A stretch of 64,000 nt of DNA from an uncultured virus (IMG/VR IMGVR_UViG_3300032038_000056) (IMGVR_UViG_3300032038_000056), one strand, 5' to 3'; counted from the first letter of the stretch, positions 1 through 64,000 are shown. Made by a program: numbers and translations. The notes: a model not told the origin generated them from the sequence alone.

Positions 1-548
1 ACATACGCCTTCAGTTCGAGTAATGCTGTACCAGAGGTCATGTCGATGTTCTGAATACCCGTAGAGGGATCGAACACCTCTCCGTCATAGACGTAGACGA
101 AGGAGATTCCGTACTGGTTCTCAACGGATGCCTGTGCGCCTGTGATGGCCAGATCGACATCGGTAGCCTTCGCACCTTCTGTCTGGGTGAGCGTAACGGT
201 TATGGTTGCGGCCTCGACTGCACCATACCCTGAATCCGCATCTGCGACCGAGAATGCACTGCCTTCGTACTTGAAGTACACACTTCCGTCAGAAAGCGCA
301 GAACCGTCCTTCGCAAGACCAGAGAGGGTAACGTTAGTACCGTTGTTGCTGGTATTGACCGAATACTGTCCAGCAAGGAAGTTCTGATAGGAACTGAGTT
401 CCACCGTGACTGCCTCGCCCGACATCTCGTTGTCCGTGTTCACTGCCGATCCATTGTAGGCAACGGCGAAACCGACACCCACAAGGGACACGATTGCGAT
501 AGTCAGCAGGGCGAACCCGCTGAACCCATACTTCTTCTTGTGTTCCAT
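1..548 (-). CDS. Secreted/surface adhesin-like protein (3' end runs off window)
   Basis: Manual translation MEHKKKYGFSGFALLTIAIVSLVGVGFAVAYNGSAVNTDN...; N-terminal signal helix followed by S/T/G/V-rich sequence; not in ORF track because no stop in window. Confidence 0.7.
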   Translation of the reverse strand, partial: MEHKKKYGFSGFALLTIAIVSLVGVGFAVAYNGSAVNTDNEMSGEAVTVELSSYQNFLAGQYSVNTSNNGTNVTLSGLAKDGSALSDGSVYFKYEGSAFSVADADSGYGAVEAATITVTLTQTEGAKATDVDLAITGAQASVENQYGISFVYVYDGEVFDPSTGIQNIDMTSGTALLELKAY

Positions 549-764
549 TTTAACACCTTTATGAAAATCATACGGATACCCCGTACTCCTTTCAATATCT
601 GTTGTAAATATGTATGTATATATAAGGGTTAAGGTGCAAAAGGGGAGAGGGAGAATAGGAGGAGTGGGGGGAAAACAACAAAAAACCCCCCAACGGCATA
701 GGTTATGCCAAGACCTCTCCTCTTCTGCTGTATCGTGATGTATCTATGCCTATTAAACGGTTTC

Positions 765-1058
765 TTATTCGGGTTCTTCCCCGAAACATGGGGTCAATGT
801 CAGATGCAACTGAACCATCGACACGAGTCTGATCTTACCTGTTTCCAAATCTTGCATAAAGGTGTTCCCGTACATCTCGAAATACCTCGTATGCCCGTCG
901 TTTGAGATCTCGATGATCTCTGGCGGTTCGGGTTCGGGAAGATTCGCAGGTGCCATCGAATCGTCAGACATATAGATCATAGAAGTAGAGAGAAGTACGG
1001 CAAGGTCAAGAACGATGAGTATAACGAGTATAGACCCTGTGTGCGACCGTAATCCCAT
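765..1058 (-). CDS. Small membrane-anchored hypothetical protein
   Basis: 97 aa, N-terminal TM helix, Pro/Glu linker; TATA-like element ~1080. Confidence 0.5.
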   Translation of the reverse strand: MGLRSHTGSILVILIVLDLAVLLSTSMIYMSDDSMAPANLPEPEPPEIIEISNDGHTRYFEMYGNTFMQDLETGKIRLVSMVQLHLTLTPCFGEEPE

Positions 1059-1115
1059 AGTTTACGAATCATCTTAACATATATTAAAACTTTAAATAAA
1101 AAGAAAGAGAGAGGA

Positions 1116-2090
1116 TCACTCCTCTCTTGAAAAGATGCTTCTACTGAGCCAAATTACCAATGACACAGCGATGATGAGGGGGATGACCGCAACGATTGCG
1201 ATTATCGAGGGGTTATCCACGCCCTGTATCCTGTCTCCTAAGACCTCGGTCGGTACGATGTAGTATTGGGGAGACATAGAATCAGACGTTATGGTTTCGC
1301 CATTGAGTTGATATGCAACAGTCATGTTCCCGTCCAACTGGACTACGCCACCCCCCATACTCTTTGTCTGGAAGTTCGTCACGGGTTCTGTAGCATTCGG
1401 ATTCCATACGACTGTCGTTCCGTTCTGGTATGCACTGCCAGGCACATAGAATGATACCCAACGTATATCATTCTCTCTCCAAGATATAGGGTACAGGTAA
1501 TGTCCGCCTCTGGCTATGTATCCCCCTTCGGGATCGTATCCGTATGAGAACAGTCTGACAGGAGATTCGATGTGTCCGCTGATATCCCCAGGATCATCCC
1601 TGTAGTCCAACTCCATCTGGCCTCCAGATATTGTCAGATCGATATGGAATGTGGAACTTGATGTGGGCTGTCTGAGATTTCCGAACCTCATTATGTGATC
1701 GGTTATGAAAGGCGTACCTTCAGAACTGTTTTCAGCGTAGAAATACAAACTCCAATCAATATAGGTACTACGCGGATGAACATAGATGAAACCAGCATCG
1801 CACAGTATCACTGGCATCATATAATCATCTTCAATTATCTCGGATATCGTATATGTCTCCCCGTTAAGAGTGAACTGACCAAAACTATCCCCGCTCACGG
1901 AGAACTCGACCGAATCCATATTGCTGACGAACGCATAGTCGTTCTTGTAGCCCTCAATGTAACCTGTTGCATTGTCGTAGGTCTCCTGTCTTGACTCGTG
2001 GAGGGTCATCACAGGAACGGCAAGTGTAGTCAGAAGTACGACACCTATGACCATACAGATTATGATGTTGATATACTTGTTCGTTTCCAT
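1116..2090 (-). CDS. Capsid-hairpin-derived surface/spike protein (324 aa)
   Basis: N helix VIGVVLLTTLAVPVM and C helix IVAVIPLIIAVSLVI match the two helices of the 35-kb MCPs; ~270 aa aromatic/beta-rich loop. Confidence 0.75.
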   Translation of the reverse strand: METNKYINIIICMVIGVVLLTTLAVPVMTLHESRQETYDNATGYIEGYKNDYAFVSNMDSVEFSVSGDSFGQFTLNGETYTISEIIEDDYMMPVILCDAGFIYVHPRSTYIDWSLYFYAENSSEGTPFITDHIMRFGNLRQPTSSSTFHIDLTISGGQMELDYRDDPGDISGHIESPVRLFSYGYDPEGGYIARGGHYLYPISWRENDIRWVSFYVPGSAYQNGTTVVWNPNATEPVTNFQTKSMGGGVVQLDGNMTVAYQLNGETITSDSMSPQYYIVPTEVLGDRIQGVDNPSIIAIVAVIPLIIAVSLVIWLSRSIFSREE

Positions 2091-2214
2091 TGTATGATAT
2101 ATTCCGCGCAGAGTATATAATGATTGAACTTTTGTGATATCGGCGTATATACATTTGTAAAGTTGAAAAAAGTAGGATGTGAAAAAGGTTTGGATGAATG
2201 GCTGACGGATTTCG

Positions 2215-4056
2215 TCAGTTCTTCATCTTTATGAATCTGATCGCACCAATCACCAGACCTACGGCCATGATCAGAGGGATCACGGAGATAATCGTTACCA
2301 GAGTTCCGCTGACACCTCCCCCACTGCCTCCCTCGGATCCGATTGTGCGGGGTGCAATGAATACATTGCATGTTCCCGTGTACTCTTCGCCCTGTGAGGT
2401 GTTATTCAGGTCCACTGTGATGGTGTTGTTGGAGTCCACATAGTTGAATCCGTATCTGGTGGTGTGGTTGTCCGTTACGACAGGCGTATCAAAATCATCG
2501 TTTGCAATGAGCAGACCCGTGCTCAGATATGCGATGATTTGCGCGTTGCTACCCTGCGGTCTCCTCTCGTTGATGAATCCGTATATGAGATTGTTACCCT
2601 CATAGTAGATTGGGTTCTGCCCATAGGAGGACACGTAATCCCCCTCGGTGTCGTACAGATATCCCGTGGGCGTAAGTTCTCCTCCGCCAGTATACTGGCC
2701 TATGACCATACTATACTGTAAGACAGGTTCAGTCGAATCTCTCGTATAATCATAGCCGATATTAAAATCCATAAGAGAACTTACCGAGTCCGAACGGAGG
2801 TTCACAGGCATATCGGTACAAGCGTACAGGATTTCGTTCCTTGCGCTGTTGTATATGATGAGATGGTCAGGAACGGAGAGAAGCACGCAACTTTCCGTGA
2901 TGCTCGTGATCTCCTCTGTCGTGTTCTCTGAGTCTCCATAGATCTTTATTCCCATTTTCAGCGTTCCGTTGTCGTTGTAGAATGTCAGGAAGCGCGACCC
3001 TGCATCTGCCCAAGTGGAGTCACCTTCAGTAACGTATACTGAGCGGATATCATACTTCTCTATCACATCATTGAACGCACTCATTCTCGGACCCTCGTTC
3101 GTGATCGAACTGGGAATCTCTGCGGTCGCTTTACCGCTCGCGGGAACGATGTATGAATCACAGGACATCGTGATCTCCCCCATATTGGATTCTGTCGCAG
3201 TGAAGGTCATACCATGCGGTTCAATACCTACTGCTGGCCGTCCGCCTATCTCGACATAGAAAGACGCGGTGAACTCCTTATGCCCATCCACTTCCGTCTG
3301 CCCGATGAGTTCTGTAGAGGATATACCTGTAAAAGCCATCTGATTAGTGGGGAAGATGGATGTCGCAGAACTCACGCCACCTTGATACCAGTATACACCA
3401 AATGACGAAAGAGCATAAACATCCTTGACATCCAGATATTTAACAGGGTATGAACCGTCTTCCCCAACAGAGATCATCGCCCAATCTCCCTCTGTATCTA
3501 CAACGAATCCGTCTTTTGCGGAAATGTCACGGGTTATCACACCTGAATTGTTGAACGTGACCGAGAACTCATCTGTATTTCCCGTTTTTCCTATTACAAG
3601 TGCAAAATTCGAGTCATCATCAGTGGATATGGTGTAAGGGGAATTAGGATCATTTGCGAACATTATCGTAAGTTCAATCAGTTGAGGACTTGTTTTGTGG
3701 TCCCTATATTGTATCAGAACCTCACTGTTGGCCAGAATCGTATATGTTTTGGTATCTGACGTGGTGATCGGTTCGGTCCTCACCACTGTGTCTCCGTTAT
3801 AGATTGTATATTCATACAGAGCAGTAGATGTGTGTGTTGCCATCCTCCTCATCTCATACCTCTGTCCGTTGCTGAATATATCGGATATCTTGGTCATATT
3901 CAGTCCGTCATTGGTAAATTCGACCTCCTGTGTGGTCGATCCGCCTCCGCCAGATGTGTTGAGCGTGCTTGCGATTATGGGTGTGACCACACCAGCAATC
4001 AGCACCACTCCGACTACGAGGGAGACCACTAACATAGTTGTGTTCTTTATATCCAT
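2215..4056 (-). CDS. Capsid-hairpin-derived surface/spike protein with duplicated loop domain (613 aa)
   Basis: N helix VVGVVLIAGVVTPIIAS, C helix IISVIPLIMAVGLVIG; repeated TN(D/E)G..M, DTEGD and IVP/IAP motifs. Confidence 0.75.
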   Translation of the reverse strand: MDIKNTTMLVVSLVVGVVLIAGVVTPIIASTLNTSGGGGSTTQEVEFTNDGLNMTKISDIFSNGQRYEMRRMATHTSTALYEYTIYNGDTVVRTEPITTSDTKTYTILANSEVLIQYRDHKTSPQLIELTIMFANDPNSPYTISTDDDSNFALVIGKTGNTDEFSVTFNNSGVITRDISAKDGFVVDTEGDWAMISVGEDGSYPVKYLDVKDVYALSSFGVYWYQGGVSSATSIFPTNQMAFTGISSTELIGQTEVDGHKEFTASFYVEIGGRPAVGIEPHGMTFTATESNMGEITMSCDSYIVPASGKATAEIPSSITNEGPRMSAFNDVIEKYDIRSVYVTEGDSTWADAGSRFLTFYNDNGTLKMGIKIYGDSENTTEEITSITESCVLLSVPDHLIIYNSARNEILYACTDMPVNLRSDSVSSLMDFNIGYDYTRDSTEPVLQYSMVIGQYTGGGELTPTGYLYDTEGDYVSSYGQNPIYYEGNNLIYGFINERRPQGSNAQIIAYLSTGLLIANDDFDTPVVTDNHTTRYGFNYVDSNNTITVDLNNTSQGEEYTGTCNVFIAPRTIGSEGGSGGGVSGTLVTIISVIPLIMAVGLVIGAIRFIKMKN

Positions 4057-4133
4057 ACACTCAATATCACGTATGACATTTATAAAGGTATAAGTAATAC
4101 ATTCATATATATTTTAAAGAAAGACTTGAACGA

Positions 4134-6242
4134 TTACCTTCTTATGAGCATATAACCCAATATACCTACACCGACTATGATGAACAGCGGAAGCAATCTG
4201 AATATCGTGTTCATGAACAGATTGGTAGTATCCTTGACCTCCGAAGACACTATCAGATAACCCGAATACACCTCTGATACGGATCCGTCCGTCCAACTAC
4301 CCTCATAATCTATACCTCTGACCATACCTACATCCCCCGAACTTTGAGATAAGTTCTTATCCATATCCGTAGAGATGTAGGAAATCGTACCGAGGTTACT
4401 ATCTGGATACAATATCTCTGGAACTGGGCCCGACTTCCATACTCCGTTCAAGGTATAGCCTATATCCACCAGCCCTGCACCGTTGGTAACGACATTCTGC
4501 CTGTAGATTGCGGAATGCACGACAGAGGACTGTGATACATATGCGCCTGTTGTCATCACCATCTTCCCAGAGGGATTGAGATATACGTCCACGGTCATCG
4601 AACCGTCCGTCCAAGACAACACCTCTCCAGCCAAGGCCAGATCCACACCGTCCTCCGCATTCCCTATCAGCGTGCGTTCCACACCGTCAATGTAGTAGAT
4701 GTCCCCGTTGGCATAGAGGAATACCGCGCATCCGTGTCCGATTGCAACAGGGATACAATCGGGAACATAGGCGGGATTGCCTGTATCAACATCGTCTGCG
4801 ATGGTGTATGCGTGTGCATAAGGATACAACTCTACACCCTCAAAGGTATCGGAGGAGGATCCAAGGTAGAGAGAAGTGCCGTCCGAGTACCAGTATACCG
4901 TAGGAACAATCAGCATTATGTTGTAAAGTGTAGGGTCATACGCAGACCCCCCGATTGTCCGTGTATAGTTATATGGGTTGAGGATGTATGCAATCTCCCC
5001 CTTGACCACAGACAGTCTTGCTTCTCCTCCGTCATCCCCGTTCGGCCCGCTGGCAAGGTTGATAGCGGCATAATAGCACCCGAACGGCCCAATGCCTGTC
5101 TCCGTATCGAATGCCCAATAACTGTTGAGCGTTTTTCCAGTAGGCATAGTGCTTACGAGTTCTCCGTTGATAAGAACCTGTACGTCCGATACCGTTGCAC
5201 CGCCTTCGTTCATAATAATCTTGTACCCATATTGCGCGGATGATGTTGAGTTGGGTATCACATATGCCAGCCTTGTACCCGCATTGTTCGCACCAGCCAC
5301 GTCCTGATCGGCAGCGTATGAGAACACTCCCGCATTGGCATTGGCACGCCAACTTCCTCCTGTGGCCAGCAATCTGATACCTGTGTTGCAGTAGAATACA
5401 TCATTGATTCCCTGTCCAGCAGTGGATGCGTTACCCACCGTGAGAGGTGTTCCCCAAGAGTCGGATCCGAGATAGATTGTAGTGATCATTTTGGAATTGG
5501 TAGACGGGATGGTTACGGTAGAGGACAGGGTATTCACAATATCATCGTATGGGTGTCCTCCGAGGGTATTCCCCGCGCTCATCACACGGTTGTTGAAGGA
5601 CATATCCCCGACGTATTCATTCAGATTTCCCCAAGAGTTTTCCAAGAAAAGACAGCCAGGAGTAGAATTGTTCCGTGATGTCTGATATGCTGATGTGGTG
5701 AACCCCGTATCAATCGGAGCAGTCTTACCGACATATCCGTTGCCCATCATATACTGGGTATCCGTATTGCCCAACACAGCCGTACACATCATCTCATATA
5801 GTGATTGCTGGTAATGATTCCACAGTTGGTATGTCCCATTGAGATTATCGGTATTGTTCGCCAGAGCCATCAGTCTGAAATCGTCCATAGTGGTGGAAAC
5901 AGTAGGGGATCTTCCCGCTTGAGATACAAGCACCCCGTCATTGTTGAACGCTTCATACACTCCGATCCCGATTGCCCCCGCCACTCCGCTGGTCGGAGGC
6001 ACATATTTTGCATAGTCCGTCTGCACACCATCCGTATCTATTACGTAATGCCCGTCTCCGTAAGATATGGATAAGAGATGGTTCTGCCCATCTGGGTATG
6101 CGAACCCTATGCCTTCATTGTAATAATTCTTGTTCCCCTCAAGACCTATCGTATCAGACAGTCCAGGCACCAGTGCGCTCAATGTGAACAACAATACGAT
6201 TGTGATCGCTGATACCGTCATGAAAAGGGATTTTGCATTCAT
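4134..6242 (-). CDS. Capsid-hairpin-derived spike protein with C-type-lectin (FGE/Mtd-like) tail-fibre domain (702 aa)
   Basis: Terminal helices LSALVPGL and FRLLPLFIIVG; IGVYEA, LENSWGNLNEYVGD and GGSW...AG.F...GTRLAY motifs typical of CLec-fold fibre domains. Confidence 0.7.
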   Translation of the reverse strand: MNAKSLFMTVSAITIVLLFTLSALVPGLSDTIGLEGNKNYYNEGIGFAYPDGQNHLLSISYGDGHYVIDTDGVQTDYAKYVPPTSGVAGAIGIGVYEAFNNDGVLVSQAGRSPTVSTTMDDFRLMALANNTDNLNGTYQLWNHYQQSLYEMMCTAVLGNTDTQYMMGNGYVGKTAPIDTGFTTSAYQTSRNNSTPGCLFLENSWGNLNEYVGDMSFNNRVMSAGNTLGGHPYDDIVNTLSSTVTIPSTNSKMITTIYLGSDSWGTPLTVGNASTAGQGINDVFYCNTGIRLLATGGSWRANANAGVFSYAADQDVAGANNAGTRLAYVIPNSTSSAQYGYKIIMNEGGATVSDVQVLINGELVSTMPTGKTLNSYWAFDTETGIGPFGCYYAAINLASGPNGDDGGEARLSVVKGEIAYILNPYNYTRTIGGSAYDPTLYNIMLIVPTVYWYSDGTSLYLGSSSDTFEGVELYPYAHAYTIADDVDTGNPAYVPDCIPVAIGHGCAVFLYANGDIYYIDGVERTLIGNAEDGVDLALAGEVLSWTDGSMTVDVYLNPSGKMVMTTGAYVSQSSVVHSAIYRQNVVTNGAGLVDIGYTLNGVWKSGPVPEILYPDSNLGTISYISTDMDKNLSQSSGDVGMVRGIDYEGSWTDGSVSEVYSGYLIVSSEVKDTTNLFMNTIFRLLPLFIIVGVGILGYMLIRR

Positions 6243-6306
6243 CGTTACAGAATAGGAATAAGTAGTTTATAAAAATGTTTTTTGAAAAGGTTTAGAAAGT
6301 GTCGTA

Positions 6307-9300
6307 TCACTTGTATCTGCCTATGAATGCCCTTACCACGAAGATCATTATGCCAGCCAATACAACGATAGGGATTACCCATAACAGCGACATAAGAGAA
6401 GTATTCTCCACGGTCTCGGTAGCATTCACGCTCTTGGGAAGAATAATGCTGGTACAGGATGCGGTGCTGTCCGATCCGTACCCGATATCCACGCCCGACA
6501 AGAGATACGCACCATCATATTCCGATTCCTCTGTGATGGCGGTCGCATCTCCGAGAGTGATGCCCGACATAGTGAACGGGGTCATGGAGTTCATCGTTCC
6601 GCTCGCACCGATTATTCCGTCATCGGTCATAGCATAGCCGAGTATCGGAGTGCTCTCGGTAACGTATGCGGTATCGTTGAGCAGTATGTATTTTCCGTCA
6701 CCCTTGAAGAATATCGAGGTGTAACTTATCTCGTAATCCGTTCCGTCCTTCTCTACGGCCATCACTCCGTTGGAGAACGTCAGAATCACCAGATCATCCG
6801 TCCAGACCAGAGGTTCGGTCAGATCCTCGGAATAGAGCACCAGCGCATTCTCGTTCTGATCCGTGACCATCGAACAGAGCATCCAGTCGCTTCCGCCAAC
6901 CAGATACGTGTATGTGGTATCCGAGATCTGCGGGGATTGAATGCTCCTCACAATCGGGGATGCCAGAGGTATAGAGCGGGTAGACATCACTCCCATCTGT
7001 GTAGTCTGTGTGGGGAGTATTTTTATTGCAGAAGGCGTAAAGTTTGCAGTGGTATTAAAAGTAGTGCCTTTTCCATCTCCCATCTCTCCGTACCGTCCAT
7101 CACCACAACCATAAAGGTCTCCTCCAACGGTGATTCCAAACGTATTATTATCGCTACATACTACTTTTGTAAGAGTTTGCGTTTCAAAACGATGTGTGAA
7201 CTCTGTTTTTGGAGTTTGCCCTGCAATTCCATGTTGGTAAGTTGTGTTACTTCCACACCCGTATAACTCACCACTATCAGTGAGTACCCATGTATCAGTT
7301 GGACAGCACGCCCCATCTACTATTATCTTATCTGACATACGTTGTGTGAAGGAGTTTACAGTTTTACCAGAACCGCTCTCCCCATTTCCTTGCTGACCAT
7401 ATCTGTTCTCTCCACAACCATATAATTTGCCATCGGTTGTTATGACCCATGTAGTTTTTTGAGAAGCCATAACTTTTGAAACGCTTTCACCACTTAGACG
7501 TTGTGTAAATGTTAGTACGTGTGTAGTAGTTCCATCTCCTAAATTTCCCCATGCGTTTTGCCCGCATCCATAAAGTTCCCCATTGTCTGTAATCGCCCAT
7601 ATTGCCATACCCCCCAATACAATATCTGTAATTGTTTTATCAGAGAGTTGTTGTGTGAAGGTCAGCACATCTGTTTTATCACCCGTACCTAAGGATCCTG
7701 TTGCATTACTGCCACTTCCGTATATCTTTCCATCAGTCGTGAGTACCCATGTCAATGTTGGACCGCATACTACTTTAGATATAGTTTCCCCAGATAGGCG
7801 TTGTGTGAAGGTCAGTATATCTGCGGTTGTACCGCTACCCTGACCTGTTCCTCTCCCGCATCCATAAAGTTCCCCATTGTCTGTAATCGCCCACGTGGTT
7901 TGTTTTGAACAAAATACATCAGATATTACTTTATCAGGTAAACGTTGTGTGAAGGTCAGGACATCTGCGGTAGCACCATCTCCCTGCTGTCCATATAAAT
8001 TCCACCCGCACCCAAACAATTTACCATCTGTTGTCACCGCCCATGTCGTATCTCCTGAACATTTTATTTTTGAAACGTTTTCTCCTACTAATCTATGCGT
8101 AAAAGAGAGCACATTTGTTGTAGTTCCGTTCCCTTGCTGTCCATAATTATTAAAACCTGTTCCAAATAAAGTACCATCTGTGGTAAGAACCCATGTACTA
8201 GTATCACCTAGTGCTATATCTTTTACGATTAATTTTTCATATTTTGCTAAAAAGGTCATTGAACCATTGACCGTACCAGAGCCCTGATCTATATTCCACC
8301 CTGTGAAGTAATATCCTTGAGGGAGTGTTGCTGTAACGGGTGTCTCTCCAGAAATCGTGACGATATTATCAGATACAGTATATTGTGTTCCGATCAACAC
8401 ATCTGGTATGGAATACGTACTGACATCACCTGGGGATTCTGCTGTAAAAGTAATGGTTACAGGGGCTTGTATGAAATTCGCAATAAAGGTCATCGCACCA
8501 CCCACAGTTCCAGATACATTGACGGGAGTCCAATGACTCCATGAATATCCAGAACTGGGTGTCGCGGTAACTGTTGTGGATCCGATTGTGATGGTGTTGT
8601 CAGAAATAGTGTATGCAGTACCGAAGTCCACCGTGACCGAAGGAACATCAACAGTACCGTGTCCGTCCGTAGCGAATGATATAAGATACTGATCAAGTGT
8701 CCATACCGCTGTAAGCGTGTGGTTCTCGCCTATGCTCACGATGGTCTGTGAGGTGATCGGATTGTCATTGGCATCGACCCAACCTCCGAAGATGTGTCCT
8801 GTGTATTCGGGTACAGGAAGATCCCCGTAAGCACTGCCGAACGTAACGGTCTTGGAAGAGGGTGATACGGATCCTCCGTCAGCATCGAATGTGACCGTGT
8901 ACTGTCCCGCTGTCCACTTCGCATACAGGAAGATGTTGCCCGCACTTTCGACTGTATCCGTGCTGACGATCTGCGTTGTGTACTGCTCATCGCTGAACCA
9001 TCCATCGAATGAATATCCGTACTTCACAGGTACAGGGAGTTCCCCGTATGTCAGATCCTTAACGACCGTCTTACTCTCTGGTGATACTGTCGCACCCGTT
9101 CCCGCTACGAAATAGACGGTAGGCGAAGGATTATTGATCTTGATGGTGCCTGGCAGTGCATTGTCCCACTGCATATTGTATGTGTCGCTCACATTTCCCT
9201 CTATGAGCGATTCACCGTCATTCGTAAGCGTGATCGTCTTCTTTATACCGTCATCCTGTGCCGTTCCGATCACAGGAACAAGTACGGACGTTGTGAGAAT

Positions 9301-9348
9301 GACCATCACGATCACGGTGGCCATCGTCATAAGGGTAGTGTTCTTCAT
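6307..9348 (-). CDS. Capsid-hairpin-derived spike protein with Listeria-Bacteroides (InlB B) repeats and RCC1-like beta-propeller (1013 aa)
   Basis: Start moved to MKNTT; helices TTSVLVPVIG and LLWVIPIVVLAG; YGxLPVP..GY.F.GW repeats; ~7-8 TWxxTxDGxLYGCGxNxxGQxG repeats. Confidence 0.8.
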   Translation of the reverse strand: MKNTTLMTMATVIVMVILTTSVLVPVIGTAQDDGIKKTITLTNDGESLIEGNVSDTYNMQWDNALPGTIKINNPSPTVYFVAGTGATVSPESKTVVKDLTYGELPVPVKYGYSFDGWFSDEQYTTQIVSTDTVESAGNIFLYAKWTAGQYTVTFDADGGSVSPSSKTVTFGSAYGDLPVPEYTGHIFGGWVDANDNPITSQTIVSIGENHTLTAVWTLDQYLISFATDGHGTVDVPSVTVDFGTAYTISDNTITIGSTTVTATPSSGYSWSHWTPVNVSGTVGGAMTFIANFIQAPVTITFTAESPGDVSTYSIPDVLIGTQYTVSDNIVTISGETPVTATLPQGYYFTGWNIDQGSGTVNGSMTFLAKYEKLIVKDIALGDTSTWVLTTDGTLFGTGFNNYGQQGNGTTTNVLSFTHRLVGENVSKIKCSGDTTWAVTTDGKLFGCGWNLYGQQGDGATADVLTFTQRLPDKVISDVFCSKQTTWAITDNGELYGCGRGTGQGSGTTADILTFTQRLSGETISKVVCGPTLTWVLTTDGKIYGSGSNATGSLGTGDKTDVLTFTQQLSDKTITDIVLGGMAIWAITDNGELYGCGQNAWGNLGDGTTTHVLTFTQRLSGESVSKVMASQKTTWVITTDGKLYGCGENRYGQQGNGESGSGKTVNSFTQRMSDKIIVDGACCPTDTWVLTDSGELYGCGSNTTYQHGIAGQTPKTEFTHRFETQTLTKVVCSDNNTFGITVGGDLYGCGDGRYGEMGDGKGTTFNTTANFTPSAIKILPTQTTQMGVMSTRSIPLASPIVRSIQSPQISDTTYTYLVGGSDWMLCSMVTDQNENALVLYSEDLTEPLVWTDDLVILTFSNGVMAVEKDGTDYEISYTSIFFKGDGKYILLNDTAYVTESTPILGYAMTDDGIIGASGTMNSMTPFTMSGITLGDATAITEESEYDGAYLLSGVDIGYGSDSTASCTSIILPKSVNATETVENTSLMSLLWVIPIVVLAGIMIFVVRAFIGRYK

Positions 9349-9424
9349 AGAATAATAAATAAAAAAAGAGTTTATATAGATATCTTTGAAAAAGGTAATA
9401 TAAGAAATCGTAAGCCCTATTGTA

Positions 9425-10939
9425 TCAATCAAAAGTCAAACGTGTTTGACCGTGCTTTGCCCTCTTCTTTATCAGAGGTTCGTAAGCGGGATTGATCTCG
9501 ATGCCTATCCCGTTAATGTCGTGGTCATAGCAGTATTCCAATACAGTACCAGAACCGCAGAATGGATCCAATACTATACCGCCTTCTGGACAGCACGCAT
9601 CAATCGGCCTCTCCACCAACTTCTTTGGGAACATCGCGACGTGTTCCAGATTGGATCCCGTATTGCATATCGACCAAGTTGTACGGACATTTCTCATTCC
9701 GTCGCTGTTCTTCAGTATATCATCGGTCTCTACGGTCACATCGGTCATACCCTTGTCTATCTCGGAATACTCCTCGGAATCATCGCTGACCTTATCTCTG
9801 ATCAGCAGCCAATCCTCGATAGAGGGATATGAGAATCCGTCATCCGTTCTGAACCAATGCTCGGCTGTCGTAAGCGAGATCTCTGTCCCAGAAACAATCT
9901 CCTTTGGATTGATGCGGGATTTCATAAAAGCGGTGAAGGCCGCCTTATCTGGCAGGTTGTAACGCTTGTATACTACACCGTTCCCCCTGTTCTGGTGCAT
10001 CCCCTGTCTGACGCTCGCCTCCATATCGTCATCCTTCCATTTGGAAGTGTTGTCGAACCATACTGTCCTACAGTTACGGCCTTCGGGATTCCCCCATCTC
10101 TTCCAATTAGGGTCATTGTGCTGTAACTCATAAGCGTTGGATCCGCGTATCACGTTCTTGGTCTCAAGGGTATTATGCCTTGCGCGTTTCGCTCTGGCTA
10201 TGCTCTCTTGCTTGACCTCTTCCAACTGCTGTTTGAAATAGTATTTGGGGTTCTTTACGAAGAAAAAGAACTTCTCAAAATCCACTGTGAACCTGTCCTT
10301 GACGGAACTCGGCATCGCACTGTCCTTCTGCCAGATTATCTCGTTCCTCAGAATCCATCCGTGGTCGGCCATCGCTATTGCGAACCTTGACGGTATCTGG
10401 ACGAGGGTCTTCTGCGGGAACTGGGTGCGGGATAATCCCTCTCTGACCTTTTTCGCCGATATAATGGAATCAAGAGAACGCTGAACGCCTTTCGTGTCTC
10501 CTGTGAATCCGCTGGTCGTAGCGTAGGTATCGCCTAGATTGACCCAACACGCACCTGTCGGTTTGAGCACCCTTTTGACCTCATCGAATATCATCATCAG
10601 ATGGTCGATATACTCCAACGGGGAGGGTTCAAGCCCCAACTGCCCTTTCCACGCACCGCACTTTGAACAATATTGCGTAACGGTAGGGTGGCCTCTGTTA
10701 TTGCCTTCCCCATCCCTGTTCGCACCGACGCTCGCATTGGGATTTACGCCTCCTCTGGCCGACTCCTTGTGATCCGTCCATTCGTGTTCACAATCCGAAT
10801 TACCCCATACCACGGGATCCGTACCGTAATCCCTCAATGCCCAATACGGCGGAGAGGTAACGCATACGTCCACGGATTCATCTGGCATCTCTCTTAGGAC
10901 ATCCAGACAATTCCCTATGATGATCTTCTGTTCGCTCAA
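9425..10939 (-). CDS. DNA N4-C/N6-A methyltransferase (beta class)
   Basis: TSPPY catalytic motif near N-terminus, VLDPFCGSGT SAM motif near C-terminus, WILRNEIIWQK. Confidence 0.9.
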   Translation of the reverse strand: MSEQKIIIGNCLDVLREMPDESVDVCVTSPPYWALRDYGTDPVVWGNSDCEHEWTDHKESARGGVNPNASVGANRDGEGNNRGHPTVTQYCSKCGAWKGQLGLEPSPLEYIDHLMMIFDEVKRVLKPTGACWVNLGDTYATTSGFTGDTKGVQRSLDSIISAKKVREGLSRTQFPQKTLVQIPSRFAIAMADHGWILRNEIIWQKDSAMPSSVKDRFTVDFEKFFFFVKNPKYYFKQQLEEVKQESIARAKRARHNTLETKNVIRGSNAYELQHNDPNWKRWGNPEGRNCRTVWFDNTSKWKDDDMEASVRQGMHQNRGNGVVYKRYNLPDKAAFTAFMKSRINPKEIVSGTEISLTTAEHWFRTDDGFSYPSIEDWLLIRDKVSDDSEEYSEIDKGMTDVTVETDDILKNSDGMRNVRTTWSICNTGSNLEHVAMFPKKLVERPIDACCPEGGIVLDPFCGSGTVLEYCYDHDINGIGIEINPAYEPLIKKRAKHGQTRLTFD

Positions 10940-11136
10940 GGCTCTCCCACCTGATCCAGAGCATCCCTCTCATCTTTGAAATGACGGTAATTCAGACCGC
11001 CGAATCCGTTGAGGACTATCATCTCCATAAGAGATTTGCCAGCAAGCGTATCGGCATCATTGAAATCTATGTCATCCCAATCATTCTCTGGAACTTCTGT
11101 CTCAATCACTGTCGTAAGTACGGTATATATCTTCAT
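10936..11136 (-). CDS. Hypothetical protein
   Basis: 66 aa, GAGGTG RBS, ATGA overlap with MTase. Confidence 0.55.
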   Translation of the reverse strand: MKIYTVLTTVIETEVPENDWDDIDFNDADTLAGKSLMEMIVLNGFGGLNYRHFKDERDALDQVGEP

Positions 11137-11145
11137 CAGAACACC

Positions 11146-11862
11146 TCATATGAATCTGTCCATTGTTGTCTGTATCTTTCTCGGCTGAGGAATGGGCGTG
11201 AACCCCAGACCTTCGTTACATATCTCTACGATGTGCCGACAAAGTTTCTCTGGGATCCTTGCACGTTCCATAGCATTCTTCAATCTCTGGGATCCGTTCC
11301 TCGACCCTCTGGGTGCTTTCTCGTGGCACGTATCCCCGTAGTTACAAGGGGGTATGAACTTCGGGTCAGGATGGTTGGTCCAGATGTCCGTAGGTTTCAT
11401 ACGGAAATCTCCGTATTTGCAGTAGGTCACTGTATAACGGGTCATGAAACCAGACCTCTCTCTCTCCCTCATGAAATCCATCTTCCTCATCCCCGCTCTT
11501 GGATTCTCGATGAAGAAATACTTGGGATTCAATTCCTCGATCAATTCCATCACGTGTTCGTTGGTGGCATCACAAAACTTGGCATAATCCGACTTGGGTG
11601 CAAGCGTGTCCCCCTTCTTCTCACGATGATGGAATATGGCAGATACAGAATAACTTGTGCAATCGGGCGATGCCCAGATCACATCTGGTACGCCCTTGCA
11701 TAGTTTCACAATATCTTCGGCTGTGAGTTTGGATATATCCGCATAGAGTGAGATGTCCTTGAATTTCTTATCCCACTCTACGGAATAGGTCTCCCACCCA
11801 TCCCTCTCGAACTCACATCCGACAGACCTCGTTCCCGCAAACAGTTCCAACATCTTCGGCAT
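11146..11862 (-). CDS. DNA cytosine-C5 methyltransferase-like protein (short phage type)
   Basis: MLELFAG (motif I), WASPDC (catalytic PC-like), FFIENP (motif VI); start moved to MPKML. Confidence 0.85.
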   Translation of the reverse strand: MPKMLELFAGTRSVGCEFERDGWETYSVEWDKKFKDISLYADISKLTAEDIVKLCKGVPDVIWASPDCTSYSVSAIFHHREKKGDTLAPKSDYAKFCDATNEHVMELIEELNPKYFFIENPRAGMRKMDFMRERERSGFMTRYTVTYCKYGDFRMKPTDIWTNHPDPKFIPPCNYGDTCHEKAPRGSRNGSQRLKNAMERARIPEKLCRHIVEICNEGLGFTPIPQPRKIQTTMDRFI

Positions 11863-11940
11863 TTCCCTACCTCTTGTTTTTGATGATGGCATATATTGAA
11901 AAATATATAAATGTATTTACAGGAACATTTACAAGATTAC

Positions 11941-12123
11941 TTACGCTCTCCTGTTCCAGCACGATGCCAGATAGGAAATCCTATCAGCCTTCTTACCAGG
12001 AACGTTCGATATCATTGACACCATCCCGCACGACTTACACTTCACACCTGTTGAGAGATGCACCAGCGTAAGATCCGTCGAACCGCAGAACGGACACGGA
12101 CTGAACTCGTCCATATCACTCAT
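11941..12123 (-). CDS. Lar-family restriction-alleviation-like Zn-ribbon protein
   Basis: PCPFCGS...V.C.SCG...WNRR pattern. Confidence 0.7.
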   Translation of the reverse strand: MSDMDEFSPCPFCGSTDLTLVHLSTGVKCKSCGMVSMISNVPGKKADRISYLASCWNRRA

Positions 12124-12256
12124 TGGTACGCCTCCTTATACAGACCGTGACCACATCGCCCTCTTTCGCATCGATCATAGCCAGTTCCTTGGTGAGTCTG
12201 AACCCCAGACTGCCACCTGTCCTTATGATCTTCTTATCAACTACAATTCTGTCCAT
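12116..12256 (-). CDS. AbrB/MazE/SpoVT-type DNA-binding protein (46 aa)
   Basis: Manual translation MDRIVVDKKIIRTGGSLGFRLTKELAMIDAKEGDVVTVCIRRRTNE; below ORF-track cutoff. Confidence 0.7.
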   Translation of the reverse strand: MDRIVVDKKIIRTGGSLGFRLTKELAMIDAKEGDVVTVCIRRRTNE

Positions 12257-12578
12257 TGTATACCTCCATTGTGTCTTTCATCAATTTTTCAATCGACTCC
12301 AATCTCTCGGCAATCTCCCATAGGAACGACTCCGCGATTGTCATTGGTTCTCCTTTCGTTTTCGTTATGTAGAACTTATCGAACACCGAGACTATCATAT
12401 CCCCCACGGAAACCTCTCCGATTTCCTTGGATTCGGTCAAAGAGAACATCTCTGTCAATATTTCCTTTCCATCCACCTTTCTGACGAACAGATCCTTGTC
12501 CTTCAGCATATCCATACAGAGTTCCGAACCGTCGTAGATCAGATACTCATATGCCGTCATACGTCTTCTCCACATCAT
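12237..12578 (-). CDS. Hypothetical protein
   Basis: Overlapping operon arrangement; start moved to MMWRRR. Confidence 0.55.
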   Translation of the reverse strand: MMWRRRMTAYEYLIYDGSELCMDMLKDKDLFVRKVDGKEILTEMFSLTESKEIGEVSVGDMIVSVFDKFYITKTKGEPMTIAESFLWEIAERLESIEKLMKDTMEVYNGQNCS

Positions 12579-12877
12579 CTTCTCGCCATATTCCTTATAT
12601 CGAATTTGTCCAGTATCGCCATCTCCAAAAGCCACATCTTCATATCTATCTCCTTGATGTCTTGGAAATAATCTATCGCTCTCCCCGTCTTCCTGTCGAA
12701 TATTAGATAGCACGTATCCCCGCTATCCTTCTTCTCTCCTAAGTAGATTGAGTAATAATCCCCTAGGCGTATGCCATTATCGGTAAACGTATCCAGATTC
12801 TTCTGTAACCCTCTCGACATACCTGTACGGTATATGCGCCACGCATCGTTCTCTATGATCAATTCCCTATCATTCAT
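12575..12877 (-). CDS. Hypothetical protein
   Basis: ATGA overlaps on both sides; start MNDRE. Confidence 0.55.
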   Translation of the reverse strand: MNDRELIIENDAWRIYRTGMSRGLQKNLDTFTDNGIRLGDYYSIYLGEKKDSGDTCYLIFDRKTGRAIDYFQDIKEIDMKMWLLEMAILDKFDIRNMARR

Positions 12878-13788
12878 TGTCTTACCCTGTTCAGTAGCCT
12901 CATAGCACACGAGGACACGACCTTACGAACCGCTTTCATATCCACCGATTTCAAATCGGCCAGAGCATCGAAGGAACAATCCGTCCACCACTCCCTCCAT
13001 ATGTATTTGAGGAAATCGGGGGTCATCTTCATATTCCATTCGATCCCTCTGTCCGTAGTGAACTTATGGAACTCCTTGGATACGAACTCCTGTGTCATAC
13101 TGACCTCGACAGCCGTTTCCTCTGGCAGTACCTCCTTCTCACCCTTATTCTTGGAATGCGCCTTTGACTTGAACGTTTCTCTGACGATCTTACCCCAAGT
13201 CCTTCTGCCGTATGGGTTGATGTAATCGTAGTTCTTGACCACGATGCCTTCCCCTTGTTCCCCCTCTTTCAAAAGGTACAGGTCGGAATCCATCGCCTTA
13301 TACAGATCCTCTATGGAAGGGTTCTCGAACCTTGCGATGTCTGGAATGACGGTGATATCCCTTGACTGAGGTCTCATAACGTCAGCAACCAGATCCACCA
13401 CCTCCGTATATTCCAGCCACTTCGCCTTCTCATCATCCCATATATCGAAGATGTACCATTTGTTCCACGCATCGTCATAATAGGACTTGATCGTGTGGGG
13501 GGTCAGATATTCCCCGTACACCCTCAGATTGGGATGTGCCTTGACGAACTCGGCAATCTCTGGATGCTTATCCACGAAATGCCAGAACCCTGTTGTATCG
13601 TATCCCTCTGAGAGAAGTTGATTGCGTGATGCAATCGCTACTCTGTCCAGATCCTTGTCGTAGTATACACAATGGTTCGCACCGTCGATCTTGGGGAACA
13701 CCCAGACTGTCCCATTCAGAAGACCGTCAAGTTCGTTTCCGCATAATCCGATGCGTTCCACATGCTGATACCTTACAAAATCACTCAT
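12874..13788 (-). CDS. RNA ligase (Rnl2-like nucleotidyltransferase)
   Basis: Motif I PKIDGAN, VYGE, IFDI, GEGIVVK, GKIV; start MSDFVRY. Confidence 0.8.
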   Translation of the reverse strand: MSDFVRYQHVERIGLCGNELDGLLNGTVWVFPKIDGANHCVYYDKDLDRVAIASRNQLLSEGYDTTGFWHFVDKHPEIAEFVKAHPNLRVYGEYLTPHTIKSYYDDAWNKWYIFDIWDDEKAKWLEYTEVVDLVADVMRPQSRDITVIPDIARFENPSIEDLYKAMDSDLYLLKEGEQGEGIVVKNYDYINPYGRRTWGKIVRETFKSKAHSKNKGEKEVLPEETAVEVSMTQEFVSKEFHKFTTDRGIEWNMKMTPDFLKYIWREWWTDCSFDALADLKSVDMKAVRKVVSSCAMRLLNRVRQ

Positions 13789-14098
13789 TCCCGTCACCTC
13801 TTTTCGTTTTGTCCTTGCCACCTTCATTCGAGAGTTTATCTATGACCTCTTTCCTTTTCTGTTCTCCCTCTGCCATACAGTCCTCCGTCCACTTCACGAA
13901 CATCCAATAGAAACTGAGAAAACAGTCTGGGCATATACGCGCATTGTATTTGAGATTCCTTCCTCTCGCTCTTACCTTCAAGGAGACCATCGAATGGTGA
14001 GGTTCGTCCGTATAGGATGTCCTCTTATCCACATCGAGGTTTATCAGAGCACCGCACTGCTCGCATATCTCACCTTCCAATACGACCTTTCTTCTCAT
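13781..14098 (-). CDS. Zn-finger hypothetical protein
   Basis: CEQCG ... ICPDC. Confidence 0.6.
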   Translation of the reverse strand: MRRKVVLEGEICEQCGALINLDVDKRTSYTDEPHHSMVSLKVRARGRNLKYNARICPDCFLSFYWMFVKWTEDCMAEGEQKRKEVIDKLSNEGGKDKTKRGDGNE

Positions 14099-14316
14099 TC
14101 AGCACCGCCCTTCCATAACATCTCATTCAGCATATCCCTCAGAACCAGCATACTGCCCTCATCCAGCATTATGCTGTGAGTTCCCTCATCCTCGGTCTCG
14201 CACCATATCTCCACGCATCCCTTGTGGAACATAGCGGACCACTTATCATAATCCCCATTCGTGAGGATTCCTTTCAGCATATTCTCAGACATCGAGACTC
14301 CTGTGAAGCGATGCAC
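14095..14316 (-). CDS. Hypothetical protein
   Basis: Operon context with ATGA overlap; start uncertain. Confidence 0.45.
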   Translation of the reverse strand: MHRFTGVSMSENMLKGILTNGDYDKWSAMFHKGCVEIWCETEDEGTHSIMLDEGSMLVLRDMLNEMLWKGGAE

Positions 14317-14584
14317 CGCAGAACGGACAGAACTTCCACTTCTCTCTCCTGTGTGCCACCTTATTGTTCTCGTCCAGATAAGGCATCAGAGCGTCATATG
14401 ACAAGACCTCCTTAGTGCCGAAGTCAATCACAGGATCGGCATAATTCACATTCTCGAACGCACGACAACAGAACCCTGTGTAAGCGCGGGACTCGATGAG
14501 GTCTATGCTCTCCCCAGTCAATCCGTGTCCTCTGAGGGCATCCTTGCTGTCGATTGTAGCACCGTTGAATCTGATGGTCATCAT
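14285..14584 (-). CDS. Hypothetical protein with C-terminal CPFCG Zn ribbon
   Basis: FCC ... KFCPFCG. Confidence 0.55.
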   Translation of the reverse strand: MMTIRFNGATIDSKDALRGHGLTGESIDLIESRAYTGFCCRAFENVNYADPVIDFGTKEVLSYDALMPYLDENNKVAHRREKWKFCPFCGASLHRSLDV

Positions 14585-14898
14585 TCGGCCATCTCCCTCA
14601 CCGCCAGAGCGGTTATCTTGCCTACGGTCAGAGAAACGGAGAAGTCGCCGTTATCGTAACTGTCCTTGTCGGGATACAGACGCAGTTTCCTCCCCAGTGA
14701 TGACTCGAAAATGGGTGCGTATGCCTTGATGTGCGGTGTCGCAAAACAGAATAGGTTTCTGTTGCCACGGAAGATGCTCATCTTCAACCCGTTCTCGTCC
14801 TCGAACTCCAACACTTCCGTGGGAGTCAGTTCCTTCGCAAGCGTTTCGATGTCCTCTACGCCGAAATCGTCCTTTCCGAATACTTTTGTCACTATCAT
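14581..14898 (-). CDS. Hypothetical protein
   Basis: First gene after TATA element at ~14932-14940. Confidence 0.55.
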   Translation of the reverse strand: MIVTKVFGKDDFGVEDIETLAKELTPTEVLEFEDENGLKMSIFRGNRNLFCFATPHIKAYAPIFESSLGRKLRLYPDKDSYDNGDFSVSLTVGKITALAVREMAE

Positions 14899-14966
14899 AT
14901 AGTTTTCACCGTGAATAGTATTTATTTTTGTATATATAAAAGTATTGAAAATGCTACAATACCGCC

Positions 14967-16121
14967 TTACCTGTTCCCCTTTGCCCTATTGTGCGTCTTG
15001 CACAGCATCTGACAGTTGGACTCGTCCGTGGATCCCCCTCTGCTCCACGCTGATACGTGATCTGCATCCATCTCTCCTATCTCGTATATCCTATGGACTC
15101 CAGCGACCTCGCATAAAGGACAGTTGGATGCGCCAGAGTCTCTTGCGTCCTTGGTCTGTTTCTCATAGACCTTGGTCTTCGTCCTGTTATCAAAGATCCT
15201 TATGTTCAGCAAAGAAGCGTCCTTACATCCCCCCAGAACATACTCGAATATCCCTCTGAGCGAATAGATGCTGGAGTCCGCCATAAGATCGTAGACCTTA
15301 CTCTCAACCTCATCGACATCGTATGCGTTGTTATGGTAGGTCTCGTACAGCCTTCCCCAATCCAGTCCGCACATCAGTTTCCTTGTGATTTTGAATACCG
15401 ATCCCGCCCAACGTATGACCGACTCGAAGTAATCAGAGATTTCGGAGATATCCTCTTCGTTACGATGTACCGACAGATACCCTTGAACATCCCCCTTGCT
15501 CACCCACTTCAATGCGGTCTCAAGTATCTCCTGTCTGTTCGGATTGCCTTTGACGTATGCTTTCCAGCGTGGCATGTTGCCGTTCTTGGGGTTAGAGAAC
15601 TTCTTACGGCACGCATTGATGAACGGCCCGTGATAGGATGCGTTCAGACGCTCTTGGGGTGTGAGTTCCACCCCGACCATATTGATCGTGGTGAACCATT
15701 CTTGTATCTCTGAAGGAGCCCCTCTGCATACGTACACGGTAAGCGGTGTGTCCAGTATCTTCGACCTGTCATCCTCGTCCATCGTACTGAACAGTCTTCT
15801 GACCCCGTTCCTCTCGATGGAGAACGGATCCGATTCGGTAACGAATCTTGCGAACGAAGTGATCCTCTGCTGACCATCCAGCACCTCGTATTCATCCCCG
15901 TTCTCGACGAAATACATCAAACCGAGAGGGTATCCTTTCAAAAGGGATTCGACCACGGCGACATCCTTCCCCTTGTCCTTATAGACATAGTTGCGCTGAT
16001 ATTCGGGCTGTATAACCAATTTTCCATTCATTCCCCTAAGACCTTTCTCTTCGGCCTTATCGTAGCAGAATCCCTTACAGATGTCCGCTACCGTCCATTC
16101 GGTATGAAGTTCTGTTTTCAT
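14967..16121 (-). CDS. DUF262 (GmrSD/ParB-like) + C-terminal HNH restriction endonuclease
   Basis: [20 protein letters not shown]...[13 protein letters not shown]...[13 protein letters not shown]. Confidence 0.88.
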
Positions 16122-17224
16122 ATCTCCTTCTCCTTATTCTTCACAATCAACAACCTTGGGTACAACGATTTCTCATTCCCAGAGCGATCCTCCAGAACAG
16201 GGGAACTGTGCCTTTCGATTCCGAGAGTTTTGTCCTCGAACCATGGCCTTGTTATCCCTACGATGGTAAACTGGGAAGGATTGTACTTGTCCATAAAGGT
16301 GATCGGTACACCCATCATCCCGTCATAATCAGAGGGGATGCACTCTACAAAAGGTACTTCGATGGCATCATAATTCGTATATCTCGGCCACACATCCACA
16401 CCGTATTCAGCGAATTTCTTTGTTAATTTGAGGTTATAACGTATGAGATTGTCCGCTGTGTCGAGCATCAGCATTTCGTGACGTTTGCCGTGTTCGATAT
16501 TTGAGAACCAACAGACCCCTGGCACATTGAGTATGTACCCCTCATCTGTCTTCTTGGCATTCTCGCTTATGAACTCGGCATCCTTGGGGAGAATCATCCA
16601 TCTCCCGCCATTGATCGTCGTGTACCCTACCCACATCTGATTGTCTTTCAGAAGAGGGAACATCTCTTTGTACGTTATGGCATTCTTATTTCCCATAACT
16701 ATGAATCTCTTGTTGCCGATCCACTTCACGAACTCTCTGAACAGCGAGAACGGGGGATTGGTAACAATCACATCAGCCTCATCCCTCAGCGCACACACCT
16801 CTGGAGAACGGAAATCCCCGTCCCCTTTGAGGTATCCCTTGAACTCGACATCGTTCTGATCTATGACTCCCGAACCATCGGTATCACGAGTGAGGATGAA
16901 CAGTTTTCCATGAGTATCGTGCTTACCTCTGTCATACAGAGGGGACTCGAACTCCGCAATCGTTGTCTGCTTGTTTCCAGCACTCTTTGCGTATGAGGTG
17001 GAGATCAGTTTCTTCAATCCGAACCTCTCAAAATTGGTGGCAAAGAACTTCGTGAAGTTAGACCACTCGTGGTCATCGCACGGACACAGGACGGCCTTCC
17101 CTCTGAACACGTCCTTGTCATACTCGAAGTAGGCATTGATCTCCGCCTCGATGTCCTCATAGCGGGTGTAGAACTCGTCATTCTTTACCGCTCTTGCGTG
17201 TATGAGGTTCTGGTTAGTTGCCAT
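16118..17224 (-). CDS. Adenine-specific DNA methyltransferase, EcoRI-methylase family
   Basis: [43 protein letters not shown]; start MATNQNL; translationally coupled to nuclease. Confidence 0.9.
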
Positions 17225-17534
17225 AGAACTCCCTCTTTGCTCTGATCCTCTCATTGATGGTCTTCGTCGAACTGTCAGATAGGAATGTGATCTCAAGCAC
17301 TCTCCCGCTCTCATCCACAACCTTTCCGTCAATGACGCGAACACCGTAGTAGAAATTGTTGAATCCTGTGTTCCAAGTCTTGAAACACTTGTCCTTGTCC
17401 ACCTTCTTCGAGAATCCCATCAAGGCAACGTCCTTCGCACATTTCTTATCATCCTTCCAAAGAGAAGTCGTTGCCACGACATATTTAGAGTTCCTAAGCA
17501 GTTTCTTGATGTCATTCATAGTTGGGTTGTTCAT
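17214..17534 (-). CDS. Hypothetical protein
   Basis: 106 aa with own TATA promoter and GAGGT RBS. Confidence 0.55.
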   Translation of the reverse strand: MNNPTMNDIKKLLRNSKYVVATTSLWKDDKKCAKDVALMGFSKKVDKDKCFKTWNTGFNNFYYGVRVIDGKVVDESGRVLEITFLSDSSTKTINERIRAKREFYGN

Positions 17535-17561
17535 TGTTATTACCTCGAATTTGTATCGGCA

Positions 17562-17593
17562 AATGTATATATAAATATATTGAAAAAGAATGA
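17562..17593 (-). promoter_or_regulatory. Archaeal TATA promoter, copy 1 of 32-bp repeat
   Basis: aatgtatatataaatatattgaaaaagaatga (TTTATATA on minus strand), 31/32 identical to 18233-18264. Confidence 0.7.
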
Positions 17594-17602
17594 GGGGGAT
17601 AT

Positions 17603-18205
17603 TCAGTACGAATATCCGACATCCTCAATCGTACAGTTGCTTGCTGATACCTTGAACCCGTCCTCTGCATACAGGTACACGGAAGGGTCCGCATAGCGGT
17701 TGTATGAGAAGGTTGTGATCTTGAAGACCTCGAACACCTTTCCGACCTCTTTGCGACCCTTGACGATTTTGACGATATCCCCGACTCTGGATTCCTCACC
17801 AGACTTTCCGACGAGTTGTTCCTTGTTGTGCTCTCTGGTCTCCTCGTCGCAGTATCCGTAGAAGTACCTTGCGGCCTTGACAAGCAGTTCGGGAAGACCC
17901 ATCGCTTCACCCTGTCCCCCGACAGCATAACCGTAGATGTGGACATATCCTTCGGGGTCGATGAACATCTTGGTCTTGGGCAGGATGTTGCCCTCGATGA
18001 TCTCTCTGACACGGCCACCGCTGGCACGCATCTCCCCCCAATCGTAGAATGACCTCAAGTGGGAGTCCGTGGCCGAACGGTAGTTGTAAAGCATCGTCTC
18101 GATACCGTTGATGTAGTATCTGGTGTTGCCCTCCTTGTCTGTCCAAGGTCTGAGTGCAGACTTGACCAGATTCATATTCATCTTGATGTCCGATATATAA
18201 TCCAT
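17603..18205 (-). CDS. Hypothetical protein
   Basis: 200 aa, own promoter; KOW-like VGDIVKIVKGR segment. Confidence 0.65.
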   Translation of the reverse strand: MDYISDIKMNMNLVKSALRPWTDKEGNTRYYINGIETMLYNYRSATDSHLRSFYDWGEMRASGGRVREIIEGNILPKTKMFIDPEGYVHIYGYAVGGQGEAMGLPELLVKAARYFYGYCDEETREHNKEQLVGKSGEESRVGDIVKIVKGRKEVGKVFEVFKITTFSYNRYADPSVYLYAEDGFKVSASNCTIEDVGYSY

Positions 18206-18232
18206 CGTTTTTACCTCGTAAATGTATCAATG

Positions 18233-18264
18233 AATGTATATATAAATGTATTGAAAAAGAATGA
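18233..18264 (-). promoter_or_regulatory. Archaeal TATA promoter, copy 2 of 32-bp repeat
   Basis: aatgtatatataaatgtattgaaaaagaatga. Confidence 0.7.
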
Positions 18265-18281
18265 AAAAGAAAAAGAGGACA

Positions 18282-19055
18282 TCACAGAGGTAGCACTGTC
18301 TGTATCGTAGAGGATCCATATCTCCTTACCCTTTCACGCGCATATTCGCATTGTTTCTGTGATATCTCAGAACCGATATAATGACAGCCGATCATTCTGC
18401 ACCCGACAGCGGTCGTTCCTGTACCCATAAACGGATCATAGACAACAGAACCGGGCCCGACGTACATAGACAAGACCTTCTTGACCAATTCACTGCTGAA
18501 TGTCGCTTGGTTCATATCGGGAGTGGGCGCATCGTTATTCTGTGCATACACAACGTTGTATCCCACGTCATAATATGTCTGCCCGCTCGGACTTTGGGAG
18601 GATGGCTTTCTGTTCGTACAGAACGTTTCCGTTTCGGTCTTGCGTGCGAACACCCATACGAACTCCCACTGTCTGCTCAATCTTCTGGGATTCGCGGGAA
18701 AAGGCATACTGCTCTTCTTGATCCATACGATTGTATCCGCTAATGCCCATCCTGTATCATTCACGATGTCCGACACCAGAGTGTATGGTAAAGCGGGATT
18801 CTCAACCGAATACGAGAAGTTGTAGAGGACGACTCCGTTCCTTTTCACAATCCTATCGAACTGTCTGAACAGATCTGTTGTGAACTTTCTATACTCGGTA
18901 TAACCCATCCAATCGGAATACACGTCGTACCTTCCTGTATCCGCGTTCCCGCCTTTGCGTTTGGTCATATTATAAGGCGGAGAGGTAAATACGGCATCGA
19001 CTGGCTGAATTGATTGCATTGTAACAAAACAATCCTCATTCCGAATCTCGTCCAC
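18282..19055 (-). CDS. DNA N4-C/N6-A methyltransferase (beta class)
   Basis: FTSPPYN, VYDPFMGTGTT, IGSEIS. Confidence 0.9.
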   Translation of the reverse strand: MDEIRNEDCFVTMQSIQPVDAVFTSPPYNMTKRKGGNADTGRYDVYSDWMGYTEYRKFTTDLFRQFDRIVKRNGVVLYNFSYSVENPALPYTLVSDIVNDTGWALADTIVWIKKSSMPFPANPRRLSRQWEFVWVFARKTETETFCTNRKPSSQSPSGQTYYDVGYNVVYAQNNDAPTPDMNQATFSSELVKKVLSMYVGPGSVVYDPFMGTGTTAVGCRMIGCHYIGSEISQKQCEYARERVRRYGSSTIQTVLPL

Positions 19056-19100
19056 CCAATCACCTCAAAAATAATAAGACAGGGCATTGAAGCCCTTGTT

Positions 19101-19265
19101 TCAGATGGTCTCGGAATCCACGATATCCCCCTCTGCATCGGGTGGTTCGCAATGGGTCACGGATACCTCATACCATTCCCCGTCTATGCGAATCCTGTAT
19201 CCCCTTCCCCTCTCATTGATGTCCTTGATCACGATCATCAATTCCTGTACGGGGGTTTCACTCAT
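19101..19265 (-). CDS. Small hypothetical protein (54 aa)
   Basis: Manual translation MSETPVQELMIVIKDINERGRGYRIRIDGEWYEVSV...; fills operon gap. Confidence 0.4.
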   Translation of the reverse strand: MSETPVQELMIVIKDINERGRGYRIRIDGEWYEVSVTHCEPPDAEGDIVDSETI

Positions 19266-19617
19266 TGAAGTCCTCCAGCCTTGTCTGGTTCACGGGAACG
19301 GTCTGAAGATATGTCGCAAGACAAGTCTCCGCATCTGACCGACAGGTGTTCACATCATAGATCACGTCATCATCCGATTCGGTGAATGCGAACACGTTGG
19401 ATACGGTCATTGAAGGGGTACAGGTCTTAAAGACCTTGATGACCTCCTGTGCCTGTTCACCCAGAAGATTCGTGATGTCGATTGTGCCGTCATAGAACAC
19501 CAAGAAGTCCTCCCCCTCGTCATCGACACCGAACCTTCTGAGTTGCGATGTGATCTTCTCCATATCCGCGTATGTGGTACATACGGGATCGAACTTCACA
19601 CTGACTCCGAACCTCAT
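19258..19617 (-). CDS. Hypothetical protein with C-terminal PIP-box-like motif
   Basis: Ends QTRLEDFNE; directly downstream of PCNA gene; start MRFGVSV. Confidence 0.6.
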   Translation of the reverse strand: MRFGVSVKFDPVCTTYADMEKITSQLRRFGVDDEGEDFLVFYDGTIDITNLLGEQAQEVIKVFKTCTPSMTVSNVFAFTESDDDVIYDVNTCRSDAETCLATYLQTVPVNQTRLEDFNE

Positions 19618-19621
19618 CGTA

Positions 19622-20311
19622 TCAGTCCTCGATCCTCGGTGCGATGAGCACCTTGAACTTTCCAGAACCCTCCGCCCACGCGAATGACATAGGCACATTG
19701 TTCTCGAAACCGCCTACGGTGACAGACTCGCACGACTTTACGTGTTTGAAGAGCGTGTCGATGAAGTCCAGACTGAATGTAGCCGTTGCCGAACCGACCG
19801 CTGTGTTGGGACAGATGATCTCGGACGTATCCTGGCTGTACTCACTGCCTATCTCGATCTTCATCCTCGTATCGTCAATGATGAACTTTACGAAGGACTG
19901 ATTGCAGAATTTACCGTAGGACAGCACAGGTTCGAGCAGAGAAGGTGCGATGTCACAGTACGCTGTGGGGTTGAGGAACTTCTCTGGCCAGTTGGGACAC
20001 TTATTCGCAACGATGATAGGCACTTTGACCTTCGTGGACTGTCCGTAAACGGTCAGCATGCCGTCTCCTACCTCAATCTCGATGTCGCTCCCTACCGCGG
20101 ACATAGCCTTCATCATCTTGTCCAGATTCACCGAGAACTCGGTCTCGCCCTCACAATCCACCTCTCCGTAGAACATATTGTCCTTGGACTCGGATACGAG
20201 CATGATACGGGCTTTGCCCTCGCCGACCCTTACGGTCGCTTCATCGGAATACACTCTGGCCGATGCCAGAAGATTCTTCCAATCCTTGCTGTCAATCTTG
20301 ATGGTTGTCAT
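19622..20311 (-). CDS. pcn: PCNA-like DNA sliding clamp
   Basis: 229 aa; SDEA, FSVNLDK, FSLDFI, P motif before final strands, C-terminal LIAPRIED typical of archaeal PCNA. Confidence 0.8.
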   Translation of the reverse strand: MTTIKIDSKDWKNLLASARVYSDEATVRVGEGKARIMLVSESKDNMFYGEVDCEGETEFSVNLDKMMKAMSAVGSDIEIEVGDGMLTVYGQSTKVKVPIIVANKCPNWPEKFLNPTAYCDIAPSLLEPVLSYGKFCNQSFVKFIIDDTRMKIEIGSEYSQDTSEIICPNTAVGSATATFSLDFIDTLFKHVKSCESVTVGGFENNVPMSFAWAEGSGKFKVLIAPRIED

Positions 20312-20605
20312 TCAATCCAACTCCTTTAGGATTTCCTTAACGTCCTCTACCGACCTGACTATCCTATAGATCCCGCCAGATGCCAGAATCTCTTTCTCAC
20401 GCACCTTCTGTATAGGGGACTGTCTGCCGTCCGAGGACTTGGCTTCCAGCCCGATATACAGACCTTTGTAGCACACGACGATATCTGGATCCCCTGGCTT
20501 GGATCCCGGCCCGCCTTGGACATTCGACCAGAACGCGCCAGAATCGGTGAGGACTCTGCGGATATCCCCTTTAAGCCTCCCCTCTGGAGTTGCCATCGGC
20601 AGCAC
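20312..20605 (-). CDS. VRR-NUC / Holliday junction resolvase-like nuclease
   Basis: GDPDIVVCYKG.YIGLEAKS...SPIQ PD-(D/E)xK pattern. Confidence 0.85.
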   Translation of the reverse strand: MLPMATPEGRLKGDIRRVLTDSGAFWSNVQGGPGSKPGDPDIVVCYKGLYIGLEAKSSDGRQSPIQKVREKEILASGGIYRIVRSVEDVKEILKELD

Positions 20606-21092
20606 CTCTATACTCCTGATCGATGTCGGAGAATCCGATGAAGTCCTGGCTGGCCATAGACCACTCGTAAACTCTGGGGAAGACCCTTCCCATCTGGTCG
20701 GGCTTGGACAGATTGATGTTTCCCATCACGACCGCACCAATGATGTCATCGGGCATAGGAACGTCGTCCTTGAACGAATCACCGAAGATCGCCCTTCCGA
20801 GAGACCTCAGCGTGCCGAGGGTCTTTGCACTGTACATCGGAGAGTTCTTCTCCTTCAGCCAGTATGTAAGGGTCGCCTGCACTCCCGCATCGGGTCCTCC
20901 CTCGATGCATTCCACACGGATCTTGTATGTGTACCTGTCGGACAGTTTCTCGGCTGTACCGTCCTGATATTCCGCACTGATGACCTTCAGCGTGGTCAGT
21001 CCCTCTTTCGAGAAAACGTTTGCGTTCTTTCCGTCCTTGATCTCCTCGGAGGGGATGTCGGACAATGCCCATTTCGTAATCTTGTATTCCAT
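20571..21092 (-). CDS. Putative single-stranded DNA-binding protein
   Basis: 173 aa, beta-rich, acidic C-terminus; position after exonuclease/annealing genes. Confidence 0.45.
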   Translation of the reverse strand: MEYKITKWALSDIPSEEIKDGKNANVFSKEGLTTLKVISAEYQDGTAEKLSDRYTYKIRVECIEGGPDAGVQATLTYWLKEKNSPMYSAKTLGTLRSLGRAIFGDSFKDDVPMPDDIIGAVVMGNINLSKPDQMGRVFPRVYEWSMASQDFIGFSDIDQEYRGAADGNSRGEA

Positions 21093-21096
21093 TCGA

Positions 21097-22095
21097 TCAC
21101 TTCCTCTTATTGCTTATTTTCAGACTTTTGTATTCTTTCTTCTTGGCGTACACGTCGTACAGCCCGTCTTTCTTTAACAGGTTTGTGTCAATCGAGGTGC
21201 GTGAGATCACATTCCTCGTTACTGACAGTGAATCGTTCTCCAGTTCGGGAACATCGTTGTAGTCCATATACACAGAGAGTTCGTTCTTCGCCTCCTCCAG
21301 CCTGTCCTCGATACCTTTGTACTCGGCCAACCTGTCGTTGAGCGATTTCACGAGTTCCAACTGCGACATCAACTGCTCGTCATTCCAGAGTTGAGCGTCG
21401 AGATATCTGACAATCTCCCTGTCGATCTCGCTGTCCATATTCGGAACAGGTGTCCTGTCGGCCAGAACGGTATCTTTGTAGATAGCCTTGGCCTCCTCCA
21501 TCATCTCATCGAATCCGTCCATAACGGTCGTTTCGATGATGGCTGTGTTGTCCTTTGTAGGAGTCCACTCCTCTGGGTTCGTGCTGGCGTTCCTGTCGAG
21601 GAATCCTACACCGAACACAATCCTGTCCGTCTTGAGGAAATGAGCGTAGAGAGATGCCTGTATGTGATAATACACAGGAATCCCCTTCGTCCAGTCTTGC
21701 GGTCTGGATGTGGTCTTGATCTCGACAATCGCACCGTCGGGCATCAGTCCGTCGATGTGTCCGCTGAAGAACTCGTCGTCGAAATCGCTCGGCCATACCT
21801 CGTGATCGCCCTCCCTCTTCTGGAAGATGTCGTCCCCGTGCGTAGCACCGAGATAGTCCAGAATCTTGGGTTCGATGACCACGCCAGCGCGGATTGCCTG
21901 ATTGCCAGACTTATCCTCGTTGAACATACGCATCATCTTGACCGCAGTCGAGAAGGGCGTGTTCCACGGATTATTGCCCAACAGACCAGACATCATCGTT
22001 CCAGATATCTTACCGTAAGGTGCGTTTTTCTGCACGATGGTGTACGACCCGTCAGAGTTCTTGACGAACTTCTGTAAGGAATGCATCACTGACAT
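21097..22095 (-). CDS. YqaJ/lambda-type exonuclease
   Basis: ISGT..SGLLG.NPW.TP, G.VIEP.I, SGHIDG, VEIKTT, YYHIQ. Confidence 0.85.
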   Translation of the reverse strand: MSVMHSLQKFVKNSDGSYTIVQKNAPYGKISGTMMSGLLGNNPWNTPFSTAVKMMRMFNEDKSGNQAIRAGVVIEPKILDYLGATHGDDIFQKREGDHEVWPSDFDDEFFSGHIDGLMPDGAIVEIKTTSRPQDWTKGIPVYYHIQASLYAHFLKTDRIVFGVGFLDRNASTNPEEWTPTKDNTAIIETTVMDGFDEMMEEAKAIYKDTVLADRTPVPNMDSEIDREIVRYLDAQLWNDEQLMSQLELVKSLNDRLAEYKGIEDRLEEAKNELSVYMDYNDVPELENDSLSVTRNVISRTSIDTNLLKKDGLYDVYAKKKEYKSLKISNKRK

Positions 22096-22805
22096 CTGAG
22101 TATCCCCTGATACGTGGTGATGAAATTCAGTGCATCCTCTGCGGTCTTGATGCTGTAGAAATCAGCCTCGATCTGTTCCAGAGTGCCGAACGGCTGTAAT
22201 GCGCCCTCACCCAGAACCTTCGCCTTGTTGAGAATCTTATCGAGTACCTTCTTCTGTGTATCCGACACATTACCCTCGACAGCGGACGGCTTCGGTACTT
22301 CGGGGTTGTCCCTCATGACCTTTGCCTTTGCCATCTCCACCTTCGCATCGAACCCAGATTTGGAATCCGCCTTGATGGAATCGTTGGTGGACTCCACGCC
22401 CTCGCCCTCTGCATCAATCTCGGCAACAAGGAAGTTGTTGGATATGATCGACTTCAGAGCGTTGGTCTGCGCCTTGCTCATCGCCTTGTCCCCTGAATCA
22501 GCACCCTCGCCGAATGCGGTCATCGTCATCCTCTCGGTATCAGTGGTACTGAAGAGCGATGCGGTGGCCTTGACAATGTAGTGCTGTTTCATCATTCCGA
22601 TCTCTGGTTCTTTGGAGTATTCGGAATAACAGAGATTCCATTCGAGTCCAGACGCAACGAGTGCCTTGGACACGTTGGATTTCATCTTCTGGTGGGACAG
22701 GAACGGGTATCCCTGTTTCTCGTTGAATCCGTCCATCGACCAATCCTGTTCGTTCAGGATCTTGCGGAAGTTGGACAGTTTCTTATAGAATGTTTCTTCT
22801 GCCAT
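22086..22805 (-). CDS. ERF-family single-strand annealing protein
   Basis: DGFN..QGY.F, GEGADSGDKAMSKAQTNALK. Confidence 0.8.
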   Translation of the reverse strand: MAEETFYKKLSNFRKILNEQDWSMDGFNEKQGYPFLSHQKMKSNVSKALVASGLEWNLCYSEYSKEPEIGMMKQHYIVKATASLFSTTDTERMTMTAFGEGADSGDKAMSKAQTNALKSIISNNFLVAEIDAEGEGVESTNDSIKADSKSGFDAKVEMAKAKVMRDNPEVPKPSAVEGNVSDTQKKVLDKILNKAKVLGEGALQPFGTLEQIEADFYSIKTAEDALNFITTYQGILRCQ

Positions 22806-22897
22806 ACTTTACCTCTTATCACGGATCTATTACCGCTTAGGGAAAGGATAGCAATGAATATATTTAAACGTATGCACAGATGTATTTACAGGGAATA

Positions 22898-23233
22898 TCA
22901 GTAACCTTTTGTTGTTCTTGATAATCCGACACCATACATCTTCCTCAATACACTGACCTTCTGAGGCGAATAGATGGCCACATTCTTCCCTTTATGGACC
23001 ACATACTCACATATCAGATTGCTCAGATCGGGTTCGACACCGACGACTTCCATCTGCTTGCCATATGACCAGAATACATAATGGATAGGGAGATAACGGT
23101 ATCTGTCCCCGAAATCGAGAACGGCTGTGATGTCATCATCATAAGGATAACTGACACTATTGAGTCTTGCGCGTATATCCTTGAGGGAATACATATGGCT
23201 TGATTTCTGATAGGGGGTTACTTTCATAAACAT
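22898..23233 (-). CDS. Hypothetical protein
   Basis: 111 aa ORF on coding strand. Confidence 0.5.
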   Translation of the reverse strand: MFMKVTPYQKSSHMYSLKDIRARLNSVSYPYDDDITAVLDFGDRYRYLPIHYVFWSYGKQMEVVGVEPDLSNLICEYVVHKGKNVAIYSPQKVSVLRKMYGVGLSRTTKGY

Positions 23234-23654
23234 ATGAACAGAATGGTTGCTAATAAAAGTAACTATCCTTCAGACGTGATGGAAAAGAGTTATGGATGGG
23301 TAAAATTAACACACGGCTCAGTTCGACTCAAGTCTCTCGATAGTGAGTCTGAGAGGAACACCGTCGGGGATCTTGAACTGTGCAGGGATGACCACTGCGA
23401 TGGAGTTGCCGTATCTGAATGTCTTGCGTGTGGTGGTGATTTTTTCGCCGATTTCCATAATTATAAAATTGTATAGGAATATTTATTATTTTTTGTATAT
23501 AAGCACATAAACATAATATTATGCGATACAAAAGGATATAGGGCGTGTTTGACGCTGAAAGAATTTGGCGAACGGGAAACAGAAAACAAGATAGGGAAAG
23601 GGATGCACCGTTTCCCGTTCGTTGTGTAGAAATGCATATCTCTGTATATATAAC

Positions 23655-25190
23655 TTACACGGCTTTCTTCAGAGGATTCACGAACTTCAGCAGATTGGTC
23701 GGTTTGCCTGTATTATCCTGTACTGTACGAATGGTAACAGTCTTCATCGCATATTCGTTACGTACCTTCTCTGTGAACTTCTTGTATCCCAGACCGCGTC
23801 CGCCACTCTTGATGCTATACTCGTCATATGCATGCCAGACCTCTTTGGCGATCTTGCCGTCCAACTTATCAGGGATGAAATGCTTGTCCGATGTACCCAG
23901 ATATTCCTCGAAGAAATCCATCATCGAATCCTGTCTCTTGTAGAACTTCAGCTCCGTCAGCATCTCTGGACTGATATGGAATCTTGAATCGTTGTCAAGG
24001 AAATCCCTGTATCCTTCGAGTGCCTTGTTCGCCAGCCACGAGACCGCTGTCCACTCGGTCATCTTGTCGTATATTCTGTCCTCCCAATCCTGTTCCTGTC
24101 TGCAAGGGATGATATACAAACGGCGGTACATTCCCGAAGACGTATCCCCGAAATCTGGAACGGTGTTGGTCACGAACCACAGTTTAGCACCATTCACCAT
24201 CTGGAACGGTTTGCCGTGTTTGTGCTGGACAGTGATCGCCTGTCCGTCCGACAGTCTTTTCAACAGTTCCCCATCCACTTTGGAATCGACCCTGTTCTGT
24301 CCAGAACCAGTCTCACCGCATATGTTGATCAGTTTCCCGAACAGTTCAGCGGTGGTGAACGTTCCAGATAATTGGGTCAGATCCATGGAAGATATGTTCT
24401 CAGCACCAGCCAGAGCGGTGACCGCCACCTGCAGAGCGGACTTACCTGTATTCCCTGGCCCATATATCACGAATATCGCTGGCGGGGACATCTTGTTGGA
24501 GAACAGGGAATATCCCACCATCTCGAAGAAGAACCTTCTCGTCCCTGGATCTGGCAATATCTTCTTGTAGTATTTTTCGACAGGATGCTCCTGTAAGGCT
24601 GGTCTGTAATCGCCTTTCAACTGATATGTGAAGAAGACATAAGGGGAGAACGGTAACAACTCGTCTTTTTCTAAATTATACAGACCATTGGCAAAGGGGA
24701 TGAGTACATCTTCATCGTACAATCCTTCCTCATCCCACTCGGCAGGCGGTGAGATGTCCTCTGTCGTACTGGTGACTTTGAGTTTGGCGATAATGTCCTG
24801 TACCATCGACCTCGTGGGGAACGGCGGGAAGTCGTACTCGTCTATCGCAAGATACAGCACCCTCGCCACAGTCTCATCCGTTATCCTCGAATATACAAAA
24901 CCATCGAACATGAAAGGAATGCCGTTCAGATAGATTATCCTCTTCGCCTTGAGATAACGGACGGCGTTGTTCCGATCCACGGTCATCTTCCCGTCCGTGG
25001 ATATGATGTTGTAATCCCTTGCAGACAGGACTTCGGTCGGGTATCTCTTGGTGGATACGTCGATATCCGTGCGGATCACTCTCTTGCTTACGGTAGCGGG
25101 AAGCGACTCGTCGGATGCATTGAACATCTTGATGAGGTCGCGGGGTCTAGTACCCTCTTTCGTCAAGTCGATTATGTCTTCTCCGTGCAT
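23655..25190 (-). CDS. D5/P4-family SF3 replicative helicase (no recognisable primase domain)
   Basis: IPFANGLY (D5_N), Walker A GPGNTGKS, LINICGE, FVTN..P, YRRLYIIP. Confidence 0.9.
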   Translation of the reverse strand: MHGEDIIDLTKEGTRPRDLIKMFNASDESLPATVSKRVIRTDIDVSTKRYPTEVLSARDYNIISTDGKMTVDRNNAVRYLKAKRIIYLNGIPFMFDGFVYSRITDETVARVLYLAIDEYDFPPFPTRSMVQDIIAKLKVTSTTEDISPPAEWDEEGLYDEDVLIPFANGLYNLEKDELLPFSPYVFFTYQLKGDYRPALQEHPVEKYYKKILPDPGTRRFFFEMVGYSLFSNKMSPPAIFVIYGPGNTGKSALQVAVTALAGAENISSMDLTQLSGTFTTAELFGKLINICGETGSGQNRVDSKVDGELLKRLSDGQAITVQHKHGKPFQMVNGAKLWFVTNTVPDFGDTSSGMYRRLYIIPCRQEQDWEDRIYDKMTEWTAVSWLANKALEGYRDFLDNDSRFHISPEMLTELKFYKRQDSMMDFFEEYLGTSDKHFIPDKLDGKIAKEVWHAYDEYSIKSGGRGLGYKKFTEKVRNEYAMKTVTIRTVQDNTGKPTNLLKFVNPLKKAV

Positions 25191-25435
25191 AACTCATTCT
25201 CCGATTGGTAAAGTTATTTTCAGTTATTTAAAGTTATACAAGAGTTATTTTTAGGCTAAACTAATAATTTTTTGTACTGAATGTAACTTTTTGTGATTTT
25301 GAAAAAGTTAAGGGGTTCTTTAAATACTCTTTAAATACTAGACACCTTTTTTAACTTTATAACTGTATAACTGTAATAAAATAATATACACATATAGTAC
25401 ATACATTTATCCGCACAATACGTAAAAAAAGACAG

Positions 25436-25456
25436 GCGCACGCGCACGCGCACGCG
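25436..25456. repeat. (GCGCAC)x3.5 tandem repeat in AT-rich divergent intergenic region
   Basis: gcgcacgcgcacgcgcacgcg between the SF3 and SF2 helicase genes. Confidence 0.8.
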
Positions 25457-25691
25457 AGAGGGATAGTTTATATGTAAGAACGTATGTACGTAAACTATGC
25501 ACGAATTGATGCGTAAATTCGCAGAGGGATGTACGTCGGGATTGATCGAGGACTTCAAACCGATCCCCAACAACATGTTCACATTGGATGAGTTGAAGTA
25601 CCTCTACAATAATTGCTGTCTTTACGAAAGCAACAATGTATTCATCGCCGTAATCCCTACGACATTTGATTGATAATATAAGGGTTTAAAT

Positions 25692-27149
25692 ATGGAAAAT
25701 ACATCATCGAAATCGTCTGCTTCTCATTCTCCGCAGACCAGGGGGGTTTCCCCCTGCGACCTTCCTTTGAAACTCGTGGATCACCAGATACGTATCCTTC
25801 ACGATATGGCCGAACACAATCATTGGGGGATTTTCGCCGAGGCGGGAACAGGCAAGACGATGATCGCTCTCACGTGGATCTACGACGCTCTCATATCTGG
25901 ACGCATAGACGATGCGCTGGTCATCTGTCCTTTCTCGATCATAGCGTCGTGGAGATTGGCCATCGACAAGATGAGCCTTTTCGGGTATTCGGAGGATGAG
26001 ATAGACATCGTGAGGGATGCGGTGACATTGATCTCGTACTCATCGGTATGGATACGCAACAAGAACTTCAAGAGGAAGAAGGGCGAGACCAAGTACCTCA
26101 TACGTCCGACGGTGAAGAAGAAGTGGGGGGTCATATTCTGCGACGAATCCCACAGGTTAGGGGATCCGACGAGCGCACAGACGAAGACCGTGCTGAAGAT
26201 GTCCCATCTATCCGATAACCGTTTTATAATGACGGGAACGCCCGACAATCAGAAGTACACAAAACTCTTCGGGCAACTGAAGTTCATAGAACCGTCCTTA
26301 TTCGGCGAATACAGGGATTTTGACAGGAGATATGTGCTCGCTAAGGACTACTTCGGGAATCCCGTCAAATATGACGTTGAAGCCCTTGAATCGCTCAAAC
26401 GTTCGCACGGATCGGTCGCAAGGCTGAGGGAATGCTATGATATGCCTTCCGAGACCGAGACCGATATACCTGTTCCGTTCACAGCCGAGGGGATGAGGAT
26501 CTATGATGATATGCTTGCGATGAGGGGTGATTCTCTGGGAATAAAGTTCCAAACCGCTGGCGTATCGTCTATGAAAGCCAAACAGTCCTGTTCTGGATTC
26601 GTCTATGACGATGATCACAACCCTCACAGGTTCAAGTGCGGAAAGGCCGAGGCGATGATGGAGTTGATAGAGGGTCGCACATCCAAGGTCGTGGTGTTCT
26701 GTCAATACACCCCGTCGGTTGATATCGTTTGCGATTCGCTGAAGAGGGCGGGCATCGAATACAGGAGATTCGACAGTCAGGAGAAAGAACCCATCTGGAT
26801 GGACTTCCAGAAGGATCCGAGCATAAGGGTCATCGTTGTCCAGTACCAGAGGTCGGAGGGTCTGGATCTGTTCTCCGCCGATACGATGATATTCTTCGAG
26901 CCTACGCCGATAGCACATACGCTCGAACAGGCCAAGGCTCGTATCATGAGGAAAGGTCAGACCAAACAATGCTCATACTACTATCTGTTCACGCCCGATT
27001 CCCTTGAGGAGAAGTCGATGAGATCCGTCCGCAGAGGTGTCGATGTATCCCGTAGGATGCTCGATGATTGGGCTGAAGAAGAACGTCAGAAATGGGCGTT
27101 AAAAGGAAAACGCATAAGGGGTAGTGTAGATCCCACCCCTATGCCTTAA
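25692..27149 (+). CDS. SF2 (SNF2-like DExH) helicase
   Basis: AEAGTGKT, IFCDESH, IMTGTP, SEGLDL, QAKARIMRKGQ. Confidence 0.9.
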   Translation: MENTSSKSSASHSPQTRGVSPCDLPLKLVDHQIRILHDMAEHNHWGIFAEAGTGKTMIALTWIYDALISGRIDDALVICPFSIIASWRLAIDKMSLFGYSEDEIDIVRDAVTLISYSSVWIRNKNFKRKKGETKYLIRPTVKKKWGVIFCDESHRLGDPTSAQTKTVLKMSHLSDNRFIMTGTPDNQKYTKLFGQLKFIEPSLFGEYRDFDRRYVLAKDYFGNPVKYDVEALESLKRSHGSVARLRECYDMPSETETDIPVPFTAEGMRIYDDMLAMRGDSLGIKFQTAGVSSMKAKQSCSGFVYDDDHNPHRFKCGKAEAMMELIEGRTSKVVVFCQYTPSVDIVCDSLKRAGIEYRRFDSQEKEPIWMDFQKDPSIRVIVVQYQRSEGLDLFSADTMIFFEPTPIAHTLEQAKARIMRKGQTKQCSYYYLFTPDSLEEKSMRSVRRGVDVSRRMLDDWAEEERQKWALKGKRIRGSVDPTPMP

Positions 27150-27184
27150 TTTGGTTTTTGAGCCGTTTCCGTGCGATAGAGAGG

Positions 27185-27484
27185 TTATATCTTTGCCTTA
27201 CGCCACATATAGAGTATCCCGCAGACAACGATGATGGACTCCAACTGCGACAGCGTGAGGGGCAGTTCCTCGAACTCCTCTTTCCCAGTTATGTACGGCC
27301 CTAGCACGATTATCAGACAGCACATCCCGATGATTACGATGAACCGTATGACAATCCTTGTGATACGGCTCGCCAGCCATATCTTCTGGGTGTGCGTCAG
27401 TCCTTTTTGAGCCACTTCCCTATCATCGAGAATATTATGCACCCCAGACCGAATATGAAGGCTGTGTTCATCCAGATGATCCAA
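27185..27484 (-). CDS. Small 2-TM membrane protein
   Basis: Two hydrophobic stretches; start uncertain. Confidence 0.45.
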   Translation of the reverse strand: MDHLDEHSLHIRSGVHNILDDREVAQKGLTHTQKIWLASRITRIVIRFIVIIGMCCLIIVLGPYITGKEEFEELPLTLSQLESIIVVCGILYMWRKAKI

Positions 27485-27642
27485 GCGGTCATCTGCGATC
27501 TGCTGAGTATCTGTGATTCCTCAAAAAGCGAATCCCCTACAATCACAGGGTACATCTGTATGCTTACAGCCATTATTGACGCAAAGGCAATTACAATGAA
27601 CGTGGCATAAATCACACAGAATACCTTATATGATCTTGTCAT
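27397..27642 (-). CDS. Small 2-TM membrane protein
   Basis: 81 aa, two hydrophobic stretches, ATGA overlap. Confidence 0.55.
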   Translation of the reverse strand: MTRSYKVFCVIYATFIVIAFASIMAVSIQMYPVIVGDSLFEESQILSRSQMTAWIIWMNTAFIFGLGCIIFSMIGKWLKKD

Positions 27643-28034
27643 TCACTTCCGTCTCCCTGCTTTAGGATTTCCTTGACCCTCGTATCTCTCTCTTTGGCTA
27701 TGCGCTCAAGGATATGGTTGGAAATCAGCATCACTCTGACGACATCTATCACTGTGAGAAGTATGACGATCAGTGATACGACCATCACCCCGATTGTGAA
27801 TCCTGTGAATCCTTTTATCACGATGGATAATGCGAACGTAAGGAATGTGAAAAGGAATAGACCTATTCCGATGCCTCCGCGTGTGATCATTATCATATCA
27901 CGATATTGTCTTAGGCCGTTCTCCATTGTTTCTAATTGAGAATATGAGCGTCCTTCTACCGATGCGTCAGCGAATGCGTTACGCCCTTTCGTTCTTTCTT
28001 CCTTGAAGGATTCCATCTTGCCCTTTTTCTTCAT
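27639..28034 (-). CDS. 2-TM membrane protein
   Basis: 131 aa with central hydrophobic hairpin. Confidence 0.6.
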   Translation of the reverse strand: MKKKGKMESFKEERTKGRNAFADASVEGRSYSQLETMENGLRQYRDMIMITRGGIGIGLFLFTFLTFALSIVIKGFTGFTIGVMVVSLIVILLTVIDVVRVMLISNHILERIAKERDTRVKEILKQGDGSE

Positions 28035-28117
28035 ATAATCCCCTTAAAATCTGTTTATATGCGGTTTTATGTAAGTCCATATATATAATCATATTTATGT
28101 GCAATCCGATCAGGGTG

Positions 28118-28462
28118 TCAGAACTCTTTATCCTCTCCCTGTATGTTTTTTGAAAGGTTTTTAACACTCTTTTCAAGTTCATATGTTCTCTGAATGAGGT
28201 TTATGCTTCCGCCATATAGATCGGTCATTATATTTTCCATATCCCTTATCTTTTTCTTGATGGTCATCTTCATATGGATTATATCTGAAATCAGAATCCC
28301 AGTTACGCCCATCAATATAAATATCAGTCCGTCCCTGTTCATCATTTTCTCGACATCCATAGGGTAATCTAGGTAGAGTATCATCAATCCGATTATCGTG
28401 AGGTAAATCCCTACCAGACTTATCATCAGTGTTATCGCTTTAGGTATCGTTGTTTTTTCCAT
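28118..28462 (-). CDS. 2-TM membrane protein with coiled-coil tail
   Basis: 114 aa, GGGGT RBS, TATA upstream. Confidence 0.55.
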   Translation of the reverse strand: MEKTTIPKAITLMISLVGIYLTIIGLMILYLDYPMDVEKMMNRDGLIFILMGVTGILISDIIHMKMTIKKKIRDMENIMTDLYGGSINLIQRTYELEKSVKNLSKNIQGEDKEF

Positions 28463-28666
28463 TTCATACCCCCTTCCTTATGGATTGTATTTTGGAATGT
28501 ATCAGTTTTATGTAGGTTCATATTTATATTTATAGTTATATCAAATAAAGGTGGGGAGTCGGTGAAGGATGCACTACATACAAATTTAAATACCTATATC
28601 TATATCCATACACATCGGACGAAGGTTTTTGTTTCTCCTTTCGTTTTGTCCTTCGTCCGATTAACC

Positions 28667-30577
28667 TCACTCATCCTCCACTCTGTTTCTTGCTATCATC
28701 ACTATCACCCCAATCAATATCAACAGAGGGATGATGCGGATCAATTTGGAGACACTGCTGTTGTCTGGAACTCTGTCCATATATTCCACGTCCGATATGT
28801 AGAACCAGCCAGGGATGGAGGTGTGGATCGTTGCGCCATCCAGCCCATAGGATAGCCCTGTGATATTCAGATCGCTGAGGTTCAGAACTTCTGTGATAGA
28901 CGTTCCAGAGAATGCATCGTATACGATTGACTTGATATTCGAGGGAATAACAACCCCTGTTACGGTTTCATTATCCTTCAGCGCAACACCGATATTCGAG
29001 ACGGTCATTCCACCCACGGTAACAGGTATTTGAATAATCCCTCCCGAACCTGTATAGTCTAGGAGTATCGCATATCCCGAATCAAGGATACCATACGCCC
29101 ATTCCCCATCTGTGTACTCTCTGTATGTATGGGAGAATTGAGCGGTATACTCCGAGTCCTCTGTGATCGGTATGATTGTCGGTGACCAGCCTGTGAATGT
29201 ATAGACATATTGAACGGACATTGTTCTGGTCGGTGTAGCACCGTTGTAAACGGGTGTTTCACCTTCAGGTACTTTGTCGGTATCCAGCACAGTACCGTCC
29301 CAGTTCAGCCAAGTTACGAGGTACATGGCTGTCGCTGTGAATTGAGCGGTATATTCGGTGTATCCGCTGATCGGCCCGACAGCGGGACTCCACCCAGAGA
29401 ACTCATATGTGAAAGATTCTGTATCCGCTCTTGTCGGTGTCGATCCGTTGTATGTAGGCGTAGTCCCCTCTGGAACGCTAACATCTGTTTCAAGGACAGT
29501 ACCATTCCAATTTCTCCAAATAACTGTGAATAGGCTCGTTGTAGTGAATTGAGCGGTATATTCTGCATCAGTGGTGACTGGTACAACAGTAGGCGACCAT
29601 CCATCAAAACTGTATCTATATTCTAAGGTTTCTGGTCTGGTAGGTGTAGTTCCGTCATACGTGGGCAGAGTTCCTTCTGGCACATTTGAATCTGTTTCCA
29701 GCACCGTTCCATCCCAGTTCTTCCATACTACGGTGTGCAGTGCGAGTTCCGTATATTGTGCCGTGTATGTGACATTTCCTGTAACCGTGTCGATGGCGGG
29801 GTTCCATCCAGAGAAGGTGTATGCGTATTGGGATGTACTCGGTCTCGTGGGTGTATTTCCATTGTATGAGGGGGTGGATCCGTAAGGCACATTCGAATCT
29901 GTTTCCAGACGTGTTCCGTCCCAATTATTCCACGCTACGGTATAGGTGTTTATTGCGAAATAAGCGGTAAGGGATATATTACCTGTGACTGTGAATGTCC
30001 GTGATGCATTGGTGTCCCCGTCGGACCAGTTCGTGAAATGATAACCCGTGTTCGGTGTGGCGGTTATAGTTGCGGTAGATCCGTTATCATATGTTCCACC
30101 ACCAGATACTGTTCCACCACCTGCTGAATAGACCGAGACTGTGGAAGAGGGTGGAGGGAGAATCGTAAGATAGATGATGCGCTCTATGCGCTCATCGTCC
30201 ATTCCCTCACCCTCATAGGCATATAGCAATATTACTTTAACAGTGCCTGTGGAACTACATGTCCCTACCAACCCATGATTTACTTTAGATAACCCATACG
30301 TTCCATCGGGGTCTACAGTCGATACGTAATAATCTTCATATTCACTAGGATCGCCAGCGTTGGTTATGTTAAAGTATGCGCCAACGCGGGTATAGTACGT
30401 TTGCTCATGCCTTACGGCGTTGAAAAACTCATAGGCCGATCCCTCCCACCGCGTCCACGGGTCCGCCTGTGTTCCGCTACCCGATACTGTCGCCGCGTCC
30501 GAATCATCCGAATCGTACATCATAGCGCATCCTATGAACACGATTCCCAATACAAGTATGAATGGCCAATATCTCAT
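28667..30577 (-). CDS. Adhesin-like protein: signal peptide, divergent InlB-B repeat, four ~70-aa WxNWDGT repeats, BspA-like LRR piece, capsid-type C-terminal helix
   Basis: MRYWPF...SDDSDAA leader; VxWxNWDGTxL...PxYxGxTPTR x4; C-terminal LIRIIPLLILIG. Confidence 0.8.
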   Translation of the reverse strand: MRYWPFILVLGIVFIGCAMMYDSDDSDAATVSGSGTQADPWTRWEGSAYEFFNAVRHEQTYYTRVGAYFNITNAGDPSEYEDYYVSTVDPDGTYGLSKVNHGLVGTCSSTGTVKVILLYAYEGEGMDDERIERIIYLTILPPPSSTVSVYSAGGGTVSGGGTYDNGSTATITATPNTGYHFTNWSDGDTNASRTFTVTGNISLTAYFAINTYTVAWNNWDGTRLETDSNVPYGSTPSYNGNTPTRPSTSQYAYTFSGWNPAIDTVTGNVTYTAQYTELALHTVVWKNWDGTVLETDSNVPEGTLPTYDGTTPTRPETLEYRYSFDGWSPTVVPVTTDAEYTAQFTTTSLFTVIWRNWNGTVLETDVSVPEGTTPTYNGSTPTRADTESFTYEFSGWSPAVGPISGYTEYTAQFTATAMYLVTWLNWDGTVLDTDKVPEGETPVYNGATPTRTMSVQYVYTFTGWSPTIIPITEDSEYTAQFSHTYREYTDGEWAYGILDSGYAILLDYTGSGGIIQIPVTVGGMTVSNIGVALKDNETVTGVVIPSNIKSIVYDAFSGTSITEVLNLSDLNITGLSYGLDGATIHTSIPGWFYISDVEYMDRVPDNSSVSKLIRIIPLLILIGVIVMIARNRVEDE

Positions 30578-31206
30578 ATGCTTTGCCTCCACTCCGCACC
30601 TGTGACGCTCTCATCATCTTTCAGAACTATCATATCAAGTTCATATGCGCTGTCGTTCATATTATCATATGCTGTAAAACCCATCAATCCGCCGATGTAA
30701 TAATTCGTAGTCCTTGGGTCATCCATACGGGTATCACTGCCATTTATGAAAGAGGAATACTCTCCATTGGCATCGGGCATCATGGCATAGACGGAGGAAG
30801 GAAAGGTGTATGTGTCAGATCCGTCTGTAATCTGTGTTCTGATGTTGTTTCTCGATATGCTGAAGTTGTTTCCGAGTGTTCCTGATTGTACGCCATTGTT
30901 CTTTCCGATGTACTGGGCAGTGCCATCTTTGACGAATACAGCAAGATTATGATCTGCCCACAGGATTGTATCATCCCACCCAGATTGAGAATCGTCCCCG
31001 CTTATCGTTATTTTACCATTGATTGAAACAGTGATATTCTTACTGCTGTTCGAGTACGCCATCCGTATCCATCCAGCATCATCATTCTCTTCTACTACAT
31101 TTTTGTATGTAACGGAGTACAATGCAGGAACGAGATTCGCTATCAATACGATTCCCACTATTGCGAACACAATCACCATAGCGATGTGTCTTGTCTGATC
31201 TTCCAT
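30574..31206 (-). CDS. Spike-scaffold protein with only the N-terminal capsid-type helix
   Basis: IVGIVLIANLVPAL; ENDDAGWIRM and PDANGEY motifs like the 1-9 kb family; no C-terminal TM. Confidence 0.7.
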   Translation of the reverse strand: MEDQTRHIAMVIVFAIVGIVLIANLVPALYSVTYKNVVEENDDAGWIRMAYSNSSKNITVSINGKITISGDDSQSGWDDTILWADHNLAVFVKDGTAQYIGKNNGVQSGTLGNNFSISRNNIRTQITDGSDTYTFPSSVYAMMPDANGEYSSFINGSDTRMDDPRTTNYYIGGLMGFTAYDNMNDSAYELDMIVLKDDESVTGAEWRQSI

Positions 31207-31242
31207 AGTATAAATAAGGTGGGAAGAGGTTTATTAATATAT

Positions 31243-32526
31243 TTACCAAGGCCACCAATCGGGCGGGTCCAAGGATAGGTCGATATCCAGCCCGTTTATG
31301 AACGCGGTTATGGTTTGTATCAATGCGATTACCGCCACTATTACCAATAGTTTGGGATTGTGAGCAGCCATAGCCAGTAATGTAGAGTACAAGACTACTG
31401 TGATCACCAAGGATGTGAATACCTGCATTATCGGGGACATAGGATAATCATTCATATTGAACATAAACAGATCCAGAAGGGTGTCCCATATCTCTGAGAG
31501 GTTTATCGGATTGCTTGGAGTGGTATATGCGCTCATATCAGTAGTGACTGATGAGACCATAATTGACCACCAGCCGTAGTTGTAACAGTCCTCTATAGAC
31601 CATCCTTGAGAGGTATATGCGGGATTTATCCTGATGTAGATGTTCATGTCGCAGCCATTGAAATTCATCACAAACTTTGCAGTGTTGTTAATAGAATTGA
31701 ATGCAGTGACGATTTCGCTTGCTGTAATGTAATCTACTCCAGAATCACTCCCTGTCAGCACCAACTGCCCGCTGATTCCTGAATTTCCAATGAAGTTATA
31801 CCAGATCAATGACAGGCTTGTGTTCACGGCGTTTGTCCTGATGGCGGATCCGTCTGTACCTCTGATATAGTAGTCAGAAAGAGGCTGGAAGGCATATCTA
31901 TAGCCAGTATATTCATAGTAGAAATATTGGTTGGTACTGCGTTTGAGTGAACTCGTGAAGAAGATATCAGACTGTTGATTGACATCCATCGTTACATATG
32001 TATACAGATCCCCGTCTACCATTCCGTCTTGAGTGACGTTACCCTCTAAGCCAAGGGAATCAAGTGTTTGGCCACCGTGTGTTTGTGATGTAAGACCATA
32101 TCTATACACATGCGATCCGTCTTTTTCATCTTGATATAACACTCTGTATCTTGAATCGTATGTGACTGTAGGGTATTCAGGGTGTTGTTCTTGATACTCT
32201 TCCGAGACATTATATTGACTGGGACTGTAATTGGTAATCAATGATCCATAAAGCCACCCATCATCAGTGTATCTATATGATCCTCCTGTGTAGGGTGTGT
32301 AGATTCCCGTGAGTGTCCACGGCATTTCTGTATTGGATCCCTGTCCTTCCGTGAATGAGAAGTAGGAGTTGGATAAATCCCGTAGTGTATCTTCACTCGC
32401 GTAGGTATTCAGAAAATCACCTGTCCCCATCTCCTTGGGGAAGAACATACCTATCATGACAGGCATGAGGAATATGACGATTATAGCAACGATAATCCAT
32501 CTTTGAATAAAGGTCTGTTCACCCAC
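31243..32526 (-). CDS. Membrane-anchored virion/structural protein (427 aa)
   Basis: N-terminal TM, Tyr/Ser/Thr-rich ectodomain, two C-terminal TMs. Confidence 0.65.
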   Translation of the reverse strand: MGEQTFIQRWIIVAIIVIFLMPVMIGMFFPKEMGTGDFLNTYASEDTLRDLSNSYFSFTEGQGSNTEMPWTLTGIYTPYTGGSYRYTDDGWLYGSLITNYSPSQYNVSEEYQEQHPEYPTVTYDSRYRVLYQDEKDGSHVYRYGLTSQTHGGQTLDSLGLEGNVTQDGMVDGDLYTYVTMDVNQQSDIFFTSSLKRSTNQYFYYEYTGYRYAFQPLSDYYIRGTDGSAIRTNAVNTSLSLIWYNFIGNSGISGQLVLTGSDSGVDYITASEIVTAFNSINNTAKFVMNFNGCDMNIYIRINPAYTSQGWSIEDCYNYGWWSIMVSSVTTDMSAYTTPSNPINLSEIWDTLLDLFMFNMNDYPMSPIMQVFTSLVITVVLYSTLLAMAAHNPKLLVIVAVIALIQTITAFINGLDIDLSLDPPDWWPW

Positions 32527-32535
32527 TATCTCACC

Positions 32536-32808
32536 TCAGTCTCTTCCCGATATGGTCTTTCCAGCAACCATCGCAAGTCCTACGACAATAACTATGATCA
32601 TTACAATCAGCAAATCTCCATTAAGGACACCAAGTGATGCAAAGGCCAACGTTATCGGTATGGATATGACCATCACAGCCGTAAGATTCCTTGTGATAGC
32701 AAATGCAAAGATGAGGAATACGGCATAAAGTATAAGCCCCGCGATTTGCATATTATTATCAAAAAAAGTTTCCGCCAAGATCTCTTGAACCATTGAAAGG
32801 GTTATCAT
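32536..32808 (-). CDS. Small multi-TM protein, probable minor virion component
   Basis: 90 aa, mostly hydrophobic. Confidence 0.65.
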   Translation of the reverse strand: MITLSMVQEILAETFFDNNMQIAGLILYAVFLIFAFAITRNLTAVMVISIPITLAFASLGVLNGDLLIVMIIVIVVGLAMVAGKTISGRD

Positions 32809-34832
32809 GTTGTACCTCCAATCACAATCAGTATGATTTCGCTAACGATCAATACGGCAATGCTCATCATATCAGCATATCCCATTTTGTATATTAAAAA
32901 ACCACCCAATAGTATGAACCCTGCCATAAATATAACGATGAGGTTCAAATTGAAAGCATATGCTGGATTCCAATCCCTTTCGGTAACTGTCTTCCTGACA
33001 ATTTCATAAAATCCAGCACTGAAATACCATGTTCCAGCAAGAGATATGCTTGTATTTGACTCAAGGATCTGTGAACTCCCTTTGTCTGTTGAAAGGGTAA
33101 TCTGCCACTGGTTCTCCCCTATGTTTTCATAGAATATCTGTAGGTCAGGGATCGCTAACGTATTGCCGTTTACAGTTATCGTACCGTCCGTAATCGGGAA
33201 TGTAGAATTGCCCAACGTTATTGACGTGCCTATTGTTGCGACCTTTGAGAGTGAAACCATAAACTTAGGGTAGTTTGGCCAGAAGTCTGTTATAGTGATA
33301 TGGGGGTTGATCATCACTACCCCATATGTATTGAAGAATACCGTCGTGTTGGTTACTTGGAATTTGAAGGAATTATTTGCAGACCATGTAATTGTATTCA
33401 GACTGCCTTTTGTAATCTGGCCGATTAATACGGATGTTTCGGAAAGTGCATAATTGTTAAAATTATTCCATGCGGTTATCGGAATTACGGTCATTTCACC
33501 ATTTATGTTATCTATGTTTAATTGTATCTGTGGCCATGTTCCAATATCTATAGGTGTCCCTCCATTCAAAGAGACATATGTCCTTCCAGAGATTCTGCTG
33601 ACTGTGAATGTATCAGTAGCACTTGATCCATAGTATCTTATAACGCCTGTATCCTCACAATCCCCATTATCTGTAAAGGTCATACTGGACTGATCCCATA
33701 CAGAGAATACGATACTAGTCACACCATTCTGTTGGCCATTATTCCAGACAACTTCCTCTGAATTTCTTACGCTGACCCCATAACGAGTGTCGATGTAGTC
33801 TGTGATGGTTTCGGCGAAATAATTTACTGCAAAGTGAGGGGTATCCACACCAAGCGATTCCGTTGTTCTCCATACGCTGTCCGTATATCCATTTTCTTCA
33901 CCCCATCCTGTTGCGTCTCTGCCTAAACTTATCGTCGCAAGCGGTGTGCCGTACACCACCTTGTAATTAGTGGGGTTCACCCCAGAATAGATAGGTACGT
34001 CATTCACTGAAATAGTGCATGTATTTTTGGAAGGAGTGTATAGAATTTCTGTATTGAACTCAGAATCCTCTCCCATTGAGTATATCGTATCATATGAATA
34101 CCATGATGAGGGGTATTGGGAGGGAGATGCATTTGAGGGGATGATCATAATGTTATTTGATAAGTAATACGTAACTGTAGTACGTGTATCATGATTGTAT
34201 GGGTATTCAATATCTTTTGAAAGGATTGTGGCGGGTATGTTTATTTGTACTGTTGCGGGGGTAGTCCCTAATACAGTAGTTCCATCAGTTACGCATTCAG
34301 TAAGGATGGAGGACAAATTTTTCATATAGGTAACAGGGCCACCGAAGATAAATTCAGCCGTTCCTGGGCTTCCGACGTATGACGACTCGATGTATAAGGG
34401 CATATTTGGTTCGCTAGGGTCATAGTAACTGTAATTCTCGCTTATTGCGTTCCATCCTGGATAACGCGCCAGTGATGTAAATTCAGTAGCACTTGTCGCA
34501 AAAGAAGAAGGCCCTATAAGGGTGGGGCTTGTTGCTTGATCCAATTTATGACTTATAGGATAGTTGTTGGTATATCCCACACTTTTAAAAGTGATCGGAT
34601 ATTGGTTTGTAACCGTGTTGTTTGTATACCCGTTATAATTCTTGGAGGGGCTGTAATCAGAATAGGACTTTTCTCTGTCCGCTGTGAATCCTCCTGTAAT
34701 GTCCGCAACGTATTCTGGCAACTCTTTAGTAACATCCTTCGATTCAATGTTTGTCACTACACACAGCATTACGGATGAGATCAATGCAAGAACTACTACA
34801 ACGACTCCTGCCATACCTCTGTCGAATCCCAT
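32805..34832 (-). CDS. Large membrane-anchored virion/adsorption protein (675 aa)
   Basis: N-terminal TM, N/T/S-rich beta ectodomain with many NxS/T sequons, two C-terminal TMs; downstream of MCP genes. Confidence 0.65.
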   Translation of the reverse strand: MGFDRGMAGVVVVVLALISSVMLCVVTNIESKDVTKELPEYVADITGGFTADREKSYSDYSPSKNYNGYTNNTVTNQYPITFKSVGYTNNYPISHKLDQATSPTLIGPSSFATSATEFTSLARYPGWNAISENYSYYDPSEPNMPLYIESSYVGSPGTAEFIFGGPVTYMKNLSSILTECVTDGTTVLGTTPATVQINIPATILSKDIEYPYNHDTRTTVTYYLSNNIMIIPSNASPSQYPSSWYSYDTIYSMGEDSEFNTEILYTPSKNTCTISVNDVPIYSGVNPTNYKVVYGTPLATISLGRDATGWGEENGYTDSVWRTTESLGVDTPHFAVNYFAETITDYIDTRYGVSVRNSEEVVWNNGQQNGVTSIVFSVWDQSSMTFTDNGDCEDTGVIRYYGSSATDTFTVSRISGRTYVSLNGGTPIDIGTWPQIQLNIDNINGEMTVIPITAWNNFNNYALSETSVLIGQITKGSLNTITWSANNSFKFQVTNTTVFFNTYGVVMINPHITITDFWPNYPKFMVSLSKVATIGTSITLGNSTFPITDGTITVNGNTLAIPDLQIFYENIGENQWQITLSTDKGSSQILESNTSISLAGTWYFSAGFYEIVRKTVTERDWNPAYAFNLNLIVIFMAGFILLGGFLIYKMGYADMMSIAVLIVSEIILIVIGGTT

Positions 34833-34910
34833 ACGGTTGTAATCCGCCTAGAAATATATTAATATTATTTATTTTAAAAATAGGATTCTCTACTTGAGGA
34901 AGGGGTTTAC

Positions 34911-34924
34911 GGGGGTATACCCCC
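34911..34924. terminator. Palindrome/hairpin downstream of MCP copy 2
   Basis: gggggtataccccc followed on minus strand by AAACCCCTT. Confidence 0.45.
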
Positions 34925-34935
34925 CATATTCGCGC

Positions 34936-35145
34936 TTAGTTCTTCTTGACGAAGAGTGCAATCACCGCGATAATGATTCCGACAATGACAAGAAGCGGAA
35001 TGATGTTCAGCATCGCGTTGATAGAATCAGCGTTCGCAATTCCAGTGACCTGGTTGCTGGCGATGATAGGGACAAGCACGCTGACTGCAATCAGAACCAC
35101 AACGACGATTGCGATAACGGATCCAGTGAACTTTGAAACATCCAT
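34936..35145 (-). CDS. Major capsid protein, spindle-shaped-virus (VP1-like) two-helix type, copy 2
   Basis: MDVSKFTGSVIAIVVVVLIAVSVLVPIIASNQ...INAMLNIIPLLVIVGIIIAVIALFVKKN; resembles recalled SSV1 VP1 LIGIVLLPVI...ATLLNLVPLF. Confidence 0.8.
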   Translation of the reverse strand: MDVSKFTGSVIAIVVVVLIAVSVLVPIIASNQVTGIANADSINAMLNIIPLLVIVGIIIAVIALFVKKN

Positions 35146-35170
35146 TTCTATCTCTCCTGATACATTTTTG

Positions 35171-35192
35171 CCAAGGGGTGTTACCCCCTTGG
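35171..35192. terminator. 8-bp stem hairpin between the two MCP genes
   Basis: ccaagggg-tgttac-ccccttgg. Confidence 0.45.
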
Positions 35193-35214
35193 GCTTTCGT
35201 TCGACAAACTGGGC

Positions 35215-35442
35215 TTAGTTCCTCTTGCTGATGAAGAGTGCGATGACTGCGATGATGATACCAACCACTACGAGGAGCGGGATGATGTTCAGCATCGCGT
35301 TGATCGATGCAGCGTTCGCAATAGAACCCTCTCCCGTAGTGGGGACCTGGTTGCTTGCGATGATCGGAACGAGGACAGTAACTCCGATGATGACAACGAC
35401 AACAACGGAAATGACTGCGCCCGTAAACTTCTGTACGTCCAT
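35215..35442 (-). CDS. Major capsid protein, spindle-shaped-virus (VP1-like) two-helix type, copy 1
   Basis: 75 aa close paralog of 34936-35145; strong GGAGGTG RBS; C-ending codon bias suggesting high expression. Confidence 0.8.
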   Translation of the reverse strand: MDVQKFTGAVISVVVVVIIGVTVLVPIIASNQVPTTGEGSIANAASINAMLNIIPLLVVVGIIIAVIALFISKRN

Positions 35443-35468
35443 TACCTTTACACCTCCTTTTCAGTATA

Positions 35469-35711
35469 TCAATCTCTATCACGCAACATCTTGATTATGG
35501 ATATAATCAGAGAAATAATCACGATGGTGACCACAACGGAAAGCAGACCCTGAAGGGCCGTTGCTCCGCCGAAGACATCATATGCATTTCCTGTAATATC
35601 CCCAACCGTTTCAGCCGCAATAGGAAGGAAAGCCCTAACAATCAAAATTAACCCAATCAGAGCCGCGATTATGACTCCGATTATCTTGTCAATCTGACTA
35701 TCGCCATCCAT
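35469..35711 (-). CDS. Minor capsid protein (divergent hairpin, VP3-like)
   Basis: LIGLILIVRAFLPIA...LQGLLSVVVTIVIISLII. Confidence 0.65.
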   Translation of the reverse strand: MDGDSQIDKIIGVIIAALIGLILIVRAFLPIAAETVGDITGNAYDVFGGATALQGLLSVVVTIVIISLIISIIKMLRDRD

Positions 35712-35831
35712 AGTAGATAATCATAATATGTTTTATTTAAGACATTTTATTGTAAATACGTTTGTATGTTAGCATAAATGTATTTATTTTGGACTGAAAA
35801 AGAATAAAAAATAAGGGGTTTGTAGATTTTT

Positions 35832-36278
35832 TCACATCTTTTTGACTTTTCTGTACTGAGTGACCGCTTTGACGATGTTCTTCTTGGTGAAACCCCCTTC
35901 TCCCTCAAGATCGGTGTACTTCGCACCCTTGTCGTCGGTCTTGTTGAGGTACACGTCCTTCTCTTCCTCGGTGAGCATTTGGAACAGGCGGTCGCGTCCT
36001 CCCTCGTTCTGAAGATCCTTCAGAATAGCGGGGTCGCACAATATGAACTCAAGATGTATCTGAGGGTTCTTGTAATCTATATCGTGCCAATCATCGACCC
36101 CGCATTCCTCCATCCAGCGGGGCATGAACTTCGCTCTGGCGCGGTTCGCTATCTCTTGGTTCTTCGCATCGTCGATATCATGGAACATCTCTTTGGCCCG
36201 TTTGAACCATTCCCTATGGGACACGTGCGTTCCTTCGATACCGCTCTCTTCCAATTTCTGTCTGTGTTTCTTTCCCAT
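35832..36278 (-). CDS. Hypothetical charged protein
   Basis: 148 aa, last gene of ATPase operon. Confidence 0.65.
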   Translation of the reverse strand: MGKKHRQKLEESGIEGTHVSHREWFKRAKEMFHDIDDAKNQEIANRARAKFMPRWMEECGVDDWHDIDYKNPQIHLEFILCDPAILKDLQNEGGRDRLFQMLTEEEKDVYLNKTDDKGAKYTDLEGEGGFTKKNIVKAVTQYRKVKKM

Positions 36279-36279
36279 T

Positions 36280-36696
36280 TCAACTCATCCCTGACATCAC
36301 TACATATACCACTATGACCGCAATCACTCCTACGATGAGGGCTGCGCTTAGTTTCTTCTTGTCCAGAAGTCCCTGCAGACCGTCCCATTTCAGAGCGAGT
36401 GCGTCATTGATCGCATTGGACTCCAACCACAGGTTGAGGTCTATCGCACTGAATCCGTAATCCGATGTGTTATAGTGCTTCTCGACACCGACCTCATCTA
36501 TTGCGAACTCGTTGTGTTTCCCGTCTATCCTTACCGCTTCGACTGGCAGTTCCCTTCTGGTGGTCTCTTCGACCACTATCTTGTACCCGCCCGTTTCCTC
36601 ATCTCTCTGGATATGTTTCAGGAGAACGACGTTCTTGAAGGCCATCCTCCACCATCTTCCGAGTTTCTGTGTGAACTTAGGTTTCTCCAACGGCAT
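36280..36696 (-). CDS. C-terminally anchored membrane protein
   Basis: 138 aa, C-terminal TM. Confidence 0.65.
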   Translation of the reverse strand: MPLEKPKFTQKLGRWWRMAFKNVVLLKHIQRDEETGGYKIVVEETTRRELPVEAVRIDGKHNEFAIDEVGVEKHYNTSDYGFSAIDLNLWLESNAINDALALKWDGLQGLLDKKKLSAALIVGVIAVIVVYVVMSGMS

Positions 36697-36699
36697 ATC

Positions 36700-37125
36700 T
36701 TACAACCCCAGATTTGGTGCTAGGAAAGCGTAGATCAATACTGCTCCCACGACTATTCCTGTGATTCCTACTTTGCTGTATAGCCACGACCATGCGTTAC
36801 CGAGCGTGCTTGAGAACCAGATCTTAGGTTTACCCAGCACGCCGTGCGAACGCATCATCTTGTGTCTGTCTACATCCGACAGCAGTCTGTCCATCGAATA
36901 ATCCAGACCCATCGTATCGTAGGGAACGACATCATTCTCTCTGAATATGATACCCGATTCAGACGCAACTTCCAGACCGTCGTAGTCGAAGATCCTCACC
37001 CTCGACATGGCGTTAGGGAATATACGGTACAGTTGATTCCTTGTCTTGAAGAAATGCAGTCCGACCTGTCTTTTGTTCGGTACGCATATCTCCACACGAT
37101 TCTCGCCAGTGATTATGACCATCAT
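36700..37125 (-). CDS. C-terminally anchored membrane protein
   Basis: 141 aa, C-terminal TM. Confidence 0.65.
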   Translation of the reverse strand: MMVIITGENRVEICVPNKRQVGLHFFKTRNQLYRIFPNAMSRVRIFDYDGLEVASESGIIFRENDVVPYDTMGLDYSMDRLLSDVDRHKMMRSHGVLGKPKIWFSSTLGNAWSWLYSKVGITGIVVGAVLIYAFLAPNLGL

Positions 37126-37430
37126 ACTATCCTCTCTCCGAGTTCTTCTTTTTCATAGGGGGTAGGCTCTTTCCAGATCCTCCACTCGTCTGCGAAATGG
37201 TTGAGTAGGAATATCGGCAGCATCACGGCAAATGCCATATAGACTCCCGCACCCATCGGATCCTCATATTCTGGGTATGCGGACAGTATGTATGCGATGA
37301 TAAGGCATCCTAGTGTCGCCATAGCATAAAATACTATATAGAGGGCATACCTCTTCCATATCTTATCGCGTGCCTCTTTTCTTTTGCACGCTTCTATCTC
37401 AGTCAATATCAATTCTCTTGCATATCTCAT
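37122..37430 (-). CDS. 2-TM membrane protein, paralog of 37427-37735
   Basis: ILTEIEACKR ... PTPYEKEELGERIV. Confidence 0.65.
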   Translation of the reverse strand: MRYARELILTEIEACKRKEARDKIWKRYALYIVFYAMATLGCLIIAYILSAYPEYEDPMGAGVYMAFAVMLPIFLLNHFADEWRIWKEPTPYEKEELGERIV

Positions 37431-37735
37431 ATTATCCTGTCTCCGAGTTCAGCCATCTCTCCTGGCGTAGGGGGACTCCACGGACCGATGTCCAGATCTC
37501 TCATACATATTGCTATCACAGGTATCATTATGCCCATTAACGCCATAGGATCCGAGGAGTCGGCCAGAGTCCATATCCCTATCTCTATGAGTGCGAAGAG
37601 CACCCATGCAATAGCCGTGATAACACCTAATACGATACAATATTTTTTCCAATATTCTTCCTTTTCCTTGTAGATCTCTACGCGCTTGGACGCTTCGATC
37701 TCAGTCAGAATATACATCCTGCTCTTCAGCATCAT
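37427..37735 (-). CDS. 2-TM membrane protein, paralog of 37122-37430
   Basis: ILTEIEASKR ... PTPGEMAELGDRII. Confidence 0.65.
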   Translation of the reverse strand: MMLKSRMYILTEIEASKRVEIYKEKEEYWKKYCIVLGVITAIAWVLFALIEIGIWTLADSSDPMALMGIMIPVIAICMRDLDIGPWSPPTPGEMAELGDRII

Positions 37736-38525
37736 CTTCCTCCTTATCGGATTTCTTGTCTTTCTTTTTGCCACCAGGGGTCTCGCCCTTGATGAAGTCC
37801 ATAATCAGTTCGTCCTGTTTGCTGAACTTGAGTTTTTGGTACTCCTCATTCCAATCCTTCTCCAGAGGGGGGTACACGCCAGCCGCGAACAGATACCAGT
37901 ACGGCTCATTCGATCTGGAATACTCGGAACGTTTCGCAACCGAGAACTCAAGGAATCCCCTTTTGGGAAGACCTTTGATCGGTGCTTTATCAGGGCATCT
38001 CAGTTTGTAATCGACATGTGTGGACCTTACCGCTTTGTTCAAGTCGAAGATGCTTGGCACACAGAGGATTGTCGTCCACCCCCTTGACCTCATCGTATTG
38101 AACAGGATCAGCATATTCTTGTCGTCGGAACGCATCGAATTGCGTGAGTTCAGCGATACTACAGCCTCGTCGAATAGGGATATCGGCGACACCTCTTCTC
38201 CTTTGTTCGCACGGTCGAGTTTCCTTTTCAGATCCTCCAGCGAGTAGATGTAGTTGTCAGTGATACTCCATTTGGGATCTATCGTCTTAGCCAGCCTTAT
38301 GGCAGCCGAGGACTTTCCTGAACCTGTCCCTCCCTCTATGACGATGACGTTCTGATACCCGTCCTTGACACGTGTCTTCAGTTCTTTCACGAACAGGTCC
38401 AGCGTGTCGGAGCATACCAGAATCGTCATGGTATGTTTCTTGTACCAGCCGATGACGTGCTGGCGTTTTCCTTTCCATCTGGGATTGTAATAAGGCTTAC
38501 CAGGATATAGTTTCCGTCTCCCCAT
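37701..38525 (-). CDS. P-loop ATPase, candidate genome packaging/virion extrusion ATPase
   Basis: Walker A GGTGSGKS, Walker B SLFDEA; located in virion morphogenesis operon. Confidence 0.8.
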   Translation of the reverse strand: MGRRKLYPGKPYYNPRWKGKRQHVIGWYKKHTMTILVCSDTLDLFVKELKTRVKDGYQNVIVIEGGTGSGKSSAAIRLAKTIDPKWSITDNYIYSLEDLKRKLDRANKGEEVSPISLFDEAVVSLNSRNSMRSDDKNMLILFNTMRSRGWTTILCVPSIFDLNKAVRSTHVDYKLRCPDKAPIKGLPKRGFLEFSVAKRSEYSRSNEPYWYLFAAGVYPPLEKDWNEEYQKLKFSKQDELIMDFIKGETPGGKKKDKKSDKEEDDAEEQDVYSD

Positions 38526-38908
38526 CAGTCCTCCGTCGCTGGCATAAATGTAGACTCAGCACCCGACGGTACGCCGAATGCACCAGAGTTCGCTCCGAGC
38601 GACTTGACGATCTCTTCACGTCCTCTACCGCCGTATGATACGGCCAGACGCATTACCTGATTGATGCGTCCGCTCACATATGAGGAATGGAATGTGGAGG
38701 TCATCGTATAACTGATCGCACACGCATGAGAGATGATGGGTGTGGTGCGCGTCATCAGTTCGAGGGGGTCATCCCCTGTCTCTGTAAGTATGGCCAGTGC
38801 TTTGTCGTAAGCGGTATCCCCAAGTTCCCCGCCGTTCTCTGGGGGGAGTATAGGGTCGCTCATGAGTTCGTCATAGGCGGATTCTTCGGTAGATTCTTTT
38901 TTGGGCAT
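38525..38908 (-). CDS. Hypothetical protein
   Basis: 127 aa, TGATG coupling to ATPase. Confidence 0.65.
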   Translation of the reverse strand: MPKKESTEESAYDELMSDPILPPENGGELGDTAYDKALAILTETGDDPLELMTRTTPIISHACAISYTMTSTFHSSYVSGRINQVMRLAVSYGGRGREEIVKSLGANSGAFGVPSGAESTFMPATED

Positions 38909-38911
38909 CTC

Positions 38912-39151
38912 TCACTCCTTCATCAGTCCGACCACACTATGACCCAGAATGAATATGGAGGGGAACAAGGGCAACAGACCGATGGTGTCCTCTCTCAATG
39001 ATTCGTCCGTGATGACACAGCATATCGAACAGATAGCGAATAGGATGGTAATCATTCTGATCTCGTTCCCCCTCTCACTCTTATTAAGAACGAGTTGCAG
39101 GAGGTAAATCCCGATCATAAGGAGGAAAAACAGCAGTGTGAAATCATCCAT
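38912..39151 (-). CDS. Small 3-TM membrane protein
   Basis: 79 aa hydrophobic; TATA-like element ~39175. Confidence 0.6.
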   Translation of the reverse strand: MDDFTLLFFLLMIGIYLLQLVLNKSERGNEIRMITILFAICSICCVITDESLREDTIGLLPLFPSIFILGHSVVGLMKE

Positions 39152-39630
39152 ATTGGACTTAACGGCTTTTTCAGATATAAGGATTATGTCGGTGTATCTT
39201 TTTTAGTATTACGCTATCACGGAATCGTCCGTAAAGGACGTGTGGGCCGTTTCGTCCTTTTTCACATCTATCCATATAAGCACACGTTTTTCGCGTGCGG
39301 GGAATGTGCCAACAGGGGAAAGGCTTTCTTTTTTGTGTACCATTATCTTCGCATTTCGACCTATAAAATCGAAATAAAAAAAATAAAATCCTTATATTTT
39401 TGATAGCGGATCGATAGATTAAGGCGGACGGAGCTTTTCAGCAATCCGTTTTTTACGGAAATATAGATTTCGTATCTTGACGTAAATGTATTTATATGTG
39501 AAAATGTATAATGACTTCAAGAACAGCATTCTGGCATTGGCTGTTCTGCACCTCAGATCGGACGATCTGGGCGGGGGGAGGATGGGCCCCCCGCCAAAAA
39601 CCCCCATTGACGATTAACGGAGTAGGTAGG

Positions 39631-40326
39631 ATGGCTGAGAGCGACGAGGAGATTACGCCCAAGGTCGTGCTGTATGCAAGGGTGTCTACGACGGACAGAG
39701 GTCAGGATCCGTATACACAGATGGAGATTCTGAGGAAGTCCGCACAGATACGCGGGTTCGAGGTAGTGGGGGAGTTTGTGGATTATGCGTCTGGAAAGGA
39801 CGCTAACAGGCCACAATGGAAAGAGGTAATGGATATGGCCACCCACGGCAAGATAGACGGGATTATGGCCCTCAGAGTGGACAGGGTTATGAGATCCGTC
39901 AAGCACCTTACCTCTACGATAGAAACCCTGTCTACGTGCAAACGTGCAAGCAAAGGTAAGGGAGTATCGCTCATCTTCAACGATTTTGACTTTGACCCCA
40001 ATAACCCCAACAGCAAACTCGTGTTCACGTTCCTGTCCGCTATTGCGGAATGGGAAAGGGAGATCATATCGACGAGAACGAAAGAGGGTATGCAACACCG
40101 TATCTCACAAGGTCAGAAGTTCGGTAAGAAGGTCAGAGAGGACATCCCTCTGAGGAAGATTGCCTTGATGCGGATCCGTGGGGATTCGTGGAACTCTATC
40201 GCTAAATCGTTAGGGATTCCCCGCACGACCATCCTTGATCGCCGTAAGCAGATTGAGGACGAGGTAGAGGTGTGCAGAAAGGACGGGATAGGGGTGTCGG
40301 GGTTGTCGGATGAGGTAGGGGTCTAA
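39631..40326 (+). CDS. Small serine recombinase (resolvase/invertase) with C-terminal HTH
   Basis: VLYARVST, SGKD.NRP, RVDR..RS, AIAEWEREIIS.RT.EG, SWNSIAKSLGIPRTTI; start moved to MAESD after GGTAGG. Confidence 0.9.
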   Translation: MAESDEEITPKVVLYARVSTTDRGQDPYTQMEILRKSAQIRGFEVVGEFVDYASGKDANRPQWKEVMDMATHGKIDGIMALRVDRVMRSVKHLTSTIETLSTCKRASKGKGVSLIFNDFDFDPNNPNSKLVFTFLSAIAEWEREIISTRTKEGMQHRISQGQKFGKKVREDIPLRKIALMRIRGDSWNSIAKSLGIPRTTILDRRKQIEDEVEVCRKDGIGVSGLSDEVGV

Positions 40327-40669
40327 AACCTACCCCCCTTTAAATACTAAATCCGATTTTTGAAATTGACGATTACCGTTCGGTTTCCGACAACCTTTCT
40401 GCCCTTTTCTGACCGTGAATCGGCTGAATTACAATAGCGCACGCGCTCTCGCGTGTATGCGCGTATGCGTATACCTGTACGGGTACGGGTATGCGTAACC
40501 TATTTTACTGTTTCATATCGAAAAAGTAGGAAATAGCAACATTGATTTTTTGAGAAAAACGGACGATTCAAAGAGTTCGGTTCTGAAACGGGTTCATAGA
40601 TCGTCTGCCGTACACGAAAAGGTATGGGTATTTCGTGTTCAGAAATCAATCCGTGAGGGAGTAAAAGAG

Positions 40670-40684
40670 AGTAAGGGGTTTGAT
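40670..40684 (-). terminator. Putative terminator-associated motif, identical to 49158-49172
   Basis: agtaaggggtttgat just downstream of a minus-strand operon end. Confidence 0.4.
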
Positions 40685-40699
40685 GGGTAAGGAACAGGC

Positions 40700-41014
40700 T
40701 TACATCCAGTGGTTCAGCGTGTGGATGGCCTCTTTACGGCCCGCTTCGGTGGTGTTAGAGGACAGACTGCCGTCGGACAGGATACGTGACAGCACCTCTC
40801 TGTTCTTGGTGATCTGATAGAAGTACGCCGTTCTGTCATCAATACCGATTGCACATCCCCTTGAACCAGCGGGGGTGAATATATCCACCATCCCCACCTT
40901 GATTGCAAGGACACGGGCTTTTCTAAGTGCATCCTTCATCGAATCAGCGGTATCCAGCACCTTGTAGGAACTTCCTTTATAGTGAGGAGTCTCGCATATA
41001 TTGTATCTGACCAT
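40700..41014 (-). CDS. Array family small protein
   Basis: DSMKDALRKA ... RILSDGSL. Confidence 0.65.
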   Translation of the reverse strand: MVRYNICETPHYKGSSYKVLDTADSMKDALRKARVLAIKVGMVDIFTPAGSRGCAIGIDDRTAYFYQITKNREVLSRILSDGSLSSNTTEAGRKEAIHTLNHWM

Positions 41015-41026
41015 TTTTACACCTCT

Positions 41027-42154
41027 TCAGTCGAACAGACCCGCATCCCCATCTCCCCACCATCCGCTCTTCGGAGGGGATTTCTTCTTAGGCGGGGATT
41101 TCTTGGCGGTCTTTGTGGGGGTTTTTCCCTTGGATCCCGTGGTCTTACCCTTGACAGCATTACTCCGTGTCTTTGAGGGGGTTCTGCGGGCAGGAGTGCT
41201 TGAGAACGCTGCTGGCAGGCCGTCATCGGCTTTTCTCGGTGCGGATCTGGTTGCTGTCTTCTTTTGAGCGGGTTTCGGGTTTGCACTAGTGGTTGTCTTC
41301 TTGGTAGTAGGCTTTTTACTACTTCCCCCTGTGGATTTGTTTGCGACAGTGCTTTTTTTACCGACACTACAGATCTTCGGGTGTTTCTCGCAAAACGATT
41401 TCTTGGGTTTCTTTTCTTTCTCTTTCTTCTCTTTGTTTCCCTTCTTGGGTTCTACGGGTTTCTCGTCATATCTGGGATATTCCCTTCTAGGCGACTCCCT
41501 TTCAGTGGTCTGTATCGGTGCGGGATATCCCCCCTGATAGATATTGACCATAGCAGGTGATTCTCTCTTAGGTTCTCTGAAATCTTCAGAGGGCATACCC
41601 TGAAACCTACTCATGTCTATCTCTTCATCATCGCCACCACTCTCAAGAATGGAGTCCCTTGTTTTCTTTCCATATCTTATACGGCAGAGATGGGGGTGAT
41701 CCTCACAAAATGCCTTTTTCTTTGTGCGGGACAGTTCGCGGGTGGCCTCAATGCTCTCTTTCTTTGCTTCAGCATATTCTTTGGTTCTGCGTGCGTTTTC
41801 CGTTTTGGACGGTTTTTCAGATTTTTCCGAAGGTTCTTCAGACATGAACGCATCGTACTTCCGTTTCTGTTCGCTATCCCAAATTTCTTTTCTGACCTTA
41901 TCTTGTTCTTTGTTAAACTTGAGGTTCTTTTTGTCAAATCTCTCTCTGAACTCTCTATCTTTATGTGCTTTTTTTAGGCTTTTTTCCAAATCCTTTTGGG
42001 GAGGGATGTCTTCTTCATCATCATCTGATTCAATATCCCTGTTAGCCTTGGCCTGTTCCCTCAACTGCCTGTTCCTTTCAGCATTCGCTCTAAGGGTTTC
42101 AAGGCGTTCTTCGGGACTGATATCGTCGTTATCTTCGATTTTCTTGACTGCCAT
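41027..42154 (-). CDS. Highly charged low-complexity protein with histone-H1-like K/T/S/P tail
   Basis: 375 aa; E/K coiled-coil N-half, two KKxFCExHPxxC repeats, ~100-aa basic tail. Confidence 0.7.
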   Translation of the reverse strand: MAVKKIEDNDDISPEERLETLRANAERNRQLREQAKANRDIESDDDEEDIPPQKDLEKSLKKAHKDREFRERFDKKNLKFNKEQDKVRKEIWDSEQKRKYDAFMSEEPSEKSEKPSKTENARRTKEYAEAKKESIEATRELSRTKKKAFCEDHPHLCRIRYGKKTRDSILESGGDDEEIDMSRFQGMPSEDFREPKRESPAMVNIYQGGYPAPIQTTERESPRREYPRYDEKPVEPKKGNKEKKEKEKKPKKSFCEKHPKICSVGKKSTVANKSTGGSSKKPTTKKTTTSANPKPAQKKTATRSAPRKADDGLPAAFSSTPARRTPSKTRSNAVKGKTTGSKGKTPTKTAKKSPPKKKSPPKSGWWGDGDAGLFD

Positions 42155-42202
42155 ATATAAGAGAATAAGATGTGTATATTAAAAGTAAACGGTATATTCG
42201 TA

Positions 42203-42457
42203 TTACCTATTACTCACAGCCGATCCATTTCTCAATATGAGGTATCTGCTGTAATATGAAGTGCAAATGCGTTTGTCCCCTGTTCGGGTTATGTACTCAT
42301 AGACATACTTCTCGAACGGGGTGATGCGTTTGACGGAAACGCTCTGGCCATCCTTCTTCAGTACGCGGTATGCGTATGCTCTGGCATGTGTGAGAGTGAG
42401 GAATCTCCTGTTCTTTACCTCATAGATTGTTCCGTCGCACTGGTTTGCGGTATTCAT
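42203..42457 (-). CDS. Array family small protein
   Basis: FLTLTHARAYAY ... YLILRNGS. Confidence 0.65.
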   Translation of the reverse strand: MNTANQCDGTIYEVKNRRFLTLTHARAYAYRVLKKDGQSVSVKRITPFEKYVYEYITRTGDKRICTSYYSRYLILRNGSAVSNR

Positions 42458-42714
42458 ATCTTGATCTTACCGTTCTTATACAGCGACTTATGTACCTCTG
42501 GGGGTCCGTAGGCCACCCACATGTATTCATCGCCGTACTGTTTGATGACATAACCAATCGCCATATCATCATCACGTTTCTTATAGATATCGACGTGGGA
42601 CTCTATACGCTCCTTCTTAAGCCAGTCTATCGCTTTCTTGCGTGCGTCCGTCATCGTTGCGGAATACTGTCTGAGGAACGTTCCAGGAATCTTTACGAAG
42701 ACCATCGTAATCAC
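42454..42714 (-). CDS. Array family small protein
   Basis: TMTDARKKAI ... LYKNGKI. Confidence 0.65.
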   Translation of the reverse strand: MITMVFVKIPGTFLRQYSATMTDARKKAIDWLKKERIESHVDIYKKRDDDMAIGYVIKQYGDEYMWVAYGPPEVHKSLYKNGKIKI

Positions 42715-43064
42715 TCACTGAAAAGGGTCTTGTCCACCCATATGCGTCCAGTCGTGTCCACCCTCATGAGCCTGTGGTACGGATCCTTGGCATAGTCCCT
42801 GTCGATAACGCATCCGTCGAAACGTGTACCGCCGTGAGAGTATGTGTTCATTATGACCTCATAGGCCAGACCGTTGAGGGATTTAGGGGTCACGGTAATT
42901 CCCGCTTTGCAGATATACGCCTCATAGTGCTCGATGCCCTTTACGGCCTTACAGCCGATTGCTCTTGCCTTGGTCAGTCCGTCCACACCCTCCCTGTACA
43001 TCTGCCAGTAATACCCTCTCCTCCCGTTCTGGGGTCTGAGGAGTACGATGTCATATTTTGCCAT
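42711..43064 (-). CDS. Array family small protein
   Basis: GLTKARAIG ... RVDTTGRI. Confidence 0.6.
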   Translation of the reverse strand: MAKYDIVLLRPQNGRRGYYWQMYREGVDGLTKARAIGCKAVKGIEHYEAYICKAGITVTPKSLNGLAYEVIMNTYSHGGTRFDGCVIDRDYAKDPYHRLMRVDTTGRIWVDKTLFSE

Positions 43065-43075
43065 AATCTTCCCCC

Positions 43076-43546
43076 TCAATATTTGCCGAGCCTACCTGTC
43101 TTGGGGTTCAGCGTGTATCTTTTCTTCTTGATATAATCGCTGTACTCATAGCGATATCCGTTCGTGTAGATGTAGCCGACAGAGGCCAGTTCGGAACTGC
43201 CGTCACGACTCTTGACAGCGAAGATACCTACCGCACCCCAACCTTCCTTGTGCATCAGCGCACACGCCTTTATACGTGTATCCACCACCGTAGATGCGCT
43301 GGTATGAGGATATGTTTCGTTATGCCCGATGATGAACTTCTCGTGTCTGAGGTCTTTGAATGCCTTTGTGATCGCATCCAGATAGAAGATTGTCACAGGG
43401 GAATCCCCGAATGCCTGTCTTACCTCTACGGATCCAGAAGGGTCCTTGGAGAGAAACGCCTTTGCCGAATCCCTAATCTTTACCATATCTGTCATGAGGG
43501 ATTCATCCGATCCGCCTTTTCCTTTGTGATATATCACTTTGAACAT
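43076..43546 (-). CDS. Array family protein (possibly two units)
   Basis: DMVKIRDSA / TVVDTRIKAC ... YTLNPKTGRLG. Confidence 0.65.
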   Translation of the reverse strand: MFKVIYHKGKGGSDESLMTDMVKIRDSAKAFLSKDPSGSVEVRQAFGDSPVTIFYLDAITKAFKDLRHEKFIIGHNETYPHTSASTVVDTRIKACALMHKEGWGAVGIFAVKSRDGSSELASVGYIYTNGYRYEYSDYIKKKRYTLNPKTGRLGKY

Positions 43547-43552
43547 CTTACA

Positions 43553-43849
43553 TCACCTTTTGAACAATCTGCTACTGTCAAAATAAACTGCTCCGCGTCC
43601 GTCCTTTGTATCCCTATATGCTGTCCAATGGAACGCACTGCGCTCGATACCTGATAAGTACCCCTTTACACCCAGTCTCCTTATGGCTTCATCTCTTGAA
43701 ATGAGCCTTTCTTCGCCATTCTTAGGAATATAAGTGTATCTTGTGTTACCAGATTTCGTTGCTTTCTCAATCTGGGGGAAATCCGAATCTGGGACTCCCC
43801 ATCCTCTCAATATGTTCTTGCGTGATTCCGTGAGTATTGAATCGGTCAT
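43553..43849 (-). CDS. Hypothetical protein
   Basis: 98 aa with AGGTGA RBS. Confidence 0.65.
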   Translation of the reverse strand: MTDSILTESRKNILRGWGVPDSDFPQIEKATKSGNTRYTYIPKNGEERLISRDEAIRRLGVKGYLSGIERSAFHWTAYRDTKDGRGAVYFDSSRLFKR

Positions 43850-43861
43850 TTACATCACCTT

Positions 43862-44065
43862 TTACATCACTTTGTATTTACCCTTGTAGATCCCAGTCTT
43901 GACCGAGTTCCACGATTTGCCTTTGGTCTTACTCCAAGTCTTCGAGGTCTTGTCATACTGATAGACGCTGGCCGATCTGTTCCCGTGTTTCTTGGCACGG
44001 GTAGCCTTACCGCCTTTCACATACACAGAGGATCCTCTTGCCGTATGCCATCCGTCTGTTACCAT
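43862..44065 (-). CDS. Very basic small protein
   Basis: 67 aa K-rich, GAGGTGA RBS. Confidence 0.6.
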   Translation of the reverse strand: MVTDGWHTARGSSVYVKGGKATRAKKHGNRSASVYQYDKTSKTWSKTKGKSWNSVKTGIYKGKYKVM

Positions 44066-44074
44066 CTTGTCACC

Positions 44075-44380
44075 TCACAGAATCCTCTTACCGAGTGTAC
44101 CATCCTTGTTCAAAATGTATTCATAACCCCCCTTAGACCAGTCATTATAATAGGTCATTCCTTCTTGATAATAAATACCAGAAGATTTGAGAGACACCAG
44201 ATCTTCCTTTTTCATACGCTTGACGATACCCATCATATTCTCAGAACCATAGAAGTTCACTTTTATGATCATAGCATCTGGGATGCGACCCGCGATGCTG
44301 TATGCGTACCTTCTTGCACCGTCTATGCTCTTGAAACCGTCTTTACGGATTCCTCTTCCGTATGCTACTACATATTCCAT
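44075..44380 (-). CDS. Array family small protein
   Basis: FKSIDGARRYAY ... YILNKDGTLGKR. Confidence 0.7.
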   Translation of the reverse strand: MEYVVAYGRGIRKDGFKSIDGARRYAYSIAGRIPDAMIIKVNFYGSENMMGIVKRMKKEDLVSLKSSGIYYQEGMTYYNDWSKGGYEYILNKDGTLGKRIL

Positions 44381-44489
44381 TTTACCACCTTTTAGATGAG
44401 ATTCATTGAGAATCTGATATTCATTATCTGTAAATGTCCTCAAAAGTATATTACCTTATTGTTATCAGCGAGTGAACCGATGTATCCTT

Positions 44490-45326
44490 TTACTTGATCC
44501 CCGCTTTCTTCAGAACCTTTACGATGACGGTCTTCTGTACCTTCTTGCACGATACGGACGGCCTTTCCTTCTTCCAATCCGTATTCTGGAGGATATTGCG
44601 TACATATCCTATCATTGACGGATCCTTTACCTTTATCTTGTAGACCATCGCCAAGTCTGGCTCGTTCTCTTTCAACAGCGAACCCGCTCTTCCTCCCCAA
44701 CAGACCATTCTGAAATCGTAATCGAAATCCGCATAACCCTTTGAATCGGATCTCATGAATGATACAGACTTCAGTTCCTCCGATTTCCTCTTATTGACTC
44801 CGTGTGCTGGCCTCCTGTAGATGTTGAAACAGCACTCTACGGGTTTATGGCCAGAGAACACCACCTTACCCAGTCTTTCGCTGTATACAAGGTCGAACTC
44901 ATACATCGTTGCATTCGTTCCGAGTTGGGAGATGGGGAGGATCCAAGCGACATAATCCCCGTATGCCACACACCTCTTCCAGAACTTCTGGGCGAGGCTC
45001 AATCTCGCACCGAACGGGGGGTTGCCTATGAAACATCTGCCTTTCTTATATCTGAGGGGGATTGAGAGGAAATCGCCTTGGGCTATACCGATGCCTTTCG
45101 GTTCTATGTCCACCGCTACAATCGGTGTCCTCTGGTCTATACGTCTGATGCCTCTTATGAATGCGCCAGTACCAGCGGACGGCTCGAAATATTCCGTGAT
45201 GTTGCTTTTCCCCAGAACCCTCTCCGTCGTCAGGACACAATGTGTGGCGAGGCTGTCTGGCGTGTAATACTGGTCATAATCCAGTTTGTGACAGACGTTG
45301 CCCTGATACTGTGAATCGAACTTCAT
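44490..45326 (-). CDS. DNA N6-adenine methyltransferase (gamma class)
   Basis: DQYYTP, FEPSAGTGAF, VDIEP, GDFL, IGNPPFG. Confidence 0.85.
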   Translation of the reverse strand: MKFDSQYQGNVCHKLDYDQYYTPDSLATHCVLTTERVLGKSNITEYFEPSAGTGAFIRGIRRIDQRTPIVAVDIEPKGIGIAQGDFLSIPLRYKKGRCFIGNPPFGARLSLAQKFWKRCVAYGDYVAWILPISQLGTNATMYEFDLVYSERLGKVVFSGHKPVECCFNIYRRPAHGVNKRKSEELKSVSFMRSDSKGYADFDYDFRMVCWGGRAGSLLKENEPDLAMVYKIKVKDPSMIGYVRNILQNTDWKKERPSVSCKKVQKTVIVKVLKKAGIK

Positions 45327-45342
45327 CGGTATCGCCAGTCGT

Positions 45343-45696
45343 TCACTCGATGACCTTTCCGAGAGTTCCGTCCTTGCGGAGTTGTCTCTTTATCGCGGGA
45401 TCCCCGTACAACTTCGGGCGGATGTACATCATTATCCCGCCTCTGTATCTCTGGGCGAATCCGATCTGGTATCCTTCTCCGTATCTTCCTCCCCAACTGT
45501 ACGCATCCATTATGAATACAGTGGTGGTCAGAGGATTGGCGGTCAGTTTCCTGTATGCCTCCGCTCTTACCTTCACAATCGAATCGGACTCATATGCTTT
45601 TGCTCTGGCCTCGTGATCCGCTCTGGCGTAATATCTTTTCATACGCTGAGATGTCTTTCCGATGTATTTGTATGTTCTGTTCAGCAGGCGCATCAC
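45343..45696 (-). CDS. Array family small protein
   Basis: SIVKVRAEAY ... QLRKDGTLGK; start uncertain. Confidence 0.65.
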   Translation of the reverse strand: MMRLLNRTYKYIGKTSQRMKRYYARADHEARAKAYESDSIVKVRAEAYRKLTANPLTTTVFIMDAYSWGGRYGEGYQIGFAQRYRGGIMMYIRPKLYGDPAIKRQLRKDGTLGKVIE

Positions 45697-45920
45697 TGTG
45701 CGACCACAGTTCCTCCCGCTCTGACCCTTCTGTATTCCTTATCGGATTCCGTGTATATCCAAACGCCGTCATCGAGCATATGGATCCGTCCGTAAGGCTC
45801 TCCGTCCTTGAACAGAGGAAGTCTGTCGCCCTCGAACCTCAGACATCCGTATGCGGATTTCCTCATCGAAGGGAGGTCGTCGAACTCTTGTGTCTTACCG
45901 TTGATTGTATATGAGTACAT
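45693..45920 (-). CDS. Array family small protein
   Basis: FDDLPSMRKSAY ... RVRAGGTV; TATA upstream. Confidence 0.6.
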   Translation of the reverse strand: MYSYTINGKTQEFDDLPSMRKSAYGCLRFEGDRLPLFKDGEPYGRIHMLDDGVWIYTESDKEYRRVRAGGTVVAQ

Positions 45921-45956
45921 ACGTCTGTATGTATGTAATATATTAAAAAGGTTTGT

Positions 45957-46346
45957 TCAGCCCTCCGTATCGAGGAGGGTGCTTATGCGCTTATTGACTG
46001 CGACATACAGTTTGTCGTATCCCGCCGTGAGCATCCCCCATGCAGATACAGTGAACAGGAGGAAGAGCAGAGGGATGAACAGATCACGGAACTCGTCTTC
46101 CACATAGGTTATCACACCAGCCCAATCCAGCACCCATACGCATCCAGCGATCAGACCCCATACGGCCAGCCAGGTGTAGAATATGACGGCAAAACAGTTC
46201 ATCCTCATCGTGCGGTATCTCTCTATATCCATCTTTATCTTTACGCACTGTGCGAGGTCGTAACCTTCCAGCATGGGTTCGATTATGTTCCTCTCTTCTC
46301 TGAATCTCATTGTTCCACCTTCGGGTAGTATCTTTTCTTTATCCAA
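45957..46346 (-). CDS. 2-TM membrane protein
   Basis: Two hydrophobic helices; start uncertain. Confidence 0.55.
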   Translation of the reverse strand: MDKEKILPEGGTMRFREERNIIEPMLEGYDLAQCVKIKMDIERYRTMRMNCFAVIFYTWLAVWGLIAGCVWVLDWAGVITYVEDEFRDLFIPLLFLLFTVSAWGMLTAGYDKLYVAVNKRISTLLDTEG

Positions 46347-46579
46347 TCAATGTTGCATAACGCACACAGCCAAGCGGTCATCGGAGGGAATACCATAAAG
46401 GCTATCAGCAGGAACCATTCGTTCCAGTCCTCCACGGGAACTATGCCGTAATGGTCCAATGCACCCAGTATGCCGAAGTACAGCATCAGTCCGATTGTGA
46501 ACCCGATGACGAAATACATCCCGACAAGTCCATGCGCCTTCCATTCGTTATTCATCCCATCACTTCCTGAATACAGCAC
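46307..46579 (-). CDS. 2-TM membrane protein
   Basis: Two helices; LDHYGIVPVED resembles neighbour's LDWAGVITYVED. Confidence 0.55.
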   Translation of the reverse strand: MLYSGSDGMNNEWKAHGLVGMYFVIGFTIGLMLYFGILGALDHYGIVPVEDWNEWFLLIAFMVFPPMTAWLCALCNIDWIKKRYYPKVEQ

Positions 46580-46862
46580 CCAGAGAGCCGTCTGGATTGA
46601 CCTCGCGCCCTCTAAACGGTATCTTCTTCTTGAACCCCCAGATGTTCACGGTCTCCTTGGCATCGGTGAACCACCAGACCTTCCCCGTGGTGTTCAGATC
46701 CCATATCAGCACGCCTTCCTTGTTCTCGCCTTTGTAGACGGTGAACATAGCCTTCCCGTTGATCAGACCGAGTTTACGCATCAAGGTCTTTCTGACTTCC
46801 GTAAGGGAGTCGGCATTGACAGTGAACGAACTGTATCCGTTGTTACAGCGGTATTTGGTCAT
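46560..46862 (-). CDS. Array family small protein
   Basis: DSLTEVRKTL ... EVNPDGSLGA. Confidence 0.7.
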   Translation of the reverse strand: MTKYRCNNGYSSFTVNADSLTEVRKTLMRKLGLINGKAMFTVYKGENKEGVLIWDLNTTGKVWWFTDAKETVNIWGFKKKIPFRGREVNPDGSLGAVFRK

Positions 46863-46871
46863 CTTTACCTC

Positions 46872-47168
46872 TTATGCCCATACCATTTTAACTGTGCCGT
46901 CTTTCCGAATGACATACTTTCTGTTATGATTGTTGAGATTATCGGCGAGATATAAGAACTGTCCGTTGCTTTCTTTCACTTTTCCGTATACCCTTGTGCA
47001 TTTGGGGTTACTGTAGAACGTAACGGTCTCATTGGGGAATATGTACTTCATTATGAACTTCAGACAGTCCTTTCTGGTGTTGAACTCTTTGGTGATGAAA
47101 CGCCCCTCCCTATCATATGGATCATCGGGGTTGCTCCAGCACCTTACAAAATATAATGCACTAGCCAT
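46872..47168 (-). CDS. Array family small protein
   Basis: FNTRKDCLKFI ... YVIRKDGTV. Confidence 0.65.
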   Translation of the reverse strand: MASALYFVRCWSNPDDPYDREGRFITKEFNTRKDCLKFIMKYIFPNETVTFYSNPKCTRVYGKVKESNGQFLYLADNLNNHNRKYVIRKDGTVKMVWA

Positions 47169-47169
47169 C

Positions 47170-47397
47170 TTACCACTCTTTGTACCATTTGCCGAATCTC
47201 TTTTCCCAATGGCCTATCGGACGGTCCGATGCATCCTGTAATGTGAATGCGGTAGCACCGATCCTCTCAGCGTCCTTCTTGACAGCATTCATTATCTTGC
47301 TCTTGGAATAATCCTCATAGACATACAGATCGTGCCAATCCTTTATCCCATAGAACGCTGCTGTGAATTTGGTCTTGCCGTATATGTTGCTATACAC
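47170..47397 (-). CDS. Small protein, WYKEW subfamily
   Basis: YSKSKIMNAVKKDA ... GHWEKRFGKWYKEW. Confidence 0.65.
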   Translation of the reverse strand: MYSNIYGKTKFTAAFYGIKDWHDLYVYEDYSKSKIMNAVKKDAERIGATAFTLQDASDRPIGHWEKRFGKWYKEW

Positions 47398-47449
47398 TCA
47401 CACCGCCCCCTGTTACATCCATATTTCCTTCAAGATATAAAAAGGCCGT

Positions 47450-47713
47450 TCAGTGCGTTTCTGCGGGCTTTATGGCGATTATTACCTTATCCCCTCTGTC
47501 CAGCCCTAACTCCTTGACCTCTTTCGTTATATTGACCGTAAGCGACGTTCCGTTCATTCTTATGGGCTTGACCGTTATGACCATATTCTTATCCGATATA
47601 GCCATTTTCCTCAGAGCCTCCAGTTTGTTTCTGACGTATTCTGACGCATCGGGTTCTGGCATGCCCTGTTCTGGTATGTATCCGAAATTCAGATCGTCAT
47701 CCGCTCTCTTCAT
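47450..47713 (-). CDS. AbrB/MazE-type DNA-binding regulator
   Basis: KPIRMNGTSLTVNITKEVKELGLDRGDKV. Confidence 0.7.
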   Translation of the reverse strand: MKRADDDLNFGYIPEQGMPEPDASEYVRNKLEALRKMAISDKNMVITVKPIRMNGTSLTVNITKEVKELGLDRGDKVIIAIKPAETH

Positions 47714-47714
47714 A

Positions 47715-48104
47715 TCAGAACGTCCCCCCTCCGAAGTATTCCTGTCTGCCCGTTCCCAGTGTCCTCTCGGCCTCCCTCACCCAACGTTCCGCATTGGCGA
47801 TCATACGGGGAGTGATACCGTCTGGATACCTCTCTGGTCTGTCCTTGTAGTCATCCAGATCCTGATACCAATGGCCGATCTCGTATCCCACACGGTACAG
47901 TACCTCGGATGCGAACGTATCCCCCTCCTCCCAGAATCCGCTGTCGGACGGCTCTGCGTAGAGGAATATGCATAACTTTCCAATTTTCGTCCTCTTCAGT
48001 CTGGCCAGCAGTTTCTTCTCCGCATCCGTCTTGGCGAGGATGTCCCAATAGGTGCATCCTTTCTTCTCAATCAGATCGCACATCTCCTGTTCATAGTCTG
48101 CCAT
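47715..48104 (-). CDS. Hypothetical protein
   Basis: 129 aa, GGAGGT RBS. Confidence 0.6.
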   Translation of the reverse strand: MADYEQEMCDLIEKKGCTYWDILAKTDAEKKLLARLKRTKIGKLCIFLYAEPSDSGFWEEGDTFASEVLYRVGYEIGHWYQDLDDYKDRPERYPDGITPRMIANAERWVREAERTLGTGRQEYFGGGTF

Positions 48105-48139
48105 ATCCCATACCTCCTTTAAGAGAGGGGGAATCCCCC

Positions 48140-49069
48140 TCAGTGAACCTCGTGTACCAGAGTTCTGACGTGGAATCTCTGGATGTTGTATCCTCCAGCA
48201 CCGACGCTCTGGACTTTTGCCGTCCTTCCGTTGCCTGTAACGAACCCGTTGATGACGGCGAACCCGTTGTTGCCTCTGGTCATCTTGAGGCCGTCAGCGG
48301 TCTGGAAACCGCCCGTGATGGCCGATACCCTGTCGTACAGGTCGAGAACGAGTGCCTTTCCAGCCTTGACATTCCTCTCGTGGATCTGGTCGTCGCTGAA
48401 GTAGGGGAGGTCAATCCACTCGAATCTTGAGTAACCTTCCTCGATCTCACGGGATTCCCTGTTGAGTGCTCTGGCCTCTTCCGAGTCCCTTCCGTGTTCC
48501 CTCACCGCTTTTCTGTACTCGTTCTGGAGGTTGTAGTATTCCTCTCTTGCCTCCTTGATGGATGCTCTCCTCATCTTGTCCCACGCATCCCAAGACTCGA
48601 TGATGCTGTCAAGGAACTCCCTCATACAGTCGGGCATCGTCTCGAACACGTTGTCCCTCTCTTCGGCCTCGGCAAGCCTGTCCTTGTAGGTCTCAAGGGT
48701 CTTCTCCTTCTCTGCGATATCCCTCTGTGCGTTCTTGATGGACTCGATGTAATCGAACAGGTTGTAGTGCGCCCTCTCGACATCATCCCACTGTCCCTCG
48801 GTCAGGATCCTGTAGTAATCGTCGGATTCCCCGTGTGCCTTCAGAACCTCATCCTTGTGTGCGTCCCAGACGTTCTCGACGGTCATCTGGAAGACCTTTG
48901 CGGAGTCCACAGTGCCGTCGTAGGAAGGCGCGTTACAGAACCCACCGATTTTCTTGTGGATCTTTCCGATTGCGGTCAGTCTCTTCTCGATGAGTGCCTT
49001 CTTCTTTCCGATGGTCTCCTCTATCTTCTCGATTCTCTCTCTGATTGCCTGTGTTTCCATTGTTCTCAT
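48140..49069 (-). CDS. Coiled-coil protein with phage-like C-terminal domain (unknown function)
   Basis: 309 aa; C-terminal INGFVTG...AKVQSVGAGGYNIQRFHVRTLV; own promoter and downstream hairpin gagggggaatccccctc. Confidence 0.75.
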   Translation of the reverse strand: MRTMETQAIRERIEKIEETIGKKKALIEKRLTAIGKIHKKIGGFCNAPSYDGTVDSAKVFQMTVENVWDAHKDEVLKAHGESDDYYRILTEGQWDDVERAHYNLFDYIESIKNAQRDIAEKEKTLETYKDRLAEAEERDNVFETMPDCMREFLDSIIESWDAWDKMRRASIKEAREEYYNLQNEYRKAVREHGRDSEEARALNRESREIEEGYSRFEWIDLPYFSDDQIHERNVKAGKALVLDLYDRVSAITGGFQTADGLKMTRGNNGFAVINGFVTGNGRTAKVQSVGAGGYNIQRFHVRTLVHEVH

Positions 49070-49198
49070 TCTCCTTTCGGGTTTCCCCTTTGTTGAGTGT
49101 ATATTATCTGATTGATATATAAATGTATGTACGGATGTATTAATTAAAGAACGAGAAAGTAAGGGGTTTGATATATTGTGGTACTTTTGTATAGTGAT

Positions 49199-49597
49199 TT
49201 ACTGTAAATAACGTCTCCAGTTGGGATCATTCACCTTTGATTTGGGGATCATAAGGATAAACTGATTCGTAGTCTTTATAGGTCCTTTTCCTGCACCGTA
49301 CATACTGAAAGTAACTGGCATCTTTTTGGCATTAGTCCCATCTACGCACCAGTAATGCGTGTACCCTCTGCCAGTCTTAGAAGGTTCTCCATAATATTCA
49401 CAGACGTATACCTTGCCTTTGAACATGAATTGAGGGTCATACAGATGCCTGTTCGCGTTCTTGTTATACAGTCTCAGGGTCTTGATGAATGCTTCGGGGA
49501 ATGACGCAAACTCGATCTTTCCCAGACAGACCGATTCATCCGTTACCACATTATAATGTGTGTCCACTTTTCCAGCCCAAACTTCGCTTGTTGCCAT
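49199..49597 (-). CDS. Hypothetical protein (array region)
   Basis: 132 aa, GGAGGT RBS. Confidence 0.6.
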   Translation of the reverse strand: MATSEVWAGKVDTHYNVVTDESVCLGKIEFASFPEAFIKTLRLYNKNANRHLYDPQFMFKGKVYVCEYYGEPSKTGRGYTHYWCVDGTNAKKMPVTFSMYGAGKGPIKTTNQFILMIPKSKVNDPNWRRYLQ

Positions 49598-49615
49598 ATT
49601 CTTACCTCCCGCTCC

Positions 49616-49867
49616 TCAATAGAATACAGACTGAAGTTCGTACTGTATTCTGCCGTCCTCTCTGAGAACATATACACGGGATTTGATGTGGTCCTTATAG
49701 ATCCATGAACCCGTGGCATAGTAGATATGCCCTACGACTCCTTTTCCCTTTTTGAAGAAGTTTGCCACTTTGTTCTTGCCGTTCCTCTGGATGAACTTTC
49801 TGCGAATCTCGACAAGTCCGTTCGCCCTGATGATCTGGTTTCCTTCCCAATACAGATATTCTGCCAT
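49616..49867 (-). CDS. Array family small protein
   Basis: NGLVEIRRKF ... YVLREDGRI. Confidence 0.65.
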   Translation of the reverse strand: MAEYLYWEGNQIIRANGLVEIRRKFIQRNGKNKVANFFKKGKGVVGHIYYATGSWIYKDHIKSRVYVLREDGRIQYELQSVFY

Positions 49868-49871
49868 ATTC

Positions 49872-50213
49872 TTACCTCCTGTTCCTAAGTTTCAGATCAG
49901 GTGTGACATCGTAAGTGTAGGACTCCCAACCGTAACTGTCGAATGTCTGCAACACATATGCGTATCCAGACTTCCTCTTGACCTTCTTCATAACGCCGTA
50001 GGGCTTGCTGTCGTAGTCGATTTCCCCATACCTGTCGGTCTTCTCATACTCCCTGTCGATCTCGACCTTGTTGGACGCGGTACAGAGACGCATCGCCAGA
50101 GCCAGAGCCTCGTCCCTCTTCAAGTTCCCGTTGATGAAGTCCGCTCTCTTCTTGTTCGTGGTAACGCTCACAGAGAATCCAATCGCTTTGATGGTCATCT
50201 TATCCCACCACAT
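49872..50213 (-). CDS. Array family small protein (divergent)
   Basis: KRDEALALAM ... YDVTPDLKL. Confidence 0.55.
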   Translation of the reverse strand: MWWDKMTIKAIGFSVSVTTNKKRADFINGNLKRDEALALAMRLCTASNKVEIDREYEKTDRYGEIDYDSKPYGVMKKVKRKSGYAYVLQTFDSYGWESYTYDVTPDLKLRNRR

Positions 50214-50481
50214 TCTTAGCGCGAATCTCTTTCACACCACTTCTGATACCTTTAACTAGGGATGCGTAACCCTGATCGAGTTCTACACGTTCTTCGCCAT
50301 AACTCACACGGGCTTTTCTCCTCCATTCCTCACCCCAACTGTTCTTCGCAAAATACACGAATGACGCGGTGCGTCTCGTACAAAGAATGGTCTTATCAAG
50401 TGAATGTCCCCACCCATCCGTTATGAGGTAGCGTCTGCCAGGCACGAATCTTTCCATCTTATCGACCTCTGTATCTTTCAT
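50200..50481 (-). CDS. Hypothetical protein
   Basis: FVPGRRY...RRTASFV; operon context. Confidence 0.55.
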   Translation of the reverse strand: MKDTEVDKMERFVPGRRYLITDGWGHSLDKTILCTRRTASFVYFAKNSWGEEWRRKARVSYGEERVELDQGYASLVKGIRSGVKEIRAKNVVG

Positions 50482-50747
50482 CCCTTTGCAATCGAGATCA
50501 CTTTGAAGTCCGTGTACCCAGAGATGTCGATGGTGAATGAGCCGTCGGGGCTTGCGGGCTTGTGGAGTTCCCTGTTCATCTTCTTGGCGTATGCGTCAGC
50601 GGAGGTCTTGTTCGTGAAGATCCTGGCCTTCTTATCGAGTATGGGTGCATACCAAGTGGTATCCTTGTCCGCACGGATACCGCTCATTCCGAGAAGGAAG
50701 GCGTGTGTCGCTTTCGTGAACCTTGCTACGAGATATGCGTTGGTCAT
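50478..50747 (-). CDS. Hypothetical protein
   Basis: FTNKTSADAYA helix motif; start MTNAY. Confidence 0.55.
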   Translation of the reverse strand: MTNAYLVARFTKATHAFLLGMSGIRADKDTTWYAPILDKKARIFTNKTSADAYAKKMNRELHKPASPDGSFTIDISGYTDFKVISIAKG

Positions 50748-50785
50748 TTTATCTACCTTTGTATTACGTATTTGCGTATTGGTAT

Positions 50786-51079
50786 TTAATGGGTACGTAT
50801 GAAATTGAGATATGCCTGTAGACTCGTCAGAACCTTCCACCTGTACATCTCCATAGACCCGTGAAGATTAAGCCACCAATCCCTCTCGGCTTTCGTGGTA
50901 TAGGAATCCCAAGTGCCTTTCGATGCATCGACGATCTCTACCAATCTCTTTTTGGTATTGAAATAGAAACTGTACTTGTCAGCCACGGTCACGCAGTAAT
51001 ACTTCGTTCCCTTGGCGTTCCGTACTGTTTCGACATAGGTCTTCAGTACGGGAAATCTCATAGGTTCAGCGTCTTTCAC
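50786..51079 (-). CDS. Hypothetical protein
   Basis: 97 aa GTG start with GAGGCGG RBS. Confidence 0.5.
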   Translation of the reverse strand: MKDAEPMRFPVLKTYVETVRNAKGTKYYCVTVADKYSFYFNTKKRLVEIVDASKGTWDSYTTKAERDWWLNLHGSMEMYRWKVLTSLQAYLNFIRTH

Positions 51080-51088
51080 GATACCGCC

Positions 51089-51610
51089 TCAGATCAATGT
51101 TCCGTCGCTCTTTACCGCTCTTGCGTATGTCTTTGTTTCAAATATAGCCGTTCCGTAGTGCAGATGGACTTCGCCGACGTATTCAGACCCTCTGTATATC
51201 TCGATTCCCGCAGAACCTGTCTTTGCGTATCTGACAGCGGATTTACGGGCTTCTATCATGTTAGGTGCGCGTGCGATGATCCTGTGTCCTGCCACACACA
51301 CATATCCGTTCGGTTCTGGCATAGACGGTGTACGTTTCACCGACGGAGGTCTGGATGTATCCAATCTCATCTGCTTTGCTTTGGTCCTGTATTCCGCAAG
51401 GTCGGTAACGGCCTGTCTGTAGTACCTGTTGAACAGGTCGTAATTCTCAGTGAATACGTCCAGATTCTTTCCTCTGTATTCCTTGTTCAGTTTATGGTTG
51501 TATGCTCTGACGAGTTTGTTGCCATAGAACATCAGATCCAGAAAATCGACAGGACGGACATGGTAATACCTTTTTTCATTCTCCAAGGTTTCTGTAATCT
51601 TACTATTCAT
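51089..51610 (-). CDS. Array family protein with extra N-terminal domain
   Basis: PNMIEARKSAV ... RAVKSDGTL. Confidence 0.65.
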   Translation of the reverse strand: MNSKITETLENEKRYYHVRPVDFLDLMFYGNKLVRAYNHKLNKEYRGKNLDVFTENYDLFNRYYRQAVTDLAEYRTKAKQMRLDTSRPPSVKRTPSMPEPNGYVCVAGHRIIARAPNMIEARKSAVRYAKTGSAGIEIYRGSEYVGEVHLHYGTAIFETKTYARAVKSDGTLI

Positions 51611-51624
51611 TTTTACCCCTCCTT

Positions 51625-51930
51625 TCATATTTTCTTTCCGAGTGTGCCATCAAGGTGCAGGAGCCAACAGCCTTTTGCAGTCTCATATGCGATATACCCC
51701 CTGTTAGGCTTCATTCTGAAGTATCTCTTGATTTCCCCAATCACAGTCCATGACTCTCCTCCGTCCTTGGACTCACAAACATATTGTGACCAATAACAAC
51801 TTGTATTGACTGCGTATTTTCTTGCTTCGGTTATCGTTTTAAAGAACATATGGATCATCGCGTTAGGAATATAGGGATATGTTCTGCCAATCTTCTCTGT
51901 CCCCGATCCCAGTATACTATATTTGACCAT
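51625..51930 (-). CDS. Array family small protein
   Basis: FKTITEARKYAV ... LLHLDGTLGKK. Confidence 0.7.
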   Translation of the reverse strand: MVKYSILGSGTEKIGRTYPYIPNAMIHMFFKTITEARKYAVNTSCYWSQYVCESKDGGESWTVIGEIKRYFRMKPNRGYIAYETAKGCWLLHLDGTLGKKI

Positions 51931-51934
51931 AATA

Positions 51935-52282
51935 TCAGGCCTCGAAATAATGGAGGAAAATCCTCTTGCTAATCGTTCCGTCCTTATTCAGATAGTGTCC
52001 AGCCCCTACCGTATCACGTGAGCGGATGGCATACCAGAAGTACCCGCCATCACGGGTTCTGCGGACTTCGGTAGCGACCTGCCAGACATCCTTGTATTTG
52101 GGGTTGCTGACCTCTACGCAGAATATGTCCTTGTTCGAGTCCATATACATAATGGCATATGCCCTCGCACTCTTCAGCGTATCAAACTTCTTGCTGAGAG
52201 GAACGTCCTTGAACCAATCCTTCGCAGTCTGGCCTCTGTCGTTCCTGAACACCAATCTGATCTGATATGACATATTACTCAC
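51935..52282 (-). CDS. Array family small protein
   Basis: FDTLKSARAYAI ... YLNKDGTISK. Confidence 0.7.
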   Translation of the reverse strand: MSNMSYQIRLVFRNDRGQTAKDWFKDVPLSKKFDTLKSARAYAIMYMDSNKDIFCVEVSNPKYKDVWQVATEVRRTRDGGYFWYAIRSRDTVGAGHYLNKDGTISKRIFLHYFEA

Positions 52283-52689
52283 CTTTTGCGCTTTCTGTAC
52301 TCAATCTTCCAAGCCATAGGCGGATAATCTTTGAGCATCATCCATTTTGCACCGAGAGTTCCGTCCTTGTTGAGTTTATAGAGATAGTTTCCAGAAACAT
52401 AGTGGTCTTGGAATTTGATCTTGAAGAACTCCCTGTCCTCATAGGGGTAGTCCTCCAATCTGTTCGGAACACCCTTTACGGTCCTTTTGCCGAAGTTCAT
52501 ATACACCGTGCCTTCCAGATTGTCCTTGGAAACGGAGTCCTTGTATATGCGGAGCCAGTTCGCCTCTTTCCTCTCTCCCTCGATAGGATAATACTTGTAG
52601 ATTATCGAGAGTGCCTTCTTCCTTGCTTCCGTGATTGTATTCGTTCTGACATAAGTCGTACCGTTCGGATGATAGATTATATACGCCAT
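52279..52689 (-). CDS. Array family small protein
   Basis: NTITEARKKAL ... YKLNKDGTLGAK. Confidence 0.7.
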   Translation of the reverse strand: MAYIIYHPNGTTYVRTNTITEARKKALSIIYKYYPIEGERKEANWLRIYKDSVSKDNLEGTVYMNFGKRTVKGVPNRLEDYPYEDREFFKIKFQDHYVSGNYLYKLNKDGTLGAKWMMLKDYPPMAWKIEYRKRKR

Positions 52690-52691
52690 AT

Positions 52692-52904
52692 TTACCACTC
52701 CTTGTACCATCTGGATCCTCTCTTGACCCAACGCCCTACTGATTTGCCACTGCCAAGGTATTCCACGTCTATAGTATCGGCGCGGTTCTTGTCAGCATCC
52801 CTTTTCACAAGTCTTATGAGGGAATCCTTACTATATCCATAATACCTCTGTATCGGGAGTCCTATGAGGAAATATCCGTCAAAACGTACTTCAAAATCTG
52901 CCAT
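52692..52904 (-). CDS. Small protein, WYKEW subfamily
   Basis: YSKDSLIRLVKRDA ... GRWVKRGSRWYKEW. Confidence 0.65.
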   Translation of the reverse strand: MADFEVRFDGYFLIGLPIQRYYGYSKDSLIRLVKRDADKNRADTIDVEYLGSGKSVGRWVKRGSRWYKEW

Positions 52905-52908
52905 TATA

Positions 52909-53355
52909 TCACTCTCTCATCAGCCTTTTAATCTTCTCGGTATCGAAGTCGATATCCCAATAGTGGGGGTCCCTCTTTGCAGTCCAGTCATCGATCTTCT
53001 CATTGGACAGAGTACCGTCTGCCTTGACGATCTTACCGACCGTTGCGGGGTAACGGAACGTATCACGGATGTAGTACACCTTTCTGTTCTTGACGGTTCT
53101 GCTGTCAATGGTCTCGTTGCTGGTACTCCACCTCATATAATCAGTGCCGTAATACTGGCCTTTCTCCCCCACACAGGCGGTCGTCGTAATGAATGCCGAG
53201 AAGAACTGGGGTTTTTCTTTCATGACCTTTACAGCGAACTTACGGGCATCGGTCTTCGTATCGAACAGCGGGGATGCGATCTTCTTGAAGTAACCTTTCG
53301 ACGGGGATGCTTTCTTGCTGAATATGATTATGAACTTGTCTGTCATTCCATTCAC
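52909..53355 (-). CDS. Array family small protein
   Basis: FDTKTDARKFAV ... IVKADGTLS. Confidence 0.7.
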   Translation of the reverse strand: MNGMTDKFIIIFSKKASPSKGYFKKIASPLFDTKTDARKFAVKVMKEKPQFFSAFITTTACVGEKGQYYGTDYMRWSTSNETIDSRTVKNRKVYYIRDTFRYPATVGKIVKADGTLSNEKIDDWTAKRDPHYWDIDFDTEKIKRLMRE

Positions 53356-53371
53356 CTTTTCAAATCATCCT

Positions 53372-53653
53372 TCAGATGAACTTGACACGCTCGACCTTCT
53401 GGCCGAGAGAACCGTCTGCCTTGATGGGGTATGTTCCAGCCTTCTCGTTATCGAAGAAGTAGAACTTTCCATCGACACCTCTTGACACGAATCCGATCTT
53501 CCTGCGGTTGGCGTAGATGCCGATGAGGGGATTGACACTCCCATACTCGGTAACATACATCTTCCACACACCTTTTGCCTCTTTAAGAGCCTCTTTCCTC
53601 GTACCGAACGGCCACGATGTTCCCTCGATACTGTATGCTGTTCCGTTTGCCAT
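53372..53653 (-). CDS. Array family small protein
   Basis: FGTRKEALKEA ... YPIKADGSLGQK. Confidence 0.7.
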   Translation of the reverse strand: MANGTAYSIEGTSWPFGTRKEALKEAKGVWKMYVTEYGSVNPLIGIYANRRKIGFVSRGVDGKFYFFDNEKAGTYPIKADGSLGQKVERVKFI

Positions 53654-53664
53654 ATTTTCACCTT

Positions 53665-54117
53665 TCACGTGAAGTCATAGATGTTCATGTGCAGATTCTT
53701 GTTGTAGAACACCCTTGTGGGTTTCAGCGGAATCTGATCGATAGGGGTCTTCCCGATAAGTCTGCCCTCTGCATTGATGCGGTAGAAGTATTCTCCAGAA
53801 TCATCGATTAGGATAGGGCCGACAGGGGACTGTCTGACAGTTCCGTAGGGGATTCCCTTCTCATATGCCAGCACGTGATAACTGTAATCCCTCGTGTATT
53901 CACTGGCGTTGTAGTAGTATTTGTTCAACACCTTGAACACGGATGCATACTGTTTCGGACCAGTATTCCTGACCGCCCACCTTACCGCCTCGGTCTTGGT
54001 AGGGAAGTTGTATCTGCTGGATCCAATCTTTCCATGCCCAACGTTCGATATCTGTACGCCGTAGACGTACTGCTTTCCATATATGTCCTTGACATTTCCG
54101 CGTTTAACTTTCGGCAT
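53665..54117 (-). CDS. Array family small protein
   Basis: FPTKTEAVRWAV ... YRINAEGRLIGK. Confidence 0.7.
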   Translation of the reverse strand: MPKVKRGNVKDIYGKQYVYGVQISNVGHGKIGSSRYNFPTKTEAVRWAVRNTGPKQYASVFKVLNKYYYNASEYTRDYSYHVLAYEKGIPYGTVRQSPVGPILIDDSGEYFYRINAEGRLIGKTPIDQIPLKPTRVFYNKNLHMNIYDFT

Positions 54118-54131
54118 ATCATTTCACCTCT

Positions 54132-54383
54132 TTAGCGTGTCCTTGTTGCGTTTTTCCTCTTTTTCGTGACACAACGCCCAAGTGTCTCCTCTTCCACCCA
54201 TCTTTTTGCATCGGTGAGATAGAGGAATGTGCGTTTTTCATTGAAGAGAGTCTCCGCAGTATAATATTCGTACTGAAGATTGCGCTTAACCCTGATCGTA
54301 CCCCACTCTTCTACAAAATTATCTGTCGAACTGTTGCTGACCAGCAACGTGTATTTCCCTTTATCGCGTTCCCACTCAATCAT
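54132..54383 (-). CDS. Hypothetical protein
   Basis: FLYLTDAKRWVE helix motif only. Confidence 0.55.
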   Translation of the reverse strand: MIEWERDKGKYTLLVSNSSTDNFVEEWGTIRVKRNLQYEYYTAETLFNEKRTFLYLTDAKRWVEEETLGRCVTKKRKNATRTR

Positions 54384-54387
54384 ATTT

Positions 54388-54627
54388 TCACCTCTTCAGT
54401 GTTCCGTCCTTGTTGATCTCGTAATCTATCCCGCTGACGGAACGGTATCCGAAGTACCTCTTCCCCTTGTATCTGTTCGTGAAGACCTGTCCTTGGAGTC
54501 CTCTCCTTCTTTCATAGATCTGGATAGTGGCCTTGTGCAATCTGAGGTATGCCATCGCTTTCTTTCTGGCATCCTTGATGTGCTCGAAATAGGTCTTTGA
54601 CAGAGAAGGGGAGGTGTAGTACATCAT
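54388..54627 (-). CDS. Array family small protein
   Basis: FEHIKDARKKAM ... YEINKDGTL. Confidence 0.7.
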   Translation of the reverse strand: MMYYTSPSLSKTYFEHIKDARKKAMAYLRLHKATIQIYERRRGLQGQVFTNRYKGKRYFGYRSVSGIDYEINKDGTLKR

Positions 54628-55052
54628 TTCCTCCTCGGTCTTGTCCAGACCCCTGCTTTAGGGGCGTCGTGGTCAAAATACCAACTGAAACTATCGCTGG
54701 TCATAGAGATACTACCATCCTTCCCGATAAGGTAGTATTTGTATGTACCAGTAGGACGGTCATCCTTCAGGATCGCTTCTCTGCCGAATGATTTGAACTC
54801 GTACTTCGGTCTGATGAACATCTCTGTCGTAACAGTGACCAACTGAAATGCTGGCCTTATAACGCCATTGGTAATCTTCGGGTTCTTGATGATGATAGTA
54901 TCAAAATACCTCCCACCGAGTTCCCTACCAGACATTTGGGATGCTTTCTTACGTGCTTCCGTAAGAGAAGTAAACCTTCCGTAAAAGTTCTTCTTGTTCG
55001 ATGAATAAACATCGTAAGTCTGAGATGTTTTGTAGATCGGCATTTTCTTCAC
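54624..55052 (-). CDS. Array family small protein
   Basis: FTSLTEARKKAS ... YLIGKDGSI. Confidence 0.7.
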   Translation of the reverse strand: MKKMPIYKTSQTYDVYSSNKKNFYGRFTSLTEARKKASQMSGRELGGRYFDTIIIKNPKITNGVIRPAFQLVTVTTEMFIRPKYEFKSFGREAILKDDRPTGTYKYYLIGKDGSISMTSDSFSWYFDHDAPKAGVWTRPRRK

Positions 55053-55609
55053 TTCTTCTTAGGAGGATAATCCTTACTGATTTCGCTTACGTGGGAATAT
55101 CTGAAATTTGCGGGTATCTCCTTGATTGATTCATAGGTCTTATCAAACCTTCCGATTGTCAGATACATATACTTCTTCTGTGTGGCAGAATATGTGTTCC
55201 ATAAGGACTTTGCGTATTTGTATGCCGACTCATAGGTTCTAAAGTATTTCAGAGGAGGACGATAGTCCTTATTTGGTATGACACCATCATATTCTCTCAA
55301 ATTTGCCCACGGTTTGACGAAATACGAATAAGGCATGACCTTCTTTCCTTGGGGCGTCCTATATCTCTCCACATACATTTTTCTAAGCAGAGAGACTGCT
55401 TTCTTCTCAATAGTCTTTGGAACATATTGCCATTGGGTATTGAACAACCCTCCTGTTACACGACCGTTTTCATCGATCCCCGCGTAATACGCATACCATC
55501 CATCAGTTACCTGAACTTCGGCAATATAGACCCTACCATCACTTGCATCGTTTATCGCCCACTTTCCATTGGGGGATTTCCATAGAAGTTTCATGTCTTT
55601 TGCTACCAT
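55049..55609 (-). CDS. Hypothetical two-domain protein
   Basis: FRTYESAYKYA motif in C-terminal half. Confidence 0.6.
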   Translation of the reverse strand: MVAKDMKLLWKSPNGKWAINDASDGRVYIAEVQVTDGWYAYYAGIDENGRVTGGLFNTQWQYVPKTIEKKAVSLLRKMYVERYRTPQGKKVMPYSYFVKPWANLREYDGVIPNKDYRPPLKYFRTYESAYKYAKSLWNTYSATQKKYMYLTIGRFDKTYESIKEIPANFRYSHVSEISKDYPPKKK

Positions 55610-55623
55610 TTTTTCACTTCCTC

Positions 55624-55953
55624 TCAAATTTCATACACAGTTCCGACTGGAACATCCATAGTACCACGAATGACCTTCCTTGCGGTAGGCAGGAATGTTT
55701 CATCAGAGGATGTGGTGAATGACTTGTCGATCCTACCCGTCCTGTGGATTCCAAAATACCCGCTGTCAATGACGTTCTTGTAGGGGTCGTAACTATACCA
55801 GAGACACGTTGCGAATCCATAATCCATCAGATGCAGATTGGAACTCACAAGTTTCTTTGCACCTGTTTCTGTAGTACGATGCCCGATGAACATCCTACCA
55901 CGCTTGCCGTTTGCCATCTTTACAGGGATAAATACAAAAAACATCTTTGCCAT
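55624..55953 (-). CDS. Array family small protein (divergent)
   Basis: TTETGAKKLV ... GIHRTGRI. Confidence 0.55.
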   Translation of the reverse strand: MAKMFFVFIPVKMANGKRGRMFIGHRTTETGAKKLVSSNLHLMDYGFATCLWYSYDPYKNVIDSGYFGIHRTGRIDKSFTTSSDETFLPTARKVIRGTMDVPVGTVYEI

Positions 55954-55959
55954 ATTCTT

Positions 55960-56013
55960 TCACCTCAGTTCAGCACCCAGACTTCCGTCAGCGTAGATCT
56001 TGTATCTTACCAT
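55960..56013 (-). CDS. 17-aa minigene / collapsed array paralog
   Basis: MVRYKIYADGSLGAELR*; TTTTATAT box ~25 nt upstream; stop overlaps next GAGGTGA RBS. Confidence 0.45.
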   Translation of the reverse strand: MVRYKIYADGSLGAELR

Positions 56014-56082
56014 ATTTATTTGTATGGGGTACAGGATATAAAAGAGTAACGTAAAGATATTACAAAAAAAGGGGGAATGGGG

Positions 56083-56487
56083 TCAAAGACCCATCGTTCT
56101 CTTGTTGGGATACGTGTAGTCGGAGATGACATCGCCAGACTTCTTCGACTTGATCCTCTGTGCGGTAACGAACGTCAGATAGTTCGCACCAGGGATTCCA
56201 GCGAATGTTCCGCTGACCGAGAAGTACAGGGTGTTGTAGTATCCGTCGGACAGTTTTCCGCCCATCTCGGACTTGACCTCTACGGTGCGGGATTTGGATC
56301 TGTTCCTGACCATCGCTGTGAAACTGAGGTAGGAGTCCTTCGAGATATCGAACAACAGCATCTTGTGGCCGTTCTTCATCCCCTTCATATCCTGTTTGTC
56401 CTTGATCTCATCAACGGTCGCGTAGACCATCCCGTACACGATCCCTCTGAATCTTTCAGGCAGTTCGTCCAGTTGCATCCTTGTCAT
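56083..56487 (-). CDS. Hypothetical protein
   Basis: 134 aa, ends KRTMGL. Confidence 0.6.
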   Translation of the reverse strand: MTRMQLDELPERFRGIVYGMVYATVDEIKDKQDMKGMKNGHKMLLFDISKDSYLSFTAMVRNRSKSRTVEVKSEMGGKLSDGYYNTLYFSVSGTFAGIPGANYLTFVTAQRIKSKKSGDVISDYTYPNKRTMGL

Positions 56488-56491
56488 ATCT

Positions 56492-56857
56492 TCACCCCAT
56501 TAGGAATTGCTTTCTGCAATATGATATATATCCCTTTTGTGAATTTCCTTTCTCATACAATTTCTTTTCACTGATCTCTTTGTAATCAAAACTCTGAACG
56601 TAGATGTCCCCTTTGGAGTTCATTGTGTAATACCTGTTATTATCTATGTATGCTACCATCTTTTTTGTTTCTGTGTTATATACTTTACCATATTTACTGG
56701 TAGAGATATAACCGATAGGGGATGCATACGCAAATTTCAGCAAATCCTTGCGTGTTTTGAAATATTTTGCCCCTTCGTGACCGCTGACTCCAAATCCAGG
56801 CGCAGACGAACTGCTTGAGTACACATATTTCCATTTTCCGCTTTGAGTAGAAGTCAT
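56492..56857 (-). CDS. Array family small protein
   Basis: FKTRKDLLKFAY ... YTMNSKGDI. Confidence 0.6.
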   Translation of the reverse strand: MTSTQSGKWKYVYSSSSSAPGFGVSGHEGAKYFKTRKDLLKFAYASPIGYISTSKYGKVYNTETKKMVAYIDNNRYYTMNSKGDIYVQSFDYKEISEKKLYEKGNSQKGYISYCRKQFLMG

Positions 56858-57126
56858 ATTTTCACCAGTTTACCTTTGATTATGATGTAACTCCCGTGCA
56901 GTTCCCAGACGGGTCTGGTCACGACGGTATATCCGATGTGTCCGCTACCGCCGAATCTGTATTCTACGCCTTTCTTGAGCGCAACGTTCTTGTGGATCAT
57001 AACTTCAGAACCGTCGGGAAGGGTCTTAGCGAACATCTTTGCGGACGATAATGCATCCAGAGGGACTTCGTGCTGTCTTCCCGTAGGGGAGGTTCTGTAC
57101 CATATCTTGTATTTCGTGTTAATCAT
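56854..57126 (-). CDS. Hypothetical protein (array-related)
   Basis: DALSSAKMFA helix motif. Confidence 0.55.
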   Translation of the reverse strand: MINTKYKIWYRTSPTGRQHEVPLDALSSAKMFAKTLPDGSEVMIHKNVALKKGVEYRFGGSGHIGYTVVTRPVWELHGSYIIIKGKLVKI

Positions 57127-57138
57127 AGCCTTACCTCT

Positions 57139-57465
57139 TTATGATTTGATCATTCTCCACCCAATCTTTCCGAGTTTTCCATTGGGGGGTATCGTGTAAC
57201 TGTACTTTTCGGTATTTCTCGAACTTTCATACTGAGGTGTGAATGAAGGGGACACCCAACATACACCTATGATATACCGTGAATCCCCTCCAGAATCATC
57301 GCGGAGATCCTGTCTGATCTGTGCTCCTTTTCCAGCGGGATATTTGTATACATCGTATATGGTGTAATCATACGATTTCTGTTTAAGAGATCTGTATGCA
57401 AATGCCAGAGCCTCTGACATTGTACCAAATTCCTTGAAGATTCTTCCAGTGTTTATACCGTACAT
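57139..57465 (-). CDS. Array family small protein
   Basis: FGTMSEALAFAY ... YTIPPNGKLGK. Confidence 0.65.
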   Translation of the reverse strand: MYGINTGRIFKEFGTMSEALAFAYRSLKQKSYDYTIYDVYKYPAGKGAQIRQDLRDDSGGDSRYIIGVCWVSPSFTPQYESSRNTEKYSYTIPPNGKLGKIGWRMIKS

Positions 57466-57469
57466 CTCA

Positions 57470-57802
57470 TCACAATCCGAATGGATGCGGTTTTGCATCC
57501 TTCCTTTTCTTTCTCTTATTCGTAGTGCCGTCCAGATTCAGATGATGTGCGCCAGAACCGTTGCCGCTCCAGTTGAACCACGAGAACCCGCCAGAGGCAT
57601 TCTTACGGACGTATCCGCAAACTGTTCCGTCCGAAAATACACCAATCTCATGTTTCTTGCCGTCCGCTCCAAAACGCCCGTTCATTAGGATCTCTATAGC
57701 GGACGCTCTTACTCTTTCGAGTCCTGTTATATCCCCTGTAAGGAATCTCTCGGTCTGCCCGTCAAGATCTCCGATGCGGTAAAGGTAGAGCGAATACATC
57801 AT
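57470..57802 (-). CDS. Array family small protein with PFGL tail
   Basis: GLERVRASAI ... HLNLDGTT ... KRKDAKPHPFGL*. Confidence 0.7.
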   Translation of the reverse strand: MMYSLYLYRIGDLDGQTERFLTGDITGLERVRASAIEILMNGRFGADGKKHEIGVFSDGTVCGYVRKNASGGFSWFNWSGNGSGAHHLNLDGTTNKRKKRKDAKPHPFGL

Positions 57803-57803
57803 A

Positions 57804-58121
57804 TCACATCCTCTTTCCAAATGTCCTATACAGGTTTTCAACGGATTCAGAGGTCAATGCCTCCGAAATCCTGTCAGCGTATTGCACTGCTTTTTTGAGT
57901 GAATCGAGTTCAAGTGTATACTTCTTGTAGACACTGACCATACCTTTTATCGGAGACCACATGGATGCCACATACCCGCTGGCCTTCTTATTTATCCTCC
58001 AATAGTAGTTATAAGTCCCTATCTTCGGGATGTTTATCCCTATATCGTATCCCCATATAGAAGGTTCTTTGCTGATGATGTACGTTCTTCCGTAATTTCC
58101 GATGACGTATGATATGGCCAT
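57804..58121 (-). CDS. Hypothetical protein
   Basis: DSLKKAVQYA motif near C-terminus. Confidence 0.55.
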   Translation of the reverse strand: MAISYVIGNYGRTYIISKEPSIWGYDIGINIPKIGTYNYYWRINKKASGYVASMWSPIKGMVSVYKKYTLELDSLKKAVQYADRISEALTSESVENLYRTFGKRM

Positions 58122-58131
58122 ATCCCTCTCC

Positions 58132-58473
58132 TCACAGTCCGAACGGTGCTGGCTCGGTTTTCTTCTTCGTGTACGATTTGATGCGGTTCATAGCCTCCCT
58201 CTCGGTCAGAAGAACCTTTCTGGACAGACCAGTGAACTCGTACATATACGTCCTTCTCTCGCTGTCGTACCACTTGTACCCCCTGACGACAGCAACCGTT
58301 TCGTGTACCCCTCTGGAGGAAATCTTGTCGATGGTGGCGTAATAATACGCACCTTCCTCTACCGATCTGGAAGTCAGTCTTTTCAGCCACCAGAGTCCTT
58401 CTCTGATGACCTTGTTCTCAATCGCTGTACGCGATGCGGTTGTATATGAGTCCCCTGTCGTATACTCGGTCAT
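58132..58473 (-). CDS. Small protein with PFGL tail
   Basis: KKKTEPAPFGL*. Confidence 0.65.
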   Translation of the reverse strand: MTEYTTGDSYTTASRTAIENKVIREGLWWLKRLTSRSVEEGAYYYATIDKISSRGVHETVAVVRGYKWYDSERRTYMYEFTGLSRKVLLTEREAMNRIKSYTKKKTEPAPFGL

Positions 58474-58474
58474 T

Positions 58475-58795
58475 TTACCACTTTTTCAGTTTGCCGTTCG
58501 TGAACAGTCCATGTCTACCGTTATGCACCCAGTACCATTCATGAGTTCCTTCGTATCTGAACTTGGGATTCCTCCAATAGATGTTTTCTTCGACTACGCC
58601 AGCAATCTTGTTGCCAGATGGGTCGAGGTATATGTACGGTCCTGTGGATTTACCCTTGACCTTACCAGACTGTAGTGCGATGGATCTTGCTCTTGCCTTT
58701 TCGAGAGATGTATAAGGGCGGGCATAATGCTCGTAGAGGTTGCGGTCCCATCCCCTTCCCCCTCTTAATTTATGTTCAATTACATAGTAGGTCAT
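58475..58795 (-). CDS. Array family small protein
   Basis: YTSLEKARARSI ... LFTNGKL. Confidence 0.65.
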   Translation of the reverse strand: MTYYVIEHKLRGGRGWDRNLYEHYARPYTSLEKARARSIALQSGKVKGKSTGPYIYLDPSGNKIAGVVEENIYWRNPKFRYEGTHEWYWVHNGRHGLFTNGKLKKW

Positions 58796-58799
58796 ATTA

Positions 58800-59189
58800 T
58801 CACAATCCGAACGGTGCTGGTTTGCTCTTGTTCTTCTTCCTCTTCTCCTGTCTCTCACGGGTCTCATCGGAGTCATATGCCCATCCTTTGAGTGCCTTGA
58901 CCATCTGTGCCTCGGTCATATCTTTCAGCGACGGGAATATAAGAGGTATCTCGGACAGGGGGATCACAACAGCATCGCTGTCCTTTATGCGCGTGCCGTA
59001 TTCCCTCTCGGCATCGAATACGACTGCGGTCTTGTTCCTCAGTGCGCCCAGATAGGTTCTGAACACCTGTGAGACCGCTAGACCCTTGCCCTTGACCTCC
59101 ATTACGATGACGTGGGGTTTCTTCATCTGTGTGGAGGTAGGCACGTATGCATCTTCCAGATAGGATCCAGGGAACTTGTATTTGGCCAT
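58800..59189 (-). CDS. Small protein with PFGL tail
   Basis: KRKKNKSKPAPFGL*. Confidence 0.65.
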   Translation of the reverse strand: MAKYKFPGSYLEDAYVPTSTQMKKPHVIVMEVKGKGLAVSQVFRTYLGALRNKTAVVFDAEREYGTRIKDSDAVVIPLSEIPLIFPSLKDMTEAQMVKALKGWAYDSDETRERQEKRKKNKSKPAPFGL

Positions 59190-59202
59190 TCAATCCCCCT
59201 TC

Positions 59203-59541
59203 TTACTGTCTCTTCTTTTTGAGGAACTGCTCTCTGTGTTCCTTGATTTGTTCCACAACCCAATCGGTATCCTTTTTGATGACCCCGTAGAGATCGCCAG
59301 TCGAATCCATACTATACAGTTTACCGTTGCTGTACCACACCAAATGTTCATCGTAGTGGTTGTTGCGACCGATGGTGTAGTATTCCATCGTTGCACCGAC
59401 ATAACGGTTCTCGTTGTAGATCATAGCGATACGACCACCGCGAAGTCCGTCGCTGAAGAACATATCGTAACTCTTCCCTCTCGCACCGTTAAGGGTCTTG
59501 GCTGATGCCTTCTTTCCTTTGCAATAGATGTAGTAGGTCAT
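59203..59541 (-). CDS. Array family small protein
   Basis: KTLNGARGKSY ... YSMDSTGDL. Confidence 0.65.
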   Translation of the reverse strand: MTYYIYCKGKKASAKTLNGARGKSYDMFFSDGLRGGRIAMIYNENRYVGATMEYYTIGRNNHYDEHLVWYSNGKLYSMDSTGDLYGVIKKDTDWVVEQIKEHREQFLKKKRQ

Positions 59542-59545
59542 ATTA

Positions 59546-59830
59546 TCATAATCCGAAAGGATGCCACTCCTTGTTCTTGTTCTTCTTGAACTCGGACGTA
59601 AGCCCGTTCTCGTGCAGTCTGAGTTTCTTCCCGAAGACCGTCTCATAGTACGAACCGTTCTTTGAATAGTGGCACGTACCGACCCATTTCTGTCCGTTGT
59701 AGATGTATGCCTCGTTGCCGTATCTACCGCCAGACAGGATGAAGTAAGCGTTCCTGCGTGCCTCGATCAGCGTCATACCCGCTCTCTCACGGATCCCAGA
59801 GGCTTTCTCATATTCGACCCAATAGACCAT
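59546..59830 (-). CDS. Array family small protein with PFGL tail
   Basis: TLIEARRNAY ... LHENGLT ... KNKEWHPFGL*. Confidence 0.7.
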   Translation of the reverse strand: MVYWVEYEKASGIRERAGMTLIEARRNAYFILSGGRYGNEAYIYNGQKWVGTCHYSKNGSYYETVFGKKLRLHENGLTSEFKKNKNKEWHPFGL

Positions 59831-59878
59831 TTTCAATCACCTGTATAGTGTACCGTCTTTTAAGATATAATATCTTTC

Positions 59879-60148
59879 TCAAGTCTTCCTTATGACCCCT
59901 TCCGAGTTCACGAAATATGCACTGCGGGTCTTGGCATCCGACCAGATGAAATCTCCCCTGTCCTCGTCGAACGTAACGAACCCTATGGGGAATCTGGAGG
60001 TCTTGCTGAGGAAGATCCACGCGACCCTTCCGATACCGACTGTCTTGACCGCCTTTCCGCGTGCCACGTTGATGCGTTCGGTGTGTACGTCCTTGCGCTT
60101 ATCCAAGGGCTTTCCCTTGTAATCCGTGTACTCTATCCAGTATGACAT
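59879..60148 (-). CDS. Array family small protein
   Basis: RINVARGKAV ... YFVNSEGVI. Confidence 0.65.
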   Translation of the reverse strand: MSYWIEYTDYKGKPLDKRKDVHTERINVARGKAVKTVGIGRVAWIFLSKTSRFPIGFVTFDEDRGDFIWSDAKTRSAYFVNSEGVIRKT

Positions 60149-60157
60149 TCGGACACC

Positions 60158-60451
60158 TCAATCGAGTTTCCTTCCCAGAGTTCCGTCTGGGTTCATGAGG
60201 TATGTTGTGCCTTTACTCCCCCCGTAGGAGATGTAGATGGGTGTCGCATATTTGTTGTATCTTTTACCCATCACAACACCGAGTGCAGTCCATCCCTTAT
60301 TGTGTTTTGCCTTCTCATTACGGGCGCATACATAGATTTCGTTGCATCTTTTTCTGTATGCATTCTCTCTGGCCTCGGTGATTGTATCATATTCTTCTTT
60401 GAACCACTTTTTATCAGAATTGTTCCATAACATATATCTCATTACGCTCAC
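60158..60451 (-). CDS. Array family small protein
   Basis: YDTITEARENAY ... YLMNPDGTLGRK. Confidence 0.7.
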   Translation of the reverse strand: MSVMRYMLWNNSDKKWFKEEYDTITEARENAYRKRCNEIYVCARNEKAKHNKGWTALGVVMGKRYNKYATPIYISYGGSKGTTYLMNPDGTLGRKLD

Positions 60452-60452
60452 C

Positions 60453-60827
60453 TCACGGGGTCAGATCCTTCCTCTTGACCTTCTCGCCCAATGCACCAGT
60501 GGATGGATTGACCTTGTAGCGATATGTCCTCTTATGCTCGATTTCGCAGTAGTACCCTTTCTTTTTAGTGTTGTTGTTATAATCCCACGATATCTTCTCT
60601 ACGAGTATGCCTTCATATCCTCTGTGATACTCGTAGATGAAGCACTTGGCGTAGAACCACCTGCTGTTCTCCTTGATGAGTTTCACAGCGTCCACTCTGG
60701 CCTTTTCCAAGGACTGATACTCGCCCTTCTCCACGCCTTTCGAGGGGTATCTGCTACCGCCGAACAGAATGGGCTGGATGGTGTATTTGCGGAACTTTCC
60801 GATGAATCCGTCTTCTGGATAGTACAT
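60453..60827 (-). CDS. Array family small protein
   Basis: YQSLEKARVDAV ... YKVNPSTGALGEK. Confidence 0.7.
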   Translation of the reverse strand: MYYPEDGFIGKFRKYTIQPILFGGSRYPSKGVEKGEYQSLEKARVDAVKLIKENSRWFYAKCFIYEYHRGYEGILVEKISWDYNNNTKKKGYYCEIEHKRTYRYKVNPSTGALGEKVKRKDLTP

Positions 60828-60841
60828 TTCAATCCCTTACC

Positions 60842-61222
60842 TCACAATCCATACACATAATTTGAGGGATGCCAAGGTTCAACCTCTTCCTTAGAGACTT
60901 TACGACCGAGAGTGCCGTCAGAATTGAGGATGTACGCCTCCATACTGTTGTGCAGGAGTTTGCGCCAATAGATCTTACCGTTACGGCAGAACACGACACC
61001 AATCGACATCATCTTCCTTTCAAGATAAGGATCAGATTTTCCATACGTGGAATATATCTTTATGCCGTTGCCCATCTTCTTACGTGTACTCATCATACGG
61101 TACGCCCATTTACGTACATCGGTAAGTGCGCTGTTCTTATCCCATATGGCCTCATTGAACTCATGGGAAAGGTTCGGTGCGTATCTGTTGCCGATGATTA
61201 CATCTCCTGTGTATATTGCCAT
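60842..61222 (-). CDS. Array family small protein
   Basis: ALTDVRKWAY ... YILNSDGTLGRK; ends WHPSNYVYGL. Confidence 0.7.
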   Translation of the reverse strand: MAIYTGDVIIGNRYAPNLSHEFNEAIWDKNSALTDVRKWAYRMMSTRKKMGNGIKIYSTYGKSDPYLERKMMSIGVVFCRNGKIYWRKLLHNSMEAYILNSDGTLGRKVSKEEVEPWHPSNYVYGL

Positions 61223-61232
61223 TTTTCTCACC

Positions 61233-61553
61233 TCACAGCCCGAACGGGTGTGCTGTTCCTTTCTTCTTTACGATAGGTCTGCCCGTGTCGGGATTGACCG
61301 CTTTTCCAGAGTCACGAACGAACCTTCCACCCGTATAGGATACTGTGTCAAAATACTCATAGTATTCCAACGCGCCACCATTGTAAAGACGCAGGATCAT
61401 AACATAATAAGGGGATAGGGGTCTGTCAATACCTTTCCCACGGATCCACCAGCACGCATACTTGATGGCATTATAGGGAGAGTCCACGGACATAACCTCT
61501 GACTCCTCTTTGTTCGTCATAGCGTTTCTCAAAATAAATCTGTATTCTACCAT
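61233..61553 (-). CDS. Array family small protein with PFGL tail
   Basis: SPYNAIKYAC ... AVNPDTGR ... KKKGTAHPFGL*. Confidence 0.65.
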   Translation of the reverse strand: MVEYRFILRNAMTNKEESEVMSVDSPYNAIKYACWWIRGKGIDRPLSPYYVMILRLYNGGALEYYEYFDTVSYTGGRFVRDSGKAVNPDTGRPIVKKKGTAHPFGL

Positions 61554-61861
61554 TATATCCACTTCCACTCCCTGTTATAATCAAGCAGTTTGCCATTGAC
61601 AGGGGATACCCTGTATGTCCTGTTCCTGGCCCACTGATGAATGTGATAGCCGTTCAGCAGTTCCCCTGTGATGATCCTGTAGTTATGATAGTACGTGATG
61701 TCCTCGATGGGATGGCTGAACATCTTTGACGGATCATATATCGCAACCCTCTTGCCAGGGTTCTTCTTTGCGATGGCACACGCCTTGACGCGGGTATCCT
61801 CAAGTCTCTTGGATCCGAGTACCCTGTCTCCCTTTCCGAATATCTCTATCAAGTAAGTCAT
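61553..61861 (-). CDS. Array family small protein
   Basis: RLEDTRVKAC ... YRVSPVNGKL. Confidence 0.65.
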   Translation of the reverse strand: MTYLIEIFGKGDRVLGSKRLEDTRVKACAIAKKNPGKRVAIYDPSKMFSHPIEDITYYHNYRIITGELLNGYHIHQWARNRTYRVSPVNGKLLDYNREWKWI

Positions 61862-62187
61862 ATCTTTCCCTTCCTGATTGAACCATTCCTGTATAGTGTG
61901 TAATATTTCCCACTCCAGTAAGGCACATAGGCTACCCAGAAATCATTACCAGAACCCAATGTCCCGACAGATCCGCAGACATATTCTTCCCCATCCCTTT
62001 CCACAGAGCATACCGCAACGATAGTAGAGGATGATCTGGCTAGATGGTGCTTCGGACTCAATGCAATCTTGCTGTATGCGTAGGCACGGGCTTCCGTAAG
62101 GCTGTTGAACTGCCTATTGACTACCTTTTTGCGCGGGATGTCCTTATTGTCGTTCTTATACCAATACAATACGTATCCGTCTATCAT
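61858..62187 (-). CDS. Array family small protein
   Basis: FNSLTEARAYAY ... YTLYRNGSI. Confidence 0.7.
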   Translation of the reverse strand: MIDGYVLYWYKNDNKDIPRKKVVNRQFNSLTEARAYAYSKIALSPKHHLARSSSTIVAVCSVERDGEEYVCGSVGTLGSGNDFWVAYVPYWSGKYYTLYRNGSIRKGKI

Positions 62188-62191
62188 AGTA

Positions 62192-62470
62192 TCACAGTCC
62201 GAACGGCAGATTAGACTTCTTCTTTTTCTTATACAGATTCCTGTACTCCGAGCCAATAGGCATAGCGAGACGGGTATTCGTGTAGATGACGGTCCACTGA
62301 TACGGTTTTCTGTCACGCACATACTCTTGGAGTTCGATAGGGTACTCCGCACTCGCCTTGCACCTCTGGTCGTAATACCTTAGTGCTTCCGTGTATGAGA
62401 GGAACTCTCTGGATGTCATTCTGTCCCCAAATCTTATGACCTTGTAGAAATGATCCGATGTGTATTCCAT
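62192..62470 (-). CDS. Small protein with PFGL tail
   Basis: FLSYTEALRYY ... KKKKKSNLPFGL*. Confidence 0.65.
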   Translation of the reverse strand: MEYTSDHFYKVIRFGDRMTSREFLSYTEALRYYDQRCKASAEYPIELQEYVRDRKPYQWTVIYTNTRLAMPIGSEYRNLYKKKKKSNLPFGL

Positions 62471-62479
62471 TGTTTCACC

Positions 62480-62782
62480 TCACAGTCCGAACGGATGCCA
62501 TTCTTTCTTTTTCGTCTTCTTAGCGAACGTCCCGTCTGCATTTATGCGTCTCTCTCTTCCGTCAGTGGTCTCGTATGTATATTCTATGATACCATAATGG
62601 TTATACTTGCTGACAATTCCTATAAGAAGTCCAGATTCGTTGTTTCTGACCCACATCTCTCCGTTGCACCCTCCTGCGTTGATGATTATCTTCCTTGCCA
62701 TCGTTTCAGTGGTTGCATTGGCATAAGACTCACGGTTTTTGTCATAAACGACAGAATATTTGTAGAACAGATGTCCGCTCAT
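62480..62782 (-). CDS. Array family small protein with PFGL tail
   Basis: TTETMARKII ... RINADGTF ... KKKEWHPFGL*. Confidence 0.7.
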   Translation of the reverse strand: MSGHLFYKYSVVYDKNRESYANATTETMARKIIINAGGCNGEMWVRNNESGLLIGIVSKYNHYGIIEYTYETTDGRERRINADGTFAKKTKKKEWHPFGL

Positions 62783-62783
62783 T

Positions 62784-63089
62784 TCAATCCCTCACAGAGC
62801 CGTCCCCGTTCAGAATGTGTTTCCTGTTATCGTGGTAGTAATCGTACCAGATGAACTGTCCGTTCTCCCTCTTCACGACACCAGCGACAGGATTCATAAT
62901 CCTCCCGCCGAATATTGCAACGACCTTGACGGAGTAATGTTCATCGAGGTATCTGTATGCGCCAGCACGTGCATTCTTTATTCCCGTGAACCTCTTTGAA
63001 TCCCCAGAACTGTTCTTGACCCTGTGGTACTGTCCGTTGATAGGGCATTTGTATTCAAGGCTGTACGTTTTGTATGATGCGTTTGCCAT
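62784..63089 (-). CDS. Array family small protein
   Basis: FTGIKNARAGAY ... HILNGDGSV; TATA-like element ~63110-63119. Confidence 0.7.
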   Translation of the reverse strand: MANASYKTYSLEYKCPINGQYHRVKNSSGDSKRFTGIKNARAGAYRYLDEHYSVKVVAIFGGRIMNPVAGVVKRENGQFIWYDYYHDNRKHILNGDGSVRD

Positions 63090-63164
63090 ACATCTGAAAC
63101 GTTGTAGGTATATTTAAAAGTGTATTACGTAAAAAGAGGAAAAGGTTTCAGCGGTGCTTGAACT

Positions 63165-63401
63165 TCAGTAGATCCTCTCACCGAGAGTTCCGTCCTTGTT
63201 CAGTCTCCACATACAGCCGTCAGTGGATTTCCAATATCTCTTTTTCATTCTGTAATACACCGCACCGACATAGAGTTTGGTGTGTGCGCCATACTTAGAG
63301 ACATCTACCGCATAGATGTTCTTGTTCACTCTGGATGCAGCGTATGCCCTTGCCTCGTCCAGCGTATCAAACTCTTTTGCTCCGACAACATATATTGCCA
63401 T
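63165..63401 (-). CDS. Array family small protein (closest to consensus)
   Basis: FDTLDEARAYAA ... WRLNKDGTLGER. Confidence 0.7.
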   Translation of the reverse strand: MAIYVVGAKEFDTLDEARAYAASRVNKNIYAVDVSKYGAHTKLYVGAVYYRMKKRYWKSTDGCMWRLNKDGTLGERIY

Positions 63402-63428
63402 ATTTCTCACCTCTTTCAAATTATCTCA

Positions 63429-63791
63429 TTAGAGATCGTCCATTTCTCCTCTACGGATTAGTCTCTTGTTATGCCTTCCGCCATTCGCATCCAGATCGTA
63501 AGCGTAATCCGTATCGGCCATGTACATCACAGGTCTTCCGTGTCTCAAACAGATGTACGCATAGTCCTCGCATCCCGATGAGATCGTGAACCCGTATGTG
63601 CTTGCACCCCTGCCCTCGACCGTATAATGCTTTCTCAATCTGGCATAGACAGAGGGGGCGCATACCCTCATACCAATCTTAATCGCGTCCTCTCTTGAGA
63701 GTTCCCCAGAGAGACCTCCGTAGGATTTGCCAGCATACGGCCCTCTGAATTTGAAGGTATCCACACTGTATCCGCTAATCGTCTTGCTCAT
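63429..63791 (-). CDS. Array family small protein (divergent)
   Basis: SREDAIKIG ... YDLDANGG. Confidence 0.6.
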   Translation of the reverse strand: MSKTISGYSVDTFKFRGPYAGKSYGGLSGELSREDAIKIGMRVCAPSVYARLRKHYTVEGRGASTYGFTISSGCEDYAYICLRHGRPVMYMADTDYAYDLDANGGRHNKRLIRRGEMDDL

Positions 63792-63809
63792 CTGATCACA
63801 TCCCGAACT

Positions 63810-64000
63810 TTACCATTTTAACTGATTTGTAGGAACGATGTACCATCTCTGTCCTTTTCTCTCGTAGGTCGCCCAATACCATGAAGATCCCAGATAGGGA
63901 TTACTCACCCAGATCTGGATGTATTTTGCACGATTCTTGAGACCTTCCTTTTTTGCCTTACTTGTTAAGGCTTCTAAACTGATTTTATCAGAAGAGTAAG
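63810..64000 (-). CDS. Partial ORF (5' end off window), related to WYKEW subfamily
   Basis: Manual translation ...LEALTSKAKKEGLKNRAKYIQIW...YERKGQRWYIVPTNQLKW*. Confidence 0.5.
   Translation of the reverse strand, partial: YSSDKISLEALTSKAKKEGLKNRAKYIQIWVSNPYLGSSWYWATYERKGQRWYIVPTNQLKW

Follow-up and report, generated by a model that had tools for sequence, protein, structure and literature searches.

The stretch of DNA analysed here (the window), 64,000 nucleotides from an uncultured virus (IMGVR_UViG_3300032038_000056), carries at positions 1116-9348 four consecutive genes whose products begin and end with a hydrophobic, proline-bearing helix:

1116-2090, minus strand: 324-aa split-hairpin protein; helix 1 at aa 3-29 (2004-2084) and helix 2 at aa 294-323 (1122-1211) enclose a beta-rich ectodomain (AF2 model)
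2215-4056, minus strand: 613-aa split-hairpin protein; helix-1 match at aa 1-34 (3955-4056), helix-2 match at aa 586-607 (2236-2301)
4134-6242, minus strand: 702-aa split-hairpin protein; helix 1 at aa 3-31 (6150-6236), helix 2 at aa 675-701 (4140-4220)
6307-9348, minus strand: 1013-aa split-hairpin protein; helix-1 match at 9256-9324, helix-2 match at 6316-6417

All ORFs, motifs and basic tails described in the initial annotation are present. The N-terminal motifs are TLAVPVM, GVVTPII, SALVPGL and SVLVPVI; the C-terminal ones are AVIPLII, SVIPLIM, RLLPLFI and WVIPIVV, each followed by a basic tail. The first proline is residue 25-26 from the methionine in all four proteins and likewise in the small proteins introduced below, and inserts of about 263-947 aa take the place of a short loop. 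The 1013 aa of the largest product are counted from an ATG; its ORF stays open up to a TTG at 9432. As read from the sequence, each of the four ATGs is preceded, at a distance of about 25-35 nt, by AT-rich, TATA-like elements, which would fit separate promoters. Archaeal class III signal peptides have a short basic leader ending in [KR]-G/A directly before the hydrophobic stretch. This type IV pilin-like motif is absent from the four N-termini (METNKYIN, MDIKNTTM, MNAKSLFM, MKNTTLMT). The window is most of the roughly 75-kb genome of an archaeal-type, probably spindle-shaped virus with Methanomethylophilaceae as probable host; its relatives were found in metagenomes of the ruminant gut. Among 103 window ORFs scanned, no match to HK97-type capsid, portal or terminase families of tailed phages was found.

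The candidate source of the terminal helices lies around 35 kb, together with further membrane-protein genes:

28667-30592, minus strand: 641-aa protein; ordinary signal-like N-terminus, InlB B-repeat domain, coat-like helix 2 at the C-terminus only
30574-31206, minus strand: 210-aa protein; coat-like helix 1 only, its single hydrophobic segment
31243-34832, minus strand: conserved genes for three membrane proteins (427, 90 and 675 aa), lying downstream of the coat genes
34936-35145, minus strand: 69-aa two-helix hairpin, putative major capsid protein (MCP) paralog
35215-35442, minus strand: 75-aa two-helix hairpin, putative MCP
35469-35711, minus strand: 80-aa divergent hairpin paralog without the second proline
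37701-38525, minus strand: P-loop ATPase of the spindle-virus morphogenesis type (fusellovirus B251 / phage pI-Zot-like)

With 69, 75 and 80 aa, the three small proteins have the size and layout of such an MCP (about 70-85 aa, two hydrophobic helices, short loop), and the same two-helix layout appears in the family alignments A1 and A3. The 69- and 75-aa genes are also paired by a DNA repeat (D2). In hhalign, profile A3 (43 diverse small proteins) matched the His1 coat protein VP21 with a probability of 85.3% (E 5.9e-6, 62 columns), while the narrower profile A1 reached just 15.7%; a PDB sequence search with A3 placed SSV19 VP1 on top (E 0.0055; next 0.3). The Pfam family His1_capsid (PF25665, gathering score 27 bits) was matched below threshold by 15 of 49 database representatives (best 23.2 bits, E 6.9e-5) and by none of the three window proteins at E<=0.05; no sequence reached the gathering score. 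Profile-level homology to an experimentally known MCP was thus found with moderate support. The ATPase matched Pfam Zot above the cut-off (E 1.2e-5), phrog_5484 (fusellovirus B251-like; E 1.3e-13) and phrog_1675 (M13 protein I; E 9.6e-4). Taken with the VP21 and VP1 matches, its adjacency suggests that the 69-75-aa proteins are probably spindle-virus coat proteins, as had been proposed. The 427-, 90- and 675-aa genes, which keep their synteny in the relatives L001 and L004, are probably part of the morphogenetic module. The four large proteins were rejected as ordinary MCP members, the loop being replaced by 263-947 aa; they are derivatives instead.

For the small protein, 108 database relatives were used to build a coat HMM, with which we compared all 520 window ORFs of at least 40 aa. 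The three small proteins ranked first, followed by the large ones: the 1013-aa protein (E 5.3e-7) in two stretches covering HMM positions 10-32 and 39-73, the 613-aa protein (E 3.6e-6) at positions 1-35 and 47-68, then the 641-aa protein with its C-terminus only, and, weakly but again in two stretches, the 324-aa (E 0.0079) and 702-aa (E 0.029) proteins. All matches were colinear, and the remaining membrane ORFs of the window had lower scores, about zero. Separate N- and C-terminal profiles were made solely from 95 database long-form proteins. With these, all eight termini of the four large proteins scored above 1000 of 1000 composition-preserving shuffles, the weakest, the 702-aa C-terminus, by the thin margin of 11.8 bits to 11.7 for the best shuffle. 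The N-terminus was the stronger end, with 21-39 bits. Among the control termini, 641 N, 210 C, 427 N and C and 675 C showed no excess in this test; 675 N was marginal (2/1000). No DNA repeat of at least 40 nt links the coat genes with the four large genes in the window, so the likeness lies at the protein level and does not stem from recent gene conversion.

The same relationship was found outside the window. The coat profile gave 129 matches at E<=1e-3 among 1.84 billion proteins, of which 49 were small hairpins and the other 80, of 176-476 aa, were matched in two stretches. When colinearity was required strictly (N-terminus with helix 1, C-terminus with helix 2), 76 of these 80 passed, and the other four were also colinear, failing on thresholds alone. 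Longer proteins were sought in 5.8e9 sequences through a word index; E values were as low as 5e-8, and both termini were present in all 11 sequences inspected. The 324-, 613- and 1013-aa proteins are connected with the long forms by phmmer, and hhalign aligned the coat profile with helix 2 of the 324-aa family (probability 98.3%, E 2e-14) and the family profile A2 with the 702-aa (89.9%, aa 554-702), 1013-aa (95.3%, aa 856-1012) and 613-aa (96.3%, aa 1-53) proteins. The sole invariant columns in an alignment of 51 long forms are the two prolines, which are also conserved in the coat protein. As modelled by AF2, helices 3-29 and 294-323 of the 324-aa protein fit SSV19 VP1 as a single antiparallel hairpin (Z 7.9, rmsd 2.6 A, 68/69 residues), a match that ties with generic helical hairpins. 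In the 702-aa family, at least 8 bits at both termini was reached in just 36 of 87 clusters (N 65/87, C 37/87), several N-terminal misses being truncated gene calls and whole sub-lineages having a C-terminal anchor without the proline.

Together, these data bear on whether the terminal helices are generic signal or transmembrane segments that resemble the coat protein by compositional chance. The helices are hydrophobic and of low complexity, and the 324- and 702-aa proteins are weak against the coat HMM. Against chance stand the shuffles, a database search whose hits were all either small hairpins or long forms matched in two stretches, and the scores of about zero of the other window membrane proteins and of 11 of 12 His1 membrane proteins. 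We regard this explanation as extremely improbable; it is refuted for the family as a whole, with a thin margin for the 702-aa C-terminus alone. Profile searches, hhalign and shuffles agree that the terminal helices match helices 1 and 2 of the 35-kb proteins in register with both prolines. The initial annotation had named generic anchors without MCP profile similarity as the outcome that would count against it; what the profile and shuffle tests support, at the sequence level, is that the terminal helices are specific relatives of the small-hairpin helices. The helices of all four large proteins are homologous to and colinear with the MCP helices, the 702-aa C-terminus being the weakest case, and homology to the coat hairpin at both ends recurs among the database relatives. 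No prior description of this coat protein-split architecture was found in the parts of the literature searched. The large proteins also have in common a conserved strand that follows helix 1 and, ahead of helix 2, a membrane-proximal domain of about 100-150 aa. They therefore form a single paralogous family with domain accretion. This refines the earlier picture of paralogs with a replaced MCP loop: the inserts are not unrelated domains that entered coat-protein loops independently.

The inserts had been described as large, beta-rich and diverse receptor-binding domains, which their composition and folds bear out. N-x-S/T sequons occur 35 times in 2411 ectodomain residues versus 17 times in 13 cytoplasmic proteins with 4675 residues in all (Fisher p 1e-6), and K+R content is 3.6-5.2% in the ectodomains versus 11-25% in cytoplasmic proteins. 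Pfam identified Flg_new (Listeria-Bacteroides) repeats and an RCC1-like beta-propeller in the 1013-aa ectodomain; the 613-aa protein has a weak beta-prism lectin match (aa 288-379). The 702-aa ectodomain contains a C-type-lectin/FGE-like domain like those of the variable proteins of DGRs and of phage tail-collar fibres: its model (pLDDT 88.7) matched TaqVP (5vf4; E 9.3e-6, probability 1.00) in Foldseek, with Mtd and FGE ranked lower, and 26 BFVD entries at E<=1e-3, many named tail collar fibre. Between the same termini, relatives carry a SASA esterase (3), RCC1 (2) or BspA leucine-rich repeats (1) among 98 scanned, and ectodomains across the long forms are just ~20% identical. Judged from composition and predicted folds, the inserts look extracellular and receptor-binding in character.

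We also considered the 702-aa protein as a DGR variable protein. Its lectin scaffold (GG.W...AG...G.RLAYV) is conserved and ligand-facing positions are variable among distant homologs, whereas the VR-like stretch is invariant among close homologs. None of the seven direct-repeat families of at least 40 nt in the 64-kb window involves 5250-5400, and no reverse transcriptase was found among the window ORFs scanned, about 10 kb of the 74.6-kb contig lying outside the window. The fold is that of such a protein, but with no template repeat in the 64-kb window and no reverse transcriptase among its scanned ORFs this assignment was rejected.

Our preferred reading, to which we give a probability of roughly 60%, is that the four genes are paralogs of a coat-derived family in which both helices were kept, the loop gave way to a membrane-proximal beta domain plus variable receptor-binding modules, and the products are anchored on the virion. 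Presence in virions, retention of helix 1, position in the particle and the ligand are what we infer here. The large protein would insert into the host membrane like the coat protein, with its two ends on the inner side and the insert on the outer one. During assembly, its helices would pair as a coat-like hairpin and fill the place of a coat protein within the helical lattice or at its end, so that the ectodomain would be anchored on the virion surface and bind host surface glycans or proteins. In the SSV19 capsid, the VP1 hairpin loop is on the outer and the termini are on the inner surface, according to the capsid description in PMC9351363; as the loop faces outward, an insert in it would be displayed. 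The display proposed in the initial annotation thus draws on this outward loop and on the extracellular character of the inserts, while co-assembly into the capsid wall would be an inferred step.

Helix 1 could instead be only a cleavable signal peptide that came from a duplicated coat gene and persisted by descent; the mature products would then be ordinary type I spikes of the membrane or virion, with helix 2 as their sole anchor. The layout would suit this (charged N-terminus, hydrophobic stretch of ~20 aa, proline, small residues), the 641-aa protein pairs a non-coat-like signal with a coat-like helix 2, and anchoring is C-terminal only in SSV19 VP4 and B210, as the passages on them in PMC9351363 describe, and in His1 ORF26 and ORF27. 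However, signal peptides normally drift, whereas the sequence and register of helix 1 (proline 25-26) are conserved over 80 representatives despite ~20%-identical ectodomains. The same motif occurs in the coat protein, where the hairpin requires helix 1; N-terminal scores exceed the C-terminal ones, and helix 1 is the sole hydrophobic segment kept by the 210-aa class. We therefore consider loss of helix 1 unlikely. By reading of the sequence, the region after helix 1 (P-[IV]-[IV]-[AS], then a polar residue) is also compatible with a signal-peptidase site.

Less probable still is that the large proteins stay in the infected-cell membrane and serve cell adhesion, superinfection exclusion or budding-site preparation. 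Such a role would agree with a two-anchor topology bearing large adhesin-like ectodomains, and in a Candidatus Methanomethylophilaceae MAG the 702-aa ectodomain has a homolog that carries an ordinary signal peptide and is recorded as an InlB B-repeat protein of cellular type. Unless the proteins touch the coat lattice, however, their likeness to both coat helices is difficult to account for; the large-protein genes directly follow the coat and morphogenesis genes in relative L001, and the ectodomain folds match phage tail-fibre modules.

Anchoring on the virion may not always involve one polypeptide. The 210-aa and 641-aa genes overlap by 19 nt at the start of the latter, and the pair is also present in relative L004. 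As one protein has helix 1 only and the other helix 2 only, a complete hairpin is not obligatory, and the two may form a hairpin in trans. Split-hairpin genes form an array of at least four here, with extra cassettes in relatives. We tentatively suggest, at somewhat less than even odds, that the coat hairpin is a portable capsid-anchoring module, in which any extracellular domain between helices 1 and 2 could be carried into the coat lattice and ectodomains could be swapped by recombination at the helix-coding ends, as in a natural display system. If the display reading is true, this would be such a system on a non-icosahedral archaeal capsid; it predicts a structure with the hairpin at a lattice position and the domain outside, and it would provide a sequence signature for attachment or receptor-binding proteins of uncultured spindle viruses, as well as a possible scaffold for engineered display on spindle capsids. 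The group consists of abundant, undescribed viruses of ~60-75 kb with ruminant gut methanogens as probable hosts and is thus of relevance to methane emission.

Spindle-virus MCPs (His1 VP21, PF25665; fusellovirus VP1/VP3, PDB 7xdi) likewise have two hydrophobic proline-bearing helices and a basic C-terminal tail, and are encoded as tandem paralogs beside a B251/pI-like ATPase. The helix motifs are VLVPII / IIPLLVIVG here, LLPTAF / LLPLLSVVG in VP21 and VLLPVI / LVPLF in SSV19 VP1, a similarity below curated thresholds. Known coat proteins measure 73-84 aa with a loop of ~10-15 aa, in contrast to loops of 263-947 aa here. The lectin fold of the 702-aa ectodomain is that of phage tail-fibre C-type-lectin modules and DGR variable proteins (TaqVP 5vf4, Mtd 1yu1); in phages it sits on the tail fibre, here inside a membrane hairpin. 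In filamentous phages, the minor coat protein pIII, large and receptor-binding, accompanies the major coat protein pVIII, is anchored among the small, hydrophobic, helical coat subunits by a coat-like hydrophobic helix and is assembled at the membrane with a pI-type ATPase; it is the basis of laboratory phage display. With its single C-terminal anchor, bacterial host and unrelated sequence, pIII would be an analogy only.

Among spindle viruses, Thermococcales members encode variable, modular, glycan-binding transmembrane ConA-like lectin proteins in a conserved genome core, and the main-text passages of PMC12934983 describe no coat-likeness for them. His1 ORF26 and ORF27 are likewise variable modular glycan-binding proteins with predicted transmembrane helices (His1 annotation). 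Compared with the coat and terminal profiles, the termini of the structural-type His1 membrane proteins ORF23, ORF26 and ORF27 reached at most 3.2 bits per stretch and 0.8 bits per whole protein, so that the architecture is not shared by spindle viruses in general. A working analogue of the proposed anchoring is the SSV19 tailspike VP4 with its adaptor B210, which the relevant passages of PMC9351363 describe as large, glycosylated, receptor-binding and held in the capsid by hydrophobic helices on which VP1 is stacked. Their anchor, in the same passages, is a C-terminal Z-shaped three-helix bundle at one sevenfold tail, not a coat-derived split hairpin. Attachment of a receptor-binding protein to a spindle hairpin coat is known for SSV19 alone, through this bundle; the coat-derived split hairpin, if true, would be a second, modular solution.

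Nearly all genes of the window lie on the minus strand, among them four split-hairpin genes whose products carry a coat-like helix at either end. Reading of the sequence showed that these are real open reading frames and that they contain all the motifs quoted in the initial annotation. The four genes, the small two-helix proteins they resemble and an ATPase gene are positioned as follows.

1116-2090, minus strand, 324-aa split-hairpin protein
2215-4056, minus strand, 613-aa split-hairpin protein
4134-6242, minus strand, 702-aa split-hairpin protein
6307-9348, minus strand, 1013-aa split-hairpin protein, counted from the ATG
34936-35145, small hairpin protein of 69 aa
35215-35442, small hairpin protein of 75 aa
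35469-35711, third, more divergent small paralog of 80 aa
37701-38525, ATPase, 2 kb upstream of the small hairpin genes, matching Pfam Zot above its cut-off

The frame of the 1013-aa protein stays open as far as a TTG at 9432; the ATG is preferred because alignment of the N-terminus with relatives supports it. An AT-rich spacer of 64-124 nt precedes each of the four genes, with a TATA-like element about 25-35 nt before the ATG. As read from the sequence, this arrangement fits archaeal-type separate promoters, as had been proposed, and adds a TATA-like element at each gene to that proposal. AT-rich upstream elements also recur ahead of neighbouring genes (17532-17593 and 18203-18264; 28064-28105 and 28505-28546), where a TTTATATATAC-like stretch is followed by GAGGT and the ATG on the minus strand; these are probably promoters with ribosome-binding sites.

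We then compared the termini of the four proteins with the small hairpin proteins. The 75-aa protein has 144 relatives at E ≤ 0.01 among 150 candidates, which come mostly from contigs of 60-75 kb and match a Pfam family in no case. When a coat HMM made from 108 of its relatives was applied to all 520 window ORFs of at least 40 aa, the three small proteins ranked at the top, directly followed by the 1013-aa (E 5.3e-7) and 613-aa (E 3.6e-6) proteins. A 641-aa protein (28667-30592), ranking after the latter, matched at its C-terminus only, while the 324-aa protein reached E 0.0079 and the 702-aa protein, next to it, E 0.029. Each of the four showed two HMM stretches: profile positions 1-35 were covered by the N-terminus, positions 39-73 by the C-terminus.

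An index-free search of all 1.84 billion representative proteins with the narrow coat profile (A1) returned 129 matches at E ≤ 1e-3, 17 of them at E ≤ 1e-10, with no unrelated protein among them: 49 were small proteins (53-116 aa) and 80 were 176-476 aa long. Two matched stretches were present in every one of these 80; a strict colinearity rule held for 76, and the remaining four, which narrowly missed its thresholds, are also colinear. A word-indexed search for longer proteins among 5.8 billion sequences gave E values down to 5e-8, and each of the 11 long sequences inspected had a coat-like start (e.g. MDVKTIAVSVVSIAIACLFAVTLLIPVIADS) and a coat-like end (NALLNLIPLLVIVGIILGTVGFIVLRK). As the A1 search yielded only small hairpins and two-stretch long forms, we rejected, for the family as a whole, the alternative that the terminal helices are generic signal or transmembrane anchors lacking profile similarity to the major coat protein. 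A class III signal peptide was likewise dismissed for the four proteins, its motif being absent from their N-termini on reading.

Separate N- and C-terminal profiles were built exclusively from 95 database long forms. Against these profiles, the N- and C-termini of the four proteins, eight in total, all scored above 1000 of 1000 composition-preserving shuffles, which is an easy null since shuffling breaks the block structure of a membrane helix; the database-wide A1 search is the stronger control. The N-termini reached 21.0-38.7 bits compared to shuffle maxima of at most 14.3, and the C-termini 10.6-36.9 bits, the thinnest margin being that of the 702-aa C-terminus (11.8 bits versus 11.7 for the best shuffle). 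The termini of other membrane proteins in the window gave no standout score with the same profiles. The likeness of the four proteins' termini to the coat hairpin thus exceeds chance and is confirmed at database-wide significance, and we are almost certain that the termini are homologous to it.

The initial annotation had further proposed that the coat loop was replaced by diverse domains. The coat helices at both ends bear this out, but the remainder of the proteins speaks against independent insertions. With phmmer, three of the four window proteins were linked to database long forms: the 324-aa protein aligned with such forms, and along its full length with the relative P0237, the 613-aa protein aligned at both termini and across the last ~150 ectodomain residues, and the 1013-aa protein matched, at E 4.5e-112, an RCC1-propeller protein of 476 aa that shares these termini. 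When the 324-aa protein was aligned with 50 long forms, mean column identity was 21%; two prolines gave the only invariant columns, and an Asn, an Ile and the PLLVIVG glycine came close to invariance. The two prolines and this glycine are conserved positions of the coat family too, and in profile-profile comparison the coat family matched the 324-aa family over helix 2 with 98.3% probability (E 2e-14). The 324-aa family profile in turn matched residues 554-702 of the 702-aa protein (89.9%), 856-1012 of the 1013-aa protein (95.3%) and 1-53 of the 613-aa protein (96.3%). Beyond the helices, the proteins have in common a strand after helix 1 (T-F-x-N-x-G) and a membrane-proximal domain whose last strand, similar to Y-x-[IV]-V-P-x-E-V, immediately precedes helix 2. 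They therefore form one paralogous family rather than domains dropped independently into coat loops. The family probably goes back to one ~300-aa derivative of a coat gene, with further modules later added or exchanged. Related loci carry the same architecture: in the syntenic IMG/VR contig L001, genes for a 301-aa and a 552-aa protein (the latter with BspA leucine-rich repeats) with the same termini lie immediately downstream of the genes for coat and morphogenesis, and locus L009 encodes a 360-aa protein of this kind (E 3e-9). In a comparison of terminus and coat co-variation, the coat proteins of seven loci were nearly identical. A small membrane protein is also kept among the split-hairpin genes, at 765-1058 in the window (minus strand, 97 aa) and at 4718-4996 in L001 (92 aa).

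Are the small proteins themselves coat proteins? A broader profile of 43 small proteins (A3) matched His1 VP21 in hhalign with 85.3% probability (E 5.9e-6, 62 columns), and among 177,635 PDB sequences it ranked SSV19 VP1 (7xdi) first at E 0.0055, the next entry being at 0.3; both prolines are aligned to SSV19 VP1. The coat HMM gave VP21 17.8 bits compared to at most 3.0 bits for 11 other His1 membrane proteins tested. The suggested check against His1 and SSV coat proteins thus came out in favour with the broader profile, but the narrow profile A1 reached a probability of only 15.7% with VP21, and Pfam His1_capsid was matched by 15 of 49 representatives, all under its 27-bit cut-off, and by none of the three window proteins at E ≤ 0.05. 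The ATPase also matches M13 protein I and a phrog annotated as DnaA-like (E 1.3e-13), which we take to be the fusellovirus B251 family. No terminase, portal or HK97-type capsid family was matched among 103 window ORFs scanned. In the portions of two preprints consulted, a coat hairpin together with an ATPase closest to phage pI is described as the signature module of spindle viruses. Judging from these sequence comparisons, in which the curated family was matched below its cut-off, the small proteins are probably coat proteins.

In SSV19, the VP1 loop lies on the outer capsid surface according to the section of PMC9351363 used here, and with such a topology a domain inserted in the loop would face outward. 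An AF2 model of the 324-aa protein (pLDDT 68.6) places helices at residues 3-29 and 294-323, and its top structural matches are without exception helical hairpins that span residues 1-324 of the model. Among them, SSV19 VP1 is second (Z 7.9, rmsd 2.6 Å, 19% identity, 68 of 69 residues) and level with designed hairpins; the model thus shows only the antiparallel packing of the two terminal helices. Foldseek returned no PDB match for it at E ≤ 0.001, only weak galectin/LamG-like rows, and a complex prediction of three copies of the 75-aa protein with the 324-aa protein, run without controls and scoring 0.00, counts neither for nor against.

The four ectodomains are extracellular in composition. 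K+R content is 3.6-5.2% compared to 11-25% in cytoplasmic proteins, and N-x-S/T sequons number 35 in 2411 residues versus 17 in 4675 residues of 13 window cytoplasmic proteins (Fisher p 1e-6), an excess largely due to the Asn/Ser/Thr-rich ectodomain composition. In the 1013-aa protein, Flg_new repeats accompany an RCC1-like propeller that has tail proteins among its phrog relatives, and a weak lectin match of beta-prism type, below cut-off (E 9.4e-5), was seen in the 613-aa protein. A model of the 702-aa protein based on 43 homologs (pLDDT 88.7) resembles TaqVP, a DGR variable protein (E 9.3e-6); FGE and Mtd rank further down. At E ≤ 0.001 the model also matches 26 viral structure models, many of which bear the name tail collar fibre protein and belong to gut phages. 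The protein atlas gave leads to FGE-sulfatase clusters, all under 0.9, with which Foldseek later agreed. Residues ~283-332 of the 702-aa protein (GGSW...AG...G.RLAYV) form a C-type-lectin fold stretch resembling a DGR variable region. Within the window, a DGR was rejected for this protein: no template repeat is present, and homologs of 64-95% identity have the stretch unchanged, variation being confined to distant ones. A Pfam scan of 98 long-form relatives found a sialate-O-acetylesterase (SASA) domain in three, RCC1 in two, BspA repeats in one and no family in 90. The SASA domain sits between the two coat-like helices in P0134, P0136 and P0215, which by analogy recalls the receptor-destroying esterases of enveloped animal viruses.

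Coat protein and ATPase gave no tblastn match in 50,697 phage and archaeal-virus records; IMG/VR scans found one contig with the coat protein and nothing for the ATPase or the 613-aa protein. No provirus was detected in 185,579 species genomes, only two chance transmembrane matches (Pedobacter, Bacillus). Sampled words of the 8.2-kb region occur in 18 runs from 13 studies, with a share of at most 0.18 each and no RNA run among those listed. Four runs examined, from four studies, are labelled as bovine, sheep or unspecified gut metagenomes, and their contigs of up to 17 kb cover the four genes at ~85-95% identity, with same-length diverged blocks inside the ectodomains (e.g. 1571-1925) and one block replaced (2648-2894). 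One contig of run X3 has 3025 extra letters between 4005 and 4050, where the 613-aa gene encodes helix 1, which suggests that a further cassette may have been gained by recombination at the conserved end. The sole host pointer is P0347, which is homologous to the 702-aa ectodomain and carries an ordinary signal peptide; NCBI lists it in a MAG assigned to Candidatus Methanomethylophilaceae, possibly through a binning artefact. The coat-protein relatives P0046 and P0058 lie on a 60.8-kb contig labelled Clostridiales bacterium MAG, probably a mis-binned virus.

The source contig of the window measures 74,567 nt, and no tRNA gene was found in the window. DNA-modification genes are packed on the minus strand at 9425-19055 (two N6/N4 methylases, a C5 methylase-like gene, an EcoRI-type adenine methylase, a GmrSD-N/HNH protein and an RNA ligase), and another methylase-like gene lies at 44490-45326. 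Among the few plus-strand genes is a serine recombinase of the resolvase/invertase type (39511-40326), a possible integrase. A minus-strand ORF (3-548) runs off the window and has no match in Pfam or PHROGs; its start (MEHKKKYGFSGFALLTIAIV), with a basic leader, G and a hydrophobic stretch, loosely resembles an archaeal prepilin-type signal.

Display on the capsid has to be weighed against several exceptions. Downstream of helix 1, the sequence is also compatible with signal-peptidase cleavage. The 641-aa protein (minus strand) combines an ordinary signal and InlB/Flg_new repeats with coat-like helix 2 only, while a 210-aa protein encoded just upstream (30574-31206, minus strand) has coat-like helix 1 only; a single chain thus need not contain the complete hairpin. 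In the window the genes of this pair overlap by 19 nt; the pair is conserved in the related locus L004 (13517-14155 and 14162-17488), and it might supply the hairpin's two helices in trans. Of 87 clusters in the 702-aa family, only 36 reach at least 8 bits at both termini, and the C-terminal anchor of some sub-lineages lacks the proline. Bulky ectodomains could not fill every lattice position, from which we infer that the four proteins are sparse in the wall or concentrated at one end. Our best reading is that the family comprises coat-derived split-hairpin proteins that would anchor domains for receptor binding on an archaeal virus of spindle type from the ruminant gut; to their anchoring in the capsid by the hairpin we give a probability of about 0.6.

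Coat helices flanking an ectodomain were not described in the parts of the literature searched, which included PMC9351363, PMC12934983, PMC12451623, PMC10791045, 10.1101/2025.02.15.638363 and 10.1101/2021.07.29.453957. Coat-like termini are absent from the His1 membrane-anchored ORF23, ORF26 and ORF27, and the SSV19 tail proteins, in the part of PMC9351363 describing them, are anchored by a different, three-helix bundle. The split-hairpin architecture is therefore lineage-specific.

Follow-up and report, generated by a model that had tools for sequence, protein, structure and literature searches.

The stretch of DNA that we analyzed (hereafter, the window) is 64 kb long, and positions 28667-39151 hold a block of 16 co-directional genes, all on the minus strand, 12 of which encode predicted transmembrane (TM) segments. 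The block includes three two-helix hydrophobic proteins of 69-80 aa, a P-loop ATPase, four large membrane-anchored ectodomain proteins (675, 427, 210, and 641 aa), and several small membrane proteins. An earlier note had described large TM-anchored ectodomain proteins, many small membrane proteins, and a P-loop ATPase at this locus, and all of these were indeed found there. The genes are given below in the order of transcription.

38912..39151, minus strand: 79-aa protein that opens the block, containing three hydrophobic segments, with same-position homologues in L003, L004, and L005
38525..38908, minus strand: 127-aa soluble protein of unassigned function, always immediately upstream of the ATPase, with 35-42% identical homologues in six of six related loci
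37701..38525, minus strand: P-loop ATPase, 274 aa, of the His1 ORF16/SSV1 B251 type by hhalign, Pfam, and PHROG
37427..37774, minus strand: 115-aa two-TM protein, tandem paralogue of the 102-aa gene (LTEIEA.KR motif in both)
37122..37430, minus strand: 102-aa two-TM protein, paralogue of the 115-aa protein (ORF and predicted TM segments)
36700..37125, minus strand: 141-aa conserved core protein with a C-terminal TM anchor (residues 115-141), 35-43% identity in six of six loci
36280..36696, minus strand: 138-aa protein with a C-terminal TM anchor, aligning with part of 311-584 aa proteins in relatives
35832..36278, minus strand: 148-aa soluble conserved protein of unassigned function, directly upstream of the coat genes and kept in related loci
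35469..35711, minus strand: putative coat hairpin of type B (80 aa), a divergent paralogue whose role would be VP3-like; family HMM score 64.3 bits
35215..35442, minus strand: putative coat hairpin of type A (75 aa) and candidate for the major capsid protein (AlphaFold model, Foldseek, PHROG)
34936..35145, minus strand: putative coat hairpin of type A' (69 aa), a second, tandem copy of the 75-aa gene; family HMM score 64.6 bits
32805..34832, minus strand: 675-aa candidate receptor-binding or tail protein (predicted model and Foldseek)
32536..32808, minus strand: 90-aa protein with two TM segments, a conserved companion of the 427-aa gene (35% identical in G001, 44% in L018)
31243..32526, minus strand: 427-aa core protein, candidate tail or adaptor component (homologues in relatives)
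30574..31206, minus strand: 210-aa protein with an N-terminal helix like coat helix 1 only (family HMM E 0.011)
28667..30592, minus strand: 641-aa adhesin-like protein (Pfam Flg_new_2 E 1.4e-16)

The block gene order was found again in six related loci: the 79-aa TM protein, the 127-aa protein, the ATPase, the 141-, 138-, and 148-aa proteins, the hairpin proteins, a large ectodomain protein, the 90-aa TM protein, and the 427-aa protein. One of these loci belongs to a complete genome of 75,709 bp with a 107-bp terminal repeat (G001), whose whole contig keeps the order, and the order is also present in a complete genome of 18,519 bp with a 141-bp terminal repeat (L018). Because of this recurrence in six loci and in complete genomes of both sizes, the arrangement is not due to chance, and complete relatives of 18.5 kb and 75.7 kb carry the same core module. 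The 427-aa protein, which had no Pfam or PHROG match, is 36% identical in G001, 40% in L018, and 24% in L019, and in both complete genomes its homologue adjoins that of the 90-aa protein. The 127-aa protein had no Pfam or PHROG match and no PDB sequence match below E 0.3, and the 148-aa protein had no PDB sequence match below E 0.8. For the 115-aa protein, no homologue was found in the related loci (its alignment consists of one sequence); since its annotated start overlaps the 3' end of the ATPase gene, the true start may lie further in.

Each of the three small hairpin proteins contains two hydrophobic helices. The 75-aa and 69-aa proteins are 80% identical, their duplication being marked by a 100-nt DNA repeat (D4), and the 80-aa protein is 22% identical to the 75-aa one. 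The locus thus encodes three paralogues, two of them nearly identical and in tandem and the third divergent, in agreement with the earlier proposal of a VP1-like major capsid protein (MCP) pair and a VP3-like paralog. The AlphaFold model of the 75-aa protein (pLDDT 91.7, helices 3-30 and 44-74) has as its best Foldseek match among 350,542 PDB chains the VP1 protein of SSV19 (7XDI_A; TM 0.57/0.61 over 69 columns), with an E-value of only 0.5, and the protein also matches phrog_11172, "virion structural protein" (E 0.0092).

Profile searches identified the same relatives. At E <= 1e-3, a 7-sequence hairpin profile built from the window and related loci retrieved 342 clusters out of 1.84 billion representatives. 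Pfam His1_capsid is matched by 49 of 97 family members (best E 1.5e-17), and the next family by 14. When the 97-sequence profile was compared with 177,635 PDB sequences, SSV19 VP1 (7XDI_A) was the sole match below 0.01 (E 1.3e-5; next 0.017). A near-identical family HMM selected VP21 from 90 His1 ORFs (E 4.8e-12, the best profile match of the family; next 0.11) and VP1 from 75 SSV1 ORFs (E 3e-9), with VP3 second (0.049). In hhalign, VP21 and VP1 each reached a probability of 92%, and none of 18 other small membrane proteins exceeded 1.8%; part of this signal is generic to hydrophobic hairpins, since reversed SSV1 VP1 and VP3 still reached 55% and 32%. The superfamily (Pfam PF06281, PF25665) consists of small two-helix proteins of about 70-90 aa with a short loop, and the window hairpins, at 69, 75, and 80 aa, have this form and show profile-level homology to experimentally defined coat proteins. 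Their own scores fall below the Pfam gathering cut-off: the best, for the 69-aa protein against His1_capsid, is 9.1 bits (E 1.7; cut-off 27 bits), and the 75-aa and 80-aa proteins have no His1_capsid or VP1_VP3 row. Superfamily membership therefore rests on profiles and intermediates. Orthologues of the 80-aa protein in G001, L005, and L006 score 24.8, 21.4, and 16.8 bits to His1_capsid, below the same cut-off. Overall, these comparisons support placing the hairpin proteins in the SSV1 VP1/His1 VP21 coat-protein superfamily.

The ATPase points in the same direction. Its Walker A motif (GGTGSGKS) and residues D119/E120 are invariant across 19 homologues, and it matches phrog_5484 (E 1.3e-13). 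In hhalign, the 19-sequence profile aligned to His1 ORF16 (probability 95%, E 3.5e-8) and to SSV1 B251 (90%, E 1.6e-6, 178 columns), which by profile comparison assigns it to the type conserved in spindle-shaped viruses. It is also weakly Zot-like (Pfam Zot 25.3 bits, above the cut-off of 20.3) and matches phrog_1675, "protein I of M13" (E 9.6e-4), as would be expected if the module built an inovirus-like extruded filament with a Zot/pI-type assembly ATPase and a pVIII-like coat of small hydrophobic proteins. Against such a filament stand the long alignment to B251, the two-helix coat candidates that match VP1 and VP21, and a genome of at least 64 kb with a D5-type primase-helicase, an SNF2 helicase, and a RecE-like exonuclease, for which no rolling-circle Rep was detected in the window with Pfam or PHROGs. 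We regard an inovirus as extremely unlikely.

Two of the large block proteins carry three hydrophobic helices each. In the 675-aa protein, an N-terminal helix is followed by tandem lectin-like beta-sandwich domains and two C-terminal hydrophobic helices; the predicted model (pLDDT 84.3, 27 homologues) resembled laminin LG, neurexin LNS, galectin, and sialidase lectin domains in Foldseek (best E 2.1e-7), showing, at the level of the model, one membrane-anchored protein with a tandem lectin-like ectodomain. A relative of roughly 95% identity has other sequence in place of its coding region. The 427-aa protein has one N-terminal and two C-terminal hydrophobic helices. In SSV19, tail proteins are described as fixed to the shell via three-helix bundles (PMC9351363), a likeness to the 675-aa and 427-aa proteins in helix count. 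These two proteins might dock at one pole of the shell as receptor-binding or adaptor parts.

A module rich in membrane proteins and with an NTPase could instead belong to a pleolipovirus-like enveloped pleomorphic virus or provirus, with the small hydrophobic proteins in the envelope and the 675-aa protein as a VP4-type fusogen; such proviruses, equipped with VP4-like fusogens, have been reported from Methanomassiliicoccales (PMC10919331). HRPV-1, the sole pleolipovirus compared, gave little resemblance: in hhalign, the 675-aa profile scored 0.3% against VP4, the hairpin family 0.1% against VP3, and the ATPase only 9.5% against VP8, compared with 95% for His1 and 90% for SSV1. The family HMM found nothing below E 0.04 among 52 HRPV-1 ORFs, and the 45 fold matches listed for the 675-aa protein were lectin-type domains, with no spike of that group among them. 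Judged against HRPV-1, the module lacks the VP4-like fusogen and VP3-like membrane protein that define Pleolipoviridae, and we consider this origin improbable.

Next, we turned to the genome as a whole. A 74,567-bp contig, which extends about 10 kb beyond the window, is recorded as carrying the 641-aa protein, and near-identical ATPases (same 90%-identity cluster) occur on contigs of up to 94,087 bp. The best matches of the window replication genes are PHROG families (D5-type primase-helicase, 1.2e-67; SNF2 helicase, 9.9e-84; RecE-like exonuclease, 1e-30), which bears out the earlier description of a tailed-phage-like replication module; no polymerase was found in the window proteins with Pfam or PHROGs. 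The same note had reported no terminase, portal, or HK97 capsid in the 64 kb, and none was detected in 89 window proteins with Pfam or in 88 with PHROGs. A tailed HK97-type virus would then have to carry its head and tail genes in the 10 kb beyond the window, with the hairpins as accessory membrane proteins such as holins, to which weak PHROG matches exist (E 0.39-0.52). However, 10 kb is too short for a head, tail, and packaging module, and G001, which has about 22 proteins in common with the window, yielded no TerL_ATPase or Phage_capsid match in six frames and no head, tail, or portal family (Pfam) in the 90 ORFs scanned out of its 94 with 90 aa or more. A 1041-aa window protein does match two PHROG "tail protein" families (E 1.7e-14 and 2e-7), in its RCC1-repeat part; this reflects a shared repeat domain, and a tail module on these grounds was ruled out. 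The HK97-fold capsid, large terminase, and portal that characterize Caudoviricetes are thus undetected in both the window and its complete relative, leaving a tailed virus a very remote prospect.

A recombinase gene borders the block and is transcribed divergently from it.

39511..40326, plus strand: small serine recombinase, 271 aa, candidate integrase or invertase (Pfam Resolvase E 6.8e-32)

Homologues of the recombinase adjoin the module in L002 (44%) and G001 (27%). Its presence would also suit a non-viral mobile element, either conjugative/integrative or a vesicle-forming plasmid, with the hairpins as pilin-like or membrane-remodelling proteins. A high-GC island on a 1.8-Mb methanogen contig encodes homologues of the ATPase (26%) and the serine recombinase (37%) and has no coat-protein match, and Pfam T4SS_pilin has weak matches to four of the 97 family members (best E 8.2e-4). 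Yet His1_capsid is matched by 49 members against these four, the terminal repeats of the complete relatives are typical of assembled circular virus genomes, and no VirB4, coupling protein, or relaxase was found in the 89 window proteins or in 90 proteins of the complete relative. The earlier note had named a conjugative element as the alternative to look for; with Pfam, the expected combination of VirB4-type ATPase, coupling protein, relaxase, and pilin was not recovered, and a non-viral element appears quite unlikely.

Among known viruses, the module resembles Fuselloviridae in its two-helix hydrophobic coat protein with adjacent paralogues (as in SSV1 and SSV19) and its B251-related ATPase. 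It differs in genome size (at least 64 kb, against 15.5 kb in SSV1), in the lack of the VP1 N-terminal propeptide on the window coat proteins, in its mesophilic gut habitat, and in the extra proteins with coat helices described below. The window has a serine recombinase, whereas SSV1 marks its integration site inside ORF D-335, which we take to be a tyrosine integrase. Besides the MCP and ATPase, nine module proteins (the 210-aa and 675-aa proteins not among them) had no SSV1 or His1 match above 54% probability. Fuselloviridae have circular genomes of a few tens of kb at most and a wider shared core, and the 64-kb window falls outside this definition. Halspiviridae are closest in their coat protein, VP21, and in ORF16, whose record annotates a C-terminal HTH like that on the ATPase of the 18.5-kb relative. 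In contrast, His1 has a linear genome of 14.5 kb with end repeats and a type B DNA polymerase. No protein-primed type B polymerase like that of the family was found in the window with Pfam or PHROGs, and where the family has inverted terminal repeats, those of G001 and L018 are direct.

Parallels in genome size are found in viruses of ANME-1 archaea. All spindle-shaped viruses are said to have MCPs that are hydrophobic and alpha-helical, and the ANME-1 Itzamnaviridae and Tepeuviridae (Laso-Perez et al. 2023), predicted to be spindle-type, are described with large genomes (72.6 kb in tepeuvirus PBV144), paired MCP genes, a structural and an enzymatic arm, and one core common to two genome-size classes (PMC9894754). 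The 18.5-kb and 75.7-kb relatives also share one core, a likeness by description only, and the ANME-1 viruses differ in having deep-sea hydrothermal methanotroph hosts rather than a ruminant-gut habitat. Spindle-shaped viruses of methanogens are likewise known according to a review (PMC10848233), which credits Medvedeva et al. 2023 (Nat Microbiol 8:2170) with reporting them, and Methanosarcina spindle-shaped virus 1 (MSSV1, Eurekaviridae) has two copies of the spindle-type coat protein (PMC12451623). The earlier characterization of the genome as unusually large therefore holds for its size (64 kb, on a 74,567-bp contig) and not as a precedent, given the 72.6-kb ANME-1 virus (PMC9894754), and the accompanying background, of an MCP type confined to genomes of a few tens of kb and mostly to Sulfolobales, is out of date in light of the published ANME-1 and methanogen viruses (PMC9894754, PMC10848233). 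Phage-collection records did not match the module.

Taken together, we consider it highly probable that 28667-39151 is the virion-morphogenesis module of a large dsDNA virus of ruminant-gut archaea (at least 64 kb, probably about 75 kb) with a coat of the SSV1-VP1/His1-VP21 type. The hairpins would insert in the host membrane and assemble, as in SSV19, into the helical strands of a lemon-shaped, size-adjustable shell, with the 80-aa paralogue as a minor coat protein. This spindle shape is inferred by analogy. The ATPase may power assembly or genome loading; a role in replication initiation is equally open.

The newest point concerns coat helices on much larger proteins, partly outside the block. 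At least four, one of them weak, have such helices at their ends:

6307..9432, minus strand: 1041-aa putative hairpin-display protein (family HMM E 9.2e-9, residues 32-66 and 1004-1040)
4134..6242, minus strand: 702-aa protein, probably of the hairpin-display kind but weakly supported (E 0.087 to the family HMM)
2215..4056, minus strand: 613-aa putative hairpin-display protein containing Gly-rich linkers (residues 1-36 and 574-612 match the family HMM, E 1.8e-11)
1116..2090, minus strand: 324-aa putative hairpin-display protein (family HMM E 3.4e-8, residues 2-30 and 291-320)

Lectin, RCC1, and Flg_new domains lie between these ends. In the 1041-aa protein, coat helix 1 is followed by Flg_new repeats and an RCC1 propeller (Pfam RCC1-like 1.9e-62, Flg_new 6.7e-26) and then by coat helix 2; the 613-aa protein weakly matches Pfam Beta-prism_lec (23.1 bits, below the 25-bit cut-off), and the ends of the 702-aa protein show the motifs ...LSALVPGL and ...LLPLFIIVGV. 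Across 454 six-frame window ORFs, the eight best family-HMM matches (E <= 0.011) were the three hairpins, three large proteins whose two termini both matched and in the correct order, and two with a match at a single terminus; neither of the TM-anchored proteins of 675 and 427 aa gave a match. Residues 1-31 of the 210-aa protein align to HMM positions 1-32 (...IVLIANLVPALYS). The 641-aa protein has a signal-like N-terminus with DSDDSDAA, a Flg_new_2 domain with repeats, and a C-terminal helix resembling coat helix 2 (residues 608-635, i-E 1.9e-4; C-terminus ...IRIIPLLILIGVIV). Beyond the window, 56 of the best 150 library matches of the hairpin profile exceed 150 aa, and 42 of these 56 have a hydrophobic-Pro motif at both ends.

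Judging by their coat-helix ends, these large proteins look like a capsid-anchored display system. Together with the half-anchored 641-aa and 210-aa proteins, they could co-assemble with the coat protein, in which case lectin, RCC1, and Flg_new domains would decorate the particle and serve its attachment in the gut. We put forward tentatively, with slightly less than even confidence, a broader reading in which coat helices are a universal docking module for exchangeable adhesins, and one size-adjustable shell and core serves genomes from 18.5 to >75 kb. Ectodomains placed between two coat helices, or joined to one, would be woven into the flexible spindle shell. If so, exchangeable lectin, RCC1, and Flg_new adhesins would cover the whole particle surface, not just a tail, and a single lineage of ruminant-gut archaeal viruses would use the same core module across this size range.

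Methanomassiliicoccales, proposed in the earlier note, would be a plausible host. According to a paper that cites it (PMC10673518), the compendium of Medvedeva et al. 2023 describes Flg_new proteins from viruses of gut Methanomassiliicoccales; this compendium may already list the window lineage. A search with the "SDDSDAA" leader returned only six homologues. Few ORFs end in TAG (5 of the 73 with 100 aa or more, whereas TAG makes up 20.5% of stop triplets in all frames), a trait not confined to pyrrolysine users. Two ruminant-gut metatranscriptome libraries yielded contigs over the coat genes, which do not prove transcription: one of 782 nt with 20-21 differences, and one of 503 nt that covers 35194-35696 with none. 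In a gut DNA run, a 15-kb contig aligns to 34934-39151 with 188 differences.

The block at 28667-39151 is a genuine spindle-virus-type (VP1/VP21) morphogenesis module, carried in a ruminant-gut genome of about 75 kb. It comprises 16 genes that run uninterrupted on the minus strand, and 12 of the 16 products carry predicted hydrophobic segments. A divergent small serine recombinase (39511-40326; Pfam Resolvase, 6.8e-32) marks the upstream border, while four further small membrane-protein genes lie downstream, followed by an SNF2 helicase on the opposite strand. Every element observed in the earlier note (among them the hairpins, the ATPase and the membrane-anchored proteins) was correct. The ATPase lies upstream of the three coat genes:

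37701-38525, minus strand: P-loop ATPase, 274 aa
35469-35711, minus strand: divergent hairpin paralogue, 80 aa (22% identity)
35215-35442, minus strand: type A coat hairpin, 75 aa, in tandem with the 69-aa copy (80% identical)
34936-35145, minus strand: type A tandem copy, 69 aa (80% identical to the 75-aa protein)

Proteins of 675, 90, 427, 210 and 641 aa are encoded 3' of the coat genes. Short G+C-rich inverted repeats, aagggggtaacaccccttgg and ggggggtataccccc, follow both type A genes (35165-35200 and 34910-34935, minus strand), and an A+T-rich stretch lies ahead of the coat genes; the repeats may act as terminator or RNA-stabilising hairpins and the A+T-rich stretch as a strong promoter. 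Scans of the window found no tRNA, Rfam family or long inverted repeat, and its ends carry no terminal repeat.

Searches with single sequences revealed little about the hairpins. They had no Pfam match at E 0.01, a PHROG search returned one "virion structural protein" (E 0.0092), and tblastn against 50,697 phage records left the 75-aa protein, the ATPase and the module unmatched, as did near and distant DNA searches. A profile of seven sequences, from the window and two related loci, was searched against 1.84 billion representatives and recovered 342 clusters with E <= 1e-3. From the best 150 of these clusters, 94 short hits were combined with the three window proteins into a family of 97 sequences. 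Pfam His1_capsid was matched by 49 of the 97 (best 1.5e-17), and the runner-up family by 14. Against 177,635 PDB sequences, the sole significant match of the 97-sequence profile was 7XDI chain A, the VP1 coat protein of the fusellovirus SSV19 (E 1.3e-5; next 0.017).

A closely similar HMM of 96 sequences was run on all six-frame ORFs of reference viruses. VP21 headed the hits in His1 (90 ORFs; 4.8e-12, next 0.11), and VP1 those in the fusellovirus SSV1 (75 ORFs; 3e-9), with VP3 second at 0.049. Profile comparison, suggested in the earlier note as a check on the major capsid protein (MCP), bore out the coat identity: hhalign gave VP21 and VP1 a probability of 92% each, and no more than 1.8% to any of 18 further small membrane proteins from the window, His1 and SSV1. 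Part of this score is generic to hydrophobic hairpins, because reversed SSV1 VP1 and VP3 still scored 55% and 32%. AlphaFold predicted two helices for the 75-aa protein (pLDDT 91.7), and Foldseek of this model against 350,542 chains ranked 7XDI_A first, but at E 0.5. None of the window's own three hairpins reached Pfam cut-offs; it is by profile similarity, and not as curated Pfam family members, that we place them in the VP1/VP21 coat superfamily.

The ATPase, the second target of the suggested profile check, is of the His1 ORF16/SSV1 B251 type. With a 19-sequence profile, hhalign gave His1 ORF16 95% (E 3.5e-8) and SSV1 B251 90% (E 1.6e-6, 178 columns). The Pfam Zot cut-off was weakly passed (25.3 bits); an inovirus-like filament is disfavoured by the B251 alignment and by the gene content of the window. 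A pleolipovirus-like virus is likewise disfavoured: the ATPase profile gave 9.5% against pleolipovirus VP8, the 675-aa profile showed no similarity to VP4 (0.3%), and the coat-family HMM found nothing below 0.04 among the 52 ORFs of the pleolipovirus HRPV-1. According to ICTV text, MCP and ATPase form the minimum set shared inside one spindle-virus family (PMC12451623). Nine other module proteins, compared by profile with 36 SSV1 and His1 proteins, reached 54% at best; judged from these comparisons, the overlap with described families appears confined to the coat protein and the ATPase.

Scanning with the ATPase profile recovered four IMG/VR contigs (46-76 kb) and two contigs from metagenome-assembled genomes (MAGs); scanning viral contigs with a single protein gave no match. 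All six related loci keep the block's gene order. One relative, G001, is a complete genome of 75,709 bp (107-bp direct terminal repeat; CheckV completeness 100%) that contains the coat-gene triplet and has about 22 proteins in common with the window, including the D5-type primase-helicase (40% identity), SNF2 helicase (38%), RecE-like exonuclease (31%), ATPase (42%) and 427-aa protein (36%). A tailed virus is disfavoured by this genome, in which TerL and HK97 capsid were unmatched in six frames and head, tail and portal families were absent from the 90 ORFs scanned (of 94 of at least 90 aa). The possibility of a conjugative element or plasmid was tested by Pfam scans of the coat family and of G001, and is also disfavoured.

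The large genome claimed in the earlier note is real, since a complete relative measures 75.7 kb, the window's 641-aa protein is recorded on a contig of 74,567 bp, and ATPases of the same 90%-identity cluster occur on contigs of up to 94,087 bp. A far smaller relative, L018 (18,519 bp), looks complete from its 141-bp direct terminal repeat. It carries the core seen in the window: three coat genes, a homologue of the 427-aa protein (40% identity) with the 90-aa partner, an ATPase bearing a C-terminal HTH, and a Flg_new adhesin. The same core module was seen on a contig of 11,655 bp, and many further ATPase homologues on contigs of 11-13 kb.

The core module is portable over a four-fold range of genome size. 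This recalls the spindle-type viruses of ANME-1, for which two itzamnavirus size classes, structural and enzymatic arms, and one genome of 72.6 kb are described (PMC9894754). The premise that this coat type is limited to small viruses of Sulfolobales is outdated by that 72.6-kb virus. Spindle-type viruses with large genomes, and others that infect methanogens, have already been published, and the lineage itself may have been catalogued in earlier literature. With it, the spindle-type viruses would reach into the ruminant gut and to genomes four to five times as large as those of fuselloviruses. Its complete relatives of 18.5 and 75.7 kb, built on one core, provide a natural experiment on the scaling of a spindle shell with genome length. 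Separately, a high-GC island at about 1,157,000-1,173,000 of a 1.8-Mb methanogen-order contig encodes an ATPase (26% identical) and a serine recombinase (37% identical) with no coat-protein match, and may be a different integrated element with the same two genes.

The most interesting part of the finding is a set of large proteins that we term display proteins. The coat-family HMM matches them in two pieces, its first half aligning with the N-terminal helix and its second half with the C-terminal helix:

2215-4056: display protein, 613 aa (E 1.8e-11)
6307-9432: display protein, 1041 aa (E 9.2e-9)
1116-2090: display protein, 324 aa (E 3.4e-8)
4134-6242: probable display protein, 702 aa (weak, E 0.087)

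Their ends carry the V/L-P-I/V and I-P-L...VG motifs of the small hairpins, often with Gly-rich linkers, and the helices flank either a lectin-like domain or repeats of the RCC1 and Flg_new types. These matches do not reflect generic hydrophobicity, since the TM-anchored 675-aa and 427-aa proteins were unmatched by the same HMM. Long forms made up 56 of the best 150 library clusters, and 42 of the 56 had the hydrophobic-Pro motif at both ends. In the adjacent pair at 28667-31206, the 641-aa protein has the second coat helix only (i-E 1.9e-4) and a signal-like leader, SDD(S/A)DAAT, and its 210-aa neighbour the first helix only (E 0.011). The equivalent pair in G001 (46083-50785) comprises proteins of 233 aa (helix 1 only) and 1334 aa (helix 2 only, leader, BspA-type LRRs). 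In such pairs, two chains may each supply half of a single, split hairpin. The literature searched, with Medvedeva 2023 outside its coverage, holds no description of coat helices as ends of display proteins. If present in the particle, these proteins would provide a naturally modular presentation of attachment domains.

The 675-aa protein has 27 homologues, and its model (pLDDT 84.3) starts with one helix, continues as a largely beta ectodomain and ends in two helices. Foldseek matched laminin LG, neurexin LNS, galectin and sialidase lectin domains (best E 2.1e-7); the low TM-scores are what a chain of several domains would be expected to give. Based on this model, we read it as a putative carbohydrate-binding attachment protein. 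Like the 427-aa protein, it has three hydrophobic helices, a suggestive, possible parallel to the three-helix bundles that fix the SSV19 tailspike and adaptor to the shell (PMC9351363).

A gut-metagenome contig (run X3) matches 34934-39151 with 188 differences and is about 95% identical to the window from the ATPase to the coat genes. In it, 3206 unrelated letters stand in place of 31924-34934, a stretch that holds the genes for the 675-aa and 90-aa proteins as well as part of the 427-aa gene. This fits a variable host-recognition cassette. Within 29202-34934 of the comparison, 30147-30527 and 31216-31880 were also replaced by unrelated sequence of similar length. The replaced stretches point to mosaic exchange in ectodomain genes and suggest that host or mucus specificity evolves there.

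Close relatives occur in animal gut samples, in one gut-metagenome DNA contig and two metatranscriptome libraries. Metatranscriptome contigs from sheep gut and bovine gut cover the coat genes, one of 782 nt (20-21 differences) and one of 503 nt (no difference); as contigs from RNA libraries, they are no proof of transcription. Sequencing runs were compared only where the stretch is covered, and 20 of the 24 listed, with a small word share only, were left out as evidence.

To our knowledge, the VP1/VP21 coat family is known only from archaeal viruses, and an archaeal host follows from it. TAG closes 5 of 73 ORFs, against a 20.5% TAG share among stop triplets. Archaeal Flg_new proteins are reported from host-associated Methanomassiliicoccales, Methanimicrococcus and viruses of gut Methanomassiliicoccales (PMC9723798, PMC10673518). 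On this circumstantial evidence (Flg_new and rare TAG), the Methanomassiliicoccales host proposed in the earlier note is a tentative assignment, somewhat short of even odds. A search with the 641-aa leader returned six proteins.

The two MAG contigs are labelled Methanomicrobiales and Acutalibacteraceae (Firmicutes); these labels reflect binning only, as each bin holds two related viral contigs of this group with no host flank. The Methanomicrobiales-labelled MAG contains mcrA; no spacer-like sequence in it matched its own viral contig. Searched at order level, the ATPase profile found, with seed genomes counted, 4 of 261 genomes in the methanogen-MAG order and 2 of 401 in the bacterial-MAG order, too few to decide. 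Gut methanogens bear on how much methane ruminants release, and only a small number of their viruses have been characterised.

Elsewhere in the window, five DNA methyltransferase genes (two N6_N4, one C5, one EcoRI-type and one PHROG-only) lie within 9425-19055 and 44490-45326 alongside a GmrSD_N/HNH nuclease and an RNA ligase; together they make up a heavy anti-restriction load. A dispersed 35-nt direct repeat, D5, occurs in the ORFan-rich right arm at 44074, 45342, 60157 and 63164 (69-80% identity to the reference copy). Seven small ORFs of 92-129 aa between 57470 and 62782 have dissimilar bodies and a common C-terminal end:

57470-57841, minus strand: PFGL-tailed ORF
58132-58473, minus strand: PFGL-tailed ORF
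58800-59189, minus strand: PFGL-tailed ORF
59546-59836, minus strand: PFGL-tailed ORF
61233-61568, minus strand: PFGL-tailed ORF
62192-62470, minus strand: PFGL-tailed ORF
62480-62782, minus strand: PFGL-tailed ORF

Six of the seven correspond to DNA repeat D1. In all of them a Lys-rich stretch is followed by (H/A/L)PFGL as the extreme C-terminus, which, from the sequences, looks like a common C-terminal tag.

Follow-up and report, generated by a model that had tools for sequence, protein, structure and literature searches.

Organization of the array

Does the run of small genes at one end of this viral DNA encode a single protein family, and what could a virus gain from keeping it? Minus-strand open reading frames (ORFs) were curated between positions 40700 and 64000 of the window, that is, the whole stretch of 64,000 nucleotides analysed. 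Sixty-three ORFs were obtained, 62 complete and one crossing the window end, with a median length of 106 aa (60-190 aa in 59 of 63). Of the 62 junctions, 51 were 20 nt or shorter and 14 of these 51 were overlapping. These values agree with the co-oriented, tightly coupled small ORFs of a preliminary description made from the sequence alone. The frames are open, and SD sites lie 5-10 nt ahead of the starts. The array occupies about a third of the viral genome, whose size is roughly 65-70 kb.

40700..64000, minus: whole array, 63 co-oriented small ORFs, continuing past the window end (ORF curation)
44490..45326, minus: a10, DNA-methyltransferase-like gene within the array (phrog_5172, 1.8e-25; phrog_799, 4.8e-13)
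55960..56013, minus: 17-codon remnant, MVRYKIYADGSLGAELR and a stop, consisting of a family-gene N-terminus and C-terminal hairpin with the middle gone

Detection of the family

When the array ORFs were compared all-vs-all with phmmer (E<=1e-3), a linked core of 11 was found; the shuffled control gave 2 matches at <=1e-2. Iterated hmmbuild/hmmsearch converged at 25 members (E<=1e-3), none of 1260 shuffled decoys matched the resulting HMM at E<=0.1, and leave-one-out searches recovered 25 of 25 members with E values of 1.8e-13 to 1.9e-4. Furthermore, eight extra ORFs exceeded the best of 114 decoys in HHalign against a 150-row profile (15.7-94.7% vs 4.2% probability). Six-frame translation of the whole window gave 402 ORFs, of which an HMM from the wider alignment (A2-HMM) matched 29; every match was on the minus strand between 42.2 and 63.4 kb, and both the plus strand and positions 1-40 kb had none. 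The family is thus estimated at 25 firm and 8 probable members, or 25-33 of the 63 array ORFs. The preliminary description, which had proposed all-vs-all HHalign and an HMM as a check, was right about one large family with significant profile similarity (25 by HMM, 8 more by HHalign), whereas its figure of about 35-40 paralogues, "most" of the array, was somewhat high. About 30 array ORFs showed no membership detectable by HMM and HHalign; the non-members include the methyltransferase-like gene, two membrane proteins, and a 375-aa K/E-rich protein.

Firm members, each found by HMM and leave-one-out (additional evidence in brackets):
42203..42457, minus: a03, 84 aa (HMM E 3.5e-9; leave-one-out 2.3e-5)
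42454..42705, minus: a04 (ortholog P0006, 96%)
44075..44380, minus: a09, YILNKDGTLGK (phmmer; start set by ortholog P0022)
45343..45693, minus: a11 (ortholog)
46560..46862, minus: a15
46872..47168, minus: a16 (phmmer)
51089..51628, minus: a27, 179 aa, domain in the C-terminal half
51625..51930, minus: a28 (phmmer)
51935..52273, minus: a29 (phmmer)
52279..52689, minus: a30, missing with a31-a32 from strains X1-X3
52909..53346, minus: a32 (ortholog)
53372..53653, minus: a33
54388..54627, minus: a36
54624..55043, minus: a37 (ortholog)
57139..57465, minus: a43 (ortholog)
57470..57802, minus: a44, tail KRKKRK...HPFGL
58475..58795, minus: a47
59546..59830, minus: a50, tail KKNKNKEWHPFGL
60158..60442, minus: a52, protein modelled (pLDDT 90.8)
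60453..60827, minus: a53
60842..61222, minus: a54, end ...NYVYGL
61858..62190, minus: a57, start set after the a58 stop
62480..62782, minus: a59, tail KKTKKKEWHPFGL
62784..63089, minus: a60 (phmmer)
63165..63401, minus: a61, WRLNKDGTLGE (phmmer; reciprocal best hit in the related virus G001)

Probable members, by HHalign probability (decoy maximum 4.2%):
40700..41014, minus: a01, 44%
43076..43546, minus: a06, domain at residues 74-155, 71% (A2-HMM 9.4e-7)
45693..45920, minus: a12, 87% (A2-HMM 7e-5)
49616..49867, minus: a22, 86% (A2-HMM 4.1e-7)
53665..54117, minus: a34, possible and the weakest, 15.7%
59203..59541, minus: a49, 76%
59879..60148, minus: a51, 94.7% (A2-HMM 5.9e-9)
61553..61861, minus: a56, 61%

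Conserved positions, predicted fold, and charge

Pairwise identity among the 25 members was 9-37.5%, which bears out the hyper-diverged sequences noted earlier outside the motifs. In the 150-row alignment, the conserved columns were Y6, T/S23, L/I24, A27, R28, A31, G58, and V60, and in the hairpin Y84, L86, N87, D/N89, G90, T/S91, and L92; R28 was present in 142 of 150 rows and G90 in all 150. K88 and K/R94-95 were further conserved polar positions, and G-[KR]-[KR] comes after the hairpin. The motifs recognized beforehand (Y strand, A-R-x-x-A helix, G.V strand, and DGTLG hairpin) are these alignment columns. Most of the conserved positions seem to be fold-determining, namely the S/T-x-x-E capping box of the helix, small residues within the helix, and the turn N-x-D-G. 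An AlphaFold (AF2) model of a52 showed a beta2-alpha-beta5 arrangement with a pLDDT of 90.8 and a pTM of 0.82, and this confident prediction is consistent with the proposed single scaffold. Each member would be one small domain of about 80-110 aa in the order beta-beta-alpha-beta5. The members appear to retain only fold-holding residues (the Tyr N-terminal strand, the S/T-x-x-E cap and A-R-x-x-A in the sole long helix, the G-x-V strand, and the Y-x-L-N-x-D-G-T-L-G hairpin), and all else would vary save a strong basic charge.

The proteins are indeed small and basic, as described: the pI was 9.0-10.3 in 25 of 25 members, K+R amounted to 17.7% vs 8.7% in large core proteins, and the Y content was 8.1%. 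This composition gives real weight to the idea of a nucleic-acid-binding family, in which conserved basic positions bind the DNA or RNA backbone and variable residues set sequence or structure preference; the proteins would then serve viral or host nucleic acid as regulators, chaperones, or chromatin-like proteins, and would not be inhibitors of host proteins. The frequency of R28 and the G-[KR]-[KR] after the hairpin point the same way, as do the tailed subset with lysine-rich linkers, the basic non-members of the array (median pI 9.5), and the run of about 45 ORFs in G001 described below. R28, K88, and K/R94-95 could form a common binding site, which would favour one shared ligand. However, no HTH, RHH, zinc, or other known signature and no Pfam match was found, and no known DNA/RNA-binding fold rose above noise in Foldseek or VIA-align. 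Moreover, 25-33 regulators or chromatin proteins are hard to justify in a genome of roughly 65-70 kb, and whole-gene turnover in near-identical strains is unlike core regulators. We regard this idea as somewhat doubtful.

Comparison with known families and folds

Against Pfam and PHROGs, the 63 ORFs gave no member at E<=0.01 beyond isolated weak partial matches, which were DUF6117 (0.0017), TOBE on the non-member a18, phrog_38524 on a09 (0.0027), and phrog_32102 on a61 (0.0023). When 150 family sequences were searched against Pfam at E<=1, each Pfam family matched at most 2 of 150, and the 25 members gave just two single NCBIfam matches at E of about 0.07. Foldseek of the a52 model against PDB and BFVD returned no match at E<=1e-3, and the best VIA-align Z among 48161 chains was 5.3, under the noise level of 7-8 stated for the tool. 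A profile search gave 302 matches in 1.84 billion proteins, mainly unnamed small metagenomic proteins, and the family domain was not seen in fusion with any domain of known function. The absence of a recognised family in the preliminary description thus held: the Pfam, PHROGs, and NCBIfam matches were inconsistent, no PDB or BFVD fold match was convincing, and the proposed structure prediction with Foldseek gave a confident fold matching no characterised family.

Fifteen long matches among 44 scanned proteins were propellers, MucBP, or CHU_C proteins, covering only profile positions of about 60-120 via many short stretches, and the PDB sequence matches were designer propellers, through the hairpin only. 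PQQ/BamB-type beta-propellers and other repeat proteins consist of several tandem blades, each with the hairpin, and lack a long helix; membership in them was ruled out, as the family members have one hairpin and one beta2-alpha-beta5 domain.

The best small-protein structural neighbour of the model was AcrIF9 (PDB 7chr/7bb5), with VIA-align Z values (7chr_A, 5.1; 7bb5_A, 4.3) within the tool's stated background of 7-8 or under. AcrIF9 is likewise a beta-sheet-plus-helix protein of 76 aa, 64 of which align to the model (rmsd 3.3); however, with 9% identity and no Foldseek match, the likeness was not treated as homology. The MC1-type archaeal chromatin protein (PF05854), a beta-beta-alpha-beta pseudo-barrel with a DNA-binding arm, may also resemble the family. 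MC1 was absent from the Pfam families listed for the 63 ORFs and 150 relatives and from the 50 VIA-align matches listed, which is compatible with remote kinship.

A C-terminal tail shared with non-members

A subset of the ORFs ends in a lysine-rich linker followed by [HA]PFGL-COOH. This tail was common to members and non-members; it was present in only 7 window ORFs, with 2 more ending in YGL or MGL, and in none of the 316 ORFs of G001.

56083..56487, minus: a40, non-member, end ...RTMGL
58132..58473, minus: a46, non-member by HHalign and A2-HMM, tail KKKTEPAPFGL
58800..59189, minus: a48, non-member by HHalign and A2-HMM, tail KRKKNKSKPAPFGL
61233..61553, minus: a55, non-member by HHalign and A2-HMM, tail KKKGTAHPFGL
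62192..62470, minus: a58, SYTEALRYY helix without the hairpin, tail KKKKKSNLPFGL

Twelve aligned tails read as a K-rich linker plus x-[HAL]-P-F-G-L-COOH. Synonymous codon changes occur within the tail, which means that it is maintained as a protein sequence. The canonical PIP-box motif is Q-x-x-[LIVM]-x-x-[FY]-[FYW]; the 12 tails have neither the Q nor the aromatic pair and were rejected as canonical PIP boxes, a result that leaves clamp binding itself unaffected.

Two explanations bear on this tail. The family may be a new small fold that serves an archaeal virus lineage as a general-purpose, cationic docking scaffold, the lysine-rich linker with its PFGL end being a new short linear motif that plugs the subset and some unrelated neighbours into a common hub. 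Candidates for the hub are the viral PCNA/replisome, an unfoldase of the host, and the virion during assembly. On this view the array would supply exchangeable heads for one common address, and cassette exchange at the SD-ATG junctions would renew them between strains. We consider this unlikely. Alternatively, the proteins may be virion-delivered cargo that is packed with the DNA, like T4 internal proteins (IPs) or adenovirus core proteins, and reaches the cell together with the genome; the PFGL tail would be a packaging or docking tag. The basic charge suits DNA co-packaging, the array adjoins a packaging-type ATPase and morphogenesis module in both this genome and G001, and the C-terminal tag is portable between members and non-members. 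Nevertheless, the tail is confined to those few window ORFs and absent from G001, no protease or cleavage motif was identified, and the multiple promoters look early-type and independent rather than like a late structural operon, which makes such cargo quite unlikely.

Promoters and the source virus

Six TATA-like sites were found, all on the sense strand within 835 intergenic nt, with none in 22466 coding nt and none antisense. Three of them lie 27-30 nt ahead of a start codon.

42176..42184, minus: TATA-like box TTTTAATAT, 30 nt ahead of the a02 ATG
45940..45948, minus: TATA-like box TTTTAATAT, 28 nt ahead of the a12 ATG
47435..47443, minus: TATA-like box TTTTTATAT, upstream of a17
49115..49123, minus: TATA-like box TTTATATAT, upstream of a20
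56036..56043, minus: TATA-like box TTTTATAT, behind a T-run
63110..63118, minus: TATA-like box TTTAAATAT, 29 nt ahead of the a60 ATG, leaderless-type

The array would be organised in short operons served by at least six promoters of archaeal type; the genes at their heads look leaderless, and those inside them have ribosome sites of the GGTGA type. With its archaeal-type PCNA, TATA-like promoters, and leaderless first genes, the source element looks like a membrane-containing archaeal virus. A virus of the ruminant gut is in keeping with the gut or rumen archaeal virus supposed at the outset.

Relatives and strain turnover

G001 is a complete, distantly related virus of 60.9 kb whose core genes are 33-53% identical to those of the present one. 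In G001, the family accounted for 18 of 316 ORFs, all of them in a single block; in both genomes, the array sits immediately upstream of the same module, which comprises the packaging-type ATPase and membrane-protein morphogenesis genes. About 45 consecutive ORFs of G001 nearly all have a pI of 9-10, and several have KKR-rich C-termini. An 18-member array there beside 25-33 copies here corroborates the expansion of one family into a repertoire. For 11 of the 18 G001 members, the best match was in this window and not in their own genome. Given this and the maximum identity of 37.5%, the paralogues are old and not a recent burst. Three reciprocal best pairs linked the window with G001 and orthologues in other samples were 85-100% identical; accordingly, the members look conserved, not fast-evolving.

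Near-identical strains (contigs 95-99% identical across shared parts) differed in repertoire by whole-gene deletion, insertion, and replacement. Strains X1, X2, and X3 lacked a30-a32 exactly (52273>53352), 728 and 335 additional bases were inserted between genes in strain contigs, and a37-a39 were replaced by 1224 other bases. The breakpoints 52273/53352 and 53650/54381 fall at AAAAGGTGA..ATG and AGGTGAAAATATG junctions, and another lies inside the remnant, at 55996. The repertoire is remodelled between strains through loss, gain, and replacement of whole genes, and the short conserved SD-spacer-ATG junctions at which the genes are exchanged would act as microhomology.

The 17-codon remnant and the dispensability of individual genes across strains might suggest mostly decaying or selfish duplicated ORFs, functionless for the virus. 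This is very improbable in view of the open frames with well-placed SD sites, the highly identical orthologues, the retention of the family in a virus as distant as G001, the confident fold of a52, and the protein-level maintenance of the PFGL tail.

Proposed function

Our tentative preference, as possible rather than probable, is to read the array as a repertoire of host-interaction factors, each dispensable by itself and all built on one scaffold, probably with nucleic-acid-associated targets. The array would be an accessory, probably early region dominated by one virus-specific multigene family, and each paralogue would offer its own surface on the shared scaffold for host takeover or counter-defence. 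The cationic character of every member makes nucleic acids, or host machinery bound to them, the most likely targets. The family, its fold, charge, and distribution, the promoter-like sites, and the cassette turnover are results of the analysis; we infer the binding, targets, timing, and benefit to the virus. The methyltransferase-like gene inside the array, with at least four further methyltransferases and a GmrSD/HNH gene elsewhere in the window, gives the array a context of defence pressure. Characterised anti-CRISPRs are often acidic DNA mimics, and the uniformly basic family, unlike these, speaks against host-interaction factors, as do the roughly 30 ORFs without membership, the conserved appearance of the members, the finding of no fusion to a known domain, and the chance that R28, K88, and K/R94-95 make up a common binding site and are not purely structural. 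No RNA run was among those listed as containing the sequence.

Comparison with known systems

The African swine fever virus (ASFV) MGF110/360/505 families and the poxvirus ankyrin/kelch families have been linked experimentally to host range and immune evasion. As in the present array, their divergent paralogues number in the tens and fill a contiguous variable region, single genes are dispensable, and copy content varies between strains by whole-gene gain and loss; they belong, however, to another domain of life and have other folds.

T4 hyperplastic regions and polymorphic IP loci likewise contain small, non-essential genes that change fast and have promoters of their own, although the ORFs of the hyperplastic regions are unrelated and not one family. 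T4 IPs are small basic virion proteins whose variable bodies carry a common address tag, and some of them act against host restriction. The prohead protease cleaves this capsid-targeting tag, which lies at the N-terminus, whereas here an optional C-terminal K-rich stretch and PFGL end is found; no conserved N-terminal tag beyond M-x-x-Y was present in the family, and no protease gene was identified.

The AcrID1 clusters of Rudiviridae (SIRV1/2/3), cited in the preliminary description as a smaller precedent, do fit that role. Four rudivirus genomes are reported to contain 26 of 35 AcrID1 homologues, with several uncharacterised paralogues clustered (PMC11065993). These too are small, very divergent, clustered archaeal-virus duplicates with their own TATA-type promoters, and most copies have no assigned function. 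AcrID1, which binds Cas10d, was absent among the 50 VIA-align matches and the Foldseek matches listed, and no relationship was detectable on these structural match listings. One genome here has 25-33 copies vs about 6-7, and the array fills about a third of the genome in short operons vs mostly single genes; moreover, the proteins here are basic throughout, and the host belongs outside the Sulfolobales. The array proteins are a previously undescribed family, and their multiplication is a viral gene expansion of a known kind.

Organization of the array and family membership

All coding in the block at 40.7-64 kb was on the minus strand. After nested and wrong-frame ORFs were removed, the block contained 63 ORFs (a01, a02 and so on; 62 complete and one truncated at the window end), with a median length of 106 aa, and 59 of them fell within 60-190 aa. 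The junctions were 20 nt or shorter in 51 of 62 cases, and 14 of these 51 overlapped, typically by 4 nt; the co-oriented, tightly coupled ORFs reported in the preliminary description were thus confirmed. GGAGG/AGGTGA-type ribosome-binding sites were found 5-10 nt upstream of most starts. In several mechanically called ORFs, a long N-terminal extension proved to be the C-terminus of the preceding gene in another frame, and the shorter starts agreed with orthologues from other samples. It is very improbable that the block consists of junk ORFs.

An all-versus-all phmmer comparison linked 11 block ORFs at E<=1e-3, when a shuffled control set gave 2 matches at E<=0.01. A hidden Markov model (HMM) iterated from this core converged at 25 ORFs (E<=1e-3), and none of 1260 shuffled sequences scored at E<=0.1. 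In leave-one-out analysis, all 25 members were recovered by models of the remaining 24 (E 1.8e-13 to 1.9e-4). With the HMMER filters off, seven more ORFs ranked above the first decoy, and HHalign against a 150-row family profile gave eight additional ORFs that exceeded the best of 114 decoys (4.2%).

Probable family members by HHalign (probability)
a51, 94.7%
a12, 87%
a22, 86%
a49, 76%
a06, 71%
a56, 61%
a01, 44%
a34, 16%

Furthermore, an HMM from a wider alignment matched 29 of the 402 six-frame ORFs of the window, all on the minus strand at 42.2-63.4 kb. Taken together, these sequence comparisons argue that the family is real and restricted to the block. Membership amounts to 33 of 63 ORFs (25 firm and 8 probable); the HMM and HHalign comparisons proposed earlier therefore bore out a paralogous family, but the count was slightly lower than the suggested 35-40 or so. 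Identity between pairs of the 25 members was 9-37.5% (median 20%). DNA repeats within the block were just short stretches encoding the shared motifs, indicating that there are no recent duplicates.

Four other ORFs on the minus strand of the block were observed besides.

47170-47397, minus strand: a17, 75 aa, matching a31 at E<=1e-3 as a second mini-family; ends in ...(R/K)WYKEW
52692-52904, minus strand: a31, 70 aa, with the same type of ending
41027-42154, minus strand: a02, 375 aa, K/E/P-rich and low-complexity, with two FCE-x-HP-x-x-C motifs and no family match
50786-51079, minus strand: a26, resembling by eye the N-terminal segment of P0015, a metagenomic protein of 293 aa, the remainder of which contains two family domains

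A partial ORF at 63810-63998 carried an RWY ending similar to those of a17 and a31.

Conserved positions, fold and charge

The conserved columns of 150 family sequences were Y6, F/Y21, T/S23, L/I24, A27, R28 (142/150), A31, I39, Y40, G58, V60, G69, W/Y73, Y84, L86, N87, D/N89, G90 (150/150), T/S91, L92, G93 and K/R94-95. The motifs quoted in the preliminary description correspond to these columns. An AlphaFold2 model of member a52 built on this alignment was confident (pLDDT 90.8, pTM 0.82) and showed two strands (4-10 and 15-21), one helix (24-33) and then five strands, namely beta2-alpha-beta5. The S/T-x-x-E that opens the helix corresponds to a classical capping box, and N-x-D-G is typical of a hairpin turn; hence, a structural role seems likely for the majority of the conserved positions. 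For R28 and the basic residues near the hairpin, the role could be structural or that of a common binding site.

As had been noted, the members are small basic proteins: pI was 9.0-10.3 in 25 of 25, the median net charge was about +7.6, and K+R made up 17.7% of residues versus 8.7% in the large proteins of the window. This uniform positive charge, together with the conserved basic positions, keeps a nucleic-acid-binding family a strong rival explanation of the block, possible although on the unlikely side.

Comparison with known families and folds

Searches of the members against Pfam and PHROGs gave nothing beyond isolated weak partial matches on a57, a09 and a61 (E 0.0017-0.0027), each Pfam family found at E<=1 occurred in at most 2 of 150 relatives, and NCBIfam gave no match, in keeping with the first impression that no family could be recognised. 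The suggested structure search agreed: in PDB and BFVD, Foldseek with the a52 model gave nothing at E<=1e-3. When the model was aligned with 48,161 chains by VIA-align, the best Z was 5.3 against a typical background of 7-8 for this tool; AcrIF9, with Z 5.1, was likewise under that background. In the ESM Atlas, the clusters closest to a52 were viral 78-aa proteins without a name, at 0.83, a score range that shuffled proteins also reach, and a46 gave a poor model (pLDDT 0.47). Two kinds of hit from the PDB profile search were rejected as motif-level matches: designer propellers, which matched through the hairpin alone, and an 'Antitoxin' chain (7v5y_B, E 0.32).

A profile search of 1.84 billion representative proteins gave 302 matches at E<=1e-3, 11 of them at E<=1e-10. 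Among 44 of the 302 that were scanned, 29 were short or tandem forms without a Pfam family; the other 15, long proteins with beta-propellers, MucBP or CHU_C, matched solely via repeated DGTL-like hairpins. Tandem family proteins with two and three domains occur. A search of 5782 candidates for fusions of the family with known domains was negative at E<=1e-3; the tool rates such a result as weak evidence. The members of ten clusters came exclusively from ENA/Logan metagenome assemblies, without a name or reference accession.

A C-terminal tail shared by neighbouring ORFs

At 57.4-62.8 kb, a lysine-rich stretch and then [HAL]-P-F-G-L-COOH, for example KKTKKKEWHPFGL, form the C-terminus of seven ORFs, and two further ORFs terminate in YGL or MGL.

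57470-62782, minus strand: tailed ORFs a44, a46, a48, a50, a55, a58 and a59, clustered within 5.4 kb

Family membership was detected for three of these seven ORFs but not for the other four. A comparable C-terminus was present in 11 of 134 small relatives elsewhere (nine PFGL, two YGL). Synonymous codon differences occur within the motif, indicating that the tail is kept at the protein level; it is a candidate new C-terminal docking motif. Complex prediction for a59 (12-row alignment) and the viral PCNA (9-row alignment) gave scores of 0.01 and 0.00 versus a mark of 0.32, values with no bearing either way on binding.

Turnover between strains

Contigs of four metagenome runs were compared with the window over 44-64 kb, and their long pieces matched it at 95-99% identity. 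ORFs a30-a32 were exactly missing (52273>53352) in strains X1, X2 and X3, and strain X8 carried 1224 different bases in place of a37-a39. The strain contigs also contained 728 extra bases between a09 and a10 and 335 between a15 and a16, and skipped a21, a34-a35, a49, a52 and a55. Both sides of the 52273/53352 joint read AAAAGGTGA-N5-ATG, and AGGTGAAAATATG was common to both sides of the 53650/54381 joint. This shared sequence suggests that conserved translation-initiation junctions appear to act as recombination points. A 17-codon remnant at 55960-56013 on the minus strand (MVRYKIYADGSLGAELR) joins the N-terminus of a family gene to its hairpin, the middle seemingly deleted, and a strain breakpoint at 55996 falls within it. 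These presence/absence variants form a natural series for linking genes with host strains.

A distantly related virus with its own array

In IMG/VR, 17 loci matched a degenerate DNA pattern for LNKDGTLG; 16 of these were chance matches and one was true: G001, a virus genome of 60.9 kb that is complete and has terminal repeats. Proteins common to G001 and the window include the ATPase, primase, helicase, exonuclease and a 427-aa membrane protein, with identities of 33-53%. In line with the proposed search for similar arrays, G001 has one of its own: 18 of its 316 ORFs were family members, all within a single block (13.8-32.4 kb) that lies, like the block of the window, upstream of the ATPase module. 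This block lies within about 45 consecutive small ORFs (12.3-26.6 kb, loci L018/L019), nearly all of pI 9-10 and one of pI 5.0. The best match of 11 of the 18 members was a window protein, with three reciprocal best pairs, and the well-conserved non-family genes a21 and a23 stand in reversed order in G001. This intermixing and reversal indicate that the repertoire is old and has been rearranged.

Several small ORFs at 12.3-26.6 kb of G001 carry KKR-rich C-termini (e.g. ...KKRTVKRK), and mostly acidic small ORFs follow the basic run at 27-31.7 kb. A small resolvase-type serine recombinase was present in both viruses.

39511-40326 of the window, plus strand: serine recombinase bordering the array
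24663-25289 of G001 (L019 4663-5289): recombinase of the same type, inside the array

G001 has neither the tail nor PCNA, a single co-absence that proves nothing. Two more distant partial records gave three weak matches each. The single-protein queries a54 and the 675-aa protein had no match in IMG/VR; in the GenBank phage collection, 28-40 kb had no DNA match and tblastn with a09 or the ATPase gave none. A membrane-protein alignment (A4) found six loci in JGI metagenomes, including G001; their 10-kb flanks and those of loci L023/L024 contained neither family members nor a PCNA or PFGL tails, which is uninformative because the arrays lie farther off.

The virus and its host

The window also encodes a D5-type primase-helicase, an SNF2 helicase, a RecE/YqaJ exonuclease, an RNA ligase, an RCC1/Flg_new protein (1041 aa), a Zot/FtsK-like P-loop ATPase and the serine recombinase. 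With at least four DNA methyltransferases outside the block and a GmrSD-N/HNH protein, the virus invests heavily in DNA modification.

9425-10939 and 11146-11892, minus strand: methyltransferase genes
14967-16121, minus strand: GmrSD-N and HNH protein
16118-17344, minus strand: methyltransferase of the EcoRI-methylase family (E 6e-110)
18282-19055, minus strand: methyltransferase gene
44490-45326, minus strand: methyltransferase-like gene inside the array
19622-20311, minus strand: archaeal-type PCNA, 229 aa
28118-37430, minus strand: putative morphogenesis module of membrane proteins

In the module, hydrophobic helices are present at both termini of the 641-, 427- and 675-aa proteins, one of which carries an InlB B-repeat, and proteins of 80-131 aa contain two or three hydrophobic helices. 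Terminase, portal and tailed-phage capsid families were not detected in the window, nor was a tRNA. A membrane-protein module without tailed-phage hallmarks suggests a membrane-containing, non-tailed virion, possibly of spindle-shaped or pleomorphic type. That the array proteins are cargo of the virion is quite unlikely.

The PCNA model (AlphaFold2, pLDDT 89.6) had archaeal PCNAs as its top Foldseek matches (A. fulgidus, E 1.5e-15, TM 0.84; H. volcanii and P. furiosus, E ~1e-15, TM ~0.8). Eight metagenomic homologues showed 48-94% identity; none was found in G001-G003. Within the block, the motif TTT[AT]{1,2}ATA[TC] occurred at six sites, all on the sense strand of the 835 intergenic bases, with none in 22,466 coding bases or on the other strand. 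Three TATA-like sites lay 27-30 nt upstream of a start codon, a spacing that fits archaeal TATA boxes in front of leaderless first genes. Such promoters, together with prokaryote-style operons, point to an archaeal host, as judged from sequence. The best DNA matches of the window were bovine- and sheep-gut metagenomes, and the earlier suggestion of a gut or rumen archaeal virus fits these, the promoters and the PCNA. A4 had no relative in 185,579 species genomes and so gave no host clue from proviruses; no RNA run was among the sequencing runs listed as matching the window.

Discussion

We tentatively favour the view that the block is a host-interaction repertoire on one scaffold, in which the members would be individually dispensable and swapped as cassettes. 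The multigene family, the dispensable genes, the cassette exchange and the methyltransferase-rich genome favour this view. It can overlap with nucleic-acid binding if the targets are nucleic-acid-bound host machines.

The array takes about a third of a genome of ~65-70 kb. Its family is absent from Pfam, PHROGs, NCBIfam and the PDB and was seen solely in unnamed metagenomic proteins; the array is kept in a relative with 33-53% core identity, yet is reshuffled gene by gene in 95-99% identical strains. These features mark it as a principal locus of virus-host adaptation for this lineage. Gut and rumen archaeal viruses are barely characterised, and we know of nothing on how they take over their hosts. 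The family offers a defined, confidently modelled scaffold of 80-100 aa for structural and binding studies, and the targets of its proteins would have practical value as levers on the physiology of methanogens, provided that the virus infects a rumen methanogen.

In full-text literature searches, neither the family nor the virus group was described, nor was any archaeal C-terminal PFGL motif; the lineage may already be catalogued among methanogen viruses. As far as our searches show, neither the family and its fold, nor the C-terminal tag, nor an expansion of this scale in an archaeal virus has been described before. Viral variable regions with clusters of divergent paralogues are already known, among them the MGFs of ASFV and the IP loci of T4. 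The array is also comparable to the AcrID1 paralogues, which are clustered in rudivirus genomes (PMC11065993).
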